A stretch of DNA of 64,000 nucleotides from an uncultured delta proteobacterium (GTDB lineage Bacteria; Desulfobacterota; Binatia; JACPRU01): assembly GCA_963745025.1 (NCBI GenBank), contig CAVUWD010000011.1, positions 128,001-192,000 of the forward strand, read 5' to 3'. The position numbers and the translations under genes were made by a program. The notes under the pieces are model-generated. The model was given only the letters and a program-made list of their open reading frames with translations, was not told the origin of the DNA and made no database searches. Below are positions 1-64,000 of the stretch, piece after piece (positions within the stretch are counted from its first letter, which is position 1; the number at the start of each line of letters is the position of its first letter).

Positions 1-1010
1 GCCCCGCCCAACCAGATGAGGGTCAGCAGACCGAGTGCCGTGCGCACGACTTGGGCGTGGGTCAGGCTCGAAGGCAGCAGCCGGAAGCCCTCGCCGAAGC
101 GCTGCCAGGGACCGCCGGCCAGATGGCGGCGCGCCAGCCAGAGAAGCGGCAGAAACCAGAAGAGAGAAGCCCACAGGCACACGATCGACGCCGGCCCGCC
201 GCAGCCGTATGACACGAAGATCGCCGTCAGAACGAGGCCCACGAACTCCGACCGTACGAAGACGCCGATGCCGTGATTCCACGCCCAAACGGCGACCGGC
301 GACGTCGCCGCAATCCGCGGTCGCCATGCCGCATAGCGCGCTTCGAAAACCAGAGACAAGACACCCACGTAGAGCAGCGCCGCGGCGGCGAGCTCGAGCG
401 CCACCAAGTGGCGCAGGCGAGCGCGCGCGGATCGTTCCGCCACCGTACGTCGACGCGCGACCTCGAGCTTGTCTCCGGCGGCCTCCAGAAGCTGGATCTC
501 GAGCCGGGTTGCTGCCCATCCCGGCCGCAGCGGCTCGAGCGAGCGCGGAGGGAGAGCCGTGTCGCGCGAAGAATCGGTCGCTGTGGAGCGCATCGCCTCG
601 CAGAATCCACAGGGCTCCGGCGCCCGCTCGAGGATCGCCCGCTCGCGATTGCTCTCCACGGTTCGGCCAGAATTGGCGAGCAAGAACGCCAAGTGAGCGC
701 GGAGGGTTCGCGCTTCGCGCGGTCGAGCGAGTTCTTCCAGGCGATCGATCGCCCGATAGTAGACCTGGACACCGCGCCGACGAGCCTTCTCGGGCGAGTC
801 CGCGGGCAGGCTGAGAAAACCCCACGGGCCGTCCTTGGCAGCTTTCGCCGCGTCGGCGATCTCGACGTTTCGCTCGACCATGCGGATGGTCGGACCCACT
901 TGGTCGAGAGTCCAGTCTATCGAGCCCTCTCGGGACGCCCGCCACGCCATCACCCCGACCACGACCAAGGCGAGCAGGATCGTCGCACGATCCGAGAGCG
1001 GCCGTTTCAC
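1..1010 (-). CDS. Multi-pass membrane protein, 3'-truncated at window edge (possibly CPBP/CAAX-protease family)
   Basis: Not in the ORF track. Open frame from GTG at 1010 (VKRPLSDRATILLALVVVGVMAWRA...) to the window edge with several hydrophobic helices; starts 19 bp after the last ATPase. No catalytic motif is visible in the window, so the family is a guess. Confidence 0.55.
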   Translation of the reverse strand, partial: MKRPLSDRATILLALVVVGVMAWRASREGSIDWTLDQVGPTIRMVERNVEIADAAKAAKDGPWGFLSLPADSPEKARRRGVQVYYRAIDRLEELARPREARTLRAHLAFLLANSGRTVESNRERAILERAPEPCGFCEAMRSTATDSSRDTALPPRSLEPLRPGWAATRLEIQLLEAAGDKLEVARRRTVAERSARARLRHLVALELAAAALLYVGVLSLVFEARYAAWRPRIAATSPVAVWAWNHGIGVFVRSEFVGLVLTAIFVSYGCGGPASIVCLWASLFWFLPLLWLARRHLAGGPWQRFGEGFRLLPSSLTHAQVVRTALGLLTLIWLGG

Positions 1011-1029
1011 CTCGGCTCTACGGTCCTCG

Positions 1030-2427
1030 CTAGGCGCGGCGATCCTTGCCGCTCACCTGAAACCAGGCGTTGTCGAAAGGCACCTTGCGTTCGAGCAGCA
1101 GCTCACGGCTCTTCGGCACGTAGCCGGTGGCGCGAAACACGGCGTCCTTGCCGACCCCGTCCAAGCGAAAGAGCTCTCCCATCGTGAACTGGTCGCCCTC
1201 GAGCCCGGTCAGCTCGGCGATCGACGTGACGCGCCGGCTGCCGTCCCGTAAACGGCTCAATTGCACGATCAGGCGGATGGCGCTCACCACCTGCTCGCGG
1301 ATCGCGCGCTGCGGGAGATCGGTGCCCGCGAATAGCACCAACGTCTCGAGGCGGCTGAGGGCCTCGCGCGTGGAGTTGGCGTGAATCGTCGACAAGCTCC
1401 CCTCGTGGCCAGTATTCATCGCCTGAAGCATGTCGAGGGCCTCGCCGCCGCGGACTTCACCAATGACGATTCGCTCCGGCCGCATGCGCAGGGCGTTGCG
1501 GACCAAGTCACGAATCGTCACGGCCCCCTCGCCGCCCGGGTCGGGCGGCCGCGCCTCGAGCGGCACGACGTGACGCTGCGGAAGTCGCAGCTCGGCGGCA
1601 TCTTCGATCGTGATGATCCGCTCTTCGGGACCGATGAAGCCGGCGAGCGCGCCCAAGAGCGTCGTCTTTCCCGAGCCGGTGCCGCCGGAGATCAGCATCG
1701 AGAGCCGTCCGGTGACCGCCGAGCGCAGAAATTCCAGCATCGGGCGGCTGAGCGCGCCGATCGACACGAGCTGCTCGGCGGACAGCCGATGGCGGGGAAA
1801 ACGGCGGACCGTCAGGCACGCGCCGCGGAGCGAGAGCGGCGGCATGATCGCGTTGATTCGCGAGCCGTCGCGTAACCGTGCGTCGAGCATCGGGCTGCGC
1901 GGGTCGATCTCGCGCCCCACCGCGGCCGCCATCGCGACGATCAGATCCGTGAGCTCCTTCTCCGAACCGAACGTCACCTCGCTCAGCTCGATCCGGCCGC
2001 CCCGTTCGATGAAGACCTCGTGCGGGCCGTTGACCATGACCTCGCTGATCGTTTCGTCGGCGAAGAGCGGTTCGAGGCGCCCCAGGTCGAACCCGAGAGA
2101 CGCTGGCCCGGCCGGCGGAGGAGCGGGGCTCGCTTCTGCCGCAGGGGCGACCCGCTGGAGCGTGAACGGCCCGATGCACAAATCCTCCCCCGGAGGGAAT
2201 TCGACGCGACCGGTCACCGGCCTTCCGCCGAGGGTCGAGCCATTGGTACTGTCCAGGTCTTCGACGAAGACCTTGCCGTTCTCGACGCTCAGTCGCGCGT
2301 GGCGGCGGGAAACCTTGGAGTCCTGCAAGACGACGTCGCAGTCGGCATGCTTGCCGAAGAAGATCTCGGGCCGGTCGATCTCGACCCGCTGCGGCTCCTC
2401 GCCCTCGCGCCGAATCGTGAGGATCAC
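1030..2427 (-). CDS. cpaF: FHA-domain CpaF/TadA family pilus ATPase (paralog 3 in operon order)
   Basis: N-terminal FHA (FGK..DCDVVL.D..VSRRHA...DLDSTNGS); Walker [10 protein letters not shown], Asp box IEDAAEL, Walker B IVIGEVRG, His box [15 protein letters not shown]. Confidence 0.92.
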
Positions 2428-2433
2428 GCCGCC

Positions 2434-3933
2434 CTACCGCACCGCTTTCTGCGGCTGTACCGTGAGCGCGCGGTCGCGGTAACGGGCGGGAACTTTGTCC
2501 ATGTCGTCGAGAACGACCGTCCGCCCGTTGTCATCCTTGTAGATGATGAGCAGCGTATCGGTGCCCGCCATTCCCGCCTTCAGGTGCGCTTCGGTTTCGC
2601 GCAGGCGTGCCTCGATGTCCGGATCCTGGCCTTCCGCGGCTCGCGAAGCTTTGCGGTAATTCTCGAGCGCCACCCAGAGGTCCCCACCGTCGCGGGCCTG
2701 GTCGCCGCGGTCGACGTAGTACGAGAGCGCCTTCTGAACGCGGTCGCGCGCCGCTGGGCTCAACGGGTCGATCTTCAGCGCCTCGCGATAACGCAGCAGC
2801 GCATTGTTACCGGCGGGCTCGACGACCTGGCCCTTCTGGTAGAGCTCGTCGCCCCTCGCGATGGCCGCGTTCACCTGGTCCTCGAGCGCCTTCCGCTTCG
2901 CCAGCTCGGTCCGGCGCTGTTCCTCCTCCCGTGCGCGACGCTGCTTGTCGCGCTCGAGGTCGATCGTTTTCATCCCTGCGAGCGCCTTCTCGTTTCCGGG
3001 GTCGAGCGCCAGGACCTCGTTGAACTTCGCGAAGGCGTTCTCGGCGTCGGGTTGATCCGTCGGCGCAAACAGCCGTCCCTCCTTCATCAAGACCTCGCCG
3101 GCGGCGAGCAACGCATCGACCTGCTTCCTGCGCTGCTCCTGTGAGCTCGTCTTGGGAGACGGCGGCTGAACCACGACCTTTTGCGGAGCACCGCTCGGCC
3201 AAAGGAGCAGAGCGAGCACGACGACCACGATCCCGCCGATCGCGAGGTAGAGGCGGCGCTCGGGCGCGAGCAAGCGAGTGAGCGCGGAAGCGGCGAACTC
3301 CTCGTCGGAGAACTCGGAAGAAAAGACTTCGCCGCTGCGCACCAACCGCAGCACGATGTCGCCGATCTTCACGAGATCGCCGACTCTCATCTTCGCGGAG
3401 CTCACCGTGCGGCCTCCGGAAAAAGCGATCGATCCTGCGGCGCCGAGGTTTTGGATCTCGAAATCGTCGCCGCGCCGGGTGAGCTTCGCGTGTGCCCCTT
3501 CGATGCCCGCAATCACGATGTGGCACGTCGGATTCGAGCCGATCAGCGCACCGTCTTCGGGAATCACGAAGCGCCGCCCGCGGCTCTGACCGGAGAGACA
3601 CACGATCTCGTAACCACTCGCCGCGGTCGGAGCGGCTTCGGCCGTCCCCGTCGCGCGGACCATCGTACGTTCACCCTCCGTCGCTCCGCTGGAGGGCGCA
3701 CCCCCCCGCCGAGGGGCGACGAGCGTCTTGTCTGCGTCGGCAGCGGGAGCCGGGGCGGTCGGCGTCTTTGGCGGCCGAGTCATGACGACCGTCTTGTCGC
3801 CCGCAGCGGGCGCCTCGGTGGGGCGGGCGCCGGCCGTTTGCGCCGGGTCGGATGCCGAAGACGGCCCGGGCCTCGGAATGTCGACTTTCGTCTTGTCCGG
3901 ATCGAAGTCCGGCGCCTTCTTCTCGTCTGCCAA
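2434..3933 (-). CDS. FHA-domain bitopic membrane protein with TPR-like repeats and C-terminal DUF4124-like segment
   Basis: Pro/Thr-rich N-terminus, degenerate FHA (LIGSNPTCHIVI...AHAKL...IQNLG), one TM helix, helical repeats (ALDPGNEKA, KIDPLSPAA), C-terminal YKDDNGRTVVLDDMDKVPARYR. TTG start preceded by AGGAG. Confidence 0.75.
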   Translation of the reverse strand: MADEKKAPDFDPDKTKVDIPRPGPSSASDPAQTAGARPTEAPAAGDKTVVMTRPPKTPTAPAPAADADKTLVAPRRGGAPSSGATEGERTMVRATGTAEAAPTAASGYEIVCLSGQSRGRRFVIPEDGALIGSNPTCHIVIAGIEGAHAKLTRRGDDFEIQNLGAAGSIAFSGGRTVSSAKMRVGDLVKIGDIVLRLVRSGEVFSSEFSDEEFAASALTRLLAPERRLYLAIGGIVVVVLALLLWPSGAPQKVVVQPPSPKTSSQEQRRKQVDALLAAGEVLMKEGRLFAPTDQPDAENAFAKFNEVLALDPGNEKALAGMKTIDLERDKQRRAREEEQRRTELAKRKALEDQVNAAIARGDELYQKGQVVEPAGNNALLRYREALKIDPLSPAARDRVQKALSYYVDRGDQARDGGDLWVALENYRKASRAAEGQDPDIEARLRETEAHLKAGMAGTDTLLIIYKDDNGRTVVLDDMDKVPARYRDRALTVQPQKAVR

Positions 3934-3977
3934 AACGATTCTCCTCGCGATCGGCTGCGAACCGCCCCCGAGCGCAA

Positions 3978-5555
3978 TCAGTGTTCTACGTGCTTTTGCT
4001 CGAGGGCTTCTCTTGCGCCCGGTCGCTTCGCGAGCTCGACGAGCGACGGCGGCAGGACGAGGCCGGCGAGCTCGATCTCCTCCAGAAAGGTCGGCAGATT
4101 TCCAACCGCTCGGTGCTCTCCGACAATGCGATCTTTGTCGGTGCCGGTGCGGACGAAGCGGTAGATGTCCTGCACCCGGTATCGTCCCTCGGGCGAGAGT
4201 TCCAGCACCTCCGAAATGTGCGTGATCTTACGCGTACCGTCCGGCAGCCGCGCCGCTTGGATGATGAGGTCGATCGCCGTCGAGACCTGCTCGCGGATCG
4301 CCACGATCGGCAAATCGAGACCCGAGAACAGCGTCAACGTCTCGAGCCGCGACAGTGTCTGGAGCGGCGACGAAGCGTGAATCGTCGCGAGCGAGCCGGA
4401 GTGGCCGGTGTTCATCGCCTGCAGGAGATCGAGCGCCTCGCCGCCGCGCACTTCGCCGACGACGATGCGATCGGGCCGCAGACGCAGAGAGGCTTTGACG
4501 AGGTCGCGTAGGGTCACCTCGCCCTTCCCGTGCTTGTCCGGCGGCTTGGCTTCCAGGGGCAATACGTGCTCTTGCTGGAGCTGGAGCTCCGCGGAGTCCT
4601 CGATCACGAGGATCCGTTGATCGTTCGGGATCAGCGCCGAGACCACGTTCAGAAGACTCGTCTTTCCCGAGCTCGTGCCCCCCGACACGATGATGTTCTT
4701 GCGGAGCTTCACGCAGATATCGAGAAAGGAGACGATTTCCTCGCTGAGCGAGCCGAAGCGGATGAGATCCGTCAGCGTCAGGCGCTCCTTGGAGAACTTG
4801 CGGATCGAGATGCACGGCCCTTTTCGCGAGCACGGCGGCAGCACGACCGCGACGCGCGATCCGTCGGGCAGGCGCGCGTCCATGTACGGGGTCTCCTCGT
4901 TCACCCGCTTGCCGACGTACTGCGCGATGTTCATGACCGCCGCGCGCAGCCCTTCCTCAGCAAAATGGACGGGCGCCCGCTCGAGCCTTCCCTTGCGCTC
5001 GATGAAGATCTCTCGCGGTCCGTTGACCAGGATTTCCGAGACCGCGGCGTCGTCGACGTACGGCCAGACCGGAGCCAGGAAGCTCTGCATCGAGGCCCAG
5101 AACATCTTCGCCTTCTTGGCCTCGTCGGTCTCAGTGTCCTTGCCGTCGGCTTTCGGGGCGGCCTCCACTTTCGCGGAGGAGGGCGCTGCGGTGAGGGACG
5201 AGCCGTCGGACTTCTTGTTCTTCGCCGGTTCTGCCGCCGGCACGGCTGCCGTCGCCTTCTTCGCCTCCGCGATTTCGACCCGCACCTCGAAGTCGCCGAT
5301 TTGAATGACGTCTCCCGCGCGGACCGGCTGAAGTCCCGAAACCGGCGCTCCTCCGAGATAGGTGCCGTTGGTGCTCTTCAGATCCTCGACGAGAAAGCCG
5401 CCATTCTCCTCGACGAGGCGGGCATGACGGCGCGACACCTTGGCGCTGGCCAGAACGACGTCGCAATCCGAATGTTTTCCGAGAAACACCTCGGGCTTCG
5501 GGATCTCGACCCGGCGGGGCTCCGGGTTCTTCGGGTCTGACACGAGTAGAATCAT
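3978..5555 (-). CDS. cpaF: FHA-domain CpaF/TadA family pilus ATPase (paralog 2)
   Basis: FHA (LGKHSDCDVVL...VSRRHA...DLKSTNGT); Walker A GGTSSGKTS, IEDSAEL, IVVGEVRG, MNTGHSGSLATIHA. Confidence 0.92.
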   Translation of the reverse strand: MILLVSDPKNPEPRRVEIPKPEVFLGKHSDCDVVLASAKVSRRHARLVEENGGFLVEDLKSTNGTYLGGAPVSGLQPVRAGDVIQIGDFEVRVEIAEAKKATAAVPAAEPAKNKKSDGSSLTAAPSSAKVEAAPKADGKDTETDEAKKAKMFWASMQSFLAPVWPYVDDAAVSEILVNGPREIFIERKGRLERAPVHFAEEGLRAAVMNIAQYVGKRVNEETPYMDARLPDGSRVAVVLPPCSRKGPCISIRKFSKERLTLTDLIRFGSLSEEIVSFLDICVKLRKNIIVSGGTSSGKTSLLNVVSALIPNDQRILVIEDSAELQLQQEHVLPLEAKPPDKHGKGEVTLRDLVKASLRLRPDRIVVGEVRGGEALDLLQAMNTGHSGSLATIHASSPLQTLSRLETLTLFSGLDLPIVAIREQVSTAIDLIIQAARLPDGTRKITHISEVLELSPEGRYRVQDIYRFVRTGTDKDRIVGEHRAVGNLPTFLEEIELAGLVLPPSLVELAKRPGAREALEQKHVEH

Positions 5556-6964
5556 CGTAGGCGCCCTAGCTCCTCGAGCGTTGCATTATACGCGGCCAGC
5601 GCCCCTCCTCCCAACCGCTGGACCCGGCTTTGGATGATTCGATAGCGGGGATCGGTCGGCTCTGGAAACGTCTTCGCGGCGATGGCCAGTGCGCGACCCT
5701 GCTCGGCTGCCGCTCCTTGCTTGCCCGCGAGCGTGGCCGCGTTCAGCTGCATACGCAAGTCGCGCTCGAGATCCTGCGCGAGCGATTGCATCGCTTTAGT
5801 GACCGCCACAAGGGCCTTTGCGGCTTGGCCCGCGTCCACGTCGGCGCGCGCGGCATCGATCAGCTCGCCGAGCTTCTGCTGCTGGGAAGGGACGGTGGTC
5901 TCAGGGAGAGGGATGAGGAGGAAGCTTTTTCCCGACGTCTTCATGAGACCGAAGGCGGAAACGCGGAGTGAACTCAATAGGTTATAGCGGTTCGAGAGAT
6001 CGTACTGCAGGCGATCGGAGATCGTGCGCTGGGCGGCGAGGTCGTCGGAGAGCTGCGCGGGAGAGGACGCGGCGGTGGGCAGACGCACCATCCACATGCT
6101 TCCCAGCCCCCACGACTTGACGCTCTTCGGGTCGACGCTACCATCGCTCGGCGCGTAGCCGAGGTTGTCGAACGTCAGGAGGAGGGTCGCGTCTTGACCG
6201 AAAGCCTTCGGGAGCAAGAGCAGCTCGTACGATTGCTGCTTCCCGTCCTTCGGCAGCGTCGCAACTGCCCGGTCTCCGACACGAATCTCGACGCCCGACG
6301 GCGCCATGACCGTGAAGTCGATCGCGAGACCGTCGAGCTGGGCGGGAACCGCGAAGACGGCTTTATCGAGGTGGCTTCGGTCCCGCGGCAGGTACCCGAA
6401 GACCGCGTCGTAATTGACGCTCAATCGCCCACTCGCCTGCGGAGGCAGCTGCTCCGCCTCGGGCCACAGTAGGATCGCCGCGGCGACCACGAGGACGGCG
6501 ACAAGCAGAAGTTGGCTGCGACGCGATCCGAGTCCGACCTTCCCGAGCAGCCCGCCTGCCGGCGCCGGCTTCGCACCCGGTGACTTCTGGGCCTTTGCGG
6601 CCGCCTCGCGCTCGACCGCCCGCTTCTGCGCTCCCTTTTTGGCCACGATCTCGAAGCGCAGAATCGTATTGCCGATCTTGAACTCGTCTCCCGAGGCGAG
6701 CGGCTCGGCATTCGCGCCTACTTTGAAACCCATCTTCTCGACGCCGGTACTGCTGCCGGCATCGGCGAGCCAGCATCCGTCAGCGCGGATGTCGATCCGG
6801 GCGTGGTGACGCGAGACCGTGGGATCGCTGATCACGATGTCATTGTCCACCGCGCGGCCGACGCCGATCGAACGAACGCCTGGCTTGAACGGGATTTTCG
6901 AACCGGGGTTCGCTCCCTTCACCACCGAGACGCGGAATTCTTCCAGATCCTCGAACGCGAGCAT
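5552..6964 (-). CDS. FHA-domain bitopic membrane protein with periplasmic domain of unknown function
   Basis: FHA (VGRAVDNDIVISDPTVSRHHA...DAGSSTG), one TM (LLLVAVLVVAAAILLW); stop overlaps the next start by 4 bp. Confidence 0.8.
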   Translation of the reverse strand: MLAFEDLEEFRVSVVKGANPGSKIPFKPGVRSIGVGRAVDNDIVISDPTVSRHHARIDIRADGCWLADAGSSTGVEKMGFKVGANAEPLASGDEFKIGNTILRFEIVAKKGAQKRAVEREAAAKAQKSPGAKPAPAGGLLGKVGLGSRRSQLLLVAVLVVAAAILLWPEAEQLPPQASGRLSVNYDAVFGYLPRDRSHLDKAVFAVPAQLDGLAIDFTVMAPSGVEIRVGDRAVATLPKDGKQQSYELLLLPKAFGQDATLLLTFDNLGYAPSDGSVDPKSVKSWGLGSMWMVRLPTAASSPAQLSDDLAAQRTISDRLQYDLSNRYNLLSSLRVSAFGLMKTSGKSFLLIPLPETTVPSQQQKLGELIDAARADVDAGQAAKALVAVTKAMQSLAQDLERDLRMQLNAATLAGKQGAAAEQGRALAIAAKTFPEPTDPRYRIIQSRVQRLGGGALAAYNATLEELGRLR

Positions 6965-6980
6965 CCTCTCCCCGCTACGC

Positions 6981-7880
6981 TCAGAAGCCTCCAGTCAACT
7001 GGTAACGCAGATAAATCGGCACGAATAGAACGATGAACGACGCCGGAAAGATGCACGCGATGAGTGGCGCCATGAGCTTGACGGGCACCTTGCCGGCCGC
7101 CTCCTCGGCGAGCGTCCACCGCTTGACCCGCATCTGATCGGCCATGGTGCGCAGCGTCGCCGCGACGCTCGCGCCGAGCTGCTCGGCTTGAAGCAGCGCC
7201 AGGACGAAGCTGCGAATCTCGGTGAGATCCACGCGGTCGGCGAGGGCGCGAAGCGAATCGCCGCGCGGCTTTCCGAGCGTGACCTCTTGGTGCGCGATCC
7301 GGAACTCGTCGATGAGCGGACCGGTTGGACCCTTGTCGACGACCGTCGCCATGGCGGAGGCGAAATCGAGGCCCGCCTCCGTCGAAAGAATGAGTAGATC
7401 CAGCGCATACGGCAGGTCCCGGAAGATCCGTCGCATGCGCCGGTTGAGGACCTGGTTCAGCCGCATGACCGGATAGAAGAATCCGAAGAGAGTGATCGGC
7501 CCGACGATCGTCCAGTTGATCTCTCCCGAAATCTGCACCGACAGCGCGTAGCCGAGGGCGAAGCCGATCACCACCCCGACGTAGCGGAGCGCCAGGAATT
7601 CGGGGACCGTCATCCCGAAGGGGCGACCCGCTTGCCTGAGCTTCTTGTCGAGTGCCTGGCCCGAGGCACGGTTCAGGGCGTTCTTGTGAAGCGGCGCGAG
7701 AGCGCGCGCGATCGGCAGCACAAGACGCATGACGGCGTTCGCGATCGGGATCTCGCGATCCGCAGCCTCGCTCACGACTTCCTCGGTCGGGCGCGCAGAC
7801 AGGACCAAGAAGCTCACCAGAAAGACGGCGAGCCCGCCGCACGCAAGCGCCAAGTAGAGCATCATTTCGCCGGACTCCAT
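6981..7880 (-). CDS. tadC: TadC inner-membrane platform protein (T2SS-F family)
   Basis: DLPYALDLLILSTEAGLDF...AEEAAGKVPVKLMAPLIACIFPA pattern; follows tadB. Confidence 0.9.
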   Translation of the reverse strand: MESGEMMLYLALACGGLAVFLVSFLVLSARPTEEVVSEAADREIPIANAVMRLVLPIARALAPLHKNALNRASGQALDKKLRQAGRPFGMTVPEFLALRYVGVVIGFALGYALSVQISGEINWTIVGPITLFGFFYPVMRLNQVLNRRMRRIFRDLPYALDLLILSTEAGLDFASAMATVVDKGPTGPLIDEFRIAHQEVTLGKPRGDSLRALADRVDLTEIRSFVLALLQAEQLGASVAATLRTMADQMRVKRWTLAEEAAGKVPVKLMAPLIACIFPASFIVLFVPIYLRYQLTGGF

Positions 7881-7987
7881 CGGCCCTCCTCACTCAGCGC
7901 GGCGTCGCCGCAACCGCAAGGCGCGACGGGGACGATGCCTCGTATCTCATACATTCGTCTAAGAACGCGAATTCCTACCGTACTAAC

Positions 7988-8839
7988 TCAGACGTCGAGA
8001 TCCATGACGCGACGGATCCAAATGAAGGCCACGACCGACAGCGCGATGACGACGGACATCGCCAGGAGGCCGATCGTCGTCGAGAAGAGCAGCCGCACGT
8101 GCAGCGGCTCGAGAAAATAAAGGGCGACGACGAGCGCGAACGGCATCGCCGACATGACGAGCGCCTGCATGTTGGCCGTCGCCGCGAGCGCCCGCACTTT
8201 GCCTTCGATGCGGATCCGCTCGCGGATCCCCTGCGCGATCGTCCCGAAGATCTCGGCGACGTTTCCTCCGCTGCGCCGCGTGATCATGATCGCGTTCACG
8301 AGCACGTCGAGGTCGCGACTGCCGATCCGCCGCGCCGCGTTCAAGAAGGCCTCGTCGAAGTCGCTCCCCAAGCGGTACTCCTGCAGCACGCGCCCGAACT
8401 CCTGGGTGATCGGCGGCTTCATCTCGTGAACGAGGAGCTCCATCGCCTGCGGCAGGTTCAATCCGGCCTTGAGCGAGTTGGCGAGCAGCCCGAGACCGTC
8501 GACGAGCTGGAGATCGAAGGCCACGCGGCGCCGATCGCGCACGATGTTGAACAGCATCCGCGGCGCGAAGAATGCTCCGGTCGCGAACAGCAGGCCCGCG
8601 ATCATGTTGATCGCCAGCGAAACGAGAACGAACGCGATGCCGGCGGCGAGCATGCTCACCTGGAAGAGCCGCTCGGGCGGGAAGGCCGAGAACACCTGGG
8701 CGAGCGTAGCCTCGGCCTCCGCGACGTATTCCTTGCGGTAGTCCTCGTAGGCGCCACCGGCCACCCACCAGCTCGTCCACACCAACGCCGCGGCCGCACC
8801 GCCCCCGAGCACGTAGAGGACAAGTTCCATGGGACTCAT
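7988..8839 (-). CDS. tadB: TadB inner-membrane platform protein (T2SS-F family)
   Basis: QLVDGLGLLANSLKAGLNLPQA...PPITQEF...SGGNVAEIF...RERIRIEGKVRAL. Confidence 0.9.
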   Translation of the reverse strand: MSPMELVLYVLGGGAAAALVWTSWWVAGGAYEDYRKEYVAEAEATLAQVFSAFPPERLFQVSMLAAGIAFVLVSLAINMIAGLLFATGAFFAPRMLFNIVRDRRRVAFDLQLVDGLGLLANSLKAGLNLPQAMELLVHEMKPPITQEFGRVLQEYRLGSDFDEAFLNAARRIGSRDLDVLVNAIMITRRSGGNVAEIFGTIAQGIRERIRIEGKVRALAATANMQALVMSAMPFALVVALYFLEPLHVRLLFSTTIGLLAMSVVIALSVVAFIWIRRVMDLDV

Positions 8840-8842
8840 CGC

Positions 8843-10549
8843 TCACGCCTCCTCGGACTGGAAGATCGTCAAATCGGGCTGAATGCCTCGCTGGCGAAGG
8901 CGCTCGTAGAAGCGCGGAATGTAACCGGTCGGCACGTGACGGCCGACCACCTTGCCCTTTGCGTCGAACCCGTCCTGCTTGAAGAAGAAGATGTCCTGGA
9001 TCTGGACCTGGTCACTGTCGATGCCGGTGACTTCGGAGATCGAGGTGACTTTGCGGGTACCGTCCGAGAAGCGCGTCTGCTGCAGAATGATGTGCACGGC
9101 GGAGGAGATCTGATCGCGGATCGCCCGAACCGGCAGGTCCATTCCCGCCATCAGCACGAGGGTCTCGAGCCGCGCGACGGCGTCCCGAGGCGAGTTCGCG
9201 TGCAGCGTGGTCATCGAGCCGTCGTGGCCGGTGTTCATCGCTTGCAGCATGTCGAGCGCCTCGCCGCTGCGGCATTCGCCGACGATGATGCGGTCGGGCC
9301 GCATGCGCAGCGAGTTGCGCACGAGGTCGCGGATCGTGATCGCGCCCACCCCCTCGAGGTTCGGCGGCCGCGTCTCGAGCGACACGACGTGGTCCTGCTG
9401 AAGCTTCAGCTCGGCCGAGTCCTCGACGGTGACGACCCGTTCGTCGTTCGGGATGAAATTCGAGAGCACGTTCAGCAGCGTCGTCTTTCCGGACCCCGTA
9501 CCGCCCGAGACGACCGTGTTCTGACGCAGCTCGACGGCGAGCTTCAGGAAGTTCGCCATCCCACGCGTGAGCGCAGCGAATCGCACCAGGTCGTCGATCT
9601 GGAGCGGAACCTTGTTGAATTTGCGGATGGTGATCGACGGGCCCTTCAGCGCAAGCGGCGGGATGATCGCGTTCACGCGCGACCCGTCCTTCAGCCTCGC
9701 ATCGACCATCGGCGAGGATTCGTCGATGCGCCGGCCGATCGCGGACACGATGCGCTCGATTGCGGCGAGCACCGCTTGGTTGCTGGTGAACTTTTTCTCG
9801 GAGAGCACGAGCTTTCCGCGCTGCTCGATGTAGATCTGGTCGAATCGATTGACCATGATCTCGGTCACTTCGTCGTCCGCGAGAAGGTCTTCGAGCGGGC
9901 CGAGACCGAGCGCCTCGTCGATGATCTCCTTGACGAGGCTTTCTCGGGAGAGGCCCGGCGGGATCTCCCAGGCGAACTCGCGGAGGATGTTCTCGACCGC
10001 CGCGCGCGTCTGCGCCCGGATGTCCGCGTCCTTGAGCTTGCTCAGGTCGACCCAGCGGAGGTCGAGGAACTCGAGCAGTCGCTTGTGCAGGCGGCCCTTG
10101 ATCTCGCGGACAGGGTCGCCACCGGGCTCGGCGGCCGTCGCGGCTGCCGCCGGCGTCGCCGCTTCGGCAGGTCGAGCCCCGATGAGGGTCACGTCGCCCT
10201 CCGCAGCTGCGGCGGCTCCGCCAGCGACGACGAGCCGTAGGCGAAATTCCCCGATCTCGAAGCAATCGCCGTCCCGGACCGGCGTCGGCTGCGCGATTAC
10301 GGCCCCGTTCAGAACGGTGCCGTTCGTGCTCTTCGAGTCTTCGAGCATCCACGAACCGTCGTTTCGGAACAAACGCGCATGGCGCGACGACACCGCAGCG
10401 CTCGCGAGGACCAGATCGTTGGTCGGCGCACGGCCGATCGAAATTTCACTGCTTTCGAAGCACTGCGACCGAACCGGACTTCCTGCTTCGTCTTCGACCC
10501 GTAGCTCTATCATCCGTGTTGACCCGTCCCGCCCGTCATTTCGGTTCAC
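8843..10549 (-). CDS. cpaF: FHA-domain CpaF/TadA family pilus ATPase (paralog 1, full length; alternative start 10513)
   Basis: FHA ([11 protein letters not shown]...VSSRHA...DSKSTNGT), CpaF N-terminal helical part ([26 protein letters not shown]), [31 protein letters not shown]. Confidence 0.93.
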
Positions 10550-11348
10550 CCGCCTGTTCAGTCGAGGCCGCCTTCGACACGACCTCGCCCAACGCGACCG
10601 GCTGACGGGAAAGCTCTCGGAGAGTGGTCGCGTCGCCCGCGATGTACGCGCGATCGCCCGGCCGAAGGTTCTTCGGGTTTCGCAGCAGTGCGGAAAGCTT
10701 TCCGAGGTTCTGTGCCCAGATGATCAACTTCGCCTGGTCCGGGGTGAGCAGCAGCGTGATCGAGCTGTAGTTCGCCCGCGGACTCGACCCGAACGCGCCG
10801 GTGTAGAGCACGTAGACGTTGTCGAGCAGCGGAGTGGTGACGACCTGTTGTGTCGCCACACCACCCTTGCCGCCGGGCTGAGCTTGCTGCACACTCTGGT
10901 AGGTAAGGAGGAGGTCGATCCGGTCGCCTGCGCGGATCGCGCCTTCGAGCGAGGTTTCGTTGGTCGTCACCAGCGTGAACAGGCGGTCGTCGGTGCGCGG
11001 ATCGAGCTTCTCGGAAGCGCGAGCCATGCCCGCCGCCCCGGTGACGAACTGCGTGGCGAGGACGTAGTCGCCTTCAGCGGCTTCCGAGCCGAGCCGCTGG
11101 CCGATGTAGTTGCCACGCGCCGACCAATCGACCGCGAACTTGGGGATCGAGTTCGCGACCTTCGCGGCCGCCATCACGTCCTCCTCCGCGAGCAGCGCGC
11201 CGGGGCGCAGATCGCGGCGGGCGATCATGACTTGCCGCCTCACTGGCTCGAAGCTAGCCCGAAGATCGCTGATGTACAGGTTCATCAGCACTACGGCCGC
11301 GATCGCGGCGGCAATCGACACCAGGATCGGGATCCGACTCTGCATCAC
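10536..11348 (-). CDS. cpaB: Flp pilus assembly protein CpaB/RcpC (SAF domain)
   Basis: N-terminal TM, SAF (VMIARRDLRPGALL), GAIRAGDRIDLL, LLDNVYVL, ITLLLTPDQA...GKLSALLRNP. Confidence 0.88.
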   Translation of the reverse strand: MMQSRIPILVSIAAAIAAVVLMNLYISDLRASFEPVRRQVMIARRDLRPGALLAEEDVMAAAKVANSIPKFAVDWSARGNYIGQRLGSEAAEGDYVLATQFVTGAAGMARASEKLDPRTDDRLFTLVTTNETSLEGAIRAGDRIDLLLTYQSVQQAQPGGKGGVATQQVVTTPLLDNVYVLYTGAFGSSPRANYSSITLLLTPDQAKLIIWAQNLGKLSALLRNPKNLRPGDRAYIAGDATTLRELSRQPVALGEVVSKAASTEQAGEPK

Positions 11349-11395
11349 TTCCTCCCCTCTTTACCGCAAATCCCTGTGCTCGTCCGCCGTATCCC

Positions 11396-11632
11396 TCAAG
11401 GGATCGGCAGGGCCACGAAGAAGTAAATCTCGAGCAAGTAGCGCCCGATCGCCGCATGCATCAGGCTGCCGATGCCGATGAGACCGAGCGTTGCGAGCAC
11501 GACCGTGATCACGTACTCGACCATGACTTGCCCGCTTTGCTCGCCGAACCGCTCCCTGTCTTGCCGAGCTTCCAAGCCGAAACCTTCATACAAAGGACGG
11601 AGCACGCGCTGCAACCATCTGCGTCGGCTCAT
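11396..11632 (-). CDS. Small Flp/TadE-like minor pilin
   Basis: Class III signal-like motif SG|QVMVEY followed by a hydrophobic helix. Confidence 0.7.
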   Translation of the reverse strand: MSRRRWLQRVLRPLYEGFGLEARQDRERFGEQSGQVMVEYVITVVLATLGLIGIGSLMHAAIGRYLLEIYFFVALPIP

Positions 11633-11635
11633 GGC

Positions 11636-12445
11636 TCAAGACCTCCCCGCGGCGTAGGTGCGTGTGACGAGAACCGCATTCCCGCGTTCACGCGGTTCCG
11701 GCAGGATGAGGATGGAGCATTCTTCGTCTTCCTTAGCGAAAAACAGCGTCGTGAACTTGGAGGTAAGGTCGGCGGGCGGCACCAATTGTTCCCAGCCCCG
11801 CGCCGACATTTCGCGAAGGTAGAAATCCGTGACCCAATCGCGCGAGTCATCGGTGGTGTAGCTCAGCGTCTCGTTGTGCGGGCCCTCGACCGAGCTGATC
11901 AGAATCCGCGCTCGCGCGCCGGGAAGCTCCGGAATTCCCGGCAGCATGGGTTGGAATCCGCGTTTGAGCTCACTGAGGTTTCGTTGCGTCAAGCGGATCG
12001 CCGGCAGACCGTTTCGCAGCGAGGTCGCGGCCACTGCCAGCATCACCTTCGTCCGCGGATGGATTGCGACCACCGTATCTTCTCCGCCGATCGTCTTTCG
12101 CCGAGCGCGGTAGCCTACCTTTCGAAGCGCCGACTCAAACTCGCGAAGCTTCGCCGCTGGATCGGCCACCCCATACGTATTGAAGCGAACCAGCATGCCG
12201 TTCACCCGAAACTGCCCGCGACCCGAGAGCTTCGGACGCATGGCTGGGTTCGCTTCGATACCGAGACCGCGCTCCGCATCGTCGACCAGCGTATCGCCCG
12301 TGCGCACCGCCGCCGCGGAACTCGGACGTTCCCGGCCGAGCAGCGCGTAGCCGACGAACAACAGCGCGAACCCGGCGGCAACGACCGCGTGAAACCACCG
12401 TGGCATCGACCCACCGAGAATTCTCGATTTCTCTTCGAGCTTCAT
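11636..12445 (-). CDS. Hypothetical membrane-anchored periplasmic protein in Tad operon
   Basis: N-terminal TM; start overlaps the upstream stop by 1 bp; function not recognised. Confidence 0.65.
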   Translation of the reverse strand: MKLEEKSRILGGSMPRWFHAVVAAGFALLFVGYALLGRERPSSAAAVRTGDTLVDDAERGLGIEANPAMRPKLSGRGQFRVNGMLVRFNTYGVADPAAKLREFESALRKVGYRARRKTIGGEDTVVAIHPRTKVMLAVAATSLRNGLPAIRLTQRNLSELKRGFQPMLPGIPELPGARARILISSVEGPHNETLSYTTDDSRDWVTDFYLREMSARGWEQLVPPADLTSKFTTLFFAKEDEECSILILPEPRERGNAVLVTRTYAAGRS

Positions 12446-13419
12446 CAGTGACGCTCCGGGAATTCCTTCAACGTTCCGTCGGGAAGGTGGAAGCCCGCAT
12501 TCGTGTCCAAGACGCTATCGATAGCCGAGAAGACTCCGCCAATCCCTGAAAACATGCATTTCCCGGTGTTGCCTAGGAACGAGACAGCGGCGCCGACTCC
12601 AGGGACCAAGTTCGGATCGCCCGTGGGTAGAAACCACAGGGGGAAGATGTGCCCGCTGGTATCGCAAAGACTGTTCACGCCCCCGACCAATTGCTCGTAT
12701 TCGGTCTTGTCGTTCGTACGCACGATCAGCAAGGGGTGACTGAGGATGCTCGAGAACTGCACGATGTCCGTCGGCCGGATCAGATGAAAGTAGTTGATGC
12801 CGAAGGTCTTGTACTCGACCCGTGCCGTGAAGATCGAGCTGTCGGCTTCGTGGTCCCAATTCGTCTCGCGGGCGAAGAGATCCTGGAGGAAGAAACCGGG
12901 CACCCCGGCGACACCGCCGAGGAACGAGCCGAGTCCGCTCAATGCGGAGTTCGCCTGGCCGCCGGCCCCGTCGATCAGGGTCACCGCGGTAGCGGCCGCC
13001 GTCGCGATGGGCACGATGACGTCCGCGACGGCCCGCGGCGCAACGGACGTAATGCCCAACGCGGCGGTGACGTCGTTGTCGTAGTCGGCCACTTTGCGCG
13101 TTGCCGCGTCGGCCTCGGCGTTCAGCAGGAAGCGGCCGATGCCGGCCTTCTTCTTCAACGTCGTATCGAGGTTCGCGTCGCTCGCGGACGATGGGAGGGC
13201 GTGCACTGCGCTGCCCTGAGTGCCGTCGTCGCGCAGGTACCACGAGCTCTCCCACGTCGCGAACCGTGCGCCTTCGATCGCTCGAGCCCGCATCGAGACC
13301 AGCTCGTAGAAGTAGTCGAGGCCGAGAAATACCATCAGCAGCACGGGAAGCATGACGACCGTTTCGACGAGCGACTGGCCGCGATCCGGCAAAAGTCGCT
13401 TGGCGGCGTTCAAGGGCAT
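12445..13419 (-). CDS. TadE/TadF-like pseudopilin
   Basis: ATG at 13419 preceded by GAGG; RG|QSLVETVVMLPVLLMVFLG...ARAIEGARFATWE. Confidence 0.8.
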   Translation of the reverse strand: MPLNAAKRLLPDRGQSLVETVVMLPVLLMVFLGLDYFYELVSMRARAIEGARFATWESSWYLRDDGTQGSAVHALPSSASDANLDTTLKKKAGIGRFLLNAEADAATRKVADYDNDVTAALGITSVAPRAVADVIVPIATAAATAVTLIDGAGGQANSALSGLGSFLGGVAGVPGFFLQDLFARETNWDHEADSSIFTARVEYKTFGINYFHLIRPTDIVQFSSILSHPLLIVRTNDKTEYEQLVGGVNSLCDTSGHIFPLWFLPTGDPNLVPGVGAAVSFLGNTGKCMFSGIGGVFSAIDSVLDTNAGFHLPDGTLKEFPERH

Positions 13420-13429
13420 GGCATCACCT

Positions 13430-15127
13430 CTAGTGAAGCAGCTCGATGCCGCTGTTCTTGTCTGCAAGCCGCTCGAGCCTCCCCGCCCAGAAGGGATTGA
13501 AGATCGTCTCCTTGTCGAACTTCTTGTCCTTTCGATTCTGGGTGAAATACACGCGAGCGAACGCATACGCTTCCATCGACGGCGTGAACCCGGTGACCTC
13601 CGTTATTGGCGGCGGGAGGTTCGTGTCGAGGCCTTCGGTAAGGCCCAATCCGCTGAACAGCGGCAGAGACTTGCTCGGCTTGCTCAGGTAGACGAAGACT
13701 CGCGGACCTTCGACTCGTTTGCCGTTGTCGTTGTCGTCTCCGTCGTCCTTGTAAATCGTAACCTTCATGTCCTTCAGCTTGGTACTGAGCTTCGCTTCGG
13801 TTCGGCAGTCGTGAATGAATTCTTCGAAGCCCTGTACCAGCGCCAATCCCGGAATGCATCCCGGATCGCCGATGGCCTTGGCGATGAAATCCCCAGTCGG
13901 GTTCTCGGTGCGATCCGTGCCGTCGACGTCCGAGACGTCCTGCGGGTGCAACGTATCGAACGACACCGGCTGCGGATCATCGTTGGGAATCGGGTCAGAG
14001 TCCGGAATGATGCTGTCCCAACGGTGCTGAATGTCGGCGCCGCTGTTGAACTGGTCGTCGCTGTAGTGGCCCGCGCTCTCGCTGAAGATGTTCTGAAAAC
14101 CGGTGACCGGGCACGTGATGCCTCCGACCGAGATGCTGATTCCGGAGTGATCGAGCTGATAGATCGTGTCCTTGAGGGACGTGTTATCGCCGCCGCGCAC
14201 GATCATCTGGGTTTTGCCGTTCGGAAGGGTCCTTTCGCCTCCCGTCTCCCACGGGCCGCCCGTCGGGTTCTCCTCTCCGGTAATGTGGTCGAATCCCGGC
14301 CCGTCGAAACCCTCCGGCCCGATCGTCAGGCTGAGACACGGCAGGTGGCTCAGCGCATCACCGATCACCGGGATCAGGTTCGCGAAGTCGCGGAAGCTTC
14401 CTCCATTCGAGAACGCGTTCAGCGACCGCTCGACCGTCAATCGTAGACCATTGTCCTTGTCCGTACCGGTCCAGTCGCGGCGGTCGGAGAGCTCCTGAAA
14501 GTTGAAGACTTCCGATCCCACCCAGTACTGAAAATTCGTGTCCACTCCGGCGGCGATCTTCTGGATGAGCTGCGCCCGTCCGGCTTGAGTCGTGAGGTAC
14601 AACGCCTCTTCGAACGCGCTCAGCGCCGAGTTGTAGGCCTGCAGGTACGGAGAGATGCCCAAGACGGCATCGGACGCGCCTTGGTTGACGATGTGAACGG
14701 CGACGTGGAGCGCCTCCTCGCCAACCAGCAACGGGCAAGCGACGATATCGATGATCGGGATGTCGCAACCGAGCTGAAGAACCGCTTGCAGCTCGGCCAA
14801 GAAGCCGTCGAGCGCATCCGCGAACGAATAGAAGCCGGTGACGAGCGCGATCGTATCGTAGTTCGCCACCATGGCGCGCGTGGTGTACGCGGCGAGGTTC
14901 ATGTACCGCGCTTCCCAGATCGCCGCCGAGTAGGCGGCGTTGTCGGCCGCGTTCTGGATCTTCATCTTCTCGGTCGTCATCGTGCCGACGTTGTAGACCG
15001 AGAGTCCGGCCAGCGTGAGCGGGATCAGGAAGATGAGGAACATCACGAGCATCTGGCCCCGCTGGCTCGCGAGCTGCGAGAGACGCTGGCGTACCCGGCT
15101 ATGACGTTCCATCTCGGTTCTCTCCAT
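13430..15127 (-). CDS. TadG-like large minor pilin (Tad N-terminal domain); start may be 15145, 15127 or 15112
   Basis: RG|QMLVMFLIFL...KIQNAADNAAYSAA motif of the Tad domain; large Asp/Gly-rich C-terminal region with several Cys. Confidence 0.8.
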   Translation of the reverse strand: MERTEMERHSRVRQRLSQLASQRGQMLVMFLIFLIPLTLAGLSVYNVGTMTTEKMKIQNAADNAAYSAAIWEARYMNLAAYTTRAMVANYDTIALVTGFYSFADALDGFLAELQAVLQLGCDIPIIDIVACPLLVGEEALHVAVHIVNQGASDAVLGISPYLQAYNSALSAFEEALYLTTQAGRAQLIQKIAAGVDTNFQYWVGSEVFNFQELSDRRDWTGTDKDNGLRLTVERSLNAFSNGGSFRDFANLIPVIGDALSHLPCLSLTIGPEGFDGPGFDHITGEENPTGGPWETGGERTLPNGKTQMIVRGGDNTSLKDTIYQLDHSGISISVGGITCPVTGFQNIFSESAGHYSDDQFNSGADIQHRWDSIIPDSDPIPNDDPQPVSFDTLHPQDVSDVDGTDRTENPTGDFIAKAIGDPGCIPGLALVQGFEEFIHDCRTEAKLSTKLKDMKVTIYKDDGDDNDNGKRVEGPRVFVYLSKPSKSLPLFSGLGLTEGLDTNLPPPITEVTGFTPSMEAYAFARVYFTQNRKDKKFDKETIFNPFWAGRLERLADKNSGIELLH

Positions 15128-16629
15128 CACCCTTTTCGGTCCCATTGCATCCGCATGACGAAGGTCGCGCGAATCGGCACGCGGAAGATCAGGAACTCGC
15201 CGAGCGATTGCCGGATGCTGTTGTCTCCCGACTTCTGAATGAAGACCGTCTCGCCTCTACCCTCGTCGGGCGTGGCAACGTCCCCCGGCGCGGTCTCGTA
15301 TTGGGTCGGTATGACCTTGATGCCGGAAAAGATGGGCGCGATGGTTCCCGCCAAGCCACTCAAGCCGAACGTCGCGAAGCCCACTTGCGAGAATGCGAAG
15401 CCCGTCGCCCAGACGGGGATCATCTTGTTCATGTCGGGAAGCTTCTTCTGCATGTCGGCCACGGTGGCGGAGGAGCCCTCGAGGTTGAGAGCGATCTTGT
15501 AGAGCTTCGGGCGGGCAGTCGCCGTGATGATCCGATTGACGAACGGGATGACCAGCGGGTAGCGCCAGGTCACCAGCACTTTGATGAGGTTGTCTTCGGA
15601 GTCTTCCTTCGGATCGTCGAACGCGATCTTCTTCGGCCACTTCTTGATAATCGCCTTCTTGATCGCCTTGTCGTCGTCCAAATCCGCTTTCGGATCGACG
15701 AACTGCACGTCGAGGCAATCGACCAGGTTCAGATCGTCGTCGATCGTCACGCCGATGGACTCGTAGAGAGCCACCGCGGCGCGGCCCTGAAAAACGCTGC
15801 CGAGAACGGCCAAATCCGTGGCCGGACTGGGAGGGATGGGACCGGCCGTCCAGGCGAGGGTTTGGAGGGTTTTGGCAAAGATTAGGAGGTTCTTCGCGAC
15901 TGCTGGCCGTTTTTGTTCGTCGGGATCGAGGCGTCCCTGGATCGCCGGGATGACGGGCAGGATCGTTAGGAAGGCCGCACGCTTCGCCCGCTTCTGCATC
16001 AAGTCCAGGTCGACCGGGTCTTCGGATGTAGGCGACGAGTCCGCGCGCGCGACGATCGCCGCACGGGCGGCGTTGAACGCGGCGAGCTTCACCAGGCTCC
16101 GCGCGTTGTAGATGAGAGTGATTTGGAAGATCCCCAAGATGAGCACGATGCCGACGAGCGAGGCGAAGAAGAACTCGAGCATCGCCTGGCCGTTCTCCGA
16201 CTTGAGACGTGCTTCGCGCTCCCGTAAGGCCTTCTCCTTCGCCTGCGTCTTGCGAATCGCCTTCTGCATCCGCGTCAAGTAGAGCATTGCCATTACCGCG
16301 ACGAGAGCGAGGATCCAGATCGCGGTGCTCCAGCTGATCGAGAAGTTGAGCGCTCTCGGGACAGCGGCAGCGCCGCCCGCGCCCGGGTCACCCTGCGAAG
16401 CCGCGGGAGCTTCCGTCGACTCCTGAGGCGCCGGCGGGGACCCCTCCTTTTCCTGGCCGCCACCCGTCCTGATGCCGCTGCCCGGAGACGTCGTCTCGAG
16501 CTTTTCCGTGGCGTGATCGAACCTCCCCCTCAATGCTCCGCCGAACCGGAAGACGACGAGGAGTAGGCCGAGCGAGATCAGGACCGCGGTCAGGACGTAC
16601 TCGGTCGCCTGCCCGGATTGAGCGCGCAC
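15127..16629 (-). CDS. Fusion protein: N-terminal Flp-like pilin, TM, then TadE-like pseudopilin
   Basis: N-terminal SGQATEYVLTAVL...RFGGALRGRF and internal ENG|QAMLEFF...LAAFNAARAAIV (site near 16190). Confidence 0.75.
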   Translation of the reverse strand: MRAQSGQATEYVLTAVLISLGLLLVVFRFGGALRGRFDHATEKLETTSPGSGIRTGGGQEKEGSPPAPQESTEAPAASQGDPGAGGAAAVPRALNFSISWSTAIWILALVAVMAMLYLTRMQKAIRKTQAKEKALREREARLKSENGQAMLEFFFASLVGIVLILGIFQITLIYNARSLVKLAAFNAARAAIVARADSSPTSEDPVDLDLMQKRAKRAAFLTILPVIPAIQGRLDPDEQKRPAVAKNLLIFAKTLQTLAWTAGPIPPSPATDLAVLGSVFQGRAAVALYESIGVTIDDDLNLVDCLDVQFVDPKADLDDDKAIKKAIIKKWPKKIAFDDPKEDSEDNLIKVLVTWRYPLVIPFVNRIITATARPKLYKIALNLEGSSATVADMQKKLPDMNKMIPVWATGFAFSQVGFATFGLSGLAGTIAPIFSGIKVIPTQYETAPGDVATPDEGRGETVFIQKSGDNSIRQSLGEFLIFRVPIRATFVMRMQWDRKG

Positions 16630-16728
16630 GCCGCCTTTGCCTGATATGAGGAAGCTAGCTGTGGGAGGGGCAAGGAGGCCGATCCGTGTTCGCGAAGGGC
16701 CCCACTTGCCCCCTTCCCCACGGCGGTT

Positions 16729-16995
16729 CTACTTTTGTTCTCCCAGGTCGAGTTTTCCGCTGTCGGCCTTGTCCGTCTGGCCCCCTTCCTTTTCAGGATC
16801 GAGCTTCTGGACGTTGGTGTCGACCACATTCACGTTGCTCACTGCCTCGACGGCCCCGCCGAAGCGGTTCCGCAGCATGCCGCCGAAGCGGTTGACCGCA
16901 AACATCACCACGAGCGCGACGAGGATCGCGATGATGATGTACTCGGTCATCCCTTGACCGCGCTGGTTCCGAAGAAACTTCGCGAATCGATTCAT
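16729..16995 (-). CDS. flp: Flp family type IV (Tad) pilin, probable major pilin
   Basis: MNRFAKFLRNQRG|QGMTEYIIIAILVAL; GGAGG 9 nt upstream of ATG; first gene of operon. Confidence 0.9.
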   Translation of the reverse strand: MNRFAKFLRNQRGQGMTEYIIIAILVALVVMFAVNRFGGMLRNRFGGAVEAVSNVNVVDTNVQKLDPEKEGGQTDKADSGKLDLGEQK

Positions 16996-17071
16996 ATGCA
17001 TTGACCTCCCTGGCTCACTGCTTAAGTCGAAATCCGCCGGCCGAGTCTCTCGGCGGCACCCCATCCATTAC

Positions 17072-17088
17072 AGCATCGCTCGTACCAA
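17072..17088 (-). promoter_or_regulatory. Putative sigma-54 (-24/-12) promoter of the flp/tad operon
   Basis: TTGGTACGAGCGATGCT: GG-N10-GC, close to TGGCACG-N4-TTGCW, about 77 bp upstream of flp. Confidence 0.6.
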
Positions 17089-17187
17089 CCTTTGAGGTCA
17101 CGAATCCAAAGGGTTTTCCCAGAATCCCGCTTTGGTTCCCCGTATCGGCTCTGATACCAGTGTATCCTTCCTGCAATCGACTCTGAC

Positions 17188-17583
17188 ATGTCAAGGCAAC
17201 CGCCCTATTACCAGGTGAGAAATCTGCGGACGGAGAACCTGCTCGCGGAGGCCGCTACACGAGCCGCTTCGTTCGTGGCCCGCGGTCGTGGCCTCCTGGG
17301 CGAGCGTTCGCTCCCGAGTGGAGCAGGCCTTTGGCTCGACCCGTGCTCGAGCATTCACATGTTCTTCATGCGCTTCGCGATCGACGTCGTCTTTCTCGAC
17401 CGCTCTCTGCGGGTCACTCGGACGATCGCGGGTCTCTCGCCATGGCGGATCGCCTTCGGCGGCCAGGGAGCGCGCTCCGCGCTCGAGCTGCCGGTTGGCT
17501 CGATTGCCGAATCGGCAACGCGGGTCGGAGACGTTCTCGTGATCGAGCCGGTCGGATCGAGCCGCGCTCCCGGAAAACGATGA
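17188..17583 (+). CDS. DUF192 family protein
   Basis: RGRGLLG...GLWLDPCSSIHMFFMRFAIDVVFLD...ALELPVG signature. Confidence 0.88.
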   Translation: MSRQPPYYQVRNLRTENLLAEAATRAASFVARGRGLLGERSLPSGAGLWLDPCSSIHMFFMRFAIDVVFLDRSLRVTRTIAGLSPWRIAFGGQGARSALELPVGSIAESATRVGDVLVIEPVGSSRAPGKR

Positions 17584-19607
17584 CGGCGCACGGTCTCGCG
17601 ATCCTGCTGTCCGCCTTCCTTCTCTTTCAGATCCAGCCGGCGATCGCCAAGGCGATTCTCCCTTGGTTCGGCGGCACGCCGGCCGTGTGGACGACGTGCC
17701 TCGTCTTCTTCCAGAGCTTGCTCGTCGCCGGTTATGCGTACGCGGACGTGCTCGCGACCCGCCTGCGCCCGCGCGCCCAGGTCGTGGTGCATACCCTCGT
17801 CCTCGGCGCGGCGCTACTTCTCGCGCTGCCGATCGCGATCGATCCATCGAGGAAGCCCTCGCCGGTCGAGGATCCGACGGCCCAGATTTTCGCGGTCCTC
17901 GGCGCGACGATCGGCCTCCCCTATTTCGTGCTGTCTTCGACGAGCCCGCTTCTTCAAGCCTGGGCGTCGCGCGGTGCGCCGGGCCGCTCGCCCTACCGGC
18001 TCTACGCGCTCTCGAACATGGGCTCGGTCGTTGGCCTCGCAAGCTATCCGTTCGTCGTCGAGCCGTCGCTCGCGATTCGCGCGCAGCTTCGTTGGTGGTC
18101 GGCGGCGTTCCTCGTGTTCGCTGCGGTGAGCGTCGCGGCGGGAATCCGCACGGTCGGCGTCGCGGACGACGTGCTACGCCGAGTCGAGCCTCGGGAGCCC
18201 GCGCGCTCTACGCCGATCGTCACTCGCTTTCTCTGGTTCGCGCTTCCGGCCTGTGGCTCGATTCTGCTGCTCGCCGTCACGAACCGGATCTGTCGAGAGA
18301 TCGCGGTCGTCCCGTTTCTCTGGGTGATGCCGCTCATGATCTACCTGCTGAGCTTCATCCTCTGCTTCGAGAGCGATCGCTGGTATCGGCGGCGCCTGTT
18401 TCTACCCGCGCTGCTCGTCGCGAGCGTGCCGGTCGCCTTCGGCTATGCGGCGAACAATCTGTCGGTGAAGCTCACCTTCTCGTTTCACGCCCTGCTGTTG
18501 TTCGTCGCCTGTATGGCCTGCCACGGCGAGCTCGCGCGCCTCCGCCCCGAGCCGGCGCGTCTGACTTCGTTCTATCTCGCGTCCGCGTTGGGCGGCGCGG
18601 GCGGCGGAGGGTTCGGCGCGATCCTCGCGCCGCGGCTCTTCGACACGTACTTCGAGCTCCAATGCGGCATCGTCCTTGCCCTGCTTCTGCCGCTCGTCCC
18701 GATCTACCGCGAATCGCCGGCGAGGTTCGCGAAGCGCCGCGGCGCCTGGTTCCTCTGGATTCAAGCCTCCTCGGCCATCATCGGCCTGATGGGGTTCGAC
18801 TTGCGCGCCTACCATGCGCAATCACGCCTGCTGCGGCGCAACTTCTACGGCACCGTTCGCATCATGGACGTGCCCGACGCGCATGGCGGCGGACGGCGCA
18901 TCTTGCAGAACGGCGCGACGACTCACGGCCTCGAGATGCTCGATCCCGACCGGCGCCGAGAGCCGACCTCCTACTACGGCCGCGAAACCGGTGTTGGACG
19001 GCTGTTCGCGGCGCTGCCCGAGGGCCCGCGGCGACTCGGCATCGTCGGGCTCGGCGTAGGCACGCTCGCCGCGTATGCGCGATCGGCGGACGAGCTCTGG
19101 TTCTACGAGATCAATCCGCTGGTTCTCGAGGTCGCGAACCGCGAATTCCACTATCTCGCCGACACCGCCGGCGACGTGCACGTCGAGCTCGGCGACGCAC
19201 GGCTCGTCCTCGGGGCCGAACCTGCGCACGACTTCGATGTCCTCGTCGCGGACGCTTTTTCGAGCGACGCGATCCCGATGCACCTGCTCACGCTCGAAGC
19301 GTTCCGCCTGTACTTCCGGCATCTGAAACCCGACGGCGTGCTCGCGGTGCACATTTCCAACCGCGCACTGGACTTGCGCCCGGTCGTCGCCGCGGCGGCG
19401 CAAAGGCTCGAAAAGAGCCTCGTCTTCTTGAAGAACCGCGCCGATTCTTCGCATGGCGTCTCCGCCGCCCTTTGGGCGCTTCTTTCCTCGAACCGAGCTC
19501 TGGTCGAACGGTTGCGGATCGAATCGCGGGCCGTCGTCGTCGAACCCCCGCCGCATCGCCTGCTTTGGACGGACGACTTCACGAGCCTGTTTCCGATTCT
19601 CAAGTAG
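17580..19607 (+). CDS. Fused multi-pass membrane / spermidine-synthase-like SAM methyltransferase-fold protein
   Basis: ATGA-coupled start; LSAFLLFQIQP...LPWFGG N-terminus; C-terminal GLGVGTLAAY, YEINP, GDARL, DAFSSDAIPMHLLT, WTDDF. Confidence 0.85.
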   Translation: MTAHGLAILLSAFLLFQIQPAIAKAILPWFGGTPAVWTTCLVFFQSLLVAGYAYADVLATRLRPRAQVVVHTLVLGAALLLALPIAIDPSRKPSPVEDPTAQIFAVLGATIGLPYFVLSSTSPLLQAWASRGAPGRSPYRLYALSNMGSVVGLASYPFVVEPSLAIRAQLRWWSAAFLVFAAVSVAAGIRTVGVADDVLRRVEPREPARSTPIVTRFLWFALPACGSILLLAVTNRICREIAVVPFLWVMPLMIYLLSFILCFESDRWYRRRLFLPALLVASVPVAFGYAANNLSVKLTFSFHALLLFVACMACHGELARLRPEPARLTSFYLASALGGAGGGGFGAILAPRLFDTYFELQCGIVLALLLPLVPIYRESPARFAKRRGAWFLWIQASSAIIGLMGFDLRAYHAQSRLLRRNFYGTVRIMDVPDAHGGGRRILQNGATTHGLEMLDPDRRREPTSYYGRETGVGRLFAALPEGPRRLGIVGLGVGTLAAYARSADELWFYEINPLVLEVANREFHYLADTAGDVHVELGDARLVLGAEPAHDFDVLVADAFSSDAIPMHLLTLEAFRLYFRHLKPDGVLAVHISNRALDLRPVVAAAAQRLEKSLVFLKNRADSSHGVSAALWALLSSNRALVERLRIESRAVVVEPPPHRLLWTDDFTSLFPILK

Positions 19608-20965
19608 TCCGCGCGAACAGCACCGCCACGTCGTCCTCATACGCGACGCGCCAACCGGGGCGGTGTCGCAGGAGAGAGGCCAACGCACCCTGACGCGGCC
19701 AGAGCACGATCTCGGGATCACACCGCGCGAAAAATCGCTCCCAGCCGGCAACTCCGAACTGCGTGCGGGAATAGTCGCTGAGGAGCTCGGTTCCGTAGAC
19801 TTGCGTGCGCCCGTCGATCGACACCTGGGTCGCCGGATGACAGGCGGAAGATCAAGAAACCGCCCCAGTCGAAGTCGTTGAAGAGGCGCCGTCCCGCGTA
19901 GCGCTCCGCGATGACGTCGACGGCCGCGACCGGGAACGCGCCGGGCTCGATGTTCTCGCGCCATCCCCGCTCGCGGGGCGCGGCGGCGGCGAGACCCGCC
20001 ACGACGGCGACGGCGGCGACCCAGTGCAGGGCGAGCAATCCGACGCACGGCGGCGCTGTTCGCTCATTGGCCTCCGGCCATACACTGCCGAGAGCAAGTG
20101 CCAGCGTCGGCGCGGCGACGAGGCCGAAGATCGCCATGTTTTTCTGCGTCCAGAGCGCCAGCGCGAGAGAGCCGACGAAGCTCCCGACCTCGAAGGCGGA
20201 CGGACGGCGACGAGCGATGGCGAGCAGGATGATGCCGACGAGCAGAAGCACCGCGAAAAAGACGCCCGGGAGCTCGGCCAAGTCCGGCGAGCGGAACTCC
20301 GTGACGGCCCGAGCTGCGGCGGGTTGGACTGCCATCGTCGGCAGATGCGCGACGAGCCGCCAGCCGTAAGGGTTCAGCAGCACCGCGGCGGATGAGGCGA
20401 CGCTCAGCCATTCGAGCTCGTGGTCCCTCCGTCCCTCGAACGCCTTGGTGGCCGCCGCCAAGGCGAGAAGCGCCGGTCCGAGCCAGAAGAGAATGTGGCA
20501 GTTTGCCCAGAGCGCGACGATCAGGGGCGCGAGGCGTCGGGAACGCGACCCCGGTGGACTGAAAAGACAGCGAAGCAGCAACGCGAGGCACAGAAACGAC
20601 AAGGCCTGCGGACGCACGGACCAGCCTCCCGTGCCGGCAAGGCCGCCGAGCGCCGTCGCGACGACCGCAACGATTCGCCGCGCCCCGGCAGCGCGACACG
20701 AGGAATAAGAGGCCGCCACGATCGCCACGAGGAGCGCCGCCCCGCCCCAGCGCAGAGCGGCAAAGCCGAAGCGGGTCGCGACCAGATGAAACAAAACCTC
20801 TGGGAGCCAGCTGTACGCGATCCAGGGCTGTCCGGTGGCCGTGTACGAAAAGGGATCGGTCCACGGTACGGCTCGGTGCTGCACGATCCACTGTCCCGCG
20901 CTGAGATGCCACCAGAGGTCGTTGTCCTGTAGGCGCGCGCGAAGACCCGAGGCGGCGGGAAGCAT
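19600..20965 (-). pseudogene. Polytopic membrane protein, GT-C-like glycosyltransferase candidate, with +1 frameshift near 19840
   Basis: DNDLWWHL..G..I......DPFSYT, RPQ, LWANCH, NPYG motifs; the C-terminus (..QVSIDGRTQVYG...W...YEDDVAVLF) is in another frame after LIFRL. Confidence 0.65.
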
Positions 20966-21189
20966 GAGCAGAAAGACGAACGCGAGCCGCTCGACGTCGA
21001 GCGCGCGGAAGAGCGAGAAGAGGTCTCCGCGATTGCGCCGCGAATTGCCGCCCTTCGTAGGTGTTCCCCGGTCGATCGTGCCAATGTCCTACGGTTCGTC
21101 GATCGAAGAGACAAGCGTCTACCGAAACTTGGCGACGCGGCGGGTGTAACACCTCATTCTCGGTGGAATGCTCCGAGAAGACGAAGAGC

Positions 21190-21254
21190 GCGGTCGGTTG
21201 TGATCGGCCCGTACTCGGGTCGATCACAACCGACCGCAACCGCGCGGAGCGCGG
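21190..21254 (-). repeat. 65-bp double-hairpin element, copy A
   Basis: 22-bp arms 21190-21211 and 21216-21237 around TACT (1 mismatch), then AA and small hairpin CCGCGC-GGA-GCGCGG. Confidence 0.9.
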
Positions 21255-21348
21255 AAAACAATAACCCACCGAATCGGTTTGCGTCCTTTACAGTCGCTCC
21301 CGCTGGTCGCGACTCGTCTCCGATCAACCGAGCTACCGAGACTGCGTG

Positions 21349-21413
21349 CAGCGCTTCGCGCTGTTGCGCTTGGTTTTCATCGATCCGAGTACGGATCGAC
21401 GAAAACCAAGCGC
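21349..21413 (+). repeat. 65-bp double-hairpin element, copy B (inverted relative to A)
   Basis: CAGCGC-TTC-GCGCTG, TT, then arms 21366-21387 and 21392-21413 around AGTA (1 mismatch). Confidence 0.9.
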
Positions 21414-21531
21414 GCTTTTCGTAGCGTCGAGCACCCTGCTGAGGGGATCTCGGCGGCCGTCTTTGCGGTAGCCTCGGGGATCGGATACGCTATTCGGTGT
21501 CTGGCTTCCCTCGCGATGGAGGGTTCGAACG

Positions 21532-21771
21532 GTGTCCGAAGTTTCGCACGCTCGTCTGCTGCGTGACGAGTCCGGTCAGGCGATGACGGAGTACATCATC
21601 GTCGTGATCCTCGTGGCTCTGGCCGTGATGTTTTCGATGGGTCGATTCCATTCGGCGCTCGGGCGCAAGTATGGTTGCGCCTCGGCGCACGCGAGCAGGT
21701 TCGACGTCGACGACAAGAACTTCCCCCAGGGCGCGATACAGGAGAAGTGCACCGGCTTCGTCGAGAAGTGA
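21532..21771 (+). CDS. flp: Orphan Flp family pilin with two Cys
   Basis: RDESG|QAMTEYIIVVILVAL; GGAGG upstream of GTG; similar to the 16729 pilin in the N-terminal helix. Confidence 0.85.
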   Translation: MSEVSHARLLRDESGQAMTEYIIVVILVALAVMFSMGRFHSALGRKYGCASAHASRFDVDDKNFPQGAIQEKCTGFVEK

Positions 21772-21824
21772 GGAGCGGGGGCGGAGTAGACTCGGCGCTG
21801 CGGACCACGAGCCGCGGATACCGT

Positions 21825-23171
21825 TCAGGGAGAGGAAGCAGCCAGCTCCTCGAGGAACCTCGTGTGCGTGCTCCCCGCGCGGAAGCTCGGGTGCTCGAGG
21901 ATCTTCAGGTGGAGCGGGATGTTCGTCTTGATGCCTTCGATCGTGCACTCGGCGAGCGCGCCGCGCATGCGCTGCACAGAGTCGGCGCGGTCGCGGCCGT
22001 GTGCCACCACCTTGGCCACCAGCGAGTCGTAGTAGATCGGGATCGTGCAACCTACATGCAGATGCGTGTCGACACGGATCCCGAACCCGCCCGGCGGGAG
22101 GAACGCCGTCACCGTGCCGGGGCTCGGCAGCTGGGTTTCGGGGTCCTCGGCGTTGATGCGGCACTCGACCGCATGCCCGCGCGGCTGCACCGCATCCTGT
22201 GCGATCGACAGCGGCTCGCCGGCAGCTGCGCGAATGCTCTCCTGCACGATGTCGATTCCGGTCGTCATCTCCGTCACGGGATGCTCCACCTGGACGCGGG
22301 TGTTCATCTCGATGAAGTAGAAAGCGCGGTCCGGTGCGAGCAGGAACTCGATCGTGCCGACGTTGTTGTAGCCGACGACTTGCGCGGCCCGCACCGCGAT
22401 GCGGCCCATTTGGGCGCGCAGCGGCGGGTCGAGCGCGGGCGAAGGTGTCTCTTCGAGCAGCTTCTGGTAGCGCCGCTGGATCGAGCAGTCCCGCTCGCCG
22501 AGATGGATCACTTGCTTGTGCTGGTCGGCGACGATCTGAAACTCGATGTGGCGGGCTCGCTCGAGGTACTTCTCGACGTAGACCTGACTGTTGCCGAACG
22601 ACGCTTCTCCCTCGGCCTGCGCCACCTGGAACACGCGGACCAGCTCGGCGTCGCTCTTGGCGATCCGCAGCCCCCGCCCGCCCCCGCCCGCCGCCGCCTT
22701 GAGCAGCACGGGATAGCCGACGTCGCGGGCCACCTTCTTCGCTTCCTCGGCGTCGTTCACCGCTCCGAGCGATCCCGACAGCACGGGAATCTCCGCCCGC
22801 GCCATCATTTTGCGGGCGCGCGGCTTGTCCCCCATCAGCCGGATCGCGCGCACGCGTGGTCCGATGAACGTGATCCCCGAGCTCTGGCAGGCCTCCGCGA
22901 AGTCGCCGTTCTCGGAGAGGAAGCCGTAGCCGGGATGGATCGCATCGGCGCGCAGCGTCAGCGCCGCGCCGATGATCGCGGGGATGTTGAGGTAGCTCTC
23001 CTCCACGCTCGGCGGCCCGATGCAGACGCGCTCGTCCGCCATGCGCACGTGCAGCGCCTCGCGGTCCGCTGTCGAGAACACCGCCACGGTGGGCACGCCG
23101 AGCACGCGCGCGGCGCGGATGATGCGCACGGCGATCTCACCACGGTTGGCGACGAGGATCTTCCTGAACAT
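21825..23171 (-). CDS. accC: Acetyl-CoA carboxylase, biotin carboxylase subunit
   Basis: MFRKILVANRGEIA, HPGYGFLSEN, GGGGRG, ERDCSIQRR, EMNTRVQVEHPVTE, YYDSLVAK. Confidence 0.95.
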   Translation of the reverse strand: MFRKILVANRGEIAVRIIRAARVLGVPTVAVFSTADREALHVRMADERVCIGPPSVEESYLNIPAIIGAALTLRADAIHPGYGFLSENGDFAEACQSSGITFIGPRVRAIRLMGDKPRARKMMARAEIPVLSGSLGAVNDAEEAKKVARDVGYPVLLKAAAGGGGRGLRIAKSDAELVRVFQVAQAEGEASFGNSQVYVEKYLERARHIEFQIVADQHKQVIHLGERDCSIQRRYQKLLEETPSPALDPPLRAQMGRIAVRAAQVVGYNNVGTIEFLLAPDRAFYFIEMNTRVQVEHPVTEMTTGIDIVQESIRAAAGEPLSIAQDAVQPRGHAVECRINAEDPETQLPSPGTVTAFLPPGGFGIRVDTHLHVGCTIPIYYDSLVAKVVAHGRDRADSVQRMRGALAECTIEGIKTNIPLHLKILEHPSFRAGSTHTRFLEELAASSP

Positions 23172-23277
23172 CGGCTTCGGCCGTCCGCTACCCAGCGCGC
23201 CGGCTAGACTAAGCCACACTCCGCGGGCACCCTCAAGCGCCCGCGCTCAGCACCTCTGGAGCGGCGGCCGGGGGCGC

Positions 23278-24606
23278 TCACGAGGCGGAGAGGTATTCGA
23301 GCGCGGCGGCGGCTGCCCGCTCGCCGCTCACCACCGCGCTCTCCAACGTCGCCGGCAGGCCCGTGTCGGTCCAGTCGCCGGCGAGAAAGAGGTTGGCGAT
23401 CCTCGTGCGGGTGCCCGGCCGCAGGCGCTGCTCCGCCGGAGTGGCGGCGTACGTCGCGCTCGCTTCCTTCACGGCGAGCGCATCCGCGAGATCGAAGCCT
23501 CGAGTGTGCGGCAGGTAGCGGTCGACCGCGCCGCGAGCGATGCGCACGAGGTCTTCCACCGGCTCGCCCACCAAGCCGTGTGCGCCACTCGCCACCAACG
23601 TCAGGTACCGGCCGCGATCGGGCTGCATCGGCGGGGTGAACAGCCAGTGGATCGGGCCGTCGAGAAAGCCCGCCATGCGCGGAGCAGGAAAGGCCTCCCT
23701 GAACCAGAGATGGACCGAGACGATCGGCGACGGGCGAAGTTGGTCGAGCGTGGCGAAGCCTTCGGCCGCTCGCAGCGAATCGGGCAGCAGCGGCTCGAGC
23801 GCAGGAGGAGGAACCGCGAGTACGATCGCGTCGGCGTCGACGTCCGGACGTCCCTGCAGGGAGACGCGCACCGCCCGGCCGCCCTCCAGCACGACGCCGC
23901 GCGCGGAGGGGCCGGTCTCGACGGCACCGCCCGCCGCCTCGATCGCACGAGCAGCCGGCTCGGCGCAGAGATCGGACAGACCGACGCGCGGAAAGACGAT
24001 GCGCGAAGCGGCGGCCGGCGCGAAGAACACCCGGCGCAGCACCTCGGCGAACAGATCCGCCGAGGCGCGCTCGGGCAGCTCGTTCAGGACGGCGATCGCC
24101 AGCGGGTTCCAGAAGCAGGTGCACAGGTTCTGGCTCTGGCCGGCCGATGCGAGCGCCTGCGCCACCGTGACCGCGGATCCACCGCGGTAGCCGAGCGCGA
24201 TCCGCAAGCCACCCAGGACGAGCCGCAGACGCTCCCCCGGCGACAACAGCGTGTAACGCATGGCTCCGAGCGTCAGGTGCAGCGGGCTCGGCGCAGCGGC
24301 GCACCGAAAGGTCGCCGGGCCTCGCTCGGGATGCAGAAACGGCACGCAGAGCTGCGGCTGCACCTCGACGCGGTCACGCGCGCCGATGCGCTCGAGGAAG
24401 CCGAGCGTGGCGCGGTAGCAGCCCATGAGCAGATGCTGTCCATTGTCGACGGTGTGCCCCGCCTCGCGAGCGCGGTACGAGTAGGCGCGGCCGCCCAGCA
24501 CGGCGCGCTTCTCGATCAACCGTACCTCTGCGCCGCGCTCGGCAAGCCCGAGCGCGGCACAGAGGCCTGCCCAACCCCCACCCACCACCACGACGCGCTT
24601 CTTCAC
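23278..24606 (-). CDS. hpnE: Hydroxysqualene dehydroxylase HpnE
   Basis: FAD motif VVGGGWAGL, LGGRAYS, DNGQHLLMGCY, LAGDWTDTGLPATLESAV; GTG overlaps the restored hpnD stop (GTGA). Confidence 0.9.
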   Translation of the reverse strand: MKKRVVVVGGGWAGLCAALGLAERGAEVRLIEKRAVLGGRAYSYRAREAGHTVDNGQHLLMGCYRATLGFLERIGARDRVEVQPQLCVPFLHPERGPATFRCAAAPSPLHLTLGAMRYTLLSPGERLRLVLGGLRIALGYRGGSAVTVAQALASAGQSQNLCTCFWNPLAIAVLNELPERASADLFAEVLRRVFFAPAAASRIVFPRVGLSDLCAEPAARAIEAAGGAVETGPSARGVVLEGGRAVRVSLQGRPDVDADAIVLAVPPPALEPLLPDSLRAAEGFATLDQLRPSPIVSVHLWFREAFPAPRMAGFLDGPIHWLFTPPMQPDRGRYLTLVASGAHGLVGEPVEDLVRIARGAVDRYLPHTRGFDLADALAVKEASATYAATPAEQRLRPGTRTRIANLFLAGDWTDTGLPATLESAVVSGERAAAAALEYLSAS

Positions 24607-25458
24607 GGAGAGAGCGCTCCGATCCACATCGACGCCGCGAGCGCCGCCTTACGACTGCGCGACAGGCCGAGTCGGCGACCGAACACGAAGTAGCGCTCCT
24701 CCACAATGCGATCGAGCACCTCCTCGTAGGTGCGGCGCATGACTTCGGCCGGGCGAAGGCTCGCCGCGTCCTCGGGGGAGCAGCCGCTCGGCCGAACGGT
24801 AGTAGCGCCGCGCCCGATCGCTCTCGAACTCCATGAGCGCGACGAAGCGCCGGTTGTAGACGCCGCGCAAGACGTCCTCGGTGGGCACGCCGAAGCGGGC
24901 TAGGTCCTCCTCGGGCAGATACACGCGATCGCGCTCGGCGTCTTCCGAGAGATCCCGCAGAATGTTCGTCAGCTGAAGCGCGAGGCCCACGTCGACGGCG
25001 TACTCGCGGGCGCGTGGGTTCGTATACCCGAAGATCTCGATCGAGGCGAGGCCGACCGCAGAAGCGACCCTCCGGCAGTAGAGCTCGAGCTCGTCGAAGG
25101 TCGCGTAGCGGCGCTTGACGAGGTCCATCTCGACGCCGTCGATGACCGCCGCGAGCGCGGACTGCGGCACCGGAAACTGCTTGAGCGAAGCCGCCAGCGC
25201 AACCGTGACCGGGTGAAGCGGAGCGCCCTGATAACAGCGCTCGAGCTCGGCTCGCCACTCGCCGATCAGGCGAGGCGCGGCGGCGGGATCCGCCTCGTCC
25301 GCGGCGTCGTCCACGGCGCGGCAGAACGCATACACGGCATAGAGCGCATTGCGCCGCGCAGGCGGTAGCAGCCGCAGCGTGTAATAGAAGCTCGAAGCGC
25401 TTCGCCGGGCGACATCCCCGCAGAAGCGAAAATCGTTGGCGAGGTCGGTGTGGAGCAT
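24603..25458 (-). pseudogene. hpnD: Presqualene diphosphate synthase HpnD with frameshift at the G5 run 24774-24778
   Basis: SSFYY, YAFCRAVDD, YCRRVASAVG, LQLTNILRD; the C-terminus EDAASLRPAEVMRRTYEEVLDRI continues in another frame to a TGA coupled to hpnE. Confidence 0.8.
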
Positions 25459-25460
25459 CG

Positions 25461-26315
25461 CTACGCCCCCACCAACCCGAGCGTCAACAGACGGAGCTTG
25501 TCGCGTGCGGTGAGCCGCGGCCGGCATTCGACCGGCGAGTAGCCACCTTGCTCGAGGCGCTTCAGGATCGTCAGCCCTCCGCTCGCAAACATGCGCACCT
25601 CGCGCCCGACCCGCCGGTTCACGTGCTCGGCCAGCGGCAGGCCGCGCGCAAAGAGCTCGCGCGTGCGCTCGACCTCGAAGCGCACGAGCGAGCGCAACCC
25701 CTTCGGGCTCTGGCCTGCCTCCAGCGTGCCGCGGTTCACGTCGAAGCGCTCGAGGTCCTCCAGAGGCAGATACAGCCGGCCGCGGGCGAGATCCACGCCG
25801 AGGTCCTGCCAGAAGTTCGTGAGCTGAAGCGCCGTACAGATGTCGTCCGAGAGCCGCCAGAGGTTCTCGTCGCGGTAACCGAAGAGCGAGAGCACGAGCC
25901 TCCCGACGGGATTGGCGGAGTTGCAACAATAGTCGAGGAGATCCGCGAACGTCGCAAACGGCCGAAAGGCGGCGTCGTAGCGAAATGCCTGCAACAAATC
26001 GCGAAGCGGCTCGACAGGCAAGTCGCATTCGCGGATCGTCGCACCGAGCGCGACGAACACGGGATGCGTCGAGACCCCGCGCAGACATCCGTCCAATCGC
26101 TCCTCCCAGCAATCCAACCCTGCGAGCTTGTCGCCGGTCGGTAGATCCCCGTCCGCAATGTCATCGGCGAGCCGCGCATAGGCATACACCGCAGCCAGAT
26201 GCCGCCGCTTTGCGCGCGGCAGGAAGAGCGATCCGATGAAGAAGTTCTCGGGATGCGAGCGCGCCAAGCGCACGCAGTAGCGGAACGAGAGCTCGCGATC
26301 GATCGACGTCGCCAA
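25461..26315 (-). CDS. hpnC: Squalene synthase-like HpnC
   Basis: HPENFFIGS, YAYARLADDIAD, YCCNSANPVGRLVL, LQLTNFWQD. Confidence 0.9.
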   Translation of the reverse strand: MATSIDRELSFRYCVRLARSHPENFFIGSLFLPRAKRRHLAAVYAYARLADDIADGDLPTGDKLAGLDCWEERLDGCLRGVSTHPVFVALGATIRECDLPVEPLRDLLQAFRYDAAFRPFATFADLLDYCCNSANPVGRLVLSLFGYRDENLWRLSDDICTALQLTNFWQDLGVDLARGRLYLPLEDLERFDVNRGTLEAGQSPKGLRSLVRFEVERTRELFARGLPLAEHVNRRVGREVRMFASGGLTILKRLEQGGYSPVECRPRLTARDKLRLLTLGLVGA

Positions 26316-26556
26316 GGAGCTATCCCGACACCGACACCGACACCGCCGTCATCACCGCGGCCGTGCCGGCGCCAGGACCGACGACGGCGGTACTTCTGCG
26401 GATCCACGCCACGCGCCTTGGCCAGCCCGTCGAGCGAGAGAGACTACATCGGCAGATCGACACTGAGATTCTCGATTCCGACGTCTCGCATCGTTCGATC
26501 CATTTCCTCGGTGAATTCCCCGAAGACTCCCCTCACCCGGCGGTTCGCGCCAACCT

Positions 26557-28527
26557 CTACCCAGCCAGCGGGGCAACCGCGAGGCGCTCGGCGAACTGGC
26601 CGAGCGCCATCAGCGGGAAGTACGCGCGATACATCCAGTAGCGGAGGTAGAAGTGCCCCGGGAATCCGGTCCCCGTGAATTCGTCCTCGGCCCAGAAGCC
26701 GTCTTCGCCCTGGGTGCGCACGAGGTACTCGACGGCACGGACGAGCTCAGGGCTGACGCCTTGCTCCCCAGCGAGCAGGCCGAGAACCGCCCAGGCCGTC
26801 TGTGACGCCGTGCTCCGGCCCCGGCCCGCGAGCGACGGATCGTCGTACGAGCGGCAGTCTTCGCCGTAGCCGCCGTCGTCGTTCTGAACCGACTTGAGCC
26901 AACGCACGGCGCGACGGAGGGGTTCTCCACCGAGGTCTTCGCCGAGCGCCCGCAGTCCGGCGAGCACCGACCACGTGCCGTAGACGTAGTTCACCCCCCA
27001 GCGCCCCCACCACGCGCCGAACGGCTCCTGGGTGCGGCGCAAGAACTCGACGGCACGCGCGGCGCGCGGATCGTTCGCGTCGAAGTGATACGACCCCATG
27101 AGCTCGAGCATGCGTCCGGTGACGTCGGCGGTCGGCGGATCGATCATCGCTTTCATGTCCGCGAACGGAATGCGGTTCAGAAGATCGAGCGTGTTGTCGG
27201 TGTCGAACGCCCCCCAGCCGCCGTTCGCGCTCTGCATGCCGATCGTCCAGGTGAGGCCGCGCTTGATCGCGTCCTCCTTCCGCCGCGCCTCCGAGTGGCG
27301 GATGCGCCGGAGCACCATGAGGATCACCGCCGCGTCGTCGACGTCGGGATACCAGTCGTTGGCGAACTCGAACGCCCAGCCGCCTGGCTGTAACGTCGGG
27401 TTCTTGATCGACCAGTCGCCGGGCTTCTGAATTTGCTGCTCGACGAGCCACCCCGCCGCCTTGACGAGCGCCGGATGGTCTTCTGCCATCCCCGAGTCGA
27501 GCAGCGCCTTGGCGGCAAGCGCGGTATCCCAGACGGGAGACACGCAAGGCTGCGCGATCAGATGGCCGGTCGGGATCTCCATGAGGAAGTCGTCGACCGC
27601 CTGGATGCCCTTGGCGATTCCGGGATGGTCCGCGGGGTAGCCGGCGGCCTTGAGCGCCATCGGACCGTTCACCATCGGTGGCTGGATCCCGCCCCAGCCG
27701 CCGTTGCGGTCCTGGTGCTGGATCGTCCATTCGCAAGCGGCTTGGATCGCCCGGCGGCGCAGAGGATGGAACGGCAGCCGGTCCCAAAGCTTGAGCACGC
27801 GATCGGCGACGAGAAAGAAATTGTCGAGCGAGAACGTCGTGTACGGTCGGCTGACGTAGAGCTCGCCCGCGCGCGCAGGGTCGCGGTAGAGCTCACGAAC
27901 CGTGAAGCCTGCGGGGGTCTTGGCGCGGGGCCGAAACGCCATCAGCACGAGCAGCGGCACCACCGTACCACGCGCCCAGCTCGACATCTCGTAGATGCTG
28001 AAGCCGCTGCGCGGGGGCACGAACATCAGCTCGGGGGGCAACGTCGGCACCGCGGTCCACGGCACTTCGCCGAAGTAGGCGAGGAAGATCTTGCTGAACA
28101 CCCCCGCACGCTCGAGCCCACCGCGCTCGAGAATGAATCCGCGCGCCCGCTCGAGCACCGGATCGTTCTCCGCCGCGCCCATCAGGCGCAGCGCCGTATA
28201 CGCTTCGACGGTGACGCTCAGATGTCCCGGGCCGTTCTCGAAGAGCGGCCAGCTTCCCTCGGACTGCTGCGTCGAGCGGATGTGGGCAACCAGACGCTTC
28301 TCCACCTCCGGCCGCTCCCGCTCGAGGAAGCGATTGAAGAAGATGCACTGCGCGTCCATCGTGACGTTGGCCTCGAGCGGAGCGTGCCAATAGCCTTCGG
28401 AAGACTGGAGCGAGAGAAAGCGGTTCTGGGCGCGCTCAACCGCCTGCCGCACCCCGGCCGCGAGATCGGATCCCCCGCTTGCTTCTTCCGAGCGGAGCTC
28501 ACGCGCTTCCGCAATTCGATTTTGCAT
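26557..28527 (-). CDS. shc: Squalene-hopene cyclase
   Basis: DVDD catalytic motif (YPDVDDAAV), QW repeats, QPCVSPVWDT, WGVNYVYGT, FTGTGFP; AGGAGG upstream of ATG 28527. Confidence 0.95.
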   Translation of the reverse strand: MQNRIAEARELRSEEASGGSDLAAGVRQAVERAQNRFLSLQSSEGYWHAPLEANVTMDAQCIFFNRFLERERPEVEKRLVAHIRSTQQSEGSWPLFENGPGHLSVTVEAYTALRLMGAAENDPVLERARGFILERGGLERAGVFSKIFLAYFGEVPWTAVPTLPPELMFVPPRSGFSIYEMSSWARGTVVPLLVLMAFRPRAKTPAGFTVRELYRDPARAGELYVSRPYTTFSLDNFFLVADRVLKLWDRLPFHPLRRRAIQAACEWTIQHQDRNGGWGGIQPPMVNGPMALKAAGYPADHPGIAKGIQAVDDFLMEIPTGHLIAQPCVSPVWDTALAAKALLDSGMAEDHPALVKAAGWLVEQQIQKPGDWSIKNPTLQPGGWAFEFANDWYPDVDDAAVILMVLRRIRHSEARRKEDAIKRGLTWTIGMQSANGGWGAFDTDNTLDLLNRIPFADMKAMIDPPTADVTGRMLELMGSYHFDANDPRAARAVEFLRRTQEPFGAWWGRWGVNYVYGTWSVLAGLRALGEDLGGEPLRRAVRWLKSVQNDDGGYGEDCRSYDDPSLAGRGRSTASQTAWAVLGLLAGEQGVSPELVRAVEYLVRTQGEDGFWAEDEFTGTGFPGHFYLRYWMYRAYFPLMALGQFAERLAVAPLAG

Positions 28528-29431
28528 CCTCGACCTCCTGCGGAGTCCCCGAGCCGATCCGGGTGGAAAACGCATCGAAGCCCGCGGCGCGAAGCGCTTC
28601 GGCGACGCGCACGGCCGAAGAAGGAGCGAGCGCGATGATCACCCCTCCACCTCCCGCCCCCGACAGCTTGGCGCCGAGCGCGCCCGCGCCGCGCGCGACG
28701 GCGACCATCCGTTCGAGTGTCGGCGTCGAAACGCCGAACGCGTTGAGGAGCCCCTGCGCGGTGTCCATCAGCGTGCCGAAGCTCTCCCAATCGCCCGCCT
28801 CGAGGGCCTCTCGTCCCGCGCGGACGACGTCGCCCGCGAGCTGGAACAGGCGCCCGTAGAGCTCGGGCCGCTTCGCATGCCGATCGCGCAGACGGGCGAC
28901 CGGTCCCGCCGTGCTGCGCGGATCTCCGCTCATGCCGACCACGAGATCGATCGCCCGAGCGGGGCGCAGCGGCTCGATGCGCGGCGGATTCGAGCGCTCG
29001 AACCAGACGACGCCCCCCGATGCCGACGCCGCCACGTCGACGCCGGACGCCGTGCCGTGGAAGACGTCTTCCACACGGCTCGCGCGGGCGTGGATCTCTT
29101 GGTCGGATAGGGCGCGGCCGCTGAGCGACGCCAGGGCTCGAACCAACGCAAGGCTGAGAGCCGCCGAGCTGCCGAGACCGCAGGCCGGCGGGATGTCGGA
29201 CACAACTTCGATCGCGAGGCGTGCAGGGTCGAGCTCGAGATCATGCGCCGCCACCGCGACCGCGCGCTGGAATTTGGCGTCGGAGGAGGCGGGCGGGCCG
29301 CCGTCGAGCCGTACGCGCACCTCGAGACGGCGATCGATGGCCGCGGCGATCGCCGGCGCTCCGAACACGACGCTGTGCTCGCCGAGGAGGATGACCTTCC
29401 CGGGCGCGGAGGCGGACACGCTCGAGCTCAT
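28499..29431 (-). CDS. mvaK1: Mevalonate kinase
   Basis: APGKVILLGEHSVV, PPACGLGSSAA, HGTASGVD, KLSGAGGGG (GHMP kinase). Confidence 0.9.
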   Translation of the reverse strand: MSSSVSASAPGKVILLGEHSVVFGAPAIAAAIDRRLEVRVRLDGGPPASSDAKFQRAVAVAAHDLELDPARLAIEVVSDIPPACGLGSSAALSLALVRALASLSGRALSDQEIHARASRVEDVFHGTASGVDVAASASGGVVWFERSNPPRIEPLRPARAIDLVVGMSGDPRSTAGPVARLRDRHAKRPELYGRLFQLAGDVVRAGREALEAGDWESFGTLMDTAQGLLNAFGVSTPTLERMVAVARGAGALGAKLSGAGGGGVIIALAPSSAVRVAEALRAAGFDAFSTRIGSGTPQEVEDAKSNCGSA

Positions 29432-30621
29432 GCGCTCAGTCGCGAGCCATCCGACTGTCCCGTACCGTTGCCGGCGCTGCGGCCATGCAGCTCCATGTGG
29501 CCGCGCTGAATGCCTTCGGTGGCGAGCGCCCGCAGTGCCGCGAAGTTTTGCCCGAGGCCGACCGCTGCCATGACGGCCGCGAGCTCCCGTGCGCCCGACA
29601 CCGCGAGCATGCGCAGCGCGAGCTGCGCGCGCGGGTTGATGCGGATGCGGTCGCCGACGGTGCCGACGGCGAGCGGCAGCTCGAGCGCGCCGCGCAGCGC
29701 CCCCGCCTCGACCCACCAGATCGCGAGGGGTCCGTAGCGTCCGTCGCGTGCGGCATGCGCATGCGCGCCGGCCTCGATCGCCCGCCAGTCGTTGCCGGTG
29801 GCAATCGCCACGGCGTCGATGCCGTTCATCACACCCTTGTTGTGGGTTGCGGCGCGATGCGGGCTCACAGCGGCGAAGTTGGACGCGCTCTCGATCCGCT
29901 GCGCCACGGTCTCGCCCGACATGCCGTCGACCCGCAGAAGGTCGAGCGGGATCACCGCCTGCGCGCGTGCGAGCCGGCGATCGGAGAGATTCGAGAGGAT
30001 TCGCAGATTGACGCTCCCGCCGGTGATCGCCGTCACCTCCGGAGCCAGCCCCTCCATCAAGGTGTTGATGGCATTCGCACCCATCGCGTCGCCGACGTCG
30101 GCGATCACGTGTACGGCGACCGAGCCGTCGGCGGCGAGCTCGACCTCGATCTCCCGGGCTCCGCCGCCGCGCGCCACCATCCGCGGCTGTAGCCGTCGCG
30201 CGACTTCCAGGAGCCGCGGGGTCTCCGCGAGCAGCCGCAGCACGGCGGTTTCGGGATTCGGCACTTCGATCAGCTGAATCTGGCCGATCATCAGTGGCTC
30301 GTCCGCCTCGGCCGTAAAGCCGCCGCCGGCGCGCACGAGGCGTGCCGCGTTGGACGCCGCCGCCACCACCGACGGCTCCTCGGTCACCATCGGCACGAGG
30401 TAGTCGCGGCGGTTGATGTGGAAGTTCGCGGCGATACCGAGCGGCAGACCGAACACGCCGACCGCGTTCTCGATCATGCTGTCGGCCGTATCGAGCGCCA
30501 GCGCTTCGGCGCCGCCGAGCAGCCGACGCTCGCTCTCGGAGAGACCGAGCGTCTCGGTGAGGAGCGCGAGGCGAGCCTCGCGCGGCAGACGGTGAAATCC
30601 GGGAAGTCGCGAAGTCATCAT
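29428..30621 (-). CDS. mvaA: HMG-CoA reductase, class II
   Basis: MIENAVG, TEEPSVVAA, DAMGANAIN, THNKGVMNG, GNDWRAIEAGAH, GIQRGHM. Confidence 0.93.
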   Translation of the reverse strand: MMTSRLPGFHRLPREARLALLTETLGLSESERRLLGGAEALALDTADSMIENAVGVFGLPLGIAANFHINRRDYLVPMVTEEPSVVAAASNAARLVRAGGGFTAEADEPLMIGQIQLIEVPNPETAVLRLLAETPRLLEVARRLQPRMVARGGGAREIEVELAADGSVAVHVIADVGDAMGANAINTLMEGLAPEVTAITGGSVNLRILSNLSDRRLARAQAVIPLDLLRVDGMSGETVAQRIESASNFAAVSPHRAATHNKGVMNGIDAVAIATGNDWRAIEAGAHAHAARDGRYGPLAIWWVEAGALRGALELPLAVGTVGDRIRINPRAQLALRMLAVSGARELAAVMAAVGLGQNFAALRALATEGIQRGHMELHGRSAGNGTGQSDGSRLSA

Positions 30622-31673
30622 GACTCCTCTTCTTGGCCCCAACGCTCGAGCCGCGGCCCGAGCACGACCGGTTTCTTGCGGAGCTCTGCCAACGTGCGCG
30701 CGCCCGTCAGCACCATCGCCACGCGCAGACCCTCGATCGTCTGTTCCAAAAACGCGCCCGCCGTTTCGAGGCCGCCGGATCGATAGGCGCGAAACACCGG
30801 CAATGCGAAGCCGCAGATCTCGGCGCCGAGCACCAGCGCCTTGGCCGCGTCGAGCGCGTTGCGGATGCCGCCGCTGGCGATGCGCACGAGGTTCGTTCGA
30901 CGCAGCTGCACCAGCGACGCGGCCGTGGGAATTCCCCAGTCGCGGAAGAGCTCGCCGAGCGCGTGGCTGCGCGCGTCGCCGCGCAGATCCTCGACGCGAA
31001 CCCACGACGTGCCACCGGCGCCGGACACGTCTACGTAGCGCACGCCCACCTGCTCGAGCTGACGGCCGACCTTGGCCGAGATGCCGCACCCGGTCTCTTT
31101 GACGATCACCGGGATGGCGAGCTCCGCGACGATTCGCTCGAGCGCGCGGAGCCCGCCGGAGAACTTGCGGTCGCCCTCTTTCTGTACCAGCTCCTGCGCG
31201 GGATTGAGATGCAGGCAAAGCCCATCGGCGCCTACGATCTCGACGAGGCGGGCGATCTCGGCGCTCGCCGTCTCCGCCGCCTGGGTCAGGCCGAGGTTGG
31301 CCAGAAGCAAGGTGGTCGGCGCTTCGCGCCGCACGGAGTACGTCGTTGCGAGCTCGGGCCGGCGCAGCATCGCCCGCTGACTGCCCAGCCCGAAACCGAT
31401 GCCGAATTTTTCCGCGAGGCGGGCGAGATCGCGGTTCACCGCGGCCGCATCGGGTGTGCCACCGGTCATGCCGGTGATCAGGAAGGGGGCGCGAAGCCTC
31501 CGTCCGAGAAACTCGACCGACAGATCCACCTCGGCGACATCGACGCCGGAGAGCGAATCGTGGACGAATTCCACCTCCTCGAGAAGGGTCGTCTTCTCAC
31601 GATGCTCGACGTCGGCGCTCGCGCAGAGGTCGAGGTGCGAGCGTTTCCGGCGCTCGATCGACGCATCACGCAT
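30618..31673 (-). CDS. fni: Type 2 isopentenyl-diphosphate isomerase (FMN-dependent)
   Basis: RKRSH, ITGMTGG, GSQR, HLNPAQE, VKETGCG, GAGGTSW, SGGIR. Confidence 0.93.
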   Translation of the reverse strand: MRDASIERRKRSHLDLCASADVEHREKTTLLEEVEFVHDSLSGVDVAEVDLSVEFLGRRLRAPFLITGMTGGTPDAAAVNRDLARLAEKFGIGFGLGSQRAMLRRPELATTYSVRREAPTTLLLANLGLTQAAETASAEIARLVEIVGADGLCLHLNPAQELVQKEGDRKFSGGLRALERIVAELAIPVIVKETGCGISAKVGRQLEQVGVRYVDVSGAGGTSWVRVEDLRGDARSHALGELFRDWGIPTAASLVQLRRTNLVRIASGGIRNALDAAKALVLGAEICGFALPVFRAYRSGGLETAGAFLEQTIEGLRVAMVLTGARTLAELRKKPVVLGPRLERWGQEEES

Positions 31674-32637
31674 GACTGTTCTCACGGTGAACCCCGCGAG
31701 TGTCGATCGACACCGCGAGCGGCTCGGCCTCCAGTGTACGCCACTCCTTCTCGACAGCGGGCACGAGTGCGGGATCGAACGTGATGGCGACCGCCGAGTC
31801 GCCACCGACGGCACCCGAGCCCTTGGCCGCGAGCCCGCACGCGCGGGCGACTCTGACCAGCTCGGCGATGCGCTCCGCACCGGGCGATCGCCCCGCGAGC
31901 TCTTGGAGAGCCGCACCGTAGGCATCGATCTCGGAGAGAATGCCGTCCCGGTCCTGCGCGCCCACCGCCGTCCAGAAGCGCCCGAGGATCGTACGCAGAC
32001 GGGGGAGGACGCCCACCGCTTCGAAGGCCTCGAGCGCTCGCGCCGTATCGCTCGCCACCCCGCTCCACGCCGCCGCGAGCCGAATGCCGGCGGGCAGCGC
32101 CGCGGCGACGACGCGCGGGCCACCCTCCGCAGCCGCATAGTCGATCCAGCCGCCGTAGACGCTCGCAGCAACGTCGGCGCCGCTGCCACGCCCGCGCTGA
32201 TGCCGGCGATGAACGGAGAGCCCGCATCGGAACAACCGATCGCGCGTCTCGTTCGCTTCGAGATCTTCCCCGACGGCAGCCGCCGCCGCGGCCAAAATCG
32301 CGACGACGCTCGCCGCGCTTCCCCCGAGCCCGACCTTGCGGCGCGAGGCCGGGCGCGTGCCGCGCACCGTGAAGCGGAGGGGACGCTCGAGACGAAATTC
32401 GTCGCAGGCGGCCGAGACCGCGGACCCGAGCAACGCGGACCGCGGCTCTCCGGACAGCTCGGCGAGCGTCCCGTCGACGCCCAGGTCCGGCGCCGCAACG
32501 CACCAGGTCGAGGCCGCCTCCACGCGGCAGGAAATGCCCGCATCGATCGCCGCGACCAGAGCACGCCCACCATGCAAGACGGCGTACTCGCCGATCACGA
32601 AGAGCTTCCCCGGCGCTCCAACTTCGAGCGCGGTCAT
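31666..32637 (-). CDS. mvaK2: Phosphomevalonate kinase
   Basis: APGKLFVIGEYAVL, KVGLGGSAA, GSGADVAASVYGG, KGSGAVGGD. Confidence 0.88.
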   Translation of the reverse strand: MTALEVGAPGKLFVIGEYAVLHGGRALVAAIDAGISCRVEAASTWCVAAPDLGVDGTLAELSGEPRSALLGSAVSAACDEFRLERPLRFTVRGTRPASRRKVGLGGSAASVVAILAAAAAAVGEDLEANETRDRLFRCGLSVHRRHQRGRGSGADVAASVYGGWIDYAAAEGGPRVVAAALPAGIRLAAAWSGVASDTARALEAFEAVGVLPRLRTILGRFWTAVGAQDRDGILSEIDAYGAALQELAGRSPGAERIAELVRVARACGLAAKGSGAVGGDSAVAITFDPALVPAVEKEWRTLEAEPLAVSIDTRGVHRENSHA

Positions 32638-33644
32638 GACACCACCGCCTGTCGCGGCATCGAGCGCGAGCCCGCGAGCGCCCACGGCGGCGCACGATCG
32701 ACGATCCGCGCGCCGTCGCCAGGCCGTGACGACAGAACACGGATCACGCCCGGCACGGCGACCATCGCGGCCTTCACCGTCTCGGCGTCATTCGCCTCGC
32801 AGAGAACCTTCACCTGCGGCCCGGCGTCGATGGAGAAGTACGCTTCTACGCCTCGGGCACGAAGCTCCCAGACGCGGCGCATGGCACCGAGCGTCGCAGG
32901 CTCCCAATAGACGAGCGGCGGCACCGACGCCATCGCCGCCGCGTGCATGCGGAGACAATTGCGCTCGGCCACGGTGCCGAGACGCGAGAGGTCACGCGTG
33001 CGAATCGCCGCACGAACCTCGGCGAGATCGTCGGCGCCGGAGCGGAGCCAGGCCGGATAGTAAGGCGACGTCGCAACCGTCCGGCGCATCCCCTCGCTCG
33101 AGCCGACCGTCTTCGGCTTCTCGGACGTCACGGCAACGAGGATGCGAAGCGGCCAGTGTTCTTTCGCAGCGATCGGTTCGACAACGCTGCGGTCGCCCTC
33201 CGGGCGCCACTCGACGAATCCTCCGTAGATCGACCGGCATGCGGAGCCCGACCCGGAACGCGCGATCTCGGCGAGCTCGGCATCTCCCAGCGTGAGCGCG
33301 GCGGCTGCCGCGGCAGCCTTCGACAGAGCCGCGAAGGTCGAGGCGGAAGATGCCAGGCCCGCGGCAATCGGAAAATTGGAGGCCAGGAAAATCGTCGCAT
33401 AGCCGCGCACGCCGAACTTCGCGCGAAAGCTCTCGAAGAAGCGCTTGACCTTGCTCTCCGCGGCGGGCGGAAGCCCTTCGACGCGATCGCTGGAGAGCTC
33501 GGGGTAGAAGACGACCTCGGCCGCAGTGCTGATCGAATCGAGGGTTACCGATAGGCTGGCGCTCGCGGGGTGCTTGGCGCTTTCGTCAGCTTTACCCCAG
33601 TATTTCACCAGCGCGAGATTCGAGTTAGCAACCGCCCAGGCCAT
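32634..33644 (-). CDS. mvaD: Diphosphomevalonate decarboxylase
   Basis: NLALVKYWGK, NFPIAAGLASSAS, SGSGSACRS, SSEGM, IDAGPQV. Confidence 0.93.
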   Translation of the reverse strand: MAWAVANSNLALVKYWGKADESAKHPASASLSVTLDSISTAAEVVFYPELSSDRVEGLPPAAESKVKRFFESFRAKFGVRGYATIFLASNFPIAAGLASSASTFAALSKAAAAAAALTLGDAELAEIARSGSGSACRSIYGGFVEWRPEGDRSVVEPIAAKEHWPLRILVAVTSEKPKTVGSSEGMRRTVATSPYYPAWLRSGADDLAEVRAAIRTRDLSRLGTVAERNCLRMHAAAMASVPPLVYWEPATLGAMRRVWELRARGVEAYFSIDAGPQVKVLCEANDAETVKAAMVAVPGVIRVLSSRPGDGARIVDRAPPWALAGSRSMPRQAVVS

Positions 33645-33674
33645 CTAGCAAACCGTTCGGTTAGTGGCTGGACT

Positions 33675-33703
33675 CAGATACTAACCTATCGGACAGCTGT
33701 CAA
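33675..33703 (-). promoter_or_regulatory. Putative sigma-70 promoter of the mevalonate-hopanoid operon
   Basis: TTGACA-N17-TATCTG, 30 bp upstream of mvaD. Confidence 0.55.
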
Positions 33704-33719
33704 GCCCTGCAGAGCCTCC

Positions 33720-34238
33720 TTACAGCGGCTCGATCATGAACAGAGACTCGCCGTACTCGACGGTTTGGCCGTTTTCCGCCACCACCCGTGCGACCTTACC
33801 GCGGAACTCGGCCTGAATCTCGTTCATCATCTTCATGGCCTCGATGATACAGAGCGTATCGCCCTTCTCGACGACGGACCCGGCCTCCACGAACGCGGGC
33901 GCATCGGGGCTCGGCGAGCGGTAGAACGTGCCCACCATCGGAGAGATGATCGGCTTGCCGCGGTCGAGAGAGCCCTCCGGAGCCGGTACGTACGGCGTCG
34001 CAGCCGCTCCGGGCGCAGGCGGGGACTCCGTCGGCACGGAAGTCGGGCCGCCGGGCGCGCGGGGCCGATCCTTCACCAGCCGAATCTTCGACCCGTGGCT
34101 TTCGATCTCGATCTCGGCGAGGTGGTTCTCGTCCATCAGCCGTATGAGCGTGCTCACGTCGTGAACGCTAACGGGGATCGCGCCTTGCCCCGCCGCCGGC
34201 GTGATGTTCTGAGTCCCGCGCTTACCGGTCCGCCGCAT
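33720..34238 (-). CDS. accB: Biotin carboxyl carrier protein (start uncertain)
   Basis: [13 protein letters not shown] and EAMKMMNEI biotinylation motif; Pro/Ala linker. Confidence 0.93.
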
Positions 34239-34346
34239 AGACCGCGGGAGTCTATCCAGTTTGGGGGCGGGCCTCAACCTGAGAGCGCAAGGCTACGAGC
34301 TACGGATCCGGGCTCTTCTCGCCGCGCCCGACCGCTTCCCGCGCGT

Positions 34347-34745
34347 TCACGCGGCAAGCAGCTGGAAGCCGTATTGTGCGAAATGGCGATCGAACGCGAA
34401 CGCCTGAGAGAGGCGCAGCCGCTCCATCACGGCAAAGCTCGTCGCGTCCGTGTAGGAGAACCGCTTGTGCTCGTAGCCGCGAAGTATCCCGCGGGCGCGA
34501 TCCTCGTCCTCGGCCGTCACTCGCTCGACCGTCCAGACGTTACCGAAGAGCCATCTGCGGGCGATGGCGGGCCCCAGGCGGGCAACGAGCAGGCCGTGAG
34601 TCTCCGCGACGACGAAATTCGTGACCAGCGGCTGAGCACGCCGTACCGTCAATCCTTCGAGGATCGTGGCCGACGCCCGGTGGTTGCGGTCGCTCCGGTC
34701 GAGGAGCGCGTAGATCGCGCTCGTGTCGACGAAGATGCGCGCCAT
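34347..34745 (-). CDS. vapC: PIN-domain (VapC-type) toxin
   Basis: IFVDTSA, VVAE, FSYTDATSFAVM, AFDRHF acidic PIN motifs. Confidence 0.9.
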   Translation of the reverse strand: MARIFVDTSAIYALLDRSDRNHRASATILEGLTVRRAQPLVTNFVVAETHGLLVARLGPAIARRWLFGNVWTVERVTAEDEDRARGILRGYEHKRFSYTDATSFAVMERLRLSQAFAFDRHFAQYGFQLLAA

Positions 34746-34999
34746 CGTCGGATCTCCCCTTCGGCAATGTGGTCATCGTGACGGTCGGACACGTCGTGCC
34801 GCCCAGAATCCCCGACACCGATGAGCTCGCGGATCGGGTCGCGAGGCCCCAGCACCTGGCCGACGTCGACCTTCCGCATCCGCACCTCGCCATCCTTCGT
34901 CCAGACTTCGACCAGCGAGTCCTGATCGATGCCGAGCGCTTCGCGGACCTCGAGCGGAATCGTCACCTGACCCTTCTCCGTAACCTTGTATACCTTCAT
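34649..34999 (-). CDS. AbrB/MazE/SpoVT-family antitoxin
   Basis: KVTEKGQVTIPLEVREALGI; C-terminal GVGDSG..DVSDRHD; directly upstream of and overlapping the PIN gene. Confidence 0.85.
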   Translation of the reverse strand: MKVYKVTEKGQVTIPLEVREALGIDQDSLVEVWTKDGEVRMRKVDVGQVLGPRDPIRELIGVGDSGRHDVSDRHDDHIAEGEIRRWRASSSTRARSTRSSTGATATTGRRPRSSKD

Positions 35000-35006
35000 G
35001 TTGGGA

Positions 35007-35035
35007 AGTATTACCAGGAGTAGGAATCACGTCAA
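35007..35035 (-). promoter_or_regulatory. Putative sigma-70 promoter giving a leaderless antitoxin transcript
   Basis: TTGACG-N17-AATACT with ATG 7 nt downstream and no Shine-Dalgarno. Confidence 0.55.
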
Positions 35036-35079
35036 GCCATCCCAGCGGTGGAGGGATAGCGGGAGGGCGCGGGGTGTTG

Positions 35080-35133
35080 CAGCGCTTCGCGCTGGTGCGG
35101 TGCGGTCACCGAGTACGGCTCGACCGCAACCGC
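35080..35133 (+). repeat. Degenerate (shortened) double-hairpin element, copy C
   Basis: CAGCGC-TTC-GCGCTG, GT, GCGGTGCGGTCACCG-AGTA-CGGCTCGACCGCAACCGC. Confidence 0.8.
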
Positions 35134-35183
35134 CGGTGTGGCGACACCCTCGGCGAGACGCACACGCGCGCGGATGGGCTACC

Positions 35184-35672
35184 CTACCGCGTCGAGCGCT
35201 TGCGTGCGGGCCGCGCGCGTGGCGGCACGGGCTGTCGGCTGCGCAGCAACGACACCGCGGCGCGGAGGCCGAGGAGGTAGCTCTCGGCGCCGAAGCCGAG
35301 AATCTGCCCCTCCACGACCCCGGCGAGGTAGGAGCGGTGACGGAACCGCTCGCGCTTGTGGACGTTCGAGAGGTGCACCTCGACCACCGGCAAGCCTGCC
35401 GCGAGCACCGCGTCGCGCAGCGCAATCGAGGTATGCGTGTAGGCGCCCGGATTGAACACGATCGCGTCGAACCGGCTCGCCGCCTGCTGGATGCGCGTCA
35501 CCAGCTCGCCTTCGACGTTCGACTGGTAGCTCTCGATCTCTACGCCGAGCTCTGCGCCGAGAGCGCGCGCGGCGCCAACGATGTCGTCGAGCGTCTGGTG
35601 CCCGTAGACCCCCGGCTCCCGCCTGCCCAGCATGTTCAGGTTGGGACCGTGAAGCAGGAGAATCTTTTCCAT
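35184..35672 (-). CDS. aroQ: Type II 3-dehydroquinate dehydratase
   Basis: [38 protein letters not shown]. Confidence 0.96.
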
Positions 35673-35685
35673 CGCGGGCTAGATA

Positions 35686-35716
35686 AGCGAAGGGCCGGTC
35701 AAGCCGGCCCTTCGCT
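35686..35716 (-). terminator. Putative terminator hairpin
   Basis: 13-bp perfect stem AGCGAAGGGCCGG-N5-CCGGCCCTTCGCT downstream of the 35743 gene; weak U tail. Confidence 0.55.
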
Positions 35717-35742
35717 GACGAGCTAGACGAGCGCTCGATTGA

Positions 35743-36555
35743 TCATATGCAGGAGACGCTCCCTCCTGTTGTCGGCTGGCACTTGTCACCGCTGATGCTG
35801 TCGCAACAACCGCTCTGGCACTGAGTACTCTGGGTACACGCGGCACCGTTCGCGAGCGTTCCCGTGCCGCTCGCCAGACACGTCCCGCCACTGCACGTTC
35901 CCGACGCGCACTCGACATCCGCGCAACAAGTCGTCGTCGTATCGCTGATCTTCTGCGTGCACTGCGACACTCCAAGGAAGCAGGTGTCGTTGAAGCTGCA
36001 GAAGAGCGCCGGGTTGCAGTCGCTATCGGAGGCGCACGGTGAGCTGACGACACCCGGACCAAGCGGAGGGCCTCCGCTCGTGAAGGAGATTCCCCGTCTC
36101 GCCTGCAGGCCGAAGCCCGCCTGCGCGGTGGCGACCAGCGTGAAGCTGCCTGGATTGGTTCCGTCTTGGAAGTGCCCGGAGATGATGCCGTTTTCGTCCG
36201 TCAGACCGCAACCGTCCTTCGGCTCCGTGAAGCGGGCGACGGCTGGGTCCTCGAATGCGAAGCAAATCTGCACGCCCCCGATCCCAACCCCGCTTCCATC
36301 AACCAGCTGGGCGCGGAAGCCTGAAATGGTCTTGCCGTCGGCGGGCACCGAATTCGGTGCGCTGAGGCTGAGGCAGCTGCCGCCCCCGGCCTGGCCCTCG
36401 GGGGAGCACGACTGGCTCACGAACTGGCCGAACGCCGCGGTGCCCGTATTGGCGCCGCCACCGGTGCTCCCGCACGAGGAGTACAGCGCCATCAGCGCGA
36501 GGCCCACTCCGACCGCGACGCCCGACGACATCACCATCATGAGCGGCTTTCTCAT
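35743..36555 (-). CDS. Exported protein with Ig-like (Big) domain and Cys-rich C-terminal repeats
   Basis: N-terminal hydrophobic signal ending YSSCG; SVPADGKT...LVDGSGVGIGGVQICF...TDENG pattern; Cys-rich tail (CASDSDC, GAACTQSTQCQSGCC). Confidence 0.7.
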   Translation of the reverse strand: MRKPLMMVMSSGVAVGVGLALMALYSSCGSTGGGANTGTAAFGQFVSQSCSPEGQAGGGSCLSLSAPNSVPADGKTISGFRAQLVDGSGVGIGGVQICFAFEDPAVARFTEPKDGCGLTDENGIISGHFQDGTNPGSFTLVATAQAGFGLQARRGISFTSGGPPLGPGVVSSPCASDSDCNPALFCSFNDTCFLGVSQCTQKISDTTTTCCADVECASGTCSGGTCLASGTGTLANGAACTQSTQCQSGCCDSISGDKCQPTTGGSVSCI

Positions 36556-36556
36556 A

Positions 36557-37207
36557 TCACCCTCCCGTCCCCGTCCCAGTTCCGCCCTCGAGCGATTCAC
36601 CCGGCGTCGGCGTCGGAATCGCGCACCCACCGCTCAGCGCGGTGAACTCGACCTGATAGGTCACCCGGTTGGTGGTGAAGTCGTCGCTGGAATCGGCAAC
36701 GCCGACCGCCGTAGCGCTCACCACCATGGCGAACGGCAGATCGGGGAGCCGGCTCGAGTTGTCGTTCAGGAACTTGAAGATGGCCGGGCTGACGATGACG
36801 ATCTGCGCGAAACCCGTCGACGGATTGCTCGGCTCTGCGCCGTTCGTCGGGCCGAGGCGCAGCGACAAGGCGGAGACGTCGCTCGGGATCGCCAGCGACG
36901 AGCCGTTGATGTGATACGACAGATTCACGTGATCGACGTTAATACCCTGCGCGACCATGCTGTTCTGCAGCCCAAGGAACCCGCCGTCCAACGTCCCATC
37001 ACCGTCGAGGTCGTTGGGGATGATCGTAGTGTCGCGCAGCGAAGCGCAGCGACCCGCGTCACCGGCCGTCCCGGTACCATCTGCGAAAAATCCCAAAGCC
37101 CGGAACGAGACTCCCTGGTCGTTCGAGCTACCGCACCCGCTCCAGGACGCGGCGACGACGATCGATGCTAGTAGAGCGATGCTCCCGAAGATCCTACCCT
37201 TGCCCAT
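36557..37207 (-). CDS. Hypothetical lipoprotein
   Basis: AAGGAGG Shine-Dalgarno; signal peptide ending WSGC. Confidence 0.7.
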   Translation of the reverse strand: MGKGRIFGSIALLASIVVAASWSGCGSSNDQGVSFRALGFFADGTGTAGDAGRCASLRDTTIIPNDLDGDGTLDGGFLGLQNSMVAQGINVDHVNLSYHINGSSLAIPSDVSALSLRLGPTNGAEPSNPSTGFAQIVIVSPAIFKFLNDNSSRLPDLPFAMVVSATAVGVADSSDDFTTNRVTYQVEFTALSGGCAIPTPTPGESLEGGTGTGTGG

Positions 37208-37240
37208 TAGTCTTCCTCCTTCTGCCTTCGGGTCGATGGC

Positions 37241-37270
37241 ACTCTATTGGGTTTTCTGCCGCGCAGTCAA
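37241..37270 (-). promoter_or_regulatory. Possible sigma-70 promoter of the lipoprotein pair
   Basis: TTGACT-N18-TAGAGT upstream of 37207. Confidence 0.4.
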
Positions 37271-37291
37271 GGATTCCGGGGGGGCGCACTC

Positions 37292-39019
37292 TCATTTCGG
37301 CTCAAACGTGAACCGGACTTCCCGGATCTCGCCGTCATTCAGCTCGACGCCGATGGTCTGCTGGGGATAGCCCTCGAGATCTCCGGTCACCTCGTAATGG
37401 CCGCTCGGCAGCTGCCCGAGCGAGAGCGGCGTCCGGCCCTTGAGATCGCCATTCACCCTCACCGTGACTCCCGGCGGCTGCGACAGGATCCTCAGCGAGT
37501 TGACTATCATCCGCAGAGTGACCTTCATCGTGTAGTCGGCCCCCGATTCGAGCTGGGTGCTCTTCTTGTAGGAGGCGTAGCCTTCCTTGCGCACCTCGAG
37601 GTCGTAGCTCCCGGGATCGAGATCCGAGATGCGAAGCGGCGTTCGGCCTTTGACCGCGCCGTCGACGACGACTTCGGCGCCCGGCGGATCGGAGATCACG
37701 TCGATCGAGGGGTTGCCGACCGCCGCCGGCGGGGGCGGGGCGACCGGTGCGGCCGTCGGCTCGACCGGCCGCAGCGCGGCGGTCGGCCTCGGTCGCGGCG
37801 GCGGCACGGCGGTCGGTGGCGGTGGTACGGTCGGCGCGAGGGTCGGCTTCACGCGAACGGCCGTCGGCTCGGGCGGCGGCGGCTCGGTCGGTTTTTCGGC
37901 CGGCTTCGGTGACGGCGGTGGCGAGGTCGGCACCACGGGAGCCTCGGTCGAGGGCGCGGCAGTCGTCATCGCCACCGGAGTTCCCTCCACGAGAGGAACC
38001 GGCATGCGCCGCGAGCTTCGAAGGTAAGCGGTCACAGCGAGCACGGCGGCCAGCAAGATCACGACCGCAATCGCGGGACCCAAGAGCGAGGACTTTCCGC
38101 TTCGCGGAGCGAGGTCGCGGAAGGCCTGGAAATCGCCGACTTCGAGCGGAGCGTTCAGGCCTGTGGGCGGCCCGGGAGCCGCTGCCGGCAATGGCTCCGC
38201 GGGGGCGAAGGCCCTTCGCAATTCCGAAGCGAAAGTGGCTACGTCGCGTGTCCGCTGCGTCGGGTCCTTCGCGAGCGCTCGCGCCATGACCTCGTCGAAG
38301 GCCTTCGGTAGATTCGGATCGACGCGGCTCGGCGGCTCGGGATCGACGTTCATGATCTGGAACAGCACGGCCGCCAAACCTTCGCCGGCGAACGGCTGCC
38401 GGCCCGTCAGCAGCTGGTAGGCGAGGATCGCGAGCGCGAACACGTCACTGCGCGCGTCGACCGGCTTGCCTTCGATCTGCTCGGGCGCCATGTAGCTCGG
38501 CGTGCCGACCGGCGTGGTCGTCGCAGCGGTCTGCGAACTCATGAGCCTGGCGACGCCGAAATCCGCGATCTTGGGATGCCGGTTGCCGGAGAGCAGGATG
38601 TTCGCCGGCTTCAGGTCACGATGAACCACTCCGCGGTCGTGAGCGTAGGCGAGACCGTCCGCGATCCCTTCCATCATCGCCAACGCCTCGTCCCTCGGCA
38701 GCCTCCCGCGGCGAGTCAATTCGTCCGCGAGCGTGGGGCCCTCGATGAACTCCATCGCGAGGTAGGGCACGTCCTGCTCGAGCCCGCCGTCGTAGACGAC
38801 CACGACGTTCGGGTGGTTGAGCTTGCTCGCGGTGCGCACCTCGCGTTCGAAGCGCCGCCGGATGTCCTCGGTGACCGCAATGTCCTGTCGGTAGGTCTTG
38901 ACGGCGACGGTTCGATCGAGAAACGCGTCGTGCGCTTTGTAGACGACGCCCATCGCGCCGTGTCCGAGAACCTCGAGAAGCTCGTAGCGACCTAGCCGGC
39001 GCGGCCTCTCGGAGCTCAT
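37292..39019 (-). CDS. Hanks-type Ser/Thr protein kinase with TM, Pro-rich linker and two PEGA domains
   Basis: LGHGAMGVVY, VAVK, HRDLKPANI, DFG, GTPSYMAPE; two S.PPG..V.V.G...GRTPL repeats. Confidence 0.93.
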   Translation of the reverse strand: MSSERPRRLGRYELLEVLGHGAMGVVYKAHDAFLDRTVAVKTYRQDIAVTEDIRRRFEREVRTASKLNHPNVVVVYDGGLEQDVPYLAMEFIEGPTLADELTRRGRLPRDEALAMMEGIADGLAYAHDRGVVHRDLKPANILLSGNRHPKIADFGVARLMSSQTAATTTPVGTPSYMAPEQIEGKPVDARSDVFALAILAYQLLTGRQPFAGEGLAAVLFQIMNVDPEPPSRVDPNLPKAFDEVMARALAKDPTQRTRDVATFASELRRAFAPAEPLPAAAPGPPTGLNAPLEVGDFQAFRDLAPRSGKSSLLGPAIAVVILLAAVLAVTAYLRSSRRMPVPLVEGTPVAMTTAAPSTEAPVVPTSPPPSPKPAEKPTEPPPPEPTAVRVKPTLAPTVPPPPTAVPPPRPRPTAALRPVEPTAAPVAPPPPAAVGNPSIDVISDPPGAEVVVDGAVKGRTPLRISDLDPGSYDLEVRKEGYASYKKSTQLESGADYTMKVTLRMIVNSLRILSQPPGVTVRVNGDLKGRTPLSLGQLPSGHYEVTGDLEGYPQQTIGVELNDGEIREVRFTFEPK

Positions 39020-40224
39020 CGGTCGAACCTCAAGGCCACGACCGGATCGAGCGCGGCGGCGTACGCCGCAGGGTAGAGCGTCGACACGATGGCGAGCGCG
39101 ATGGCGAGCGCGAACGTCAGAGCCGCTTCGAGTGGCGACGGCATCCAAGGCCAATCGCTCATCCAAGAAGCGATGCCGGAGCCCGCGATTCCCGCGGCGA
39201 TGCCGACGGTCGCTCCCCCCGCTGCGAGCACGACACCCTCCAGAACGAACTGCGCGAGCACCTCGGACTGTCGCGCGCCGACGGCGCGCCGGATGGCGAT
39301 CTCGCGTGTGCGACTACGGACGTTCTGCCAGGACGCGGTCGTCATGCCGACGCCACCGAGCGCGAACGCAGCGAGCGACACCAGAAAGAGAAGCCGATTG
39401 AGCAAGCCGCGAGTGGCACGATGCTCGGAAAGCAGGCGCGCGGCGGTCGTGACCTCGAAGCGCTGCGTTCCCTCATGACGCTTCTCGAGGACGCGCTCGA
39501 CGATCGGCGCAGCCGCTTCCGGATCCACGCGCGAATCGATCGCCAGCCACGCCTCGGCCAGCCCCTGACGCCGAAACGCGTCGGCCGCGAACGTGTTGGT
39601 GATCGGCAGATAGACCTCCCTCCCAGGATTCGTTCCTTCGCCAGCCCATGGGGTGGCGCCGCCGGATTCCGCAGCGAGCACGCCGATCACCCGGTACCAG
39701 TTTCCACCGACCTTGACGAGCGAGCCGTACACCTCGCCCGAAGCGACGAATCGCCGCGCCGCTTCGGCGCCGAGGACGCACACGGCATCCCCTCGCGCGA
39801 CCTCGTCGGCGGCGAACGCTCGTCCGCGCTGAAAGCGCAGCCGGCGAAGCGTGAAGAACTCGGGGGTCGTTCCGATCGCGCGCACGCTCACACGCTCGGT
39901 CGGCAGCAGGATGCTCGACTCGACCGCGCGCACCGGCGCCACCGCGCGAACGAAGCGGAGCGACCGACTCAAGGATTCCGCATCGCCGAACGTGAGCGCG
40001 GGTGGCGCACCCGGCGTCGCTTCGCCGACGGGGCGCACGGCGACCAGCTCGATGCCCAGAGCCGCCAAACGGCGCAGAATCTCCGCCCGCGCACCACCGG
40101 TGATCGCGAAGAGGGCCACGGCGGCCGCGGCACCGGCGGCGAAGCCGGCTGCCGTGATCCCCGAGCGGACGCGATGCAGCCGCACCCCGCGCGCAGCGTC
40201 GTGAATGAGATCGCCGACCTTCAT
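39016..40224 (-). CDS. MacB/FtsX-like ABC transporter permease
   Basis: GRAFAADE, RTREIAIRRAVGARQSEVLAQFVLE, YPAAYAAALDPVVALR. Confidence 0.88.
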   Translation of the reverse strand: MKVGDLIHDAARGVRLHRVRSGITAAGFAAGAAAAVALFAITGGARAEILRRLAALGIELVAVRPVGEATPGAPPALTFGDAESLSRSLRFVRAVAPVRAVESSILLPTERVSVRAIGTTPEFFTLRRLRFQRGRAFAADEVARGDAVCVLGAEAARRFVASGEVYGSLVKVGGNWYRVIGVLAAESGGATPWAGEGTNPGREVYLPITNTFAADAFRRQGLAEAWLAIDSRVDPEAAAPIVERVLEKRHEGTQRFEVTTAARLLSEHRATRGLLNRLLFLVSLAAFALGGVGMTTASWQNVRSRTREIAIRRAVGARQSEVLAQFVLEGVVLAAGGATVGIAAGIAGSGIASWMSDWPWMPSPLEAALTFALAIALAIVSTLYPAAYAAALDPVVALRFDR

Positions 40225-40922
40225 ACGCCCGCGGGGTCGGCGGCGGTCACCTCCGCAGGACGAAGTCGTCCCGCCGCCATCTCGTAACGACGATCGGCTC
40301 GCACCGCGACTCGCGCGTTGTGGGTCACGACGACGATGGTCGTCCCCGCCCGATGGGCGTCGCGGAAGACGTCGAGCACGCCGCCTGTCGCCGCCTCGTC
40401 GAGATTTCCGGTCGGCTCGTCGGCCAGCAGGACGTCGGGATCGGCGACGAGCGCGCGCGCGATCGCGGTGCGCTGCTGCTCACCTCCAGAGAGCTCGTCG
40501 GGAAGATGGGTCAGGCGGTGCGCGAGGCCGACGCGCTCGAGGGCCGCACGCGACCGCGCGAGCCGCAGCGGCCGGTCCAGACCGCGGTAAACGAGCGGCA
40601 ACTCGACATTCTCGGTGACGGTCAAGTGCGGCACGAGCTGAAAGGCCTGGAAGACGAGGCCGATCCTCTGATTTCGCAGCCGCGCGCGCTGGGTATCGCC
40701 GAGCGCCGAGACGTCGACGCCGTCGAGCTCGTAGCGTCCCGCGGTCGGCGTGTCGAGGAGGCTCAGAACGTGCAGCAGAGTCGACTTTCCCGACCCCGAA
40801 GCGCCCGTCACGCTGACGAATTCCCCGCGGTCGATGCGCAGCGAGACCGTGTCGAGAGCGGCCACGTCGCCGTCGTTGCGAAGGTAGGTGCGCGAGACTC
40901 CTTGCAGGGAGAGAAGCGGCAT
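40221..40922 (-). CDS. ABC transporter ATP-binding protein (MacB/LolD type)
   Basis: GASGSGKST, LSGGEQQR, LLADEPTGNLD, VVTH. Confidence 0.92.
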   Translation of the reverse strand: MPLLSLQGVSRTYLRNDGDVAALDTVSLRIDRGEFVSVTGASGSGKSTLLHVLSLLDTPTAGRYELDGVDVSALGDTQRARLRNQRIGLVFQAFQLVPHLTVTENVELPLVYRGLDRPLRLARSRAALERVGLAHRLTHLPDELSGGEQQRTAIARALVADPDVLLADEPTGNLDEAATGGVLDVFRDAHRAGTTIVVVTHNARVAVRADRRYEMAAGRLRPAEVTAADPAGV

Positions 40923-40945
40923 GCGGGAGGGGCAATCGGCGGCGA

Positions 40946-42415
40946 TCAAGCGCTCGGCACGGGGGCCTCGCGGCGGCGGACCGCGCCCTGCGGGACCGCG
41001 AGCAAGAGCTCTTCTCCGGCGGCGACTCCGCTCCTCACCTCGACCTGGGTTTCGTTGGCGAGCCCGAGCGTCACCGCCTGCTCCCAGACCTCTCCCGCGC
41101 GTCGAACGTAGCAGCAGCTCCGCCCCGCGCAGGAGAACATCGCGTCGGCTGGAGCGACCACCACGCCGTGCGCCGAATCGAGCAGGAACGACACGCGCAC
41201 CGACATGCCCGGACGAAGTCGTTGATCGGTACGATCGACGAGTAGCCGCACCGAGAAGAACTTCCATGGCGAATCCGCGCTCGCCTCCGCGAGGCTGCCG
41301 ACGAAATCGATGCGACCATTCATCACCAGGTCGGGATACGCCTCGAGATCGAGCCGCGCCATCAGCCCCTCGCGGATGCGGTGCAGATCGATCTCGCGAA
41401 TGCGCGTGAGCGCCACCATCTGCGAAAGATCGGGGATCGTCGCGATCGGTTGGCCGCTCCACACCGAGTCCCCCACCTGCGGCTTTCGCCGTCCGTTGTC
41501 GAGCGGGATGTCCTGGAGCACGAGAAAGCCTTCGATGGGGGAGCGGAGCGTCGTCTTCTCGAGCTCGGCTTCCGCTCGCGCGAGAGCCTCTCTCGCGCTC
41601 ACGACCTTGCGGTCGGCGGCTTCGACCGCCGCGCGGTAGAACTCGTGGGAGTGGTAGAGCACCGCCTCGGCGCGGGTCTCCTCGTCCTTCGCCTCGGCGA
41701 GCTCGCTCTTCGCTCGCTCGAGGTCGCGCGGAAAGATCACCTCGCGCGCCGCCTTCAACCGATCGCTCTGCAGATGGCTCTGTCGCTCGATGTCGGTGAC
41801 CCTCGAGCGCTGGCGCGCGAGCTCCGCCTCGCTGACGAAGCCCTTTTGAAACATCTGCTCCAAGTCGGCGAGATCGCGGCGCGCGCGCTCGAGCTCGCTG
41901 CCGCTGTCGGCCGCGCGCACTTCCGCTTCGCGCACGTTGAGCGCGCCGTTCCCCTTCTCGTACGATTCGAGATTCAGGGCCGCGATCTTCTGGGCATGGC
42001 GTGCCGACTCCAGCGCCTCGTCGGCCTTGGCGATCTGTAGCTTCCGCTCCTGCTCGGCCCGGCTCGCCGTGGCTTCGGCGTCGTGCAGCTCGGACGCCGC
42101 CTTGTCACGCTCCTCCTCGAACGGCGTGGAATCGAACGAGACCACCACGTCGCCGGGCTTCACCCAGGTGCCGTCGGCGAGCAGAGAGACGATCTTCGCG
42201 CGATTGCTGCGGATCTCGGAAGAGATCGTCACGGAGCGGGCGGCGGAGAGCGTTCCGGGCTCGACGAGCGTCACTTCGAGATTCCCGCGCTCGGCAACCG
42301 CCACCGGGACCGCCGCTTCTCGGCCGCCGTCGCGCCCGCGCGAAACGAGACCGATGGCGAGCGCCAGCGAGCCCGCCGCGAAGAGCGTGATCGATCGCCT
42401 AGTTCCCGGCTCCAT
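40946..42415 (-). CDS. Periplasmic adaptor (MacA/HlyD-like membrane fusion protein)
   Basis: N-terminal anchor, DGTWVKPGD, long coiled coil, LRSPIEG, LRPGMSV. Confidence 0.88.
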   Translation of the reverse strand: MEPGTRRSITLFAAGSLALAIGLVSRGRDGGREAAVPVAVAERGNLEVTLVEPGTLSAARSVTISSEIRSNRAKIVSLLADGTWVKPGDVVVSFDSTPFEEERDKAASELHDAEATASRAEQERKLQIAKADEALESARHAQKIAALNLESYEKGNGALNVREAEVRAADSGSELERARRDLADLEQMFQKGFVSEAELARQRSRVTDIERQSHLQSDRLKAAREVIFPRDLERAKSELAEAKDEETRAEAVLYHSHEFYRAAVEAADRKVVSAREALARAEAELEKTTLRSPIEGFLVLQDIPLDNGRRKPQVGDSVWSGQPIATIPDLSQMVALTRIREIDLHRIREGLMARLDLEAYPDLVMNGRIDFVGSLAEASADSPWKFFSVRLLVDRTDQRLRPGMSVRVSFLLDSAHGVVVAPADAMFSCAGRSCCYVRRAGEVWEQAVTLGLANETQVEVRSGVAAGEELLLAVPQGAVRRREAPVPSA

Positions 42416-43889
42416 CGTGGCTTCCGTCCGCGATCGCGAACGCTTCGCCGAGGGTTTCTGCCACGCGACGCAGCTGCGCGGCGCTGAGCACCTCGTCGAT
42501 GGCCGCGAGCACCTGTCCGCTGCGCGCCTCGGCGAGCTCGGTCTCCGCCTGGACGAGATCGAAGTTGTCGGTCACGCCCTTCTCGTAGCGAAAGCGTGCG
42601 AGCTCGGTCTGCTTTTCGGTCTGTTCGACGATTTCCGCGGCGAGCGTTCGCTCCGCGCGCGCACGTTCGAGCTGGCGCCACGCGTCGCGCACCTGGCGGA
42701 TCACTTGGTCGCGCATCGCACGATAGCGGCGCTCTCGGCCTCGCAGCGTGATCTCCGCCTGCGCAGCGGTCACTCGCTCCTCGGTGCGGTCGAGGGGCGT
42801 GGTCGAGCTCACGCCCACCAGCCATTCCGTCCTCCCCAGATGAGACGACTCCTCGAAGTTGTTGCCGGTTCCGATCTGGGCGTACGAGCCGATGAGATTG
42901 ACCGCCGGCCAGATCTTGTAATGCGCGAGCAGCGCCTTGCGCTCGGCATCGGCGACCTGCTCGCGAGCCTCGGCGAGCTCCGAACGCCGGCCGAGCGCGT
43001 CGTCGACCGTTTCTTCGACGCGCGTGCCCGGGGGCGGCTCCAGATCCACGGGCTTCGCCGAGGACCCCCGGGAGGCTTCGCGCGTCGGATCGGCACCGCC
43101 CGTCGTCACGCCGAGTACGCGCGTGTCGATCTCGAGCGGCACGTCGGGCGGAAGCCCGATGAGGCCACGCAGCTGGTCGAGCGCCGCCTCACGGCGCGCC
43201 TGCTGCTCGACGAGCGCGTTCTTGAGGCGCGTGGTGTGCAGCTCGGTGCGGAATACGTCCATCTTCGAGACCGCGCCGATGCCGAGCTTGGCGCGGGCGA
43301 TCTGATCGAGCTGCGAGACGCGGTCGAGCGAGAGCGTCGCCACGCGCACCAGTTCCTCGGCGCGCACGACGTCGTAGAAGCCGTGCGTCACCTGCAGCAT
43401 CAAGTCCTCGCGGGCGCCCTCGAGCGCGTGCTTGGCGGCGGCGATCCGGCGATCGGCATCGTCGATGCGGTCGCTGTTCTCGAGCCGCGAACGGCCCTGC
43501 CAGAGCGGTTGCGACAGGGTGAAGCGCGCCTCCGTGAGGTACGGAACGCTCGTCTGCGGCACCGAGGAGTACACGCTCGTGCCGCCCTTCACGCCGATCT
43601 CGGTTCCCGTCAACAGAAGCTTTCGGCTGAGCTCGGCCTGGTATTGCTGGTTCGTGTTGTTGCCGCCCTGGAGGCCGCCGCTCACCGAGGGGACGAGCTT
43701 GAAGTGGTAATCCGCCAGCGGAACGTCTCGGCCGAGCACGGCGGAGACGGCGGAATCGGCGGAGTCCTGGATGTCGGGGTTGTGGGCCAGCGCGAGCCGC
43801 ACGCAAGCGGTGAGGTCGAGAGGCTCGGCGCGCGCGGTTGCCGCGATGACGAGCGAAAGCGCGACCGCGAAGCGCCCGAGGCGGTTCAT
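42399..43889 (-). CDS. TolC family outer-membrane efflux protein
   Basis: Signal peptide, ALAHNPDI, TLSQPLW, ARFRYEKG...DLVQAETEL. Confidence 0.88.
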   Translation of the reverse strand: MNRLGRFAVALSLVIAATARAEPLDLTACVRLALAHNPDIQDSADSAVSAVLGRDVPLADYHFKLVPSVSGGLQGGNNTNQQYQAELSRKLLLTGTEIGVKGGTSVYSSVPQTSVPYLTEARFTLSQPLWQGRSRLENSDRIDDADRRIAAAKHALEGAREDLMLQVTHGFYDVVRAEELVRVATLSLDRVSQLDQIARAKLGIGAVSKMDVFRTELHTTRLKNALVEQQARREAALDQLRGLIGLPPDVPLEIDTRVLGVTTGGADPTREASRGSSAKPVDLEPPPGTRVEETVDDALGRRSELAEAREQVADAERKALLAHYKIWPAVNLIGSYAQIGTGNNFEESSHLGRTEWLVGVSSTTPLDRTEERVTAAQAEITLRGRERRYRAMRDQVIRQVRDAWRQLERARAERTLAAEIVEQTEKQTELARFRYEKGVTDNFDLVQAETELAEARSGQVLAAIDEVLSAAQLRRVAETLGEAFAIADGSHDGAGN

Positions 43890-43956
43890 GGCGCCATGGA
43901 AGATCGGGGCACAGCAGGAGTCTCCTTCGCACATCCTAGAGCCTCTCCGCGCTGGC

Positions 43957-45870
43957 TCATGTAGAGAGGCATACGCCACGTGAGGGGCTGCAGTTGCCGG
44001 AACAGCACTCAGCGCTGCTCTTACATGCGCCGTTATCGTTGATACAGCAGCTCCCGGTGAAACCGCAGGTCACGGGCGAAGCCCTGCCGAGACCACAGCA
44101 TTCTCCGCCCTCGTTCGCGATGTTGCACGCACCGCCGAGCGGCGTGCAACAGATCGGCCCTTGACCGAAGGCGTTGAGATCGCAGTTTGCCGAGCAGCAC
44201 TGAGAGGACCGCGCACAACTGGTCTCGAGGGGTCGGCAGGGAACCGGCGTCGGCGCAGGGGTGGCCGTGGGCGCGGGCGGCGGAGCCTGCGCGACGACGC
44301 GGATCGTCGCGTTGGCGGAAACGGATGCGGGCGGATTCCCGCTGTCGGTGCAGGTGAAGCTCACCGCGAAGCTCTGACCCACCTCGCTCTGGTTCGTCGT
44401 CTGCCGATACCGCCCCGTCGACGGATTCCCACTCGTCTGACTGAAGCTTCCCCCAGGCGGTAGGTTCCCATTGGTGATCGTCGTCGAGGTCCCGTCCGGG
44501 TCCCGACACGTCATGTCGATCGTCGCCGTCTGCCCCGCGCCCACCGTCCGGTCGCCCACTCCGCTCAGTGCCGGAGGATTGTTCCCTCCCGCCGTGTTGT
44601 CGTTCCCCCCGCCTCCGTTTCCACCGCCACTCGTCAACGCCGCCACCCCTCCAGCGATCCCTCCCACCACCAATAGCCCCGCAATCGCCGGCCCAACGTA
44701 CGACGTCGTCCCAGCTCCGAGCCCCGCCATCGCAAACGCCGTCGGCTCCATCGCCGTCGCCACCCCGTCCATCGTCAGCCACGTCAGCGGCACGAACGCA
44801 CACTTCTTCTTCGCCAGCTCGAAGTTCGGATCCGCCTTCTCCACCTCCTTGCATGCCTTCAGCGCCGCCTCGCTGTCATGATGATCCAGCCCGTCCAGCG
44901 CCTGCCCAAACGCCAGCACCGCCTCCAGACTCTTGGTATGCGGGTTCTCTAGCTTCTGTTTCGTCTCGGGCTCGAGCCCGCTCACGGGCTGGTTCAACCC
45001 CGCCGACAGCGTCGCCGCCACCGCCGGCACCAGCTTGTAAAACTCGCTCGCCAGCGCCTCGCTCTTCCCCTCCGTGATGATCTGCCCCTGATCCACCTCT
45101 ACCAACACCGCGTCCAGGTTCAGGTGCGTCGGGCTCGCCGTCCAGTCCGCATGGCTCCCCGCCGTGACTCGCCCTGCCCGCAATAGCTTCCCTGCTCGCA
45201 CCGCCGTGCCTTTCTCCACCAGCCCGCTCCCCGACAGCTTCGCCTCCTCCTCCAGCGCTTGCACCTGCTCCCGCTCCAACACCTTGATCCCAGGCAAAGC
45301 GCTCAGATTGTCGATCAGCATCGCCGCCATCGCTTTGCCGAGCGCTCCGTACTCCGCCGTTCCCGCGTTGCGAAACGTCGCCACCGCCACCGCGCGCGGA
45401 TCGGTGCGCTCGGAGCTGAGCCGCCTCTCCTGCGCCACCGCCTCCTTCGCCGCTCGCTCGCTCACCTCCCGCAGCAGGATCGTCCGCATCCGACCCACGT
45501 CCTGCGCCAGGCGCGGGTCGCTCGTCACTTCCTCCAACCGCCCCCACGCCGCCGCCGCCCGCTTCGGATCGTCCAGGCGCAGCTCCGCCAGCCCTGTGAA
45601 CAGCAGCGCCTCGCTACTGCGCGGATCGCTCTGCACCGCCGTCTGCAGCCGGTCCCGCGACAGCGCATACTCCCCTCGCTTGTACAGCTCCTCCCCTGCC
45701 TTCAGAGACCGCTCTTGCTCCTGCCGCTTCATTCCCTCCACCACCTGCTTCTCCCCCTCTGGATTCGAGGGCGCCGGAGCCAGCGCCGCCTCGTCACACA
45801 GTGCGGGGCGCCCTGCACACGCCATGGCAAGCATCCAAGCCGCGATCATCCACAGGCTACATTGGCGCAT
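43957..45870 (-). CDS. Exported multidomain protein: TPR, CsgG/TolB_N-like, Gly-rich hydrophobic segment, Ig-like, three cystine-knot-like repeats
   Basis: AAGGAG before ATG 45870; VAVATFRN...IKVLERE...GKLL motif; C-terminal C-C-CC-C-C repeats. Confidence 0.78.
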   Translation of the reverse strand: MRQCSLWMIAAWMLAMACAGRPALCDEAALAPAPSNPEGEKQVVEGMKRQEQERSLKAGEELYKRGEYALSRDRLQTAVQSDPRSSEALLFTGLAELRLDDPKRAAAAWGRLEEVTSDPRLAQDVGRMRTILLREVSERAAKEAVAQERRLSSERTDPRAVAVATFRNAGTAEYGALGKAMAAMLIDNLSALPGIKVLEREQVQALEEEAKLSGSGLVEKGTAVRAGKLLRAGRVTAGSHADWTASPTHLNLDAVLVEVDQGQIITEGKSEALASEFYKLVPAVAATLSAGLNQPVSGLEPETKQKLENPHTKSLEAVLAFGQALDGLDHHDSEAALKACKEVEKADPNFELAKKKCAFVPLTWLTMDGVATAMEPTAFAMAGLGAGTTSYVGPAIAGLLVVGGIAGGVAALTSGGGNGGGGNDNTAGGNNPPALSGVGDRTVGAGQTATIDMTCRDPDGTSTTITNGNLPPGGSFSQTSGNPSTGRYRQTTNQSEVGQSFAVSFTCTDSGNPPASVSANATIRVVAQAPPPAPTATPAPTPVPCRPLETSCARSSQCCSANCDLNAFGQGPICCTPLGGACNIANEGGECCGLGRASPVTCGFTGSCCINDNGACKSSAECCSGNCSPSRGVCLST

Positions 45871-45925
45871 GAGATCTCCTTCAGTCAGTTGCGCGCTGCT
45901 TAGGCGTTTCATGACTCAGTTGTCA

Positions 45926-45967
45926 AATAAGTCTTCGACAATAAGTCTTCGACAATAGGTCTTCGAC
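45926..45967. repeat. Three tandem 14-bp direct repeats in divergent promoter region
   Basis: AATAAGTCTTCGAC twice, then AATAGGTCTTCGAC. Confidence 0.9.
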
Positions 45968-46138
45968 GAGGCGCCTGGCACGGGACCTGATATGTGACGT
46001 CATAGTGGCTGCGAAGCGATGGAGAACCGCCACGATCCAGAGCCTCCGCATCCCCGTACAGATACAAGCGCGTGCCAACCGGATACACCCGCTTGCCTTG
46101 CGTCCGGGTCGTCTCGCGTGGAAGCTATAGCAGAGGCC

Positions 46139-47341
46139 GTGAAGAAACGGGGGCACGCGTGGGCCATGTCGGCCTGGCTGTTATTTGGCGCGTCGGCTCT
46201 CGCGGCGGAGAAGATCCCGATCGATCGGCTGATGGCCTCGACCGTGTGCGTGGTGGGTGAGGTGCCGGGAGGCTCCTTCGAAAGCTCCGGCTTCGTCGTC
46301 GGCGCGGGCGATACCGTGATGACGACCGCGCATGCGATCGGCACCGCCAGCAATCTGCGGGTGAAGCTGCGCGACGGGCGAGTGTTCCGCGCCCAGCTCG
46401 AGCGTCTCGGCAACGAGAACGCCGACGTCGCGTTGCTGGGTCTCGGCGGACTGAAGCTCCCGCCGGTCCAATTCGGCACTCTGCAGGACGTGCATACGGG
46501 CGACACGGTGCTCACGATCGGCTGTCCGCTCGGCTTCGAGTTCTCCGTCACCAGCGGCGTGGTGAGCTCCATTCGCGCAAGCGATCTCGGCTACCCGCTC
46601 ATTCAGACGGACGTACCGGTGAATCCCGGCTCGAGCGGTGGTCCGCTCTTCGATTCGCGCGGCCGGGTCGTGGGCATCATCAAGAGCACAGCGGCCGGGC
46701 GCGACCGCATTCATTTCGCGCTGCCCGCCGATCTCGGATCGGCCTTGGTCGAGCAAGTCGCACACGAGCGCGAGGCCTACGAGGCGTTCAACCGGGCGGT
46801 TCTCGAATCACTCCCCGAAAACAAGCTGGCGCTCTACCGGCAGGCCGTCGACCTCGATCCGGGGCTCTTCGAGGCCCATTATAACTTGGCTCTGACTTTG
46901 GAGAAGCTCGGCCAGCTCGCCGAGGCCGAGGCGGAGTACCGCCAGACACTGCGCCTTCGGCCCGGTTACAGTCCCGCGGCGCTCAATCTCGGCGCGCTGC
47001 TCTACGAGGCGAAGCGGTATCGCGAGGCAACCGACATCTACCGCGCAGCGCTCGCGCACGATTCGCGCTCCGAAGCGCTGCAGAACAATCTCGCCGAGGC
47101 CTACCGCGCGGCGGGCGATCGCGACAGCGCGCGACGTGAGTTCGAAGCGCTGCTGCGCCAAAACCCGAACTACGCGCCCGCCCACTATGGCCTCGCGGTG
47201 CTCTACGACGACGATCACGGCGATCGACGTCGCGCCGCCGAGCACTACCGCCGCTACCTAGCCCTCGCTCCGGAGGCGGCGGACGCCGATCAGGTCCGAA
47301 AATGGCTTCGTCAGACGGAGCAGGCGGAGAAGAAGCAATGA
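46139..47341 (+). CDS. Trypsin-like (S1C) serine protease with C-terminal TPR repeats (start 46139 or 46166)
   Basis: Triad TTAHAI / DVALL / NPGSSGGP, IQTDVP; several TPRs; signal-peptide-like N-terminus. Confidence 0.9.
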   Translation: MKKRGHAWAMSAWLLFGASALAAEKIPIDRLMASTVCVVGEVPGGSFESSGFVVGAGDTVMTTAHAIGTASNLRVKLRDGRVFRAQLERLGNENADVALLGLGGLKLPPVQFGTLQDVHTGDTVLTIGCPLGFEFSVTSGVVSSIRASDLGYPLIQTDVPVNPGSSGGPLFDSRGRVVGIIKSTAAGRDRIHFALPADLGSALVEQVAHEREAYEAFNRAVLESLPENKLALYRQAVDLDPGLFEAHYNLALTLEKLGQLAEAEAEYRQTLRLRPGYSPAALNLGALLYEAKRYREATDIYRAALAHDSRSEALQNNLAEAYRAAGDRDSARREFEALLRQNPNYAPAHYGLAVLYDDDHGDRRRAAEHYRRYLALAPEAADADQVRKWLRQTEQAEKKQ

Positions 47342-48540
47342 GCGCGGCCGAGGTGACGAAAGTCGGCCGCTACGAGATTCTCTCCAAGGTGGGCCAGGGC
47401 GCGATGGGCGTCGTCTACCGAGCACAGGATCCGACCATCCGCCGGATCGTCGCACTGAAGGTCCTGCCCGCGGATCCGGCTGAGATCGGGGGCGCGTCCG
47501 GCACTCAGGGCCGCTCCAAAGCGGGATTCTTCGAACGCGAGGCGCAGGCGGCGGGTGCGCTCCTCCACCCGAACATCGTCACGCTCTACGACGCCGGGCG
47601 CGACGCCAACTGGTACTACCTGGCAATGGAGTTCGTGGAAGGAGGCACCTTCGCCGCCGAGATCTCGCGCGAGGGCAAGGTCAAAGCCGAGCGCGCGGCC
47701 GAGGTGGTCGCGGTCGTTGCCAACGCGCTCGACTTCGCCCACGAGCGTGGCGTCGTCCACCGCGACATCAAGCCGGCGAACCTGATGATCCTACCCGACC
47801 AGACCGTGAAAGTGGCCGACTTCGGAATCGCCCGACTGACGACGGCGGCGTCCACGATGACGGGCGACATGATGGTCGGCACTCCCCACTACATGTCGCC
47901 CGAGCAGGTGCGGGGAGGAAAGATCGATGGCCGCGCCGATCTGTTCTCGCTCGGCGTCGTTCTCTACGAGGCGCTCACGGGACGCAAACCCTTTCAAGCC
48001 GAGACGCTCGCCGCGGTGCTGAACGCGATCATCAATTCGAGCCCACCTCCGCCGCACGAAGTCGAGGCGAGCATTCCCCCAGAGCTTTCGGCGATCGTCG
48101 AACGCGCGATGGCCCGCAAGCCCGAAGAACGCTACGCGCGCGGCAAGGACATGGCGAACGAGCTGCGCCGCTTTCTCGGCGCGGTGCGGGGTGAGCCGAT
48201 CGCGGCACGCCCGACGCAAAGGAAGAAGTCGAGTTGGCTCGTCGCGGCCGCAGCGGCGATCGCGGCGCTCGTCGCGCTCGGCGGTGCATTGCTGGTTCGC
48301 GGCAAGGGCGGGAGCTCGCCCAGCCCGGGGGTCGGTTATTTGGAGTTCGTCTCGGAGCCCGTAGGCGCCGAGATCTTTCTCGACGGCAACGTCGTGGGTC
48401 GAACGCCGTACACGTCCGAAGTCATCGCCGGAAAGCACGAGATCGAGTTCCGCAAGGAGGGTTATTACCCGGCGACTCAGAGCACGACCGTAGAACCGAA
48501 CAAGCACATCACGATCGAGCTGCCGATGCTGGCCCGCTAA
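47338..48540 (+). CDS. Hanks-type Ser/Thr protein kinase with TM and PEGA domain
   Basis: VGQGAMGVVY, VALK, HRDIKPANL, DFG, GTPHYMSPE; SEPVGAEIFLDG...GRTP; ATGA-coupled. Confidence 0.93.
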   Translation: MSAAEVTKVGRYEILSKVGQGAMGVVYRAQDPTIRRIVALKVLPADPAEIGGASGTQGRSKAGFFEREAQAAGALLHPNIVTLYDAGRDANWYYLAMEFVEGGTFAAEISREGKVKAERAAEVVAVVANALDFAHERGVVHRDIKPANLMILPDQTVKVADFGIARLTTAASTMTGDMMVGTPHYMSPEQVRGGKIDGRADLFSLGVVLYEALTGRKPFQAETLAAVLNAIINSSPPPPHEVEASIPPELSAIVERAMARKPEERYARGKDMANELRRFLGAVRGEPIAARPTQRKKSSWLVAAAAAIAALVALGGALLVRGKGGSSPSPGVGYLEFVSEPVGAEIFLDGNVVGRTPYTSEVIAGKHEIEFRKEGYYPATQSTTVEPNKHITIELPMLAR

Positions 48541-48561
48541 GGCTCAAAAGGAGGATTGAGA

Positions 48562-50481
48562 ATGGGATCCAAAGGCTCTTGGGTTTCGCTCGCGCTGGCG
48601 GTACCGCTGGCGCTGGCGGCTCCCGCGCATGCCAAGCTCTCCAAAGGGGATCCGGCGCCGCCATTCGAGCTCACCAGCGTGGGCGGCGGTTCGGTGTCGT
48701 CGCAGACGCTGGCGCAGGGCGGCTTGGCGATTCTCACGTTCATCTCGCTCGACTCCAAGCCGTCGCGCGAGCTGGCCATCAATCTGGCGGGCCTTGCCAA
48801 GGATCATGAGAAGAAAGGCCTCACCGTGGTCGCCGTCGCCGCGGACAGCGCCGACAAGCTGAAGGAGTTCACTTCCGGACAGCAGCTCAGCTATTCGGTC
48901 TGCGCCGATCCATCCAAGGAAACGGTCAAGCGCTATGGCGCCGAGAACGTCGTGCCGATCACCTACTTGATCGCGCCGGGAGGTACGATCGCCGAGATCA
49001 TCCCCGGTGGGGGGGCCGGCGTGCAGCAGGTGCTGATCGCGGTCGCCGAGAAGGAATTCGCGCGTGGCAACACCTCTTCGGCGAGCCAACTCTATGCGCA
49101 GGTCGCCAAGGAGGACCCGAAGAACGTGAACGCGCGCGCCGGTCTCGGCTTCGCGTTGGCGAAGGAAGGCAAGCTCGAGCGCGCCGAGGAGGAGTTCAAG
49201 CGCCTCGAAGGCGCCGGAGCCGAGGGCGCCGCCGCGGCCTCGGAAGGGCTCGCCGAGGTGAAGCTGCGCAAGGGAGACCTCGACGGCGCGCTCACGCAGA
49301 TCGCCAAGGTGCCCCCCGACTCGAGCTACGGCCACGTAGTTCGCGGCGAGGTCGCCGCGCGTCGCGGCAATCTCGGCGAAGCGGCGAACCAATTCGAAGC
49401 GGCGACCACGGCGAAGCGTTCGACGTTCCCGTGGCAGCAAGGGGTCGCGTTCAACAACCTCGCCAACGTGTCGGGGCAGAAGGGAGACGCCGCGGCCGCC
49501 ATCAAGAGCTATGACAAGGCGATCAGCGCCGAGCCCTTCCTCGTCGAAGCGCGGAGCAACAAGGGCGCGGCGCTCCAGAAGGCCGGGCGCCTCGACGAAG
49601 CCAAGAAGACCCTCGCCTCGGCTCGAGCGATCGCTCCCTCGGATGAGCTCGTGGCGACGCTCCTCCGCCGCGTCGAGGAGCAGGAAAAGGCCAAGCTCGA
49701 CCTCGAGCGCGAAAAGCTGCAGAACCAGCTCGTCAACGAGCTCGTGGAGGCGTTTCGCAAGGGCAAGGCGGCGCCGCCTGCGGCCGACGACTGGTCACCC
49801 CGGGCTCTCGTGGTCTCGTTCCTCGACTTCCAGAACCGGCTCGGTCCGCTGGCACGCGAAGGTCTCGACGAGGCGTTCCTGTTGAACCTCACCCGGCGGC
49901 TCCAGGATTCCGGACGCCTCAAGGTCGTGGAGCGCGAGATCATCGACAAGCTGCTCTCCGAGCTGAAGCTCGGCTCGTCCGAGCTCGCCGACCCCTCCAC
50001 GCGGCTCAAGCTCGGCCGCGTGCTCGCGGCGTCGGTCATCGGCACCGGCGGCTTCTATCCGAACGACTCGAAGAGCGAGCTGCAGCTGCGGTTGATCGAC
50101 ACGGAGACGACCGACATTCGTTCGACCCTGGCGGACAACCTGAGCGATCCCGCGCAGGTCGCGACCTTCGCCGAACAGGTCGCGGACAAGATCGTCAAGA
50201 CGCTCAAGGCCGACTATCCTCTCAGGGGCAAGATCGCGTCGGTCGAGGGCGATGAGATCGTCGTCGGCGTCGGCCGCAAGCACGGCGCCCAGCAGGGACT
50301 CCGCTTCCGCGTGGTGGAAGACGGAGAGGCCGTCACGGTCGACGGCGAGGTGGTTGGTCACAAGCAGAAGACCGTCGGAACATTGGAAGTCACCAAAGTG
50401 GAGGACGGATTCGCCTACGCCAAGCCGGTCGATGGCGCGAGCTTCAAGAAGGATCAGCATCTGATCGAGGCCGCGCAGTGA
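48562..50481 (+). CDS. Exported protein: redoxin-fold domain lacking CxxC, TPR repeats, CsgG/TolB_N-like domain, FlgT-C-like beta domain
   Basis: AGGAGG SD; signal ending AHA; GDPAPPFEL...FISLDSKPS; LKVVERE...LKLGRVL. Confidence 0.78.
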   Translation: MGSKGSWVSLALAVPLALAAPAHAKLSKGDPAPPFELTSVGGGSVSSQTLAQGGLAILTFISLDSKPSRELAINLAGLAKDHEKKGLTVVAVAADSADKLKEFTSGQQLSYSVCADPSKETVKRYGAENVVPITYLIAPGGTIAEIIPGGGAGVQQVLIAVAEKEFARGNTSSASQLYAQVAKEDPKNVNARAGLGFALAKEGKLERAEEEFKRLEGAGAEGAAAASEGLAEVKLRKGDLDGALTQIAKVPPDSSYGHVVRGEVAARRGNLGEAANQFEAATTAKRSTFPWQQGVAFNNLANVSGQKGDAAAAIKSYDKAISAEPFLVEARSNKGAALQKAGRLDEAKKTLASARAIAPSDELVATLLRRVEEQEKAKLDLEREKLQNQLVNELVEAFRKGKAAPPAADDWSPRALVVSFLDFQNRLGPLAREGLDEAFLLNLTRRLQDSGRLKVVEREIIDKLLSELKLGSSELADPSTRLKLGRVLAASVIGTGGFYPNDSKSELQLRLIDTETTDIRSTLADNLSDPAQVATFAEQVADKIVKTLKADYPLRGKIASVEGDEIVVGVGRKHGAQQGLRFRVVEDGEAVTVDGEVVGHKQKTVGTLEVTKVEDGFAYAKPVDGASFKKDQHLIEAAQ

Positions 50482-50503
50482 ACGCAGACCCTCGAGGAAC
50501 GGC

Positions 50504-51244
50504 ATGAGAGCCGCTCTTCGCTCCCTACTGGTGGTGGTGAGCGTGAGCGGCTGGCTCGGAGCCTGCTCGACGGCGTCGAAAACGACGTCGGCTCCGCCCG
50601 CTCCGCCCGCTCCGCCGCCGAGCCTGCGGCGCCAGACCGTCGCGGTGTTTCCGTTCGCAAACGACGGAGTGGCCGGGCATGAACGGCTCGACTTTTTGCG
50701 CGATTGGCTCGCCGATTCGTTGGGGGCCTCGCTGCAGACATCCGGGGAGCTGCGAGTCGTCGAGCGGCGCGAGCTTCTCAAGATTCTCCAGGAGCAAAAG
50801 CTCGGGTCGTCCGCGCTCGCCTCGAAAGAGGGCCGCCTGGAGCTCGGAAAGATCGCCGGCGCCCAGACGCTGATCTTCGGCAATTTCGCCGCCGTCGGCG
50901 ACGGCCTGCAGATCAGCGCGCGCATCGTCGACGTCGAGAGCGGGGTGATTCTCAAATCATCGAGCGTGCACGGAAGCGTCGACTCGGCACGCGCGCTCGG
51001 AGAGGATCTGTCACGGCGCCTCGCGCACGACCTGGGCATCTCCATCGCGCGCGCGGCGCAGGCTTCGGGCGTGGCGGACGACCGCGCGCTGGCCGAAGCG
51101 GAGCTCTTCTACCAGGGGATGCGCCTCGAGAAGCAGGGAGAGAGCGATCGGGCGATCGAAAGCTACCGTCAGGCGTTGGCGATCGACCCCAACGACCGTG
51201 AGGCAAAAGAGCGCTTGCGGAAGTTGCTCAGTGCTTCGCACTGA
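50504..51244 (+). CDS. CsgG/HfaB/TolB_N-like lipoprotein with C-terminal TPR
   Basis: Lipobox LGAC; VAVFPFAN...LRVVERREL...LGKIAGA...ARIVDVESG. Confidence 0.82.
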   Translation: MRAALRSLLVVVSVSGWLGACSTASKTTSAPPAPPAPPPSLRRQTVAVFPFANDGVAGHERLDFLRDWLADSLGASLQTSGELRVVERRELLKILQEQKLGSSALASKEGRLELGKIAGAQTLIFGNFAAVGDGLQISARIVDVESGVILKSSSVHGSVDSARALGEDLSRRLAHDLGISIARAAQASGVADDRALAEAELFYQGMRLEKQGESDRAIESYRQALAIDPNDREAKERLRKLLSASH

Positions 51245-51277
51245 GGATATGTAACCGGCACCTCGGCAAGTAGCGGG

Positions 51278-51976
51278 ATGGCCACCGTGACTCTATACGC
51301 GCGAACCGACATTGGGCTCGTCCGCACCAACAACGAGGACAGCTATTTCACCGATCCCGAGCGATGCTTGGCGATCGTCGCCGACGGCATGGGCGGACAC
51401 GCCGGGGGCGAGGTGGCGAGCAAGATCGCGGTCGACACCATTTCCGAAGAGCTGAAGGGTCCAGGCTCGATCTGGCCTTTCGGACGCACGCAGCGCGAGC
51501 GAAATCGGATCGTCGAGTCGATCCGGCTGGCGAATCGGCGCGTTCGGGACGCGGCCCAGCAAGACACCTCGCTGACGGGCATGGGAACCACCGTCGTGGT
51601 CCTGTGGGTCCACGGCCGACGAGCTCACGTGGCCCACGTCGGCGATAGCCGCATCTACCGCTATCGCAGGGGAGGTCTCGTGCAGCTCACGCGAGACCAT
51701 TCTTGGCCTTCGGAAGAAGCGTCGATGCGGAACGTCTTGACGCGCGCGGTCGGCGCGGAGGACAATGTCGAGGTCGATCACCGCACGCTGGACGTGGTGT
51801 CCGGGGACATCTTTCTGCTCTGCTCCGACGGCTTGACGCGTCCGGTCGGAGACGACGGCATCGTGCGCGCGCTTCGGGATTTCAAGAACGGCGAGGAGGC
51901 GAGTCAGCGGCTGGTCGATCTCGCCAAAGAAAAGGGCGCGCCCGACAACGTGACGGTCGTGCTCGCGTACTGCTGA
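51278..51976 (+). CDS. PP2C (PrpC/Stp1-type) Ser/Thr phosphatase
   Basis: TDIGLVRTNNED, VADGMGGH, HVGDSR, LCSDGL, DNVT. Confidence 0.94.
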   Translation: MATVTLYARTDIGLVRTNNEDSYFTDPERCLAIVADGMGGHAGGEVASKIAVDTISEELKGPGSIWPFGRTQRERNRIVESIRLANRRVRDAAQQDTSLTGMGTTVVVLWVHGRRAHVAHVGDSRIYRYRRGGLVQLTRDHSWPSEEASMRNVLTRAVGAEDNVEVDHRTLDVVSGDIFLLCSDGLTRPVGDDGIVRALRDFKNGEEASQRLVDLAKEKGAPDNVTVVLAYC

Positions 51977-52704
51977 TGGCGAACCTGCCGTACTTTCAAG
52001 TCGAGGTCGGCGCCGAGCGTCAGCGATTCGAGATGCCCGAGGCGGAGCCGGAGGTGGTCGTCGGCCGGGCAACCGGCTGCCACTGGATCATCGCGTCGGG
52101 GGCCGTATCGCGCCGACATGCTCGGCTCGTCCGCCACGGTAGCGAGATCACGATCGAAGACCTCGGCAGCTCCAACGGGACGTTCGTCAACGGCGAACGG
52201 CTGAGCGCGCCGCGCGAGCTGCGCGATCAGGACCGCGTGCAGCTCGGCGCGGTCGAGATTCGCTTCGTGATGCCGCCAGAGGAGCCGAGTGCCGATGCGA
52301 CGATCGCGCTGAGCGCCCTGCCCAAGATCGCACCGGTGGCGCCGCCACCGACCACGCAACCCGTCGAGACCAAAACGGCGGGCGAGGCACCGGTCACAAG
52401 CGGTAGAGGAATCAGGACGCACACCCCGCCGGCGCCCCCGCCCCCCGCACCGATCCCGGAAGAGCTCCCCGCGGAGCTTCCGACTGCGACGCGGGCAGCC
52501 GAGACGCCCCCACCGCCGGAGCACGCTCGCGCGTCGCTGCCCGTTCCAGCTCCGGCGTCGCCCAGCGAGCGCTCGAAGTGGTCCGGTGCGTTTCTGGGAG
52601 GAGACGGCTCGAAACCGACGATCGCGGAGCTAGCCATCATCGCGGGAGGCAGCTTCCTGCTGGTGTTCGTGATCGGCGCTCTACTGATTCGATTCGTGTT
52701 CTGA
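51976..52704 (+). CDS. FHA-domain protein with Pro-rich linker and C-terminal TM anchor
   Basis: Start overlaps the PP2C stop (TGATG); VGRATGC...VSRRHA...DLGSSNGT. Confidence 0.88.
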   Translation: MANLPYFQVEVGAERQRFEMPEAEPEVVVGRATGCHWIIASGAVSRRHARLVRHGSEITIEDLGSSNGTFVNGERLSAPRELRDQDRVQLGAVEIRFVMPPEEPSADATIALSALPKIAPVAPPPTTQPVETKTAGEAPVTSGRGIRTHTPPAPPPPAPIPEELPAELPTATRAAETPPPPEHARASLPVPAPASPSERSKWSGAFLGGDGSKPTIAELAIIAGGSFLLVFVIGALLIRFVF

Positions 52705-52962
52705 CCTTCGAGCGAAATGAATCGAATGCTCGGAACGCGTCGAGCCCGCCCCTAGCGTAGCCGCGTCGCGAGCGCCCTCGGGATTCACTCGCGTTGCGGT
52801 CCGCAGCTTTGCCCGAAGAACCTTTCGTCCTCCGCTACCCTGGTCTTCGGCAAACGAGATTGCTCTCGTCCGCCGCCCGGGTCTCTATGGAAGTGAACCG
52901 ACGACTCTTCCAGCGGAACTCTCATCCGCTGGGCACCTGCGCCTTCGTAGCGCACTTTCGCT

Positions 52963-54051
52963 TCAAGGCCAGGCAAACGCGGCGTTGGCGATCTCGACCG
53001 CGGAAAGCACCTCGAAGCGCGCCTTGCCGATCGCTTCGAGACCAACGAACTTGATCTTACCCCCGCCGGCTTTCTTGTCCACCTCGACCGCGAGAGCCAG
53101 TTGATCGGCAGAGAGGTCGGAGGGAACCGCGGTCGGCAAGCCGAGACGGCGCAGCAACCCTTCGATTCGCTCCACGTCGGATCGCGGAAGCCACCCCAGC
53201 ACCTGCGATAGCCGCGCGGCACGAACCATCCCGATCGCGACCGCCTCGCCGTGCAGCAGTCGACGGTATTCGGTCAAGGCCTCGATTGCGTGGCCGAGCG
53301 TGTGGCCGAAATTGAGAATCGCTCGGTAGTCGCCTTCCCGCTCGTCCCGTTCGACGACCGTCACCTTCAGCCGGCAGGAGGTCGCGACGACCTCGCTCAG
53401 CAACGGCTCATCCTGACGAAGCACGGCGGGCACGTTGCGGTCGAGGCGAGCGAACAACTCGGCGTCCAGAATCGCGCCGTATTTCACCACTTCCGCCAGT
53501 CCGGCGACGTATTCGCGGCGCGCAAGACTCTTCAACGTATCGATGTCGATCGCCACCAGACGTGGCTGGTGGAAGGCGCCGATGAGATTCTTGCCGGATG
53601 CGTGGTTGATGCCCGTCTTGCCGCCGATCGAAGCATCGACTTGCGCCAGCAGCGTGGTGGGCACTTGGACGAAGGGTACACCGCGAAGGACGGTTGCCGC
53701 GGCGAATCCGGCGAGATCGCCGACCACGCCCCCGCCGACGGCCACGATCGGCGACGAGCGCTCGATGTGCGCCTCGATCAACCGATCGTAGACGAGCGCG
53801 AGCCACGCGAGGTTCTTGTGTTGCTCTCCCTCGGGGATCTGAATTTCGGCTACCGCGAAGTCGGCGGCCCGAAGCGAGGCGGCGACGGCCGGCACGTAGA
53901 GCGGTGCCACCCGCGAATCGCTGATCACGACCGCACGAATCGCCTGGCCGCCGACCGCCGCTCGCACGCGAGCGCCGATTCCGTCGAGCCAACCGGCGCC
54001 GATCAAGATCGGATAGGAACGGTCCCCGAGCGAGACGCGGATCTCCTGCAC
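52963..54051 (-). CDS. aroB: 3-dehydroquinate synthase
   Basis: GEQHK, GGGVVGDLAGF, PTTLLAQVDASIGGKTG, LNFGHTLGHA, HGEAV. Confidence 0.96.
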   Translation of the reverse strand: MQEIRVSLGDRSYPILIGAGWLDGIGARVRAAVGGQAIRAVVISDSRVAPLYVPAVAASLRAADFAVAEIQIPEGEQHKNLAWLALVYDRLIEAHIERSSPIVAVGGGVVGDLAGFAAATVLRGVPFVQVPTTLLAQVDASIGGKTGINHASGKNLIGAFHQPRLVAIDIDTLKSLARREYVAGLAEVVKYGAILDAELFARLDRNVPAVLRQDEPLLSEVVATSCRLKVTVVERDEREGDYRAILNFGHTLGHAIEALTEYRRLLHGEAVAIGMVRAARLSQVLGWLPRSDVERIEGLLRRLGLPTAVPSDLSADQLALAVEVDKKAGGGKIKFVGLEAIGKARFEVLSAVEIANAAFAWP

Positions 54052-54056
54052 GATCG

Positions 54057-54596
54057 CTACCTCGAAGAATTCCGGATTGGTAAGACTCGCGCGCCGGCCA
54101 GCCACTCGACGATCGCGTCGGCGACCTCCTCGGGGCTTCTTCGCGAGGTGTCGATGATCAGATCGGCATCGCCGTACGCTCCGGCGCGTTCGCCGAGCAG
54201 GCTCCGGATCCGCGCCTCGCGGCCATTCGCATCGGCGAGCAGCGGGCGATCGCGGCCGCTTCCGAGCCGACCGAGGATCGTATCGGGATCGGCCGTCAGG
54301 CAGACGAGCGTTCCCGAAGCCCGCATCGCGGCGCGGTTTCGGGAATCCACCACCGCGCCCCCGCCCGTTGCGATCACGGCGCTCTCGAGCGCGCACAATC
54401 GCTCCAGCGTTCGACGCTCCCGCGCGCGGAACTCCGCCTCGCCGAGGCGGTCGAAGATGTCGGCGACGCTCATTCCCGCCTCACGCTCGATCTCCACGTC
54501 GGCGTCGAGGAACGGCATGCCAAGACGCCGCGCCAGCCAACGCCCGACGAGGGTCTTCCCGGTCGCCATGAAGCCCGTGAGGAAGACGTTGTTCAT
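54057..54596 (-). CDS. aroK: Shikimate kinase
   Basis: GFMATGKT, GEAEFR, ATGGG, RPLL. Confidence 0.95.
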   Translation of the reverse strand: MNNVFLTGFMATGKTLVGRWLARRLGMPFLDADVEIEREAGMSVADIFDRLGEAEFRARERRTLERLCALESAVIATGGGAVVDSRNRAAMRASGTLVCLTADPDTILGRLGSGRDRPLLADANGREARIRSLLGERAGAYGDADLIIDTSRRSPEEVADAIVEWLAGARVLPIRNSSR

Positions 54597-54620
54597 GGAC
54601 GGACGTCCGCGCCGCTCGTC

Positions 54621-55784
54621 CTAGTAGCGACGGACCTGATCGAGATAGCCCTGGTAGTTCCGTCGGATCTCGAGCAGCGAGTCGCCGCCGAACTTCTCGA
54701 GAAACACGCGAGCGAGCTCGAAGGCGACGACGCTTTCGGCGATCACGGCCGCGGCCGGGATGGCGCACACGTCCGAGCGCTCGATCGCCCCAACCGCCTC
54801 GCGCTTCGAACGCAGGTCGACGGAGTGGAGCGGGCTCATCAGCGTCGAGAGCGGCTTGAACGCGACGCGGACGGTAAGCGGCGCGCCGCTCGTCATGCCG
54901 CCCTCCGTGCCGCCGGCATTGTTGGTGCGCCGCACGAACTCTTGGCTGCGCTCGTCGAAGAAGATCTCGTCGTGCACCTGCGATCCGGGCAAGCGCGCCA
55001 TGCGGAAGCCGAGCCCGATCTCGACGCCCTTGGCGGACTGCAGGCTGAGAAGCGCTCCACCGAGCCGACCGTCGATCTTGCGGTCGTAGTGGGCGTAGCT
55101 GCCGAGTCCGGGGGGTAGCCCGGTCGCCACGACCTCCACCACTCCGCCGAGCGTGTCGCCGCGCTCCTTCGACTGATCGATCGCGGCGATGATCCGCTGC
55201 TCGGCGGCGGCGTCGGCGACGCGGACGGCAGACGACTCGGCGCGCTCGAACACTTCTTCGGCGGCCAGGCGCGAATGGTCGGCCGCCACGGAGCCGATCT
55301 CCGCGACCCAGCCCATCACGCGAATGCCGAACGGCGAGAGCAGCTGCTTCGCCAGAGCGCCGACGGCCACACGGGTGGTCGTTTCGCGCGCGCTCGCCCG
55401 CTCCAAGACGTTCCGCACGTCGTCGTGGTTGTACTTGAGGACGCCGGCGAGGTCGGCATGACCGGGTCGAGGCCGCGTCACCGCGACGCTCGGGTCACGA
55501 TCGGCGGCTTCGGCAGACATTTTCTTCTGCCAGTTCTTCCAATCCCGGTTCTCGATCACCAGCGTGATCGGCGAACCCAGGGTTTCGCCCCAGCGGATTC
55601 CCGATTTGACGCCCGCCTCGTCCTTTTCGATCGCCATCCGCCCGCCGCGGCCGTATCCTTGCTGCCGGCGCCACAGGTCATGATTGATCGCGCCGACGTC
55701 GATCGGGAACCCTGCGGGGAGGCCCTCGACGATCGCCGTCAGGCACGGCCCGTGGGACTCTCCGGCGGTAAAGAAGCGAAGCAT
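54621..55784 (-). CDS. aroC: Chorismate synthase
   Basis: TAGESHG, RRQQGYGRGGRM, RPGHAD, ERASARET, RSDVCA. Confidence 0.96.
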   Translation of the reverse strand: MLRFFTAGESHGPCLTAIVEGLPAGFPIDVGAINHDLWRRQQGYGRGGRMAIEKDEAGVKSGIRWGETLGSPITLVIENRDWKNWQKKMSAEAADRDPSVAVTRPRPGHADLAGVLKYNHDDVRNVLERASARETTTRVAVGALAKQLLSPFGIRVMGWVAEIGSVAADHSRLAAEEVFERAESSAVRVADAAAEQRIIAAIDQSKERGDTLGGVVEVVATGLPPGLGSYAHYDRKIDGRLGGALLSLQSAKGVEIGLGFRMARLPGSQVHDEIFFDERSQEFVRRTNNAGGTEGGMTSGAPLTVRVAFKPLSTLMSPLHSVDLRSKREAVGAIERSDVCAIPAAAVIAESVVAFELARVFLEKFGGDSLLEIRRNYQGYLDQVRRY

Positions 55785-55898
55785 GGGGAACTTCACTGTC
55801 TAACGAAATCCAGCAAGCAAGACAAACCAGCAGATGGCCTCCATGCCTTCCATGCCTTCCGTCTCTGCCATGTCACGAGCGTGCGCCGTGATCACAGC

Positions 55899-55963
55899 GG
55901 TCGAGCTTCCGGTCGAGCCGTACTCGGGTCGACCGGAAGCTCGACCCACCGCGCGGAGCGCGG
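55899..55963 (-). repeat. 65-bp double-hairpin element, copy D
   Basis: Arms 55899-55920 and 55925-55946 around TACT (1 mismatch), CA, CCGCGC-GGA-GCGCGG. Confidence 0.9.
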
Positions 55964-55996
55964 AAGGCAATGCCCAACGGCGCGACGCGAGCCGTT

Positions 55997-56061
55997 CCGC
56001 GATTCGCGCGGTTGCGCTTGTTGGTGTTCGAACCGAGTACGGCTCGAACACCAACAAGCGC
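55997..56061 (+). repeat. 65-bp double-hairpin element, copy E (inverted relative to D)
   Basis: CCGCGA-TTC-GCGCGG, TT, arms 56014-56035 and 56040-56061 around AGTA (1 mismatch). Confidence 0.9.
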
Positions 56062-56132
56062 GCTGATCATTCTGCGACGGTTTTGCGGAGTTCCTGCAAG
56101 AACTGCAGGCCTTACCCTGCGGGCTCTTCGCG

Positions 56133-57458
56133 TCACGAGCGCGGAGACGGCGTGGGCCTCTGACCTTCCGCGCGAACCGGCTCGCCTGCCGGTGGACGAA
56201 GCGGCGCGGAGCCATCGGAAATGCGGGTTGGCGTCGCCCGCTTCTCCGCGATCGCCGCCTCGAGGAGCTCCCAATCGACCTGCCTTGACCAGCCCCTCGC
56301 GGCGAGCAAGCGCAACGTCTCGCCGACGTAGTCGAATCCACTCTGGTAGATGTCGGGGTGCACCTCTACGTAGATCTCACCGTCGCGCTCACCGAGCTTC
56401 AGCGGCTGATAGACGAACTGCCCGATGGTCCCGACGTTCACCATCGCGAAGAGTCGCTCGATGTCTTCCGGATAGAGGCGGATGCAGCCATGCGTCACCT
56501 GCATCCCGATCCCCCATGGGATGTTGGTACCGTGAATCCCGTAGAGCGGCAGATTCAGGCGCAGGCGATAGCGGCCGAGCGGGTTCTCGGGATCGCCTCC
56601 GGGAATCATCGCGCGGGCATCGTTGCGCTCGCGGATGTGCTCCGCCCGGATACTCTCGGGAATCAGCCAAGGCGGATCGACGGCCTTTTCCGTGACCTTG
56701 AAGCGCTCGATAGGGGTTCGCCAGTCGTCGCGCCCGAGTCCGACTGGATAGGTGATGACGGTGCCCGGACTCGCGGATGGAAAGTAGTAGATCCGCATCT
56801 CCGGAATGTTGATGACCAGACCCCGGTAGTCGCTCTCGGGGAGTACCCACCAGGTCGGGAACTCGAGGGTCTCCCCGACCGGCGGCGCGAGGAAATCGAG
56901 ATTAGGAAAGGCCTCCGCCACCTGGTTGATGCCGAGCCCGAGGTGGCGAGCCGCCTCGTAGACCGTCTTCCCTTCGGGGAGCGTATACGGGGTCGGGTTG
57001 CCGATCACCGTTGCGAGACTGCGCTCGTCGAGCGAAAACGTGTGAGCGACCACCGGCCGCGGCGGAAAATCGGCCTCGCTCCAGTCGAAGCCCGGCATCG
57101 CGGTCAACGGGCTTCGGCGCGCAGGCGGCGCCTCGAGGTCAGCCGGAGGCTTCTGCTCCTGGTCCGGAGCGAAGACTTCGACCTGCGGCTCGCCTGCCAG
57201 CTCTGCCTCCGACACGCACTTGCGGTGGCGCAGGACGTACCCGCGCTCGCAGCTCCACATTCCGTAGCCGAAGCCGACCTCGACGGCATGCGGAGGCAAA
57301 TCCGAAGAAGCCTCCCTCGCCTCGGCGAGCCGTCGCTTCTTGACCGTCGGGGCGCATCCCCAGGCGATCGCGGCCGCAATGAAGGCGGCGACCAGCGCTG
57401 CCCACGGGGGGCGGGCCGCGGCATGACAACAAGCCTTCGTGTCGCTCACGATGCGCAC
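56133..57458 (-). CDS. L,D-transpeptidase (ErfK/YcfS-like), probable lipoprotein; start uncertain
   Basis: VINIPEMRIY, YPVGLG, NPLG, YGIHGT...THGCIRL catalytic motif; AWGC lipobox-like. Confidence 0.9.
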   Translation of the reverse strand: MRIVSDTKACCHAAARPPWAALVAAFIAAAIAWGCAPTVKKRRLAEAREASSDLPPHAVEVGFGYGMWSCERGYVLRHRKCVSEAELAGEPQVEVFAPDQEQKPPADLEAPPARRSPLTAMPGFDWSEADFPPRPVVAHTFSLDERSLATVIGNPTPYTLPEGKTVYEAARHLGLGINQVAEAFPNLDFLAPPVGETLEFPTWWVLPESDYRGLVINIPEMRIYYFPSASPGTVITYPVGLGRDDWRTPIERFKVTEKAVDPPWLIPESIRAEHIRERNDARAMIPGGDPENPLGRYRLRLNLPLYGIHGTNIPWGIGMQVTHGCIRLYPEDIERLFAMVNVGTIGQFVYQPLKLGERDGEIYVEVHPDIYQSGFDYVGETLRLLAARGWSRQVDWELLEAAIAEKRATPTRISDGSAPLRPPAGEPVRAEGQRPTPSPRS

Positions 57459-57476
57459 AGATGCTACCCAGGTCTA

Positions 57477-58097
57477 GTGGACGGGAACGATTCCAACAAT
57501 CGAGAGACCACGCGCCCGATCTCCGTCCCTCTCGCGGCGGCCGTGCTGATGGCCGCCATGCTAGTCCGTTCGGGGGCTCGCACACGGGTCGACGTGCAGG
57601 CAAACCCCTCGCGCCTCCAATGGTCGCTCTTTCGTCGCGTTGACTCCATGTCGGGCTCTTCGGAGGACGCTCGGATCGCCGCCGAGATGTCGTTTCCCCG
57701 GCCCTTGAAGATGGAGAACGTGGGCGGCGAATATCGCCTGCCCTCGTTCACCATCACCGTCGCGCCCGAGCCGGCGCGGACGATGGTGCGGCGCTCGGTC
57801 GCCCTCTCGGAGTACCTGCTCCGCCACGAGCAGGGCCACTATGACATCGTCGTCCTCGCCGCGCGGGCGCTGGCGCGCGAGCTCGACGTGATGACTGCGG
57901 CCTCCGGGCAAGAATTGTCGCAGCGGGTGCAGGACTGCGTCGACAAGCATACGGACCGCGCGAAGGCGTTGAGCGAAGCCTACGATCGAGAGACCGACCG
58001 GAGCCGCGATCCGATGGCCCAGGTGCGCTGGACCGAACGGATCGCCGCCGCCTTGAGCGATCCGCAGACCTCGAATATCGCCGGCCTGCCGCTTTGA
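57477..58097 (+). CDS. DUF922-like putative zinc metallopeptidase (start uncertain)
   Basis: LQWSLF and LLRHEQGHYDI...YDRETDRS...QVRW pattern with HExxH. Confidence 0.65.
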   Translation: MDGNDSNNRETTRPISVPLAAAVLMAAMLVRSGARTRVDVQANPSRLQWSLFRRVDSMSGSSEDARIAAEMSFPRPLKMENVGGEYRLPSFTITVAPEPARTMVRRSVALSEYLLRHEQGHYDIVVLAARALARELDVMTAASGQELSQRVQDCVDKHTDRAKALSEAYDRETDRSRDPMAQVRWTERIAAALSDPQTSNIAGLPL

Positions 58098-58111
58098 GCG
58101 ACCTGATGAAG

Positions 58112-58142
58112 AGAGGGGCAGGCGCGTGATGCCTGCCCCTCT
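58112..58142. terminator. Hairpin between convergent genes, probable bidirectional terminator
   Basis: AGAGGGGCAGGC-N7-GCCTGCCCCTCT, 12-bp perfect stem. Confidence 0.6.
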
Positions 58143-58173
58143 TCGCTTTCTCGCCGCGCTTCGGATTATCGTT

Positions 58174-60381
58174 CTACTTCTTCCAGCTCTGCTCCGGAGC
58201 CGTCGCGGCCGGCTCGCCGTGGTGCTCCCAGAGTTGCCTCGCAGTCGGCAGGGCGGCGATCCCCGCGCCACTTCCCTCGACGATTCTCGGCGTCAGGAAG
58301 ATCAGCAGCTCCTCGCGAAGGTTCGCGCGCAGCATCCGCTTGAAGAGCCAGCTGAGGCCCGGGATGCTCCGGAACCAGGGAATCCCGTTCTCCTGATCGA
58401 GGCTGTTGTCGCGGAACACGCCACCCATGACCAGCGTCTCGCCGCCCTTGATCAGCACCGTCGTGCTCGCTTCGCGGTCGAGCGTGCTGGGGATGTTGTC
58501 GGGCGGAGTGACTTCTCCCGGCGTGCTCGAGACCACCTTGAGCTGCATGAGCACGAACCCGTCTATGGAGACTTGCGGCACGGCCTGCAGGATGATTCCA
58601 GTCGTGATGTCCTGGAACGCGACCGCCTGTGCGCCGCCGCCGCTGCCGATGATGGTCCCGGCGCTCGGCAGACGCACGCGCTGGATGAGCACGCTGGCGA
58701 TGCAGGCGGGTTGATTGTTGGCGGTGGTCACTTTCGGCCGCGAGATCACCTTGGCCTTACCTTCCTTTTCCAGAGCGGTGATCCGCGCGTCGAGCTGCTT
58801 GGAGCCGTCGATCGATCCGAGGGCGAGGTCGAATGCGCTGCCGCTCCCCGCCCCGACCGTGCTCGCGGGGAAATCGGCGATGAAGGGAACGGCAAGCTGG
58901 GGCAGCTGTACACCTGGGATATTGGATACCCCGCTTGTAGGAGCCGTGCCTAAACCAAGTCCGTTTGGCCCGACGCTATTGCCTCCTAGCTGAACCATCC
59001 CGGGAAAATTATGGCCCGGTGCATTGCCGAACTGCGGCGCATAGGCGGCGTTGTAGCCCCACTGGATGCCGAGGTCGCGAGCGAACGTGTCCGTCGCCTC
59101 GACGATGTTGGATTCGATCAATACCTGGGGCGTGGGCACGTCGAGCTTGGCGAGCAGGTCCCGAGCGGCGTCGATGCCGCGCTGGATGTCGCGGACGATG
59201 ACCGTGTTGCTGCGGGCATCCACTCGAACCTTGCCGCGGTCGGACAGCACGTCCTTGATCTCGTCGACGAGCTTGTCACCCTGGTCGGACTGGCCTTGCG
59301 AAGCGGTGTTCGCACACACCTGCTGCGTCGAGCCGAGCGTCGCGCTGCCTTGCAGATTCGGCAGCAACTCCCTTCCGGTCACCTTCAGGTAGTTGACGCG
59401 GATATACGCGGTCCTCAGCGGCTCGAGCTCCTTGGCGGCCTGCTCGGCGGCGAGCTGCGCCTCGCGCTCTTCCTTGAGCCTCGTGACCGTCGACACCCGG
59501 CGGACGTTTCCGATCTTGATGCTGTCGAGGCGGTTGGCCTGCAGCACGATGTCGAGAGCCTGATCCCAGGGAACGTCGACTAGCCGGACGGTGATGCGGC
59601 CTTTCACGTCGTCGGTGGCGACGATGTTCTCACCCCCGACTTCGGAAAGGATGCGGAGCACGTTCAGGATGTCGGCATCTTTGAAGTCGAGGGAGATCTT
59701 CTGCCCGGTATAAACCCTACCGGCCGCGGGTCTCCCGGACTCCGTCACGTGCTCCGGCGTAGGCGGCTCGATCTCCGCCATCTCCACCCTCGGCCCAGCC
59801 GTCGATCCCGCGGCGGCCATCGCCGGGGCCTCACCCCCTTCGGCGTAGAGAACCTGCGACCTCGCCGGGGCGGGCTTCCCGCTGCGCTCGCCGAGGAACG
59901 CGACCACCATGGTCTTCAGATCGTTCACGGTGTACTTCGGCGTAGCTCCCTTGAGATCGACGGTGATGCGCAACCGGCCGTCTTGCTGGCCGACCCGCAC
60001 GCGCGACACGCGCGGATCGTCGATGGCGGTTCGCTCGATTGCCTTGAGATCCCTCGAGACCGGCCCGTGGGCGTCTATGACCAGCCGGCTCGGATTCTGC
60101 AGCGTGGAGCTCTCGACCTTGTCTGGAATTCGGGAGAGCTTGACGAAGATACCTGTCTGCCCTTCGTCGTCGACCAGCTTGATCCCCTTCACGCGCAGCG
60201 TCGCGTCTTGCGCCTCCTCCACTGGAGCAGGAGCCGCCGCTGGCGGCGCGACCTCGGCCCTGTCCTGCGCGGCAGCGGCCGGTTCAGGGACAGGAGGCTT
60301 TGCTTTCTGCGCGCATCCCGCCGCCAGGAACACTAGACCGAGCGCCAACCCATAACCGCCCCAAGGTCTCCGTCCGCTCAT
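58174..60381 (-). CDS. pilQ: Type IVa pilus secretin PilQ
   Basis: Lipobox AAGC, AMIN-like domain, YTGQKISLDFKDADI, VPWDQALD, PQVLIES, ELLIFLTPRI. Confidence 0.95.
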   Translation of the reverse strand: MSGRRPWGGYGLALGLVFLAAGCAQKAKPPVPEPAAAAQDRAEVAPPAAAPAPVEEAQDATLRVKGIKLVDDEGQTGIFVKLSRIPDKVESSTLQNPSRLVIDAHGPVSRDLKAIERTAIDDPRVSRVRVGQQDGRLRITVDLKGATPKYTVNDLKTMVVAFLGERSGKPAPARSQVLYAEGGEAPAMAAAGSTAGPRVEMAEIEPPTPEHVTESGRPAAGRVYTGQKISLDFKDADILNVLRILSEVGGENIVATDDVKGRITVRLVDVPWDQALDIVLQANRLDSIKIGNVRRVSTVTRLKEEREAQLAAEQAAKELEPLRTAYIRVNYLKVTGRELLPNLQGSATLGSTQQVCANTASQGQSDQGDKLVDEIKDVLSDRGKVRVDARSNTVIVRDIQRGIDAARDLLAKLDVPTPQVLIESNIVEATDTFARDLGIQWGYNAAYAPQFGNAPGHNFPGMVQLGGNSVGPNGLGLGTAPTSGVSNIPGVQLPQLAVPFIADFPASTVGAGSGSAFDLALGSIDGSKQLDARITALEKEGKAKVISRPKVTTANNQPACIASVLIQRVRLPSAGTIIGSGGGAQAVAFQDITTGIILQAVPQVSIDGFVLMQLKVVSSTPGEVTPPDNIPSTLDREASTTVLIKGGETLVMGGVFRDNSLDQENGIPWFRSIPGLSWLFKRMLRANLREELLIFLTPRIVEGSGAGIAALPTARQLWEHHGEPAATAPEQSWKK

Positions 60382-60857
60382 GGCCGCTTCTCCCCTTCTG
60401 GTTTGAGCCTGAGTACGATCTCGCTTTTCTTCTTTTCTCCGTAAAAATCAACAAATTCCTCTTCGACGATGACCCGGTCCGGTTCGATCGTCTTCACGAC
60501 TCCACCTTGATTACCGATCTTCACACCCAGGGCGATCGTGTAGCCGAGGCCCGTATCGTCCTCGACCATCGCCTTCGGATTTTGCGTATCGAAGATCACT
60601 GCCACGAGCTTCAGAGCACCGACGTCGTATTGCTCGAGCGGCGTACGGGGCGTCTCGACGGGCTTCGGCCGGAGCGCGAGGTTGAAGGGCCGAAAGGGAT
60701 CCCGCAGGCCGGGCGTCGGGACCAGCGAGGGCGCGGCGCCAACGGTCGGCCGTGACGCGGGCGGCGCGCTCGGCGCGTCGGCGGCCGCGAGCGGTTCGGC
60801 CCAGAACGCGCCGACGAGCGTGATCGACAGAATGACGAGGGCCTCCGTCCGCCTCAT
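60378..60857 (-). CDS. pilP: Type IVa pilus protein PilP
   Basis: RDPFRP, TPLEQY, KAMVED, KIGNQGG. Confidence 0.9.
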   Translation of the reverse strand: MRRTEALVILSITLVGAFWAEPLAAADAPSAPPASRPTVGAAPSLVPTPGLRDPFRPFNLALRPKPVETPRTPLEQYDVGALKLVAVIFDTQNPKAMVEDDTGLGYTIALGVKIGNQGGVVKTIEPDRVIVEEEFVDFYGEKKKSEIVLRLKPEGEKRP

Positions 60858-61471
60858 TGCTTTTCCTTCCTCGCACGCTCGGCGGCGATGCGGGCTCGTT
60901 CATCCTCCGAGAGGAAGCGGAACGTCACCGCATTGCAGCTCGTACCGAGGATCACGCGGCCCTCGCTCACGACGGGCGCCTTCATGCCGATGTCCTTCAC
61001 GTTGACGATTCGGTTCAGCTTACCGACCTTGTCGAAGAATTCCGTAAGCTGCGCATACGTCCCTTTCATCAACACCTCGACAGGGACTTCGGCGTAGAAG
61101 TCCTGGAGCACTTCCGGTCGCTGCCGAAAGACTAGGATCTCGAGCCCGGATTCGCGCCCGAGGGATGAGACCGTCGAGAGCAAGTCCGGAATCTCCTTCT
61201 GATCGGGCAGCTGGGCGATCGCTTCCTTCAGCTTCGCGTCGAGATCCTTCACCTCTTTGCGGAGCGCCTCGAGCTGCGCCACCATCCGGGTCTTCTTCGC
61301 GTGCTGGGACTCGAGCTCCTCGAGACGCCCGCTCCGTTCCTGCAGCCTCATCGCCACCGGGGAATAGAAGAAGTTCCAGTAAAGGAGCCCGAGCAGCAGA
61401 GCCCCCAAGATGTACGCCCCCAGACGCGTCAGGGGGGTCAAGCCGAAAAAGCGTTCGACAAGGTCGTTCAT
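60854..61471 (-). CDS. pilO: Type IVa pilus protein PilO
   Basis: QLPDQKEIPDLL, FYAEVPV, LNRIVN, TFRF. Confidence 0.92.
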   Translation of the reverse strand: MNDLVERFFGLTPLTRLGAYILGALLLGLLYWNFFYSPVAMRLQERSGRLEELESQHAKKTRMVAQLEALRKEVKDLDAKLKEAIAQLPDQKEIPDLLSTVSSLGRESGLEILVFRQRPEVLQDFYAEVPVEVLMKGTYAQLTEFFDKVGKLNRIVNVKDIGMKAPVVSEGRVILGTSCNAVTFRFLSEDERARIAAERARKEKQ

Positions 61472-62061
61472 GCCCGCGGCTTCTCCTCCGGCGCCTCGGC
61501 CCTCTTCTCGCTAACCGCAGCAGCATAGTTGATCTGCGCCTTGACGATGAATTTCCGCAGCTTGATGTCCCCGACTTGGTCTTGGGTGGTCTCGACCAAG
61601 TCCACGTTGGTGAAGTAGGGAGACCCCGAGAGATTGCGAAGAAACTCGGCGACGATTTGGTTGTCGACCGCCTGGCCGGTGATCGTCGCGCCGCCACCCA
61701 CCTCGCTGAAGTCCGTGAGCCACACACGGTCGGGCGTCGCCTTGGCGAGATCGTTCATCACGCCGACCGGCCCGACCCGCTTGCGACCGAGGTCGGAGAT
61801 CACCTTCAGCTTGGAGTCCAGGGCCTTCCTCTTCGCATCGAGATCGTTGACGTCCCGAACCTGCGAATCGAGCGCCTTGAGCGCTTCCTCGATCTGCCCG
61901 ATGCGGCTCTCGGTGACCGCAATCTGGCGGCCCAGCTGCACTCGTATGGCGACGCCCAAAACCACCAGCAACGCGAGCGCGAGGCCCGCGCGGGTAATCT
62001 CTTGGCGCTGCCGTTCCGCCTGCGCCGCCTGTTTTACGGGAAGAAGATTGATTCGGATCAT
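61468..62061 (-). CDS. pilN: Type IVa pilus protein PilN
   Basis: MIRINLLP, PDRVWL, SPYF. Confidence 0.93.
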   Translation of the reverse strand: MIRINLLPVKQAAQAERQRQEITRAGLALALLVVLGVAIRVQLGRQIAVTESRIGQIEEALKALDSQVRDVNDLDAKRKALDSKLKVISDLGRKRVGPVGVMNDLAKATPDRVWLTDFSEVGGGATITGQAVDNQIVAEFLRNLSGSPYFTNVDLVETTQDQVGDIKLRKFIVKAQINYAAAVSEKRAEAPEEKPRA

Positions 62062-63149
62062 TTGTCCCCCGGCCGCCGTACCCCGAGACCTACCGCGATC
62101 GCGAATGAAGCGGCATCCCTCTCGAGCGCGGCGCGATCGACGCCGTGCGCGAGGCGGACGTTGGCGAGCGGATTCGCGATGTGAACGGGCACCTCCAGCC
62201 GCTCGGCGAGCAGGCTCACCAACCCCGGGACCCGAGAGGTCCCGCCGGTGAGCAGGATCGAGCTGATTTGCTCGTCGGTCGCGGCCGTCCAGAAGAAGCT
62301 GAGCGCGCGATGGATCTCCTCGGCGAGGAACTCCTTGACGGGCTGCAGCACCGGCTCGATCTGATCGACTGGATGGGAAGGATTGGTACCGCGCTTGATC
62401 GTTTCCGCTTCCGCGGGGCTAACCCCGAGGTTACGCACCAGCGCGTCGTTGAACTCCTTGCCGCCGACGGGTACGTCGCCCGTGAACGTCGAACGCCCGC
62501 CGCGCAGGATGTTCATGCAAGAGTAGCGAGCGCCGATGTTGACCAGCGCCACGACTTGATTCTCGCTCGGCGGGTAGTTGAGCTCGTACATGTTCTCGAG
62601 AGCGAAGTAGTCGACGTCGACGACCGCGGGCTCGAGACCGGCGATCTGCAGCGTGTTCGTGTAGCTGTTGATGATGTCACGCTTGACGGCGACCAGCAGC
62701 ACCTCGAATTGGCGCTCCTTCTCGAGCACGTCGGTCACCATGTAGTCGAGGTTGACGTTCTCGAGGCTCTCCGGGATGAAGTTTCCGGCCTCGAACAGCA
62801 CCGCGTTTTCCAGCTCGTTCGGCGCTTGGGTCGGCAGCTGAAGCTTCTTGATGATGACCGCCGGCCCGGGCACCGCGGTGATCGCCTCCTTCGCAGAGAT
62901 TCCCGTACTGCGGAGTAGCCCGCGGATCACGCCGGCGACCCCGTCGGGCTCCACGATCATGTTGTTCTGAATGGCGGAAGCCGCCAGCGGGGCCGACCCG
63001 AAGCGGCGGATCGTCAGCTCGGTCGACGTGCCCTCGACCTCGAGAAGTTTGATCGAACTCGAGCCGATGTCGAGGCTAACGTAGCGGCCGTCGCTGCGGA
63101 AGAGCTTGCCGAGGCTCCCGGTGAAGACCTTCGAAAGCGAGAATGCCAA
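62058..63149 (-). CDS. pilM: Type IVa pilus protein PilM (start uncertain)
   Basis: LDIGSSSIK, VLLVAVKR, VVDVDYFAL, NIGA, LTGG, AIAVGLG. Confidence 0.93.
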   Translation of the reverse strand: MAFSLSKVFTGSLGKLFRSDGRYVSLDIGSSSIKLLEVEGTSTELTIRRFGSAPLAASAIQNNMIVEPDGVAGVIRGLLRSTGISAKEAITAVPGPAVIIKKLQLPTQAPNELENAVLFEAGNFIPESLENVNLDYMVTDVLEKERQFEVLLVAVKRDIINSYTNTLQIAGLEPAVVDVDYFALENMYELNYPPSENQVVALVNIGARYSCMNILRGGRSTFTGDVPVGGKEFNDALVRNLGVSPAEAETIKRGTNPSHPVDQIEPVLQPVKEFLAEEIHRALSFFWTAATDEQISSILLTGGTSRVPGLVSLLAERLEVPVHIANPLANVRLAHGVDRAALERDAASFAIAVGLGVRRPGDK

Positions 63150-63767
63150 GATGTTCTGCTCCCCACCAATCCCGCCCCGACGCAATTCCGCGCCCAGGGG
63201 AGAAGTAACCTTGAGAGTCTACATGACTCCTTGTCACGGGTGATTAGCACATGCGCGAAAGCCGCCGCAAACGAAAGCCCGGGGACGGAGTGCTTTTTCG
63301 ATTCACAATTTGACTTCGCGTTGGCCGTTCGCCTAGGACTCGCTTCCAGACAGATGGCCCCATCACGCCGCTCGTTTTGGATCGCCGCGATCGCGCTCGA
63401 GTGGGTGCAGCATGGGCGGAGGTGTTCAACGTGATGCCCTCGTGCTGCATGCGGGGTGACGCTCCGGACGGTGCGGAGTGCCGACACGTCTGGCGTTTTC
63501 TCGCTGTCGGAGACGGCCCGAGAAGGACTGCTATCCGCAACGTCTCGACGGCGCGAAGCTCTGGGCGCTCGACCAGCACATCCCATCGCTCCCCGAATTC
63601 GCCGCGCTCGACCACCGTGAGCTCGGCTTCGGCGAGGCGGTGATGCGCAACAAGCGCGTTCGATTCGCTCTGCACCTCGGCACGGCAGACCGCCCGGCCC
63701 ATCTCGAATGCTCCGAGGATCTCGATGCCGCCTGGGAGCATGGGGCACAGGAACTGAGGTAGCCTTC

Positions 63768-64000
63768 GTGAAAACGTTGACTTCACCGCGCTCGATCCTC
63801 GCGAGGCTCGAGCGCTCGGCCCTGTGGCCTTGGCTTCAAGCGCTCGTCGACTTCGATGCGCACCGTGGCATCGTTCGCGCCGCGTCTCTTTCGTATACGT
63901 CGCTGCTGGCCCTCGTGCCGCTCATCGCCCTCGTCCTGTCGATCTCCAAAGGCATCCTCCGCAATCAGGATCCTCAGCTGCTGCTGAACGCGATCGACCA
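63768..64000 (+). CDS. YihY/BrkB family membrane protein, partial
   Basis: GTG after GAGG; ...RAASLSYTSLLALVPLIALVLSI signature; runs off the window. Confidence 0.8.
   Translation, partial: MKTLTSPRSILARLERSALWPWLQALVDFDAHRGIVRAASLSYTSLLALVPLIALVLSISKGILRNQDPQLLLNAID

What the first reader, a model, noticed from the sequence alone, without database searches (positions are those of the whole stretch)
1030..16995. Tad operon with three FHA-fused ATPases and five FHA proteins: Kil-like contact-dependent machine
Seen: three CpaF/TadA paralogs in one operon, each with an N-terminal FHA and intact Walker A/B, Asp and His boxes. The two downstream paralogs appear to lack the helical region before the GPLE/EIMVN segment, and each follows an FHA-TM gene. 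Established: canonical Tad systems use one ATPase without FHA; the Myxococcus xanthus Kil Tad-like system includes FHA-domain proteins and mediates prey killing. Inference: a phospho-regulated Tad machine with specialised or hetero-oligomeric motors, possibly signalling predation or interbacterial killing in this lineage.
Basis: partly seen in the sequence, partly recalled or inferred. Interest (0 to 1): 0.78.

Follow-up and report, generated by a model that had tools for sequence, protein, structure and literature searches.

The report
Kil-like Tad pilus operon, three motors
A 16-kb operon for a Tad-type pilus, laid out like the prey-killing Kil machine of Myxococcus, carries three motor ATPase genes instead of one, and two of them lack a domain thought to be indispensable, which hints that such pili can use separate specialised motors.

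Summary
Window 1030-17064 (minus strand) is one tightly packed Tad/Flp operon. It has three FHA-fused CpaF/TadA ATPases and two bitopic FHA-TM proteins.

ATP1 (FHA, linker, three-helix bundle, NTD, ATPase domain) lies in the FHA-CpaF clade, and Myxococcaceae KilF is its nearest named relative. ATP2 and ATP3 lack the three-helix bundle but keep all catalytic motifs.

Apart from the ATPases, the gene order matches kil cluster II of a Myxococcaceae genome, including the two FHA-TM proteins. KilC, KilD, a Tad secretin and an SctV-type T3SS were not found in this 92.65%-complete genome.

Six of 8 genomes of the family hold all three ATPases, and none of the other samples has three in one locus. dN/dS is 0.15-0.41.

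ATP2 belongs to a well-supported clade of short, bundle-less CpaF paralogues. These are orphan genes in sampled Myxococcota and Bdellovibrionota.

Verdict: a new variant of a known kind. Predation and division of labour between the motors are inferences, not shown.

The parts
16729..17064 (-). Flp-type prepilin (111-aa ORF; likely start at the internal ATG at 16995), leader ...RGQG followed by MTEYIIIA
   Evidence: Pfam Flp_Fap 6e-8; sequence and one TM at 36-65
15127..16629 (-). 500-aa ORF with a Flp-like N-terminus (8-43) and a TadE domain (147-189). It is either a fusion or two genes read as one. It corresponds to the TadE-like minor pilin that opens kil cluster II.
   Evidence: Pfam, both matches below cutoff. 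Orthologs in L081-L084 align from about residue 136-147. Match to L109 18930-19937.
13430..15145 (-). TadG-like large minor pilin (571 aa)
   Evidence: Pfam Tad PF13400 7e-10. 35-40% identical orthologs in the family. Weak match to the TadG-like gene of kil cluster II.
12445..13566 (-). TadE/TadF-like minor pilin (373-aa ORF; the true start is probably near residue 50)
   Evidence: Pfam TadE 1e-3; sequence ...RGQSLVETV; orthologs
11636..12445 (-). Conserved protein of unknown family (269 aa) with one N-terminal TM. It sits where tad loci usually carry the secretin.
   Evidence: No Pfam or NCBIfam match; TM 17-38; 32-38% identical orthologs at the same place in L081-L084
10536..11348 (-). CpaB/RcpC
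   Evidence: Pfam RcpC 3.8e-13; NCBIfam TIGR03177 pilus_cpaB 87.9 bits, over the cutoff of 71
8843..10549 (-). ATP1: FHA, linker, three-helix bundle, NTD and ATPase domain (class III CpaF / KilF type). The likely start is Met13.
   Evidence: aligns to CpaF 9e24_A from residue 74; 64% identical to Citreicoccus KilF-like; trees; AU test
7988..8839 (-). TadB-type platform protein (283 aa)
   Evidence: Pfam T2SSF 3.1e-17; TM helices
6981..7880 (-). TadC-type platform protein (299 aa)
   Evidence: Pfam T2SSF 1.6e-14
5552..6964 (-). FHA-TM470: cytoplasmic FHA (14-105), one TM (147-173), then a periplasmic beta-sandwich plus helical bundle
   Evidence: Pfam; TM; AF2 model, pLDDT 77. Only 5 proteins share the periplasmic part in the 5.8-billion-sequence search.
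3978..5555 (-). ATP2: FHA, low-complexity linker, one short helix, NTD and ATPase domain; no three-helix bundle. Its start overlaps the FHA-TM470 stop (ATGA).
   Evidence: member of the short-ATPase clade, support 100/99
2434..3933 (-). FHA-TPR499: disordered N-terminus, degenerate FHA (113-199), one TM (225-251), periplasmic TPR-like region
   Evidence: Pfam; TM and sequence; same build as the FHA+TPR protein that ends kil cluster II
1030..2427 (-). ATP3: FHA, a 14-residue linker, NTD and ATPase domain; no three-helix bundle; GTG start 6 nt after the FHA-TPR499 stop
   Evidence: Orthologs were found only in the family plus one unnamed protein, P0007.

Best explanation
This is a Kil-type Tad (type IVc) pilus operon, that is, one rich in FHA proteins. 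The family to which the window belongs keeps it in one piece, with three motor genes.

Shown:
- The pilins (Flp plus a TadE/TadG/TadE-like 'tip' set), CpaB/RcpC, the TadB/TadC platform and two bitopic FHA-TM-periplasmic proteins stand in the same order as in Myxococcaceae kil cluster II.
- ATP1 has the full class III CpaF build and groups with KilF-like and other FHA-CpaFs.
- ATP2 belongs to an old, widespread clade of short CpaF paralogues that lack the three-helix bundle. Only in this family is it fused to an FHA domain and placed inside the tad operon.
- ATP3 is a faster-evolving, family-restricted paralogue, also without the bundle. Its FHA is most like that of ATP2.
- All three keep their catalytic motifs and are under purifying selection.

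Inferred:
- ATP1 is the main motor. It docks on TadB/TadC through its three-helix bundle and polymerises the pilus.
- ATP2 and ATP3 cannot dock in that way. They act as alternative or accessory hexamers, for retraction or for switching the machine's state, much as PilT and PilU act beside PilB.
- They are recruited through FHA-phosphothreonine contacts in which the two membrane-spanning FHA proteins encoded just upstream of them serve as scaffolds or sensors.
- I put use of the machine for contact-dependent killing, as in Myxococcus, at about 0.25-0.3. Adhesion or surface sensing is at least as likely.
For: Domain content.

Operon packing: ATGA overlap and a 6-nt gap.

Same 13-gene order in G001, G003 and twice in G006. 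Identities: ATP1 72-74%, ATP2 67-77%, ATP3 59-65%, FHA-TM 40-46%, FHA-TPR 45-53%. Six of 8 family genomes have at least 3 CpaF-like matches.

Collinearity with Citreicoccus kil cluster II (L109): TadE, TadG, TadE, 4 unknowns, RcpC, TadB, TadC, FHA-471, FHA+TPR-586. Both FHA proteins have one TM, as in the window.

ATP1: nearest named rows are Citreicoccus and Archangium (path 0.55); AU p 0.519 with ATP1 and KilF held together.

Loss of the three-helix bundle.

Short-ATPase clade: 17 rows, support 100/99. It includes the second ATPases of two-ATPase tad operons (L017, L035, L060, L095, L097) and 7 of 7 fetched Myxococcota orphans. Two of 2 fetched Bdellovibrionota orphans join it (SH-aLRT 86).

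The module TadC, FHA protein(s), short ATPase recurs in L017 and L100. In L100 a PP2C phosphatase and a Ser/Thr kinase sit between the FHA genes and the short ATPase.

Catalytic motifs are kept. dN/dS 0.15-0.41.

Literature, passages only: the three-helix bundle is predicted to contact the platform, and its deletion abolished CpaF expression (PMC12019362). The Kil pilus extends and retracts, and only KilF is named as its ATPase (PMC12075869).
Against: - No secretin or prepilin peptidase lies in the operon. No CpaC-type secretin N-domain (PF13629) was found in the genome, which is 92.65% complete. The outer-membrane path is therefore unknown.
- KilC, KilD and the two unknown proteins of kil cluster I have no counterpart beyond FHA domains. 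No FlhA/SctV was found, so there is no T3SS* partner.
- The position of ATP1 inside the FHA clade is unresolved (backbone supports 47-58). That clade holds many loci from non-predatory Proteobacteria. TadB and TadC are no closer to the Kil proteins (33-40%) than to other tad loci (28-38%).
- Outside the FHA domain, the two FHA-TM proteins show no detectable similarity to the Kil cluster II proteins.
- The origin of ATP3 is ambiguous. It is sister to the short clade with support 95/58, but ATP3 plus ATP1 is not rejected (p-AU 0.199).
- ATP3 of G001 is split over three frames.
- The FHA domains of ATP2 and ATP3 carry G-K where FHA domains usually have the phosphate-binding G-R (sequence; the role of that Arg is recalled). 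The FHA of FHA-TPR499 is degenerate.
- No kinase or phosphatase gene lies in the operon. The nearest are 20-35 kb away.
- Nothing here tests expression, assembly or function.
Confidence: 0.55

Rival explanations
1. This is an ordinary adhesion or surface-sensing Tad pilus with a class III FHA-CpaF. The two extra ATPases are redundant duplicates with no distinct role, and the likeness to Kil reflects common descent of FHA-type tad loci, not function.
For: FHA-CpaF is a known architecture, found mostly in betaproteobacteria (PMC12019362). The ATP1 clade contains Acidithiobacillus, Thauera, Piscinibacter and Variovorax loci. KilC, KilD and a T3SS were not found. [quoted passage not shown]
Against: Redundant copies would not be expected to keep three distinct, conserved architectures across at least 4 genera with dN/dS 0.15-0.41. 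ATP2 belongs to an old clade that is kept as a single orphan in 7 of 7 fetched Myxococcota genomes and 2 of 2 fetched Bdellovibrionota genomes. The 13 proteobacteria-type FHA-CpaF loci in my sample have no further FHA gene after TadC, whereas this operon and the Kil-type loci do.
Confidence: 0.2
2. The three paralogues co-assemble into one hetero-hexameric motor. ATP1 subunits provide the three-helix bundles that grip the platform, and ATP2 and ATP3 subunits provide extra FHA regulatory inputs.
For: Co-transcription with translational coupling. The subunit-interface arginine and all motifs are conserved in all three. Natural proteins with two or three CpaF-type cores in one chain exist: P0001 and P0002 have three T2SSE stretches, and P0003-P0006, P0008, P0009 and P0011 have two.
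Against: The cores are only 48-53% identical. Elsewhere ATP2-type genes are unlinked orphans, which fits a self-sufficient homo-hexamer.
Confidence: 0.1
3. ATP2 and ATP3, together with their FHA-TM partners, serve another envelope machine or a signalling role (for example regulating T4a pili or secretion) and are merely encoded beside the tad genes.
For: The orphan ATP2-type genes of Myxococcota and Bdellovibrionota are not next to tad genes. In Myxococcaceae the orphan is followed by a Ser/Thr kinase. The window also holds pilMNOPQ.
Against: In five independent two-ATPase loci the short ATPase lies inside a tad operon, downstream of TadB/TadC. In this family it is translationally coupled to genes whose counterparts belong to kil cluster II.
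Confidence: 0.08
4. ATP3 is a decaying duplicate on its way to loss, and the working system has two motors.
For: ATP3 has the highest dN (0.28-0.31, against 0.16-0.21 for ATP1) and the highest dN/dS (0.29-0.41). It sits on the longest branch. Its ortholog in the same-genus genome G001 is split over three frames. No orthologs were found outside the family except P0007.
Against: The frames are intact and all catalytic motifs are kept in the window, G003, G006 and P0007. Even the G001 copy keeps them. dN/dS is well below 1. The G001 frameshifts could be assembly errors.
Confidence: 0.07

Closest known systems
Myxococcus xanthus Kil system (kil clusters I and II). Sources: Seef et al. 2021, PMC8460266, passages and section 11; Herrou et al. 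2025, PMC12075869, passages. Compared here through the Citreicoccus inhibens loci L003 and L109.
   Same: An FHA-fused CpaF-type ATPase, 64% identical to ATP1. The order TadE/TadG/TadE-like minor pilins, CpaB, TadB, TadC, then two bitopic FHA proteins (about 470 aa, and about 500-590 aa with TPR) is the same. No TadZ/CpaE gene lies in the locus.
   Different: Kil is split into two clusters and is described with a single ATPase. Here there is one operon with three ATPases. KilA, the short secretin KilC, KilD and the cluster I unknowns have no counterpart in the operon or, for KilC and KilD, in the genome. No SctV-type T3SS was found. Outside the FHA domains the FHA-TM proteins are not detectably similar. 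A role in killing is untested.
Class III CpaF (FHA, IDR, three-helix bundle, NTD, CAD). Source: Nat Commun 2025, PMC12019362, passages.
   Same: ATP1 has exactly this build and aligns to solved CpaF from residue 74 to 493 (E 8.6e-126).
   Different: ATP2 and ATP3 have FHA but no three-helix bundle, which that paper calls part of the minimum CpaF architecture. Neither fits class I, II or III.
Bdellovibrio bacteriovorus Tad repertoire: TadZA fusion, rcpA2-tadA2 module, isolated tadA3. Source: bioRxiv 10.64898/2026.07.08.737194, passages.
   Same: Several TadA paralogues in one genome. The short ATP2-type ATPase is present as an isolated gene in the two Bdellovibrionota genomes I fetched and clusters with ATP2.
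   Different: There the paralogues are dispersed and carry no FHA, and the main motor is fused to TadZ. I infer that the isolated short gene corresponds to 'tadA3' from its being isolated. This was not checked against the named strain.
T4a pilus motors PilB, PilT and PilU (recalled; PMC6762196 seen only in a search listing)
   Same: One long assembly ATPase with extra N-terminal domains, plus two shorter paralogues without them. This is a working analogy for division of labour.
   Different: They belong to a different branch of the ATPase family. ATP2 and ATP3 derive from CpaF (46-53% identical to ATP1), not from PilT. No evidence here bears on the direction of action.
FHA-TM-periplasmic scaffold proteins of other envelope machines: T3SS SctD/YscD, T6SS TagH/Fha, gliding GltG
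   Same: A cytoplasmic FHA, one TM and a periplasmic domain. There are weak NCBIfam matches to SctD (3.9e-5), TagH and GltG over the FHA-TM part.
   Different: All these scores are far below the family cutoffs. The periplasmic beta-sandwich plus helical bundle has no clear structural relative (best outside the FHA: BcsB, Z 7.8).

Membership tests
Tad/Flp (type IVc) pilus system | Flp-type prepilin with a short leader and a G/xxxxEY processing motif | tested here: met
   Pfam Flp_Fap 32.8 bits, over the cutoff of 32.2; sequence RGQG-MTEYIIIA. The motif definition is recalled.
Tad/Flp (type IVc) pilus system | CpaF/TadA-type ATPase | tested here: met
   E 8.6e-126, 2.6e-94 and 1.5e-103 to solved CpaF
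Tad/Flp (type IVc) pilus system | Two PilC-like platform proteins TadB/TadC, and CpaB/RcpC | tested here: met
   T2SSF in both platform proteins; TIGR03177 over its cutoff
Tad/Flp (type IVc) pilus system | Dedicated secretin RcpA/CpaC in the locus | tested here: not met
   No secretin domain in any operon ORF. The genome has 3 PF00263 matches: a T2SS-linked one, PilQ and a 214-aa orphan. There is no PF13629 match. Genome 92.65% complete.
Tad/Flp (type IVc) pilus system | Prepilin peptidase TadV/CpaA | tested here: inconclusive
   None in the operon. There is one A24 peptidase elsewhere (C13:76944-77270, 293-aa frame), which might serve both pilus systems, as PilD does in B. bacteriovorus (preprint passage).
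Tad/Flp (type IVc) pilus system | TadZ/CpaE ParA-like positioning ATPase | tested here: not met
   No CbiA/ParA domain in any operon ORF. The rest of the genome was not searched for it.
Kil system (Myxococcus type) | KilF: CpaF-type ATPase fused to an N-terminal FHA | tested here: met
   ATP1. A clade with KilF-like rows is not rejected (p-AU 0.519), but it is also not resolved in the free tree.
Kil system (Myxococcus type) | Gene content and order of kil cluster II, including two FHA proteins after the platform genes | tested here: met
   Similarity of the FHA-TM proteins is limited to the FHA domain and the overall architecture.
Kil system (Myxococcus type) | KilC (secretin lacking N0), KilD (two-FHA protein) and KilA encoded with KilF | tested here: not met
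   tblastn of the Citreicoccus cluster I proteins against the genome gave only FHA-domain hits for KilD. KilC hit only the T2SS secretin and PilQ, and KilA hit only the single A24 peptidase at 30%.
Kil system (Myxococcus type) | A single ATPase (as the papers describe it) | tested here: not met
   Three ATPases in the operon. Note that 15 of 61 sampled Myxococcota genomes have a second CpaF-like gene, of the short type in 13.
Kil system (Myxococcus type) | Assembly at prey contact, and a requirement for contact-dependent killing | not testable with these tools
   Needs a cultured organism and live imaging.
Kil system (Myxococcus type) | Functional partner 'needleless' T3SS* | tested here: not met
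   No PF00771 (FlhA/SctV) match in the genome; 92.65% complete.
CpaF class III (FHA-IDR-3HB-NTD-CAD) | Three-helix bundle between the FHA/linker and the NTD | tested here: met
   Met for ATP1 only (aligns to CpaF residues 74-147). ATP2 and ATP3 start aligning at CpaF residues 150 and 148, so for them this feature is not met.
Short CpaF paralogues without three-helix bundle ('ATP2 type'; my own grouping, not a named family) | One clade, with the NTD preceded only by a single short helix and catalytic motifs kept | tested here: met
   ATP2: clade of 17 rows, support 100/99; alignment A3; motifs. ATP3 is only loosely attached (95/58; SH-aLRT 89 in the 88-row quick tree; the alternative is not rejected).

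The most novel reading that the evidence does not exclude
Short CpaF paralogues without the three-helix bundle may be dedicated second motors of Kil-type Tad pili, for retraction or state switching. That would be a convergent counterpart of PilT in a pilus class held to run on one bifunctional ATPase.

On this reading the window's family preserves, or has re-created, the physical linkage: same operon, FHA fusion, and pairing with FHA-TM scaffolds. That linkage would reveal the function of the unlinked orphan ATPases found in sampled Myxococcota and Bdellovibrionota, possibly including the uncharacterised isolated tadA3 of B. bacteriovorus. The prey-killing Kil pilus of Myxococcus would then also use a second, so far overlooked, motor.
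Probability: 0.2. Interest if true: 0.85.

Novelty: new variant of a known kind. Interest (0 to 1): 0.62.

Why it matters
Tad pili are the textbook case of a type IV filament driven in both directions by a single ATPase. The three-helix bundle, NTD and ATPase domain are described as the minimum CpaF build (PMC12019362, passages).

This operon, conserved across a bacterial family, places three catalytically intact CpaF-type motors in one transcription unit. Two of them lack the bundle, and each of those is paired with a membrane-spanning FHA protein.

That gives a concrete, testable lead on two points. The first is how FHA/phosphothreonine signalling could select between motors. The second is what the conserved orphan short ATPases of the predatory phyla do. 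M. xanthus and B. bacteriovorus are tractable hosts in which that question can be answered directly.

The operon also extends Kil-type gene organisation to a lineage whose sampled phylum shares no genomes with my Myxococcota or Bdellovibrionota samples. This may flag uncultured contact-dependent predators, although the missing secretin, KilC/KilD and T3SS argue for caution.

Tried and rejected
- Promoter and terminator scans over 1-17600: 2 promoter-like sites against 1.8 expected, and 11 terminator-like sites against 12.5 expected. Both are at chance level.
- Expression: 22 runs listed, none on record as RNA. The best DNA holders share 0.31 (bog) and 0.20 (wetland) of the words.
- Periplasmic domain of FHA-TM470:
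  - Homolog search gave only 5 proteins.
  - The ESM Atlas gave no usable hit.
  - Foldseek and VIA lists were filled by FHA domains. The best matches outside the FHA were BcsB (Z 7.8) and four-helix-bundle fusions (Z 7.3-7.7), which are within the noise range stated by the tool.
  - The domain was not folded alone.
  - hhalign of A2 against the Kil cluster II FHA protein aligned the FHA only.
- Complex prediction (RcpC 31-270 with FHA-TM470 175-470): the job was never accepted, because the queue was full. There is no result. Homo- versus hetero-hexamers could not be asked, since they exceed the 1000-residue limit.
- Orphan 214-aa secretin (G000:C18:13323-13964) as the missing pore:
  - Present in 6 of 8 family genomes, including G004, where the operon was not found.
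  - Not found in the two genomes of genus g3 (G003 holds the operon, G007 at least ATP3).
  - Present in 1 of 33 other relatives.
  - No similarity to KilC.
  - A weak lead only.
- ATP3 relatives elsewhere:
  - Representative library: 63922 hits at E <= 1e-3. Only P0007 (61% identical) looks orthologous.
  - Metagenome scan: the best 80 of at least 600 candidates mostly match the core only, at 50-59% identity.
- Naming the phylum: phylum samples centred on a Myxococcaceae genome (61 genomes) and a Bdellovibrionales MAG (61), and a class sample centred on a 'Nitrospirales' MAG (61), shared no handle with the 432 genomes seen around the window. I conclude only that the window's phylum is another one.
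- AU test of ATP3 plus ATP1 as one clade: lnL 16.85 lower, p 0.199, not rejected. The origin of ATP3 stays open.
- NG86 dS values (0.6-1.1) are probably underestimates in this GC3-rich genome. The dN/dS figures are therefore relative only.
- MacSyFinder TFF-SF models are not available here.
- Supplements I did not open may list domain tables or accession numbers that bear on the orphan ATPases and on tadA3: Seef 2021 Supplementary files 1 and 2, Supplementary Data 1 of PMC12019362, and the bioRxiv preprint's supplements (closed).
- Papers on tad loci with several ATPases: searches listed none other than the Bdellovibrio preprint.

Full report
**What is there**

The window (GC 0.61-0.71) is G000:C11:128001-192000 of a 5.65-Mb, 20-contig genome that is 92.65% complete with 7.6% contamination. 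On the minus strand from 17064 down to 1030 lie 13 closely spaced ORFs. Pfam, NCBIfam and direct reading give them as follows:

| Coordinates | Gene product |
|---|---|
| 16729-17064 | Flp prepilin |
| 15127-16629 | ORF with a Flp-like N-terminus and a TadE domain |
| 13430-15145 | TadG-like pilin |
| 12445-13566 | TadE-like pilin |
| 11636-12445 | conserved unknown bitopic protein |
| 10536-11348 | CpaB/RcpC |
| 8843-10549 | ATP1 |
| 7988-8839 | TadB |
| 6981-7880 | TadC |
| 5552-6964 | FHA-TM470 |
| 3978-5555 | ATP2 |
| 2434-3933 | FHA-TPR499 |
| 1030-2427 | ATP3 |

The FHA-TM470 stop overlaps the ATP2 start (ATGA), and ATP3 starts 6 nt after the FHA-TPR499 stop. No operon ORF carries a secretin, A24 peptidase or ParA/TadZ domain. 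The three ATPases are the only CpaF-like genes among 17 T2SSE matches in the genome.

**The three ATPases**

All three have an N-terminal FHA domain and a CpaF-type core. Whole-length identity to ATP1 is 46% for ATP2 and 49% for ATP3. The cores are 48-53% identical.

Against solved C. crescentus CpaF (9e24_A), ATP1 aligns from residue 74 and so includes the three-helix bundle. ATP2 aligns from residue 150 and ATP3 from residue 148, which is the start of the NTD. In ATP3 only 14 residues separate the FHA from the NTD. In ATP2 there is a low-complexity linker of about 60 residues and one short helix.

Walker A, Walker B, the His box and the arginine equivalent to CpaF R347 are present in all three and in all family orthologs examined. 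My narrow Asp-box pattern missed three ATP1 orthologs.

The FHA domains of ATP2 and ATP3 are closest to each other: 53.7% identity, against 44.2% and 36.2% to ATP1. Both carry G-K where ATP1 and FHA-TM470 have G-R. The role of that arginine in phosphate binding is recalled, not tested. The FHA of FHA-TPR499 is degenerate (Pfam FHA E 3.9e-4).

According to passages of PMC12019362:
- FHA-IDR-3HB-NTD-CAD is 'class III' CpaF, found mostly in betaproteobacteria.
- 3HB-NTD-CAD is the minimum architecture.
- The bundle is predicted to touch the platform proteins.
- Deleting the bundle abolished CpaF expression.

ATP1 is therefore a described type. ATP2 and ATP3 fit none of the three classes.

**The two FHA-TM proteins**

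Each has one TM helix (147-173 and 225-251). An AlphaFold2 model of FHA-TM470 (9-sequence alignment, pLDDT 77, pTM 0.58) shows the FHA, a TM helix, a beta-sandwich (181-295) and a helical bundle (302-469). Structure searches returned FHA domains. For the periplasmic part they returned only marginal matches (BcsB, Z 7.8). Only 5 proteins share that part in the 5.8-billion-sequence search.

**Conservation**

With ATP3 as query, 19 of 41 relatives had a match at E <= 1e-40. Within the family, the numbers of CpaF-like matches were:

| Genome | Matches | Note |
|---|---|---|
| G000 | 3 | the window's genome |
| G001 | 3 | |
| G002 | 3 | |
| G003 | 3 | |
| G004 | 1 | a non-FHA CpaF; genome 65% complete |
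| G005 | 3 | |
| G006 | 6 | |
| G007 | 1 | an ATP3 ortholog; genome fragmented, 79% complete |

I fetched four loci: G001, G003 and two from G006. All show the same order from the pilins to ATP3. The C15 copy of G006 ends at the contig end inside ATP3. Identities to the window proteins are:

| Protein | Identity to window |
|---|---|
| ATP1 | 72-74% |
| ATP2 | 67-77% |
| ATP3 | 59-65% |
| TadB | 63-66% |
| TadC | 53-62% |
| FHA-TPR499 | 45-53% |
| FHA-TM470 | 40-46% |

There are two blemishes. ATP1 in the C6 copy of G006 is broken. ATP3 of G001 is spread over three frames, though it keeps its motifs.

Nei-Gojobori dN/dS is 0.20-0.28 for ATP1, 0.15-0.28 for ATP2 and 0.29-0.41 for ATP3. dS is probably underestimated.

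Elsewhere I found no locus with three ATPases:
- In 80 named loci (the best 80 of at least 601), 5 have two ATPase cores and none has three.
- None in 400 other genomes of the window's phylum, where only 3 candidates per genome were scored.
- None in 61 Myxococcota or 61 Bdellovibrionota genomes.

**Phylogeny**

I built a careful IQ-TREE (LG+C20+F+G4, PMSF) of 81 core sequences. Left out were 39 non-FHA rows (Chloroflexota, Bacillota and others), rows covering fewer than 300 profile positions, and three duplicate loci. Results:
- ATP1 of the family forms a clade with support 100/98. It lies inside a poorly resolved group of FHA-CpaFs that also holds the Citreicoccus and Archangium KilF-like genes (nearest named rows, path 0.55) and many proteobacterial loci.
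- Holding ATP1 and the KilF-like rows together gives lnL +0.44 and p-AU 0.519.
- ATP2 of the family (100/99) lies in a 17-row clade (100/99). That clade also holds the second ATPases of two-ATPase tad operons (L017, L035, L060, L095, L097) and seven orphan genes of Myxococcota.
- ATP3 (100/100, long branch) is sister to that clade with support 95/58.
- Forcing ATP3 with ATP1 costs 16.85 lnL units but is not rejected (p 0.199).

In an 88-row quick tree:
- Two Bdellovibrionota orphans join ATP2 (SH-aLRT 86).
- ATP3, P0007 and another FHA-bearing bundle-less protein, P0028, are sister to the short clade (SH-aLRT 89).

Alignment A3 shows that every member of the short clade examined begins with a single helix directly before the NTD.

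**The short ATPase elsewhere**

In the Myxococcota sample, 43 of 61 genomes have a CpaF-like match and 15 have two. In 13 the better match (51-56% identical to ATP2) is of the short type. The seven I fetched are not next to tad genes. In Myxococcaceae the gene is followed by an unknown gene and a Ser/Thr kinase.

In the Bdellovibrionota sample, 61 of 61 genomes have matches. The 31 best rows, from 31 genomes, are frames of 363-418 aa that are 50-58% identical to ATP2. The two I fetched are isolated genes beside enolase.

The B. bacteriovorus preprint lists a TadZA fusion, an rcpA2-tadA2 module that is dispensable for predation, and 'a third isolated tadA paralog'. The passages I saw give no functional data for that third paralogue.

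In operons that do link the short ATPase to tad genes, it follows TadB/TadC and one or more FHA proteins. In L100 a PP2C phosphatase and a Ser/Thr kinase lie between the FHA genes and the short ATPase.

**Comparison with Kil**

Passages of Seef et al. and Herrou et al. describe the following:
- kil cluster I: KilA, KilC, KilF and KilD.
- kil cluster II: pilins including TadE/G/F-like KilM4/N4/L4, plus KilB, KilG and KilH.
- An excess of FHA proteins, and an FHA-fused single ATPase.
- A secretin without the N0 domain.
- A pilus that extends and retracts.
- Dependence of lysis on a needleless T3SS.

In Citreicoccus, L003 reproduces cluster I: FHA protein, A24 peptidase, secretin, FHA-ATPase, two-FHA protein. 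L109 reproduces cluster II: TadE, TadG, TadE, four unknowns, RcpC, TadB, TadC, a 471-aa FHA protein and a 586-aa FHA+TPR protein. Each of the two FHA proteins has one TM.

The window's operon has this cluster II order, with ATP1 inserted between RcpC and TadB, and with ATP2 and ATP3 inserted after the two FHA proteins.

Among the 24 named FHA-CpaF loci:
- 5 have separate FHA genes downstream of the platform genes (L011, L014, L017, L049, L060).
- L002 and L003 have the KilD-like gene.
- The 13 proteobacteria-type loci have none.

Against membership:
- KilC, KilD and the cluster I unknowns have no counterpart in the genome.
- No PF13629 or PF00771 match exists.
- The FHA-TM proteins resemble their Kil counterparts only in FHA domain, size and topology.
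- TadB and TadC are no closer to Kil than to other tad loci.

**Reading**

Two things are solid. This is a Tad-type operon of the FHA-rich, Kil-like organisation. The three-ATPase arrangement is an old, selected feature of one family.

The functional model is inference from architecture, gene order and the literature on the bundle. In that model ATP1 is the platform-docking assembly motor. ATP2 and ATP3 are bundle-less alternative motors, recruited through FHA contacts with the paired membrane-spanning FHA proteins.

Predatory use is possible but unsupported beyond the resemblance to Kil. The missing secretin, KilC/KilD and T3SS weigh against a straightforward Kil equivalent.

The most useful by-product is the link between a conserved, uncharacterised orphan ATPase of the predatory phyla and Tad/Kil machinery. 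That link can be tested in M. xanthus and B. bacteriovorus.

Noticed in passing
window 43957-52704: A cluster of CsgG-domain/TPR proteins (43957-45915 minus strand; 48541-50481 with AhpC and FlgT_C domains; 50465-51244), a trypsin-TPR protein (45998-47341), a PP2C phosphatase (51245-51976) and a sixth FHA protein (about 51973-52704). It may be another phospho-regulated envelope module.
   Followed up: partly
window 37292-39313: Ser/Thr kinase with two PEGA domains. It is the nearest kinase to the tad operon, about 20 kb away. No link to the operon was shown.
   Followed up: no
G000:C18:13323-13964 (locus L101:8324-8965): An orphan 214-aa protein that is little more than a secretin domain (PF00263, 37 bits), lying between DsbA and FKBP genes. 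It is present in 6 of 8 family genomes and in 1 of 33 other relatives. It could be the missing outer-membrane pore, but co-occurrence with the operon is loose.
   Followed up: partly
proteins P0001-P0006, P0008, P0009, P0011: Unnamed database proteins carry two or three complete CpaF-type T2SSE cores in one chain. P0001 (1156 aa) and P0002 (1605 aa) have three. They are either real covalently linked motor subunits or gene-calling read-throughs.
   Followed up: partly
L083 (G006:C6) and L084 (G006:C15): One family genome holds two diverged copies of the whole operon (their ATP2 genes are about 70% identical). In the C6 copy ATP1 is broken into pieces with a stop. This is either a true duplication or a mixed bin (78% complete, 3% contamination).
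   Followed up: partly
L081:3596-4986 (G001:C5): The ATP3 ortholog of the same-genus genome is split over three reading frames (breaks near residues 100 and 153), yet it keeps all catalytic motifs. It is either a recent pseudogene or an assembly error.
   Followed up: partly
L097 (G139:C78:1-20000), same phylum as the window: A tad operon with a TadZ(ParA)-CpaF fusion like the TadZA of Bdellovibrio, a DPBB protein between TadB and TadC, three FHA proteins (one with PAS), a TPR protein and a short ATP2-type ATPase.
   Followed up: partly
L100 (G045:C2:10000-29999): A tad operon that encodes, in order: secretin, FHA-CpaF, TadB, TadC, an FHA protein, a two-FHA KilD-like protein, a PP2C phosphatase, a Ser/Thr kinase and a short ATPase. 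It is the most complete 'phospho-switch' version seen.
   Followed up: partly
L104:9504-14706 (G475), also L092: In Myxococcaceae the orphan short ATPase has a long proline-rich C-terminal tail of about 240 aa and is followed by an unknown gene and a 704-aa Ser/Thr kinase. In other Myxococcota it is followed by a small unknown gene, an F5/8-type-C-like protein and a giant TPR protein of about 2250 aa.
   Followed up: partly
window 54057-63218 and 21825-34292: pilM, pilO and pilQ (with AMIN domain) lie beside aroK, aroC and aroB. Further along are squalene-hopene cyclase, squalene/phytoene synthase, mevalonate diphosphate decarboxylase and biotin carboxylase genes. This is ordinary housekeeping context.
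   Followed up: no
window 17331-19607 (+) and 19718-20965 (-): Two multi-pass membrane proteins flank the pilin end of the operon: a 758-aa ORF with only a sub-threshold methyltransferase-domain match (PF13649, E 0.13) in its C-terminal part, and a 415-aa protein. Both recur near the operon in relatives. No tie to the pilus was found.
   Followed up: no

Follow-up and report, generated by a model that had tools for sequence, protein, structure and literature searches.

Insertion sequences of the IS66 family, ISBst12 group, have ends that start with GTAA and are flanked by 8-bp direct repeats, as recorded in part in ISfinder. According to published descriptions, ISDge4 of this group has the terminal inverted repeat (TIR) GTAACTGCTCAGCA, an 8-bp direct repeat and a 449-aa transposase (PMC12898284), and IS66 inverted repeats begin GTAAGCG... 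(PMC12888890); the latter source also reports a MITE, which has a 4-bp repeat and bears no relation to IS66 ends. We found no description of an IS66-family-derived MITE in the literature searched.

The repeat described here resembles both ISDge4 and a known IS-derived MITE. As in ISDge4 (PMC12898284), its ends read GTAA followed by ...CTCAG.. (GTAAnGCCTCAGTC) and it has 8-bp direct repeats; an IS in the same genome, like ISDge4, carries a single large DDE_Tnp_IS66 ORF, of 468 aa. Unlike IS66 family members, the double-hairpin elements are predicted to encode nothing. Compared with MITEPsy1/ISPsy2 of Pseudomonas syringae (PMC3189936), the repeat is likewise short, predicted to be non-coding, multi-copy, biased towards intergenic sites and polymorphic for insertion, with TIRs near-identical to those of a same-genome IS and a duplication length typical of that IS. 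Unlike MITEPsy1, which is given as 100 nt, the element is 240–305 bp long, its interior is formed by two diverged mirror halves that each contain a 22-bp hairpin and a mini-hairpin, and at least 10 lineages with compensated arm changes co-exist, having only a 15–19 nt end in common with the IS. We put at roughly 85% the probability that it is a non-autonomous MITE of about 240–305 bp, composed of two diverged head-to-head halves and bearing the same ends as an IS66-family IS.

The composite in the window and across the genome

The window is a 64,000-nt stretch of DNA from an uncultured delta proteobacterium. A scan with a covariance model built on 58 genomic copies, run with filters off, finds four intact 65-nt double hairpins and one decayed copy, and the best unrelated match in the window reaches only 16.8 bits (E 0.062). 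These are the five copies, with the double-hairpin geometry, of a preliminary description, and both direct reading and the scan confirm them. Each intact copy consists of a 6-bp mini-hairpin, 2 nt, and a 22-bp stem with an AGTA/TACT loop. Every one of the four stems has a single mismatch, which on the AGTA strand is A.C in three copies and C.C in the fourth, in agreement with the earlier count of three G.T mismatches on the TACT strand. The features are arranged as follows.

21138–21145, no strand: left flanking 8-mer CGGCGGGT, candidate target-site duplication of composite 1, agreeing with the right flanking 8-mer in 6/8 positions at fixed register
21146–21450, no strand: composite MITE 1, 305 bp, two head-to-head halves, ends GTAACACCTCATTC... 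and ...CTGAGGGGATCT
21190–21254, minus: double-hairpin module of the left half of composite 1 (model match 21186–21267, minus, 101.8 bits)
21190–21237 and 21240–21254, minus: 48-nt hairpin of arm type A (GCGGTCGGTTGTGA...) and mini-hairpin of the left half
21349–21413, plus: double-hairpin module of the right half of composite 1 (model match 21336–21417, plus, 83.7 bits)
21349–21363 and 21366–21413, plus: mini-hairpin and 48-nt hairpin of arm type B (GCGCTTGGTTTTC...) of the right half
21451–21458, no strand: right flanking 8-mer CGGCGGCC of composite 1
35071–35133, plus: decayed solitary half-element (37.3 bits, gapped model alignment)
55850–56115, no strand: composite MITE 2, about 266 bp, left end CCATGCCTTCCGTCTCTGCC degenerate and boundary approximate, right end GAACTGCAGGCCTTAC
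55899–55963, minus: left double-hairpin module of composite 2 (model match 55895–55976, minus, 92.4 bits)
55899–55946 and 55949–55963, minus: hairpin of arm type E (GGTCGAGCTTCCGG) and mini-hairpin of the left module
55997–56061, plus: right double-hairpin module of composite 2 (model match 55984–56065, plus, 77.3 bits)
55997–56011 and 56014–56061, plus: mini-hairpin and hairpin of an arm type near D (GCGCTTGTTGGTGT) of the right module

The centre of composite 1 contains an additional 68-nt spacer between the halves. The decayed half-element has an intact mini-hairpin and a long hairpin with internal deletions, and no partner half was recognised for it. Composite 2 is located between genes for chorismate synthase (54624–55796, minus) and a YkuD-domain protein (56136–57458, minus); its flanking 8-mers are alike at only 2/8 positions, and on that ground it is read as a presumably old insertion. 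In the sister species G001, composite 1 is absent from the orthologous position, where the flanks are poorly conserved, and composite 2 is absent from the orthologous intergenic site, where the junction is not clean.

The expectation that the genome would hold further copies proved correct. A genome-wide nhmmer scan yields 156 non-redundant half-elements, 128 of which form 64 head-to-head (-,+) pairs, with 6–9 nt between the heads in 53 of the pairs; the 5.6-Mb genome thus contains about 64 composites plus remnants. From the centre outward, a half of about 125 nt comprises a 13-nt head (GGKYTATTG...), the 6-bp mini-hairpin, the 22-bp (48-nt) hairpin and, outermost, a tail of about 45 nt that is particular to the subfamily and ends ...AGACTGAGGCnTTAC, with the terminal repeat ...AAGACTGAGGCnTTAC. 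The outer ends of the pair are inverted repeats, GTAAnGCCTCAGTCT; per-position counts over 62 ends give TIRs of the form GTAA(T/G/C)GCCTCAGTCTT on both sides of the composite, and the outer ends pair together in the predicted fold of one whole copy. Composites span 218–368 bp between located ends, mostly 240–280 bp (254 nt in a representative copy), and 95 of 97 hairpins are intergenic as judged by a crude gene caller. Rather than being the whole element, the 65-bp double hairpins form the inner modules of a predicted non-coding MITE.

Partner arm types are consistent, A+F accounting for 28/64 pairs and D+H for 5/64, and within a lineage the copies scarcely differ. Since every arm type goes with a tail of its own and a regular partner type, we read the variable arms as about ten or more lineages and not as variation from copy to copy, and the idea of a variable, guide-like arm is not supported. 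The different arms would represent separate MITE lineages older than the split of the two species in the genus; the arm types and their paired arrangement are shared with G001. The size of the unit, which exceeds 65 nt, the head-to-head pairing, and the inverted ends and target duplications of the whole pair are additional to the first reading.

Target duplications, empty sites and IS66-type ends

Both ends could be located in 44 composites. At a fixed register the 8-bp target duplication is perfect in six of these, 7/8 in one and 6/8 in one; in a null of mismatched pairs, 8/8 agreement has a frequency of 0, 7/8 of 0.1% and 6/8 of 0.6%. The duplication is shifted by 1–2 nt in at least three further composites. 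At the fixed register 36/44 composites show no convincing duplication, which would fit decay or misplaced ends.

Four orthologous sites were compared between this genome and G001. At the first the site is cleanly empty: G001 has a single copy of TTTGAAGAT, and the present genome has the element between two copies. A second insertion is represented in G001 by an internally deleted remnant, and at the two remaining sites the element is absent with no clean junction. Sediment metagenomes contain both alleles of the site that is empty in G001: contigs of 1516 and 538 nt from 2 of 4 runs bridge it, skipping 260 nt and leaving 9 letters that fit both sides, and contigs from two other runs enter the element. 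The composite pair is the unit that inserts, making 8-bp target duplications, and its presence varies both from species to species and within populations in the environment. The mobile unit suggested earlier is supported and corresponds to the head-to-head pair.

The same genome contains three copies of a 1882-bp IS of the IS66/ISBst12 type. At L057:616-2497 this IS has the TIR GTAAGGCCTCAGTCTCCGT and the 8-bp duplication AACGATCG, and all three loci encode identical 468-aa DDE_Tnp_IS66 proteins (PF03050, 131 bits, cut-off 23.1; zf-IS66, 29.4 bits, cut-off 27.3). About 14 of the first 15 nt are the same in the IS TIR and the MITE consensus. In the right place and orientation, 36 halves have an end with at most 2/15 mismatches to the IS TIR and 62/156 have one with at most three, the other 94/156 having no end within three mismatches. 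The common sequence is limited to the first 15–19 nt, and neither a hairpin module nor a mini-hairpin nor a head motif was found in the IS interior. The three IS copies are probably recent, since they are identical, unlike the MITE family, which predates the species split. No close homologue of the IS transposase was found in G001 or G005, both MITE carriers with assemblies that are 82–84% complete; with this query, G001 yields IS66-family transposases that are only 31–32% identical, with no matching ends found around one of them, and G005 yields no IS66 match.

The inverted ends, the 8-bp duplications, the empty sites and the match of the ends to an IS66/ISBst12-type IS indicate that the MITE is most likely moved by a DDE transposase. 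Judging from the sequences, an IS66-family enzyme would bind the shared ends and move the MITE in trans.

Pairing of the stems and its possible causes

The stems covary strongly. Across 58 copies, 93.9% of stem cells are paired, compared with 76.7% in shuffles, and none of 500 shuffles attains the observed value; controls with a slid register give 28–42%. Both sides have changed in 15 of the 22 long-stem pairs. These values uphold the notion of a dispersed family with fixed geometry and compensated stems. The loop is less constant: AGTA is the commonest (93/146 good hairpins), alongside AGCA, AATC and AATA, and a second genus carrying the family has AAAAAG-type loops, so the apex is not the constant protein-binding element that had been envisaged. 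The geometry itself (22 bp, mostly 4-nt loops, 2-nt spacer) is kept over at least 10 lineages and in the second genus with its other loops. We suggest that the hairpins are DNA-level palindromes, either needed in cis or self-correcting by template switching, with no RNA guide involved.

Neutral self-correction, in which template switching copies changes between arms and copies with broken hairpins are lost by deletion, is a real possibility at somewhat worse than even odds. This alternative addresses the hairpins alone and can hold alongside the MITE explanation. Private single changes are symmetrical on the two strands (22 A.C versus 21 G.T), as such a process would produce, and an inherited apex mismatch has been turned into a pair in seven copies. 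Flipped hairpins, in which loop and mismatch lie in inverted orientation to the flanks, are present at C11:74279-74360 and C12:80556-80636, and at least four hairpins have collapsed or been deleted (C11:110932, C8:227765, C6:460151, C16:686624). However, the apex imperfection stays uncorrected in most lineages, and geometry held over at least 10 lineages and a second genus goes beyond what mutational bias predicts.

We think it rather unlikely that the internal palindromes are cis-acting parts that serve the spread or survival of the MITE in the genome, with the fixed pairing of unlike arms under selection. For example, single-stranded DNA at replication forks might extrude hairpins or cruciforms that recruit or position an IS66/ISBst12-type transposase, or the palindromes might act as bidirectional insulators. 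Unlike arms would then be paired because two identical halves, as direct repeats, would remove one another by deletion.

Selection of the hairpins as structured RNA, whether a small RNA, an mRNA stabiliser or a bidirectional terminator borne by the repeat, is improbable. The predicted folds of a 254-nt copy are very stable on both strands (-160 and -145 kcal/mol), and stems diverge at about half the rate of tails and also less than loops. Mismatches on the AGTA strand are 152 A.C/C.A versus 46 G.T/T.G, a bias that had been taken, as G-U on the TACT strand, for an RNA signal; the excess is concentrated at apex position 5, which holds 83/275 mismatches, and the private changes have no such strand bias. 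A T-run follows arm type B but is missing after the hairpin in most subfamilies. Tails face the 5' end of flanking genes 53 times and the 3' end 44 times, an unbiased orientation, and flanks persist where the four or more hairpins noted above were lost. Between 20900 and 21700 no sigma-70-like promoter was found, and a terminator scan, which counts at most 20 stem pairs, lists neither long hairpin of this interval (two of the four in the window). Rfam contains no match: at the gathering threshold the window gives a group II intron only, and a whole copy at E<=1 reaches no gathering score, with MIR1151 (28.7 bits; gathering score 90) and P17 (12.8 bits; gathering score 45) as its matches. An intrinsic terminator was rejected on the same scan of 20900–21700 and on the restriction of a T-rich 3' side to arm type B.

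A REP/REPIN-like system, in which paired inverted hairpins are recognised as ssDNA and moved by a Y1 (HUH, RAYT-like) transposase, has very little probability. Intergenic imperfect palindromes in inverted, head-to-head doublets do recall REPs, REPINs and BIMEs, and the fixed combinations of sequence types recall BIMEs (compare Y and Z REPs). The conserved stem imperfection 3–5 bp from the loop is the sort of feature that hairpin-binding enzymes read, and the genome encodes two Y1_Tnp proteins (Pfam 39.7 and 36.5 bits, cut-off 23), one with a weak DnaA-C-like helix-turn-helix (23 bits, under cut-off). Yet the composites have inverted terminal repeats and 8–9-bp target duplications, and Y1/HUH transposition is not known to make such duplications; their ends match a DDE-type IS, and a half of about 125 nt is far above the usual length of REPs. 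Nor are the Y1_Tnp ORFs (C13:187852-188877 and C11:419236-420429) flanked by copies, the nearest half-elements being at C13:215668 (27 kb) and at C11:414212-414380 (about 5 kb) and 425878. The duplications, the IS66-like ends and these distances speak against the proposed role as a substrate for an HUH/RAYT or other ssDNA nuclease. An integron attC site was rejected: the arms start GC/GG and end GC/CC in 58 aligned copies, with no AAC...GTT cores, as had already been remarked.

What the family offers

As a mobile repeat the family is fairly ordinary, though its interior is structured to an unusual degree. What had been a candidate for a novel ssDNA/RNA element bearing a guide-like arm is now filed as a MITE with IS66-type ends. 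Annotators of uncultured deltaproteobacterial MAGs can mask the family, and its insertions are usable as strain markers, given that sediment metagenomes contain the filled and the empty allele side by side. The lineages, at least ten with naturally compensated 22-bp stems, are a data set for the question of whether MITE palindromes are selected or self-correcting. If the palindromes do act in cis, they would amount to a set of naturally compensated stem variants with which the transposition mechanism of the IS66 family, so far poorly known, could be studied.

Double hairpins in the window and the genome

The five window copies of the hairpin element that the preliminary description had listed were all confirmed by reading three stretches of the sequence. 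The four intact copies are each 65 nt long, with a single mismatch per long stem. On the AGTA-loop strand they are composed of a mini-hairpin (CMGCGM-TYC-GCGCKG), 2 nt, a 22-nt arm, the AGTA loop and a second 22-nt arm. A covariance model (R1), built from 58 genomic copies and run over the window without filters, returns exactly the four intact copies (77–102 bits) and the decayed copy; the best unrelated match in the window scores 16.8 bits. The comparison with Rfam that had been proposed yields nothing relevant, with no family for the hairpin element either in the window at the gathering threshold or in a whole copy at E ≤ 1.

Hairpin elements in the window (a composite consists of two half-elements arranged head to head)
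21190–21254, minus strand, intact double-hairpin copy (sequence reading and R1)
21349–21413, plus strand, intact double-hairpin copy (sequence reading and R1)
55899–55963, minus strand, intact double-hairpin copy (sequence reading and R1)
55997–56061, plus strand, intact double-hairpin copy (sequence reading and R1)
35071–35133, decayed copy (37 bits with R1)
21146–21450, composite MITE 1, with 68 additional nt at the centre
about 55850–56115, composite MITE 2

Separately, a match to the Rfam group II intron D1-D4-4 lies at 52789–52931 on the minus strand of the window, just downstream of a 3-dehydroquinate synthase gene (52966–54396, minus strand), and scores 66.7 bits against a gathering score of 49. 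Three minus-strand ORFs downstream of the match (51907–52524, 51296–72 and 49798–51045) have no Pfam match, and therefore no reverse transcriptase is seen; the intron may be ORF-less or fragmentary.

The genome to which the window belongs (G000; 5.65 Mb, 20 contigs, 65.9% G+C) contains many additional copies, as a covariance-model scan of the kind suggested earlier makes clear. AGTA-loop hairpins with a stem of at least 16 bp number 90, nearly all of them family members; a looser hairpin scan finds 97 members, R1 at least 150 scored candidates, and nhmmer 165 matches that reduce to 156 non-redundant half-elements. The claim that the stems are compensated also holds. In 58 aligned copies, 93.9% of cells in the named structure are paired versus 76.7% in column shuffles, none of 500 shuffles reaches the observed pairing, and sliding the partner by 1–3 columns lowers pairing to 28–42%. 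Changes occur on both sides in 15 of the 22 long-stem pairs. An imperfection recurs 4–5 bp from the loop, where two pairs are unpaired in 29 and 17 of the 58 copies, respectively.

Half-elements, arm lineages and pairing

The 65-nt double hairpin is a real unit of fixed geometry, but it is only part of a longer element. Each half-element comprises a head, the mini-hairpin, the 48-nt long hairpin and a tail. The 13-nt 5′ head (GGKYTATTG...) and the end (...rAGACTGAGGcnTTAC) are common to all arm types, and each arm type has its own conserved 3′ flank of ~45 nt. About ten named arm types plus singletons are present, forming 19 clusters; copies within a lineage are almost identical, and the same arm types are found in a sister species of the genus (G001). 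The variable arm had been likened to a guide region, but the arms mark lineages, each with its own tail and partner.

Half-elements are organized predominantly as head-to-head (−,+) pairs. There are 64 such pairs in G000, accounting for 128 of the 156 halves, and the two heads lie 6–9 nt apart in 53 of them. Among the 28 unpaired halves, eight still have the partner-end motif on the head side, and in several partners (C11:110932, C8:227765, C6:460151 and C16:686624) an internal collapse has removed the hairpin. Paired halves differ in arm type and occur in fixed combinations (A+F in 28 pairs, D+H in five, and others). Speculatively, unlike arm types may be paired because identical halves, as 44-nt direct repeats 70 nt apart, would delete one another. 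At C11:466686–466767, an arm type C hairpin has tail-like sequence on both sides and neither mini-hairpin nor head, which suggests a half-element that underwent palindromic rearrangement.

Composites as transposable elements with IS66-type ends

The outer ends of the composites are inverted repeats, GTAAnGCCTCAGTCTT..., and a subset of insertions is flanked by 8-bp duplications. We compared the 8 nt outside each end, at fixed register, in the 44 composites with both ends located. The flanking 8-mers agree at 8/8 positions in six composites, at 7/8 in one and at 6/8 in one, versus never, 0.1% and 0.6%, respectively, when the left flank of one element is combined with the right flank of another. 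The remaining 36 have no convincing repeat at this register; in at least three of them the duplication is shifted by 1–2 nt, and one MITE lineage ends further out than the end motif used to set the register.

Four insertion sites in G000 were compared with G001. The C19:255k site has a clean empty counterpart, ...gcgtcgTTTGAAGATcctcc..., with a single copy of the G000 flanking repeat; the junction was read from the well-aligned part of a MAFFT alignment and is confirmed by metagenome contigs. In two of four sediment metagenome runs, contigs of 1516 and 538 nt (~97% alike) join position 1364 to 1625, skipping 260 nt, with nine letters fitting both sides. Contigs from the other two runs enter the element, and filled and empty alleles therefore both occur in nature. 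At C19:59.7k, G001 retains an internally deleted remnant in which both ends and one tail survive; the element had therefore inserted here before the two species separated. Neither window composite has a counterpart at the orthologous position in G001, where no clean empty-site junction can be read because the intergenic DNA is unrelated or poorly conserved. In a coding part of the extracted locus L043 (~610–830; C19:254295–254515 in G000), metagenome contig depth rises 10–70-fold over ~200 nt, with many joints and loose ends among the contigs. This rise is probably due to a widely conserved or repeated domain that other organisms share, and probably has nothing to do with the MITE.

A search of G000 for the MITE end motif away from hairpins identified an 1882-bp IS66-family element in three copies.

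Copies of the 1882-bp IS66-family element in G000
C6:484414–486295, copy 1, in tandem with copy 2
C6:486304–488185, copy 2, in tandem with copy 1
C19:80230–82111, copy 3

Its terminal inverted repeat is GTAAGGCCTCAGTCTCCGT, and the C19 copy is flanked by the 8-bp duplication AACGATCG. The element has two ORFs: one encodes 468 aa and matches DDE_Tnp_IS66 at 131 bits and zf-IS66 at 29.4 bits, and the other encodes 105 aa, with a DUF6788 match (27.0 bits) that lies just under the 27.2-bit cut-off. The MITE end consensus shares ~14 of its first 15 nt with this repeat, and 36 of the 156 halves carry a correctly placed and oriented match with at most two mismatches (62 with at most three). As judged by this similarity, the MITE has the ends of an IS66-family insertion sequence that G000 itself carries. 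Beyond the ends the two have nothing in common; the interior of the 1882-bp element lacks the hairpin, the mini-hairpin and the head motif. Within 700 nt of the ORF of an IS66-family element in G001 (L074, one of three copies), neither GTAA..CCTCAG-like ends nor an inverted repeat of at least 12 nt is found. The signature found in G000 is also that of published IS66/ISBst12 elements. ISDge4 carries the terminal repeat GTAACTGCTCAGCA and an 8-bp repeat and encodes one transposase of 449 aa (PMC12898284), and other IS66 inverted repeats begin GTAAGCG (PMC12888890).

The two C6 copies (L055, L056, L073; C6:484414–488185) are identical and form a direct tandem with 8 bp (CTTCTGGA) between them; these 8 bp recur after the second copy, and the left flank of the first is different. 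The arrangement may represent a tandem-dimer transposition intermediate, or one copy may have inserted beside an existing one.

Mobilization by an HUH/RAYT-like nuclease, proposed in the preliminary description, was dropped. The distances from the two Y1_Tnp ORFs of G000 to their closest copies are 5 and 27 kb, and the target duplications argue for a DDE transposase. These IS200-like HUH ORFs (L001, C13:187852–188877, and L002, C11:419236–420429, both minus strand) have 342 and 398 codons with NHFH and RYIHLNP motifs and show no association with the hairpin family; a weak match to a DnaA-C-like helix-turn-helix (23 bits, below cut-off) occurs in one of them.

Distribution and retention of the hairpins

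The MITE family is confined to one genus and a relative. Among 41 genomes searched with R1, including G000, matches occur in G001 (38) and in G005, from another genus of the same family (five). The other 38 genomes, five of them from the same family, have none, with several assemblies only 65–84% complete. When one genome per species was scanned for exact patterns, a search that may leave out records of the window's own genome, only one other record matched, an uncultured delta proteobacterium MAG with two loci identical in sequence to G001 loci.

Hairpin geometry is retained across lineages and genera. A whole copy is predicted to fold as a single strand with paired ends, two long hairpins and a central helix (−160 kcal/mol). 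The apex, thought at first to be constant, is not: G005 copies have other apex sequences and loops, and retain the mini-hairpin, outer stem and terminal repeat. In lineages defined by tails alone, 3.6% of stem sites differ from the lineage consensus (100/2816), versus 7.2% in tails (139/1920) and 9.8% in loops (25/256), although this is not a clean test because the copies are related.

The G-U mismatches noted earlier on the TACT-loop strand could be a sign of RNA. Across all good hairpins, A.C/C.A mismatches outnumber G.T/T.G (152 versus 46), and a single apex position, whose excess we read as inherited, holds 83 of the 275 mismatches. Private single changes in tight lineages are symmetric between strands (22 A.C versus 21 G.T), and the asymmetry argument was abandoned. 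Hairpins have no orientation bias relative to genes in G000, where intergenic and orientation counts are approximate because the gene caller, a codon-bias script giving 77% coding density, is crude. In scans of window positions 20900–21700, one stretch and thus a weak test, neither long hairpin is listed as a terminator and no promoter-like site is found. We infer that the stem constraint acts on DNA and not on a one-strand RNA.

Two explanations for this constraint remain. The hairpins may be retained as a cis requirement of the element. Alternatively, they may be quasi-palindromes that are self-corrected by template switching, with broken ones lost. At C11:74279–74360 and C12:80556–80636, the 48-nt hairpin is flipped with respect to the flanking sequence, with TACT replacing the AGTA loop and the apex mismatch swapped, as recombination or template switching between palindrome arms would produce.

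The family is a MITE with IS66/ISBst12-type ends that is real, abundant and recently mobile. Elements of this kind are already known and the interest of the family is modest, but its interior is unusually regular and rich in hairpins.
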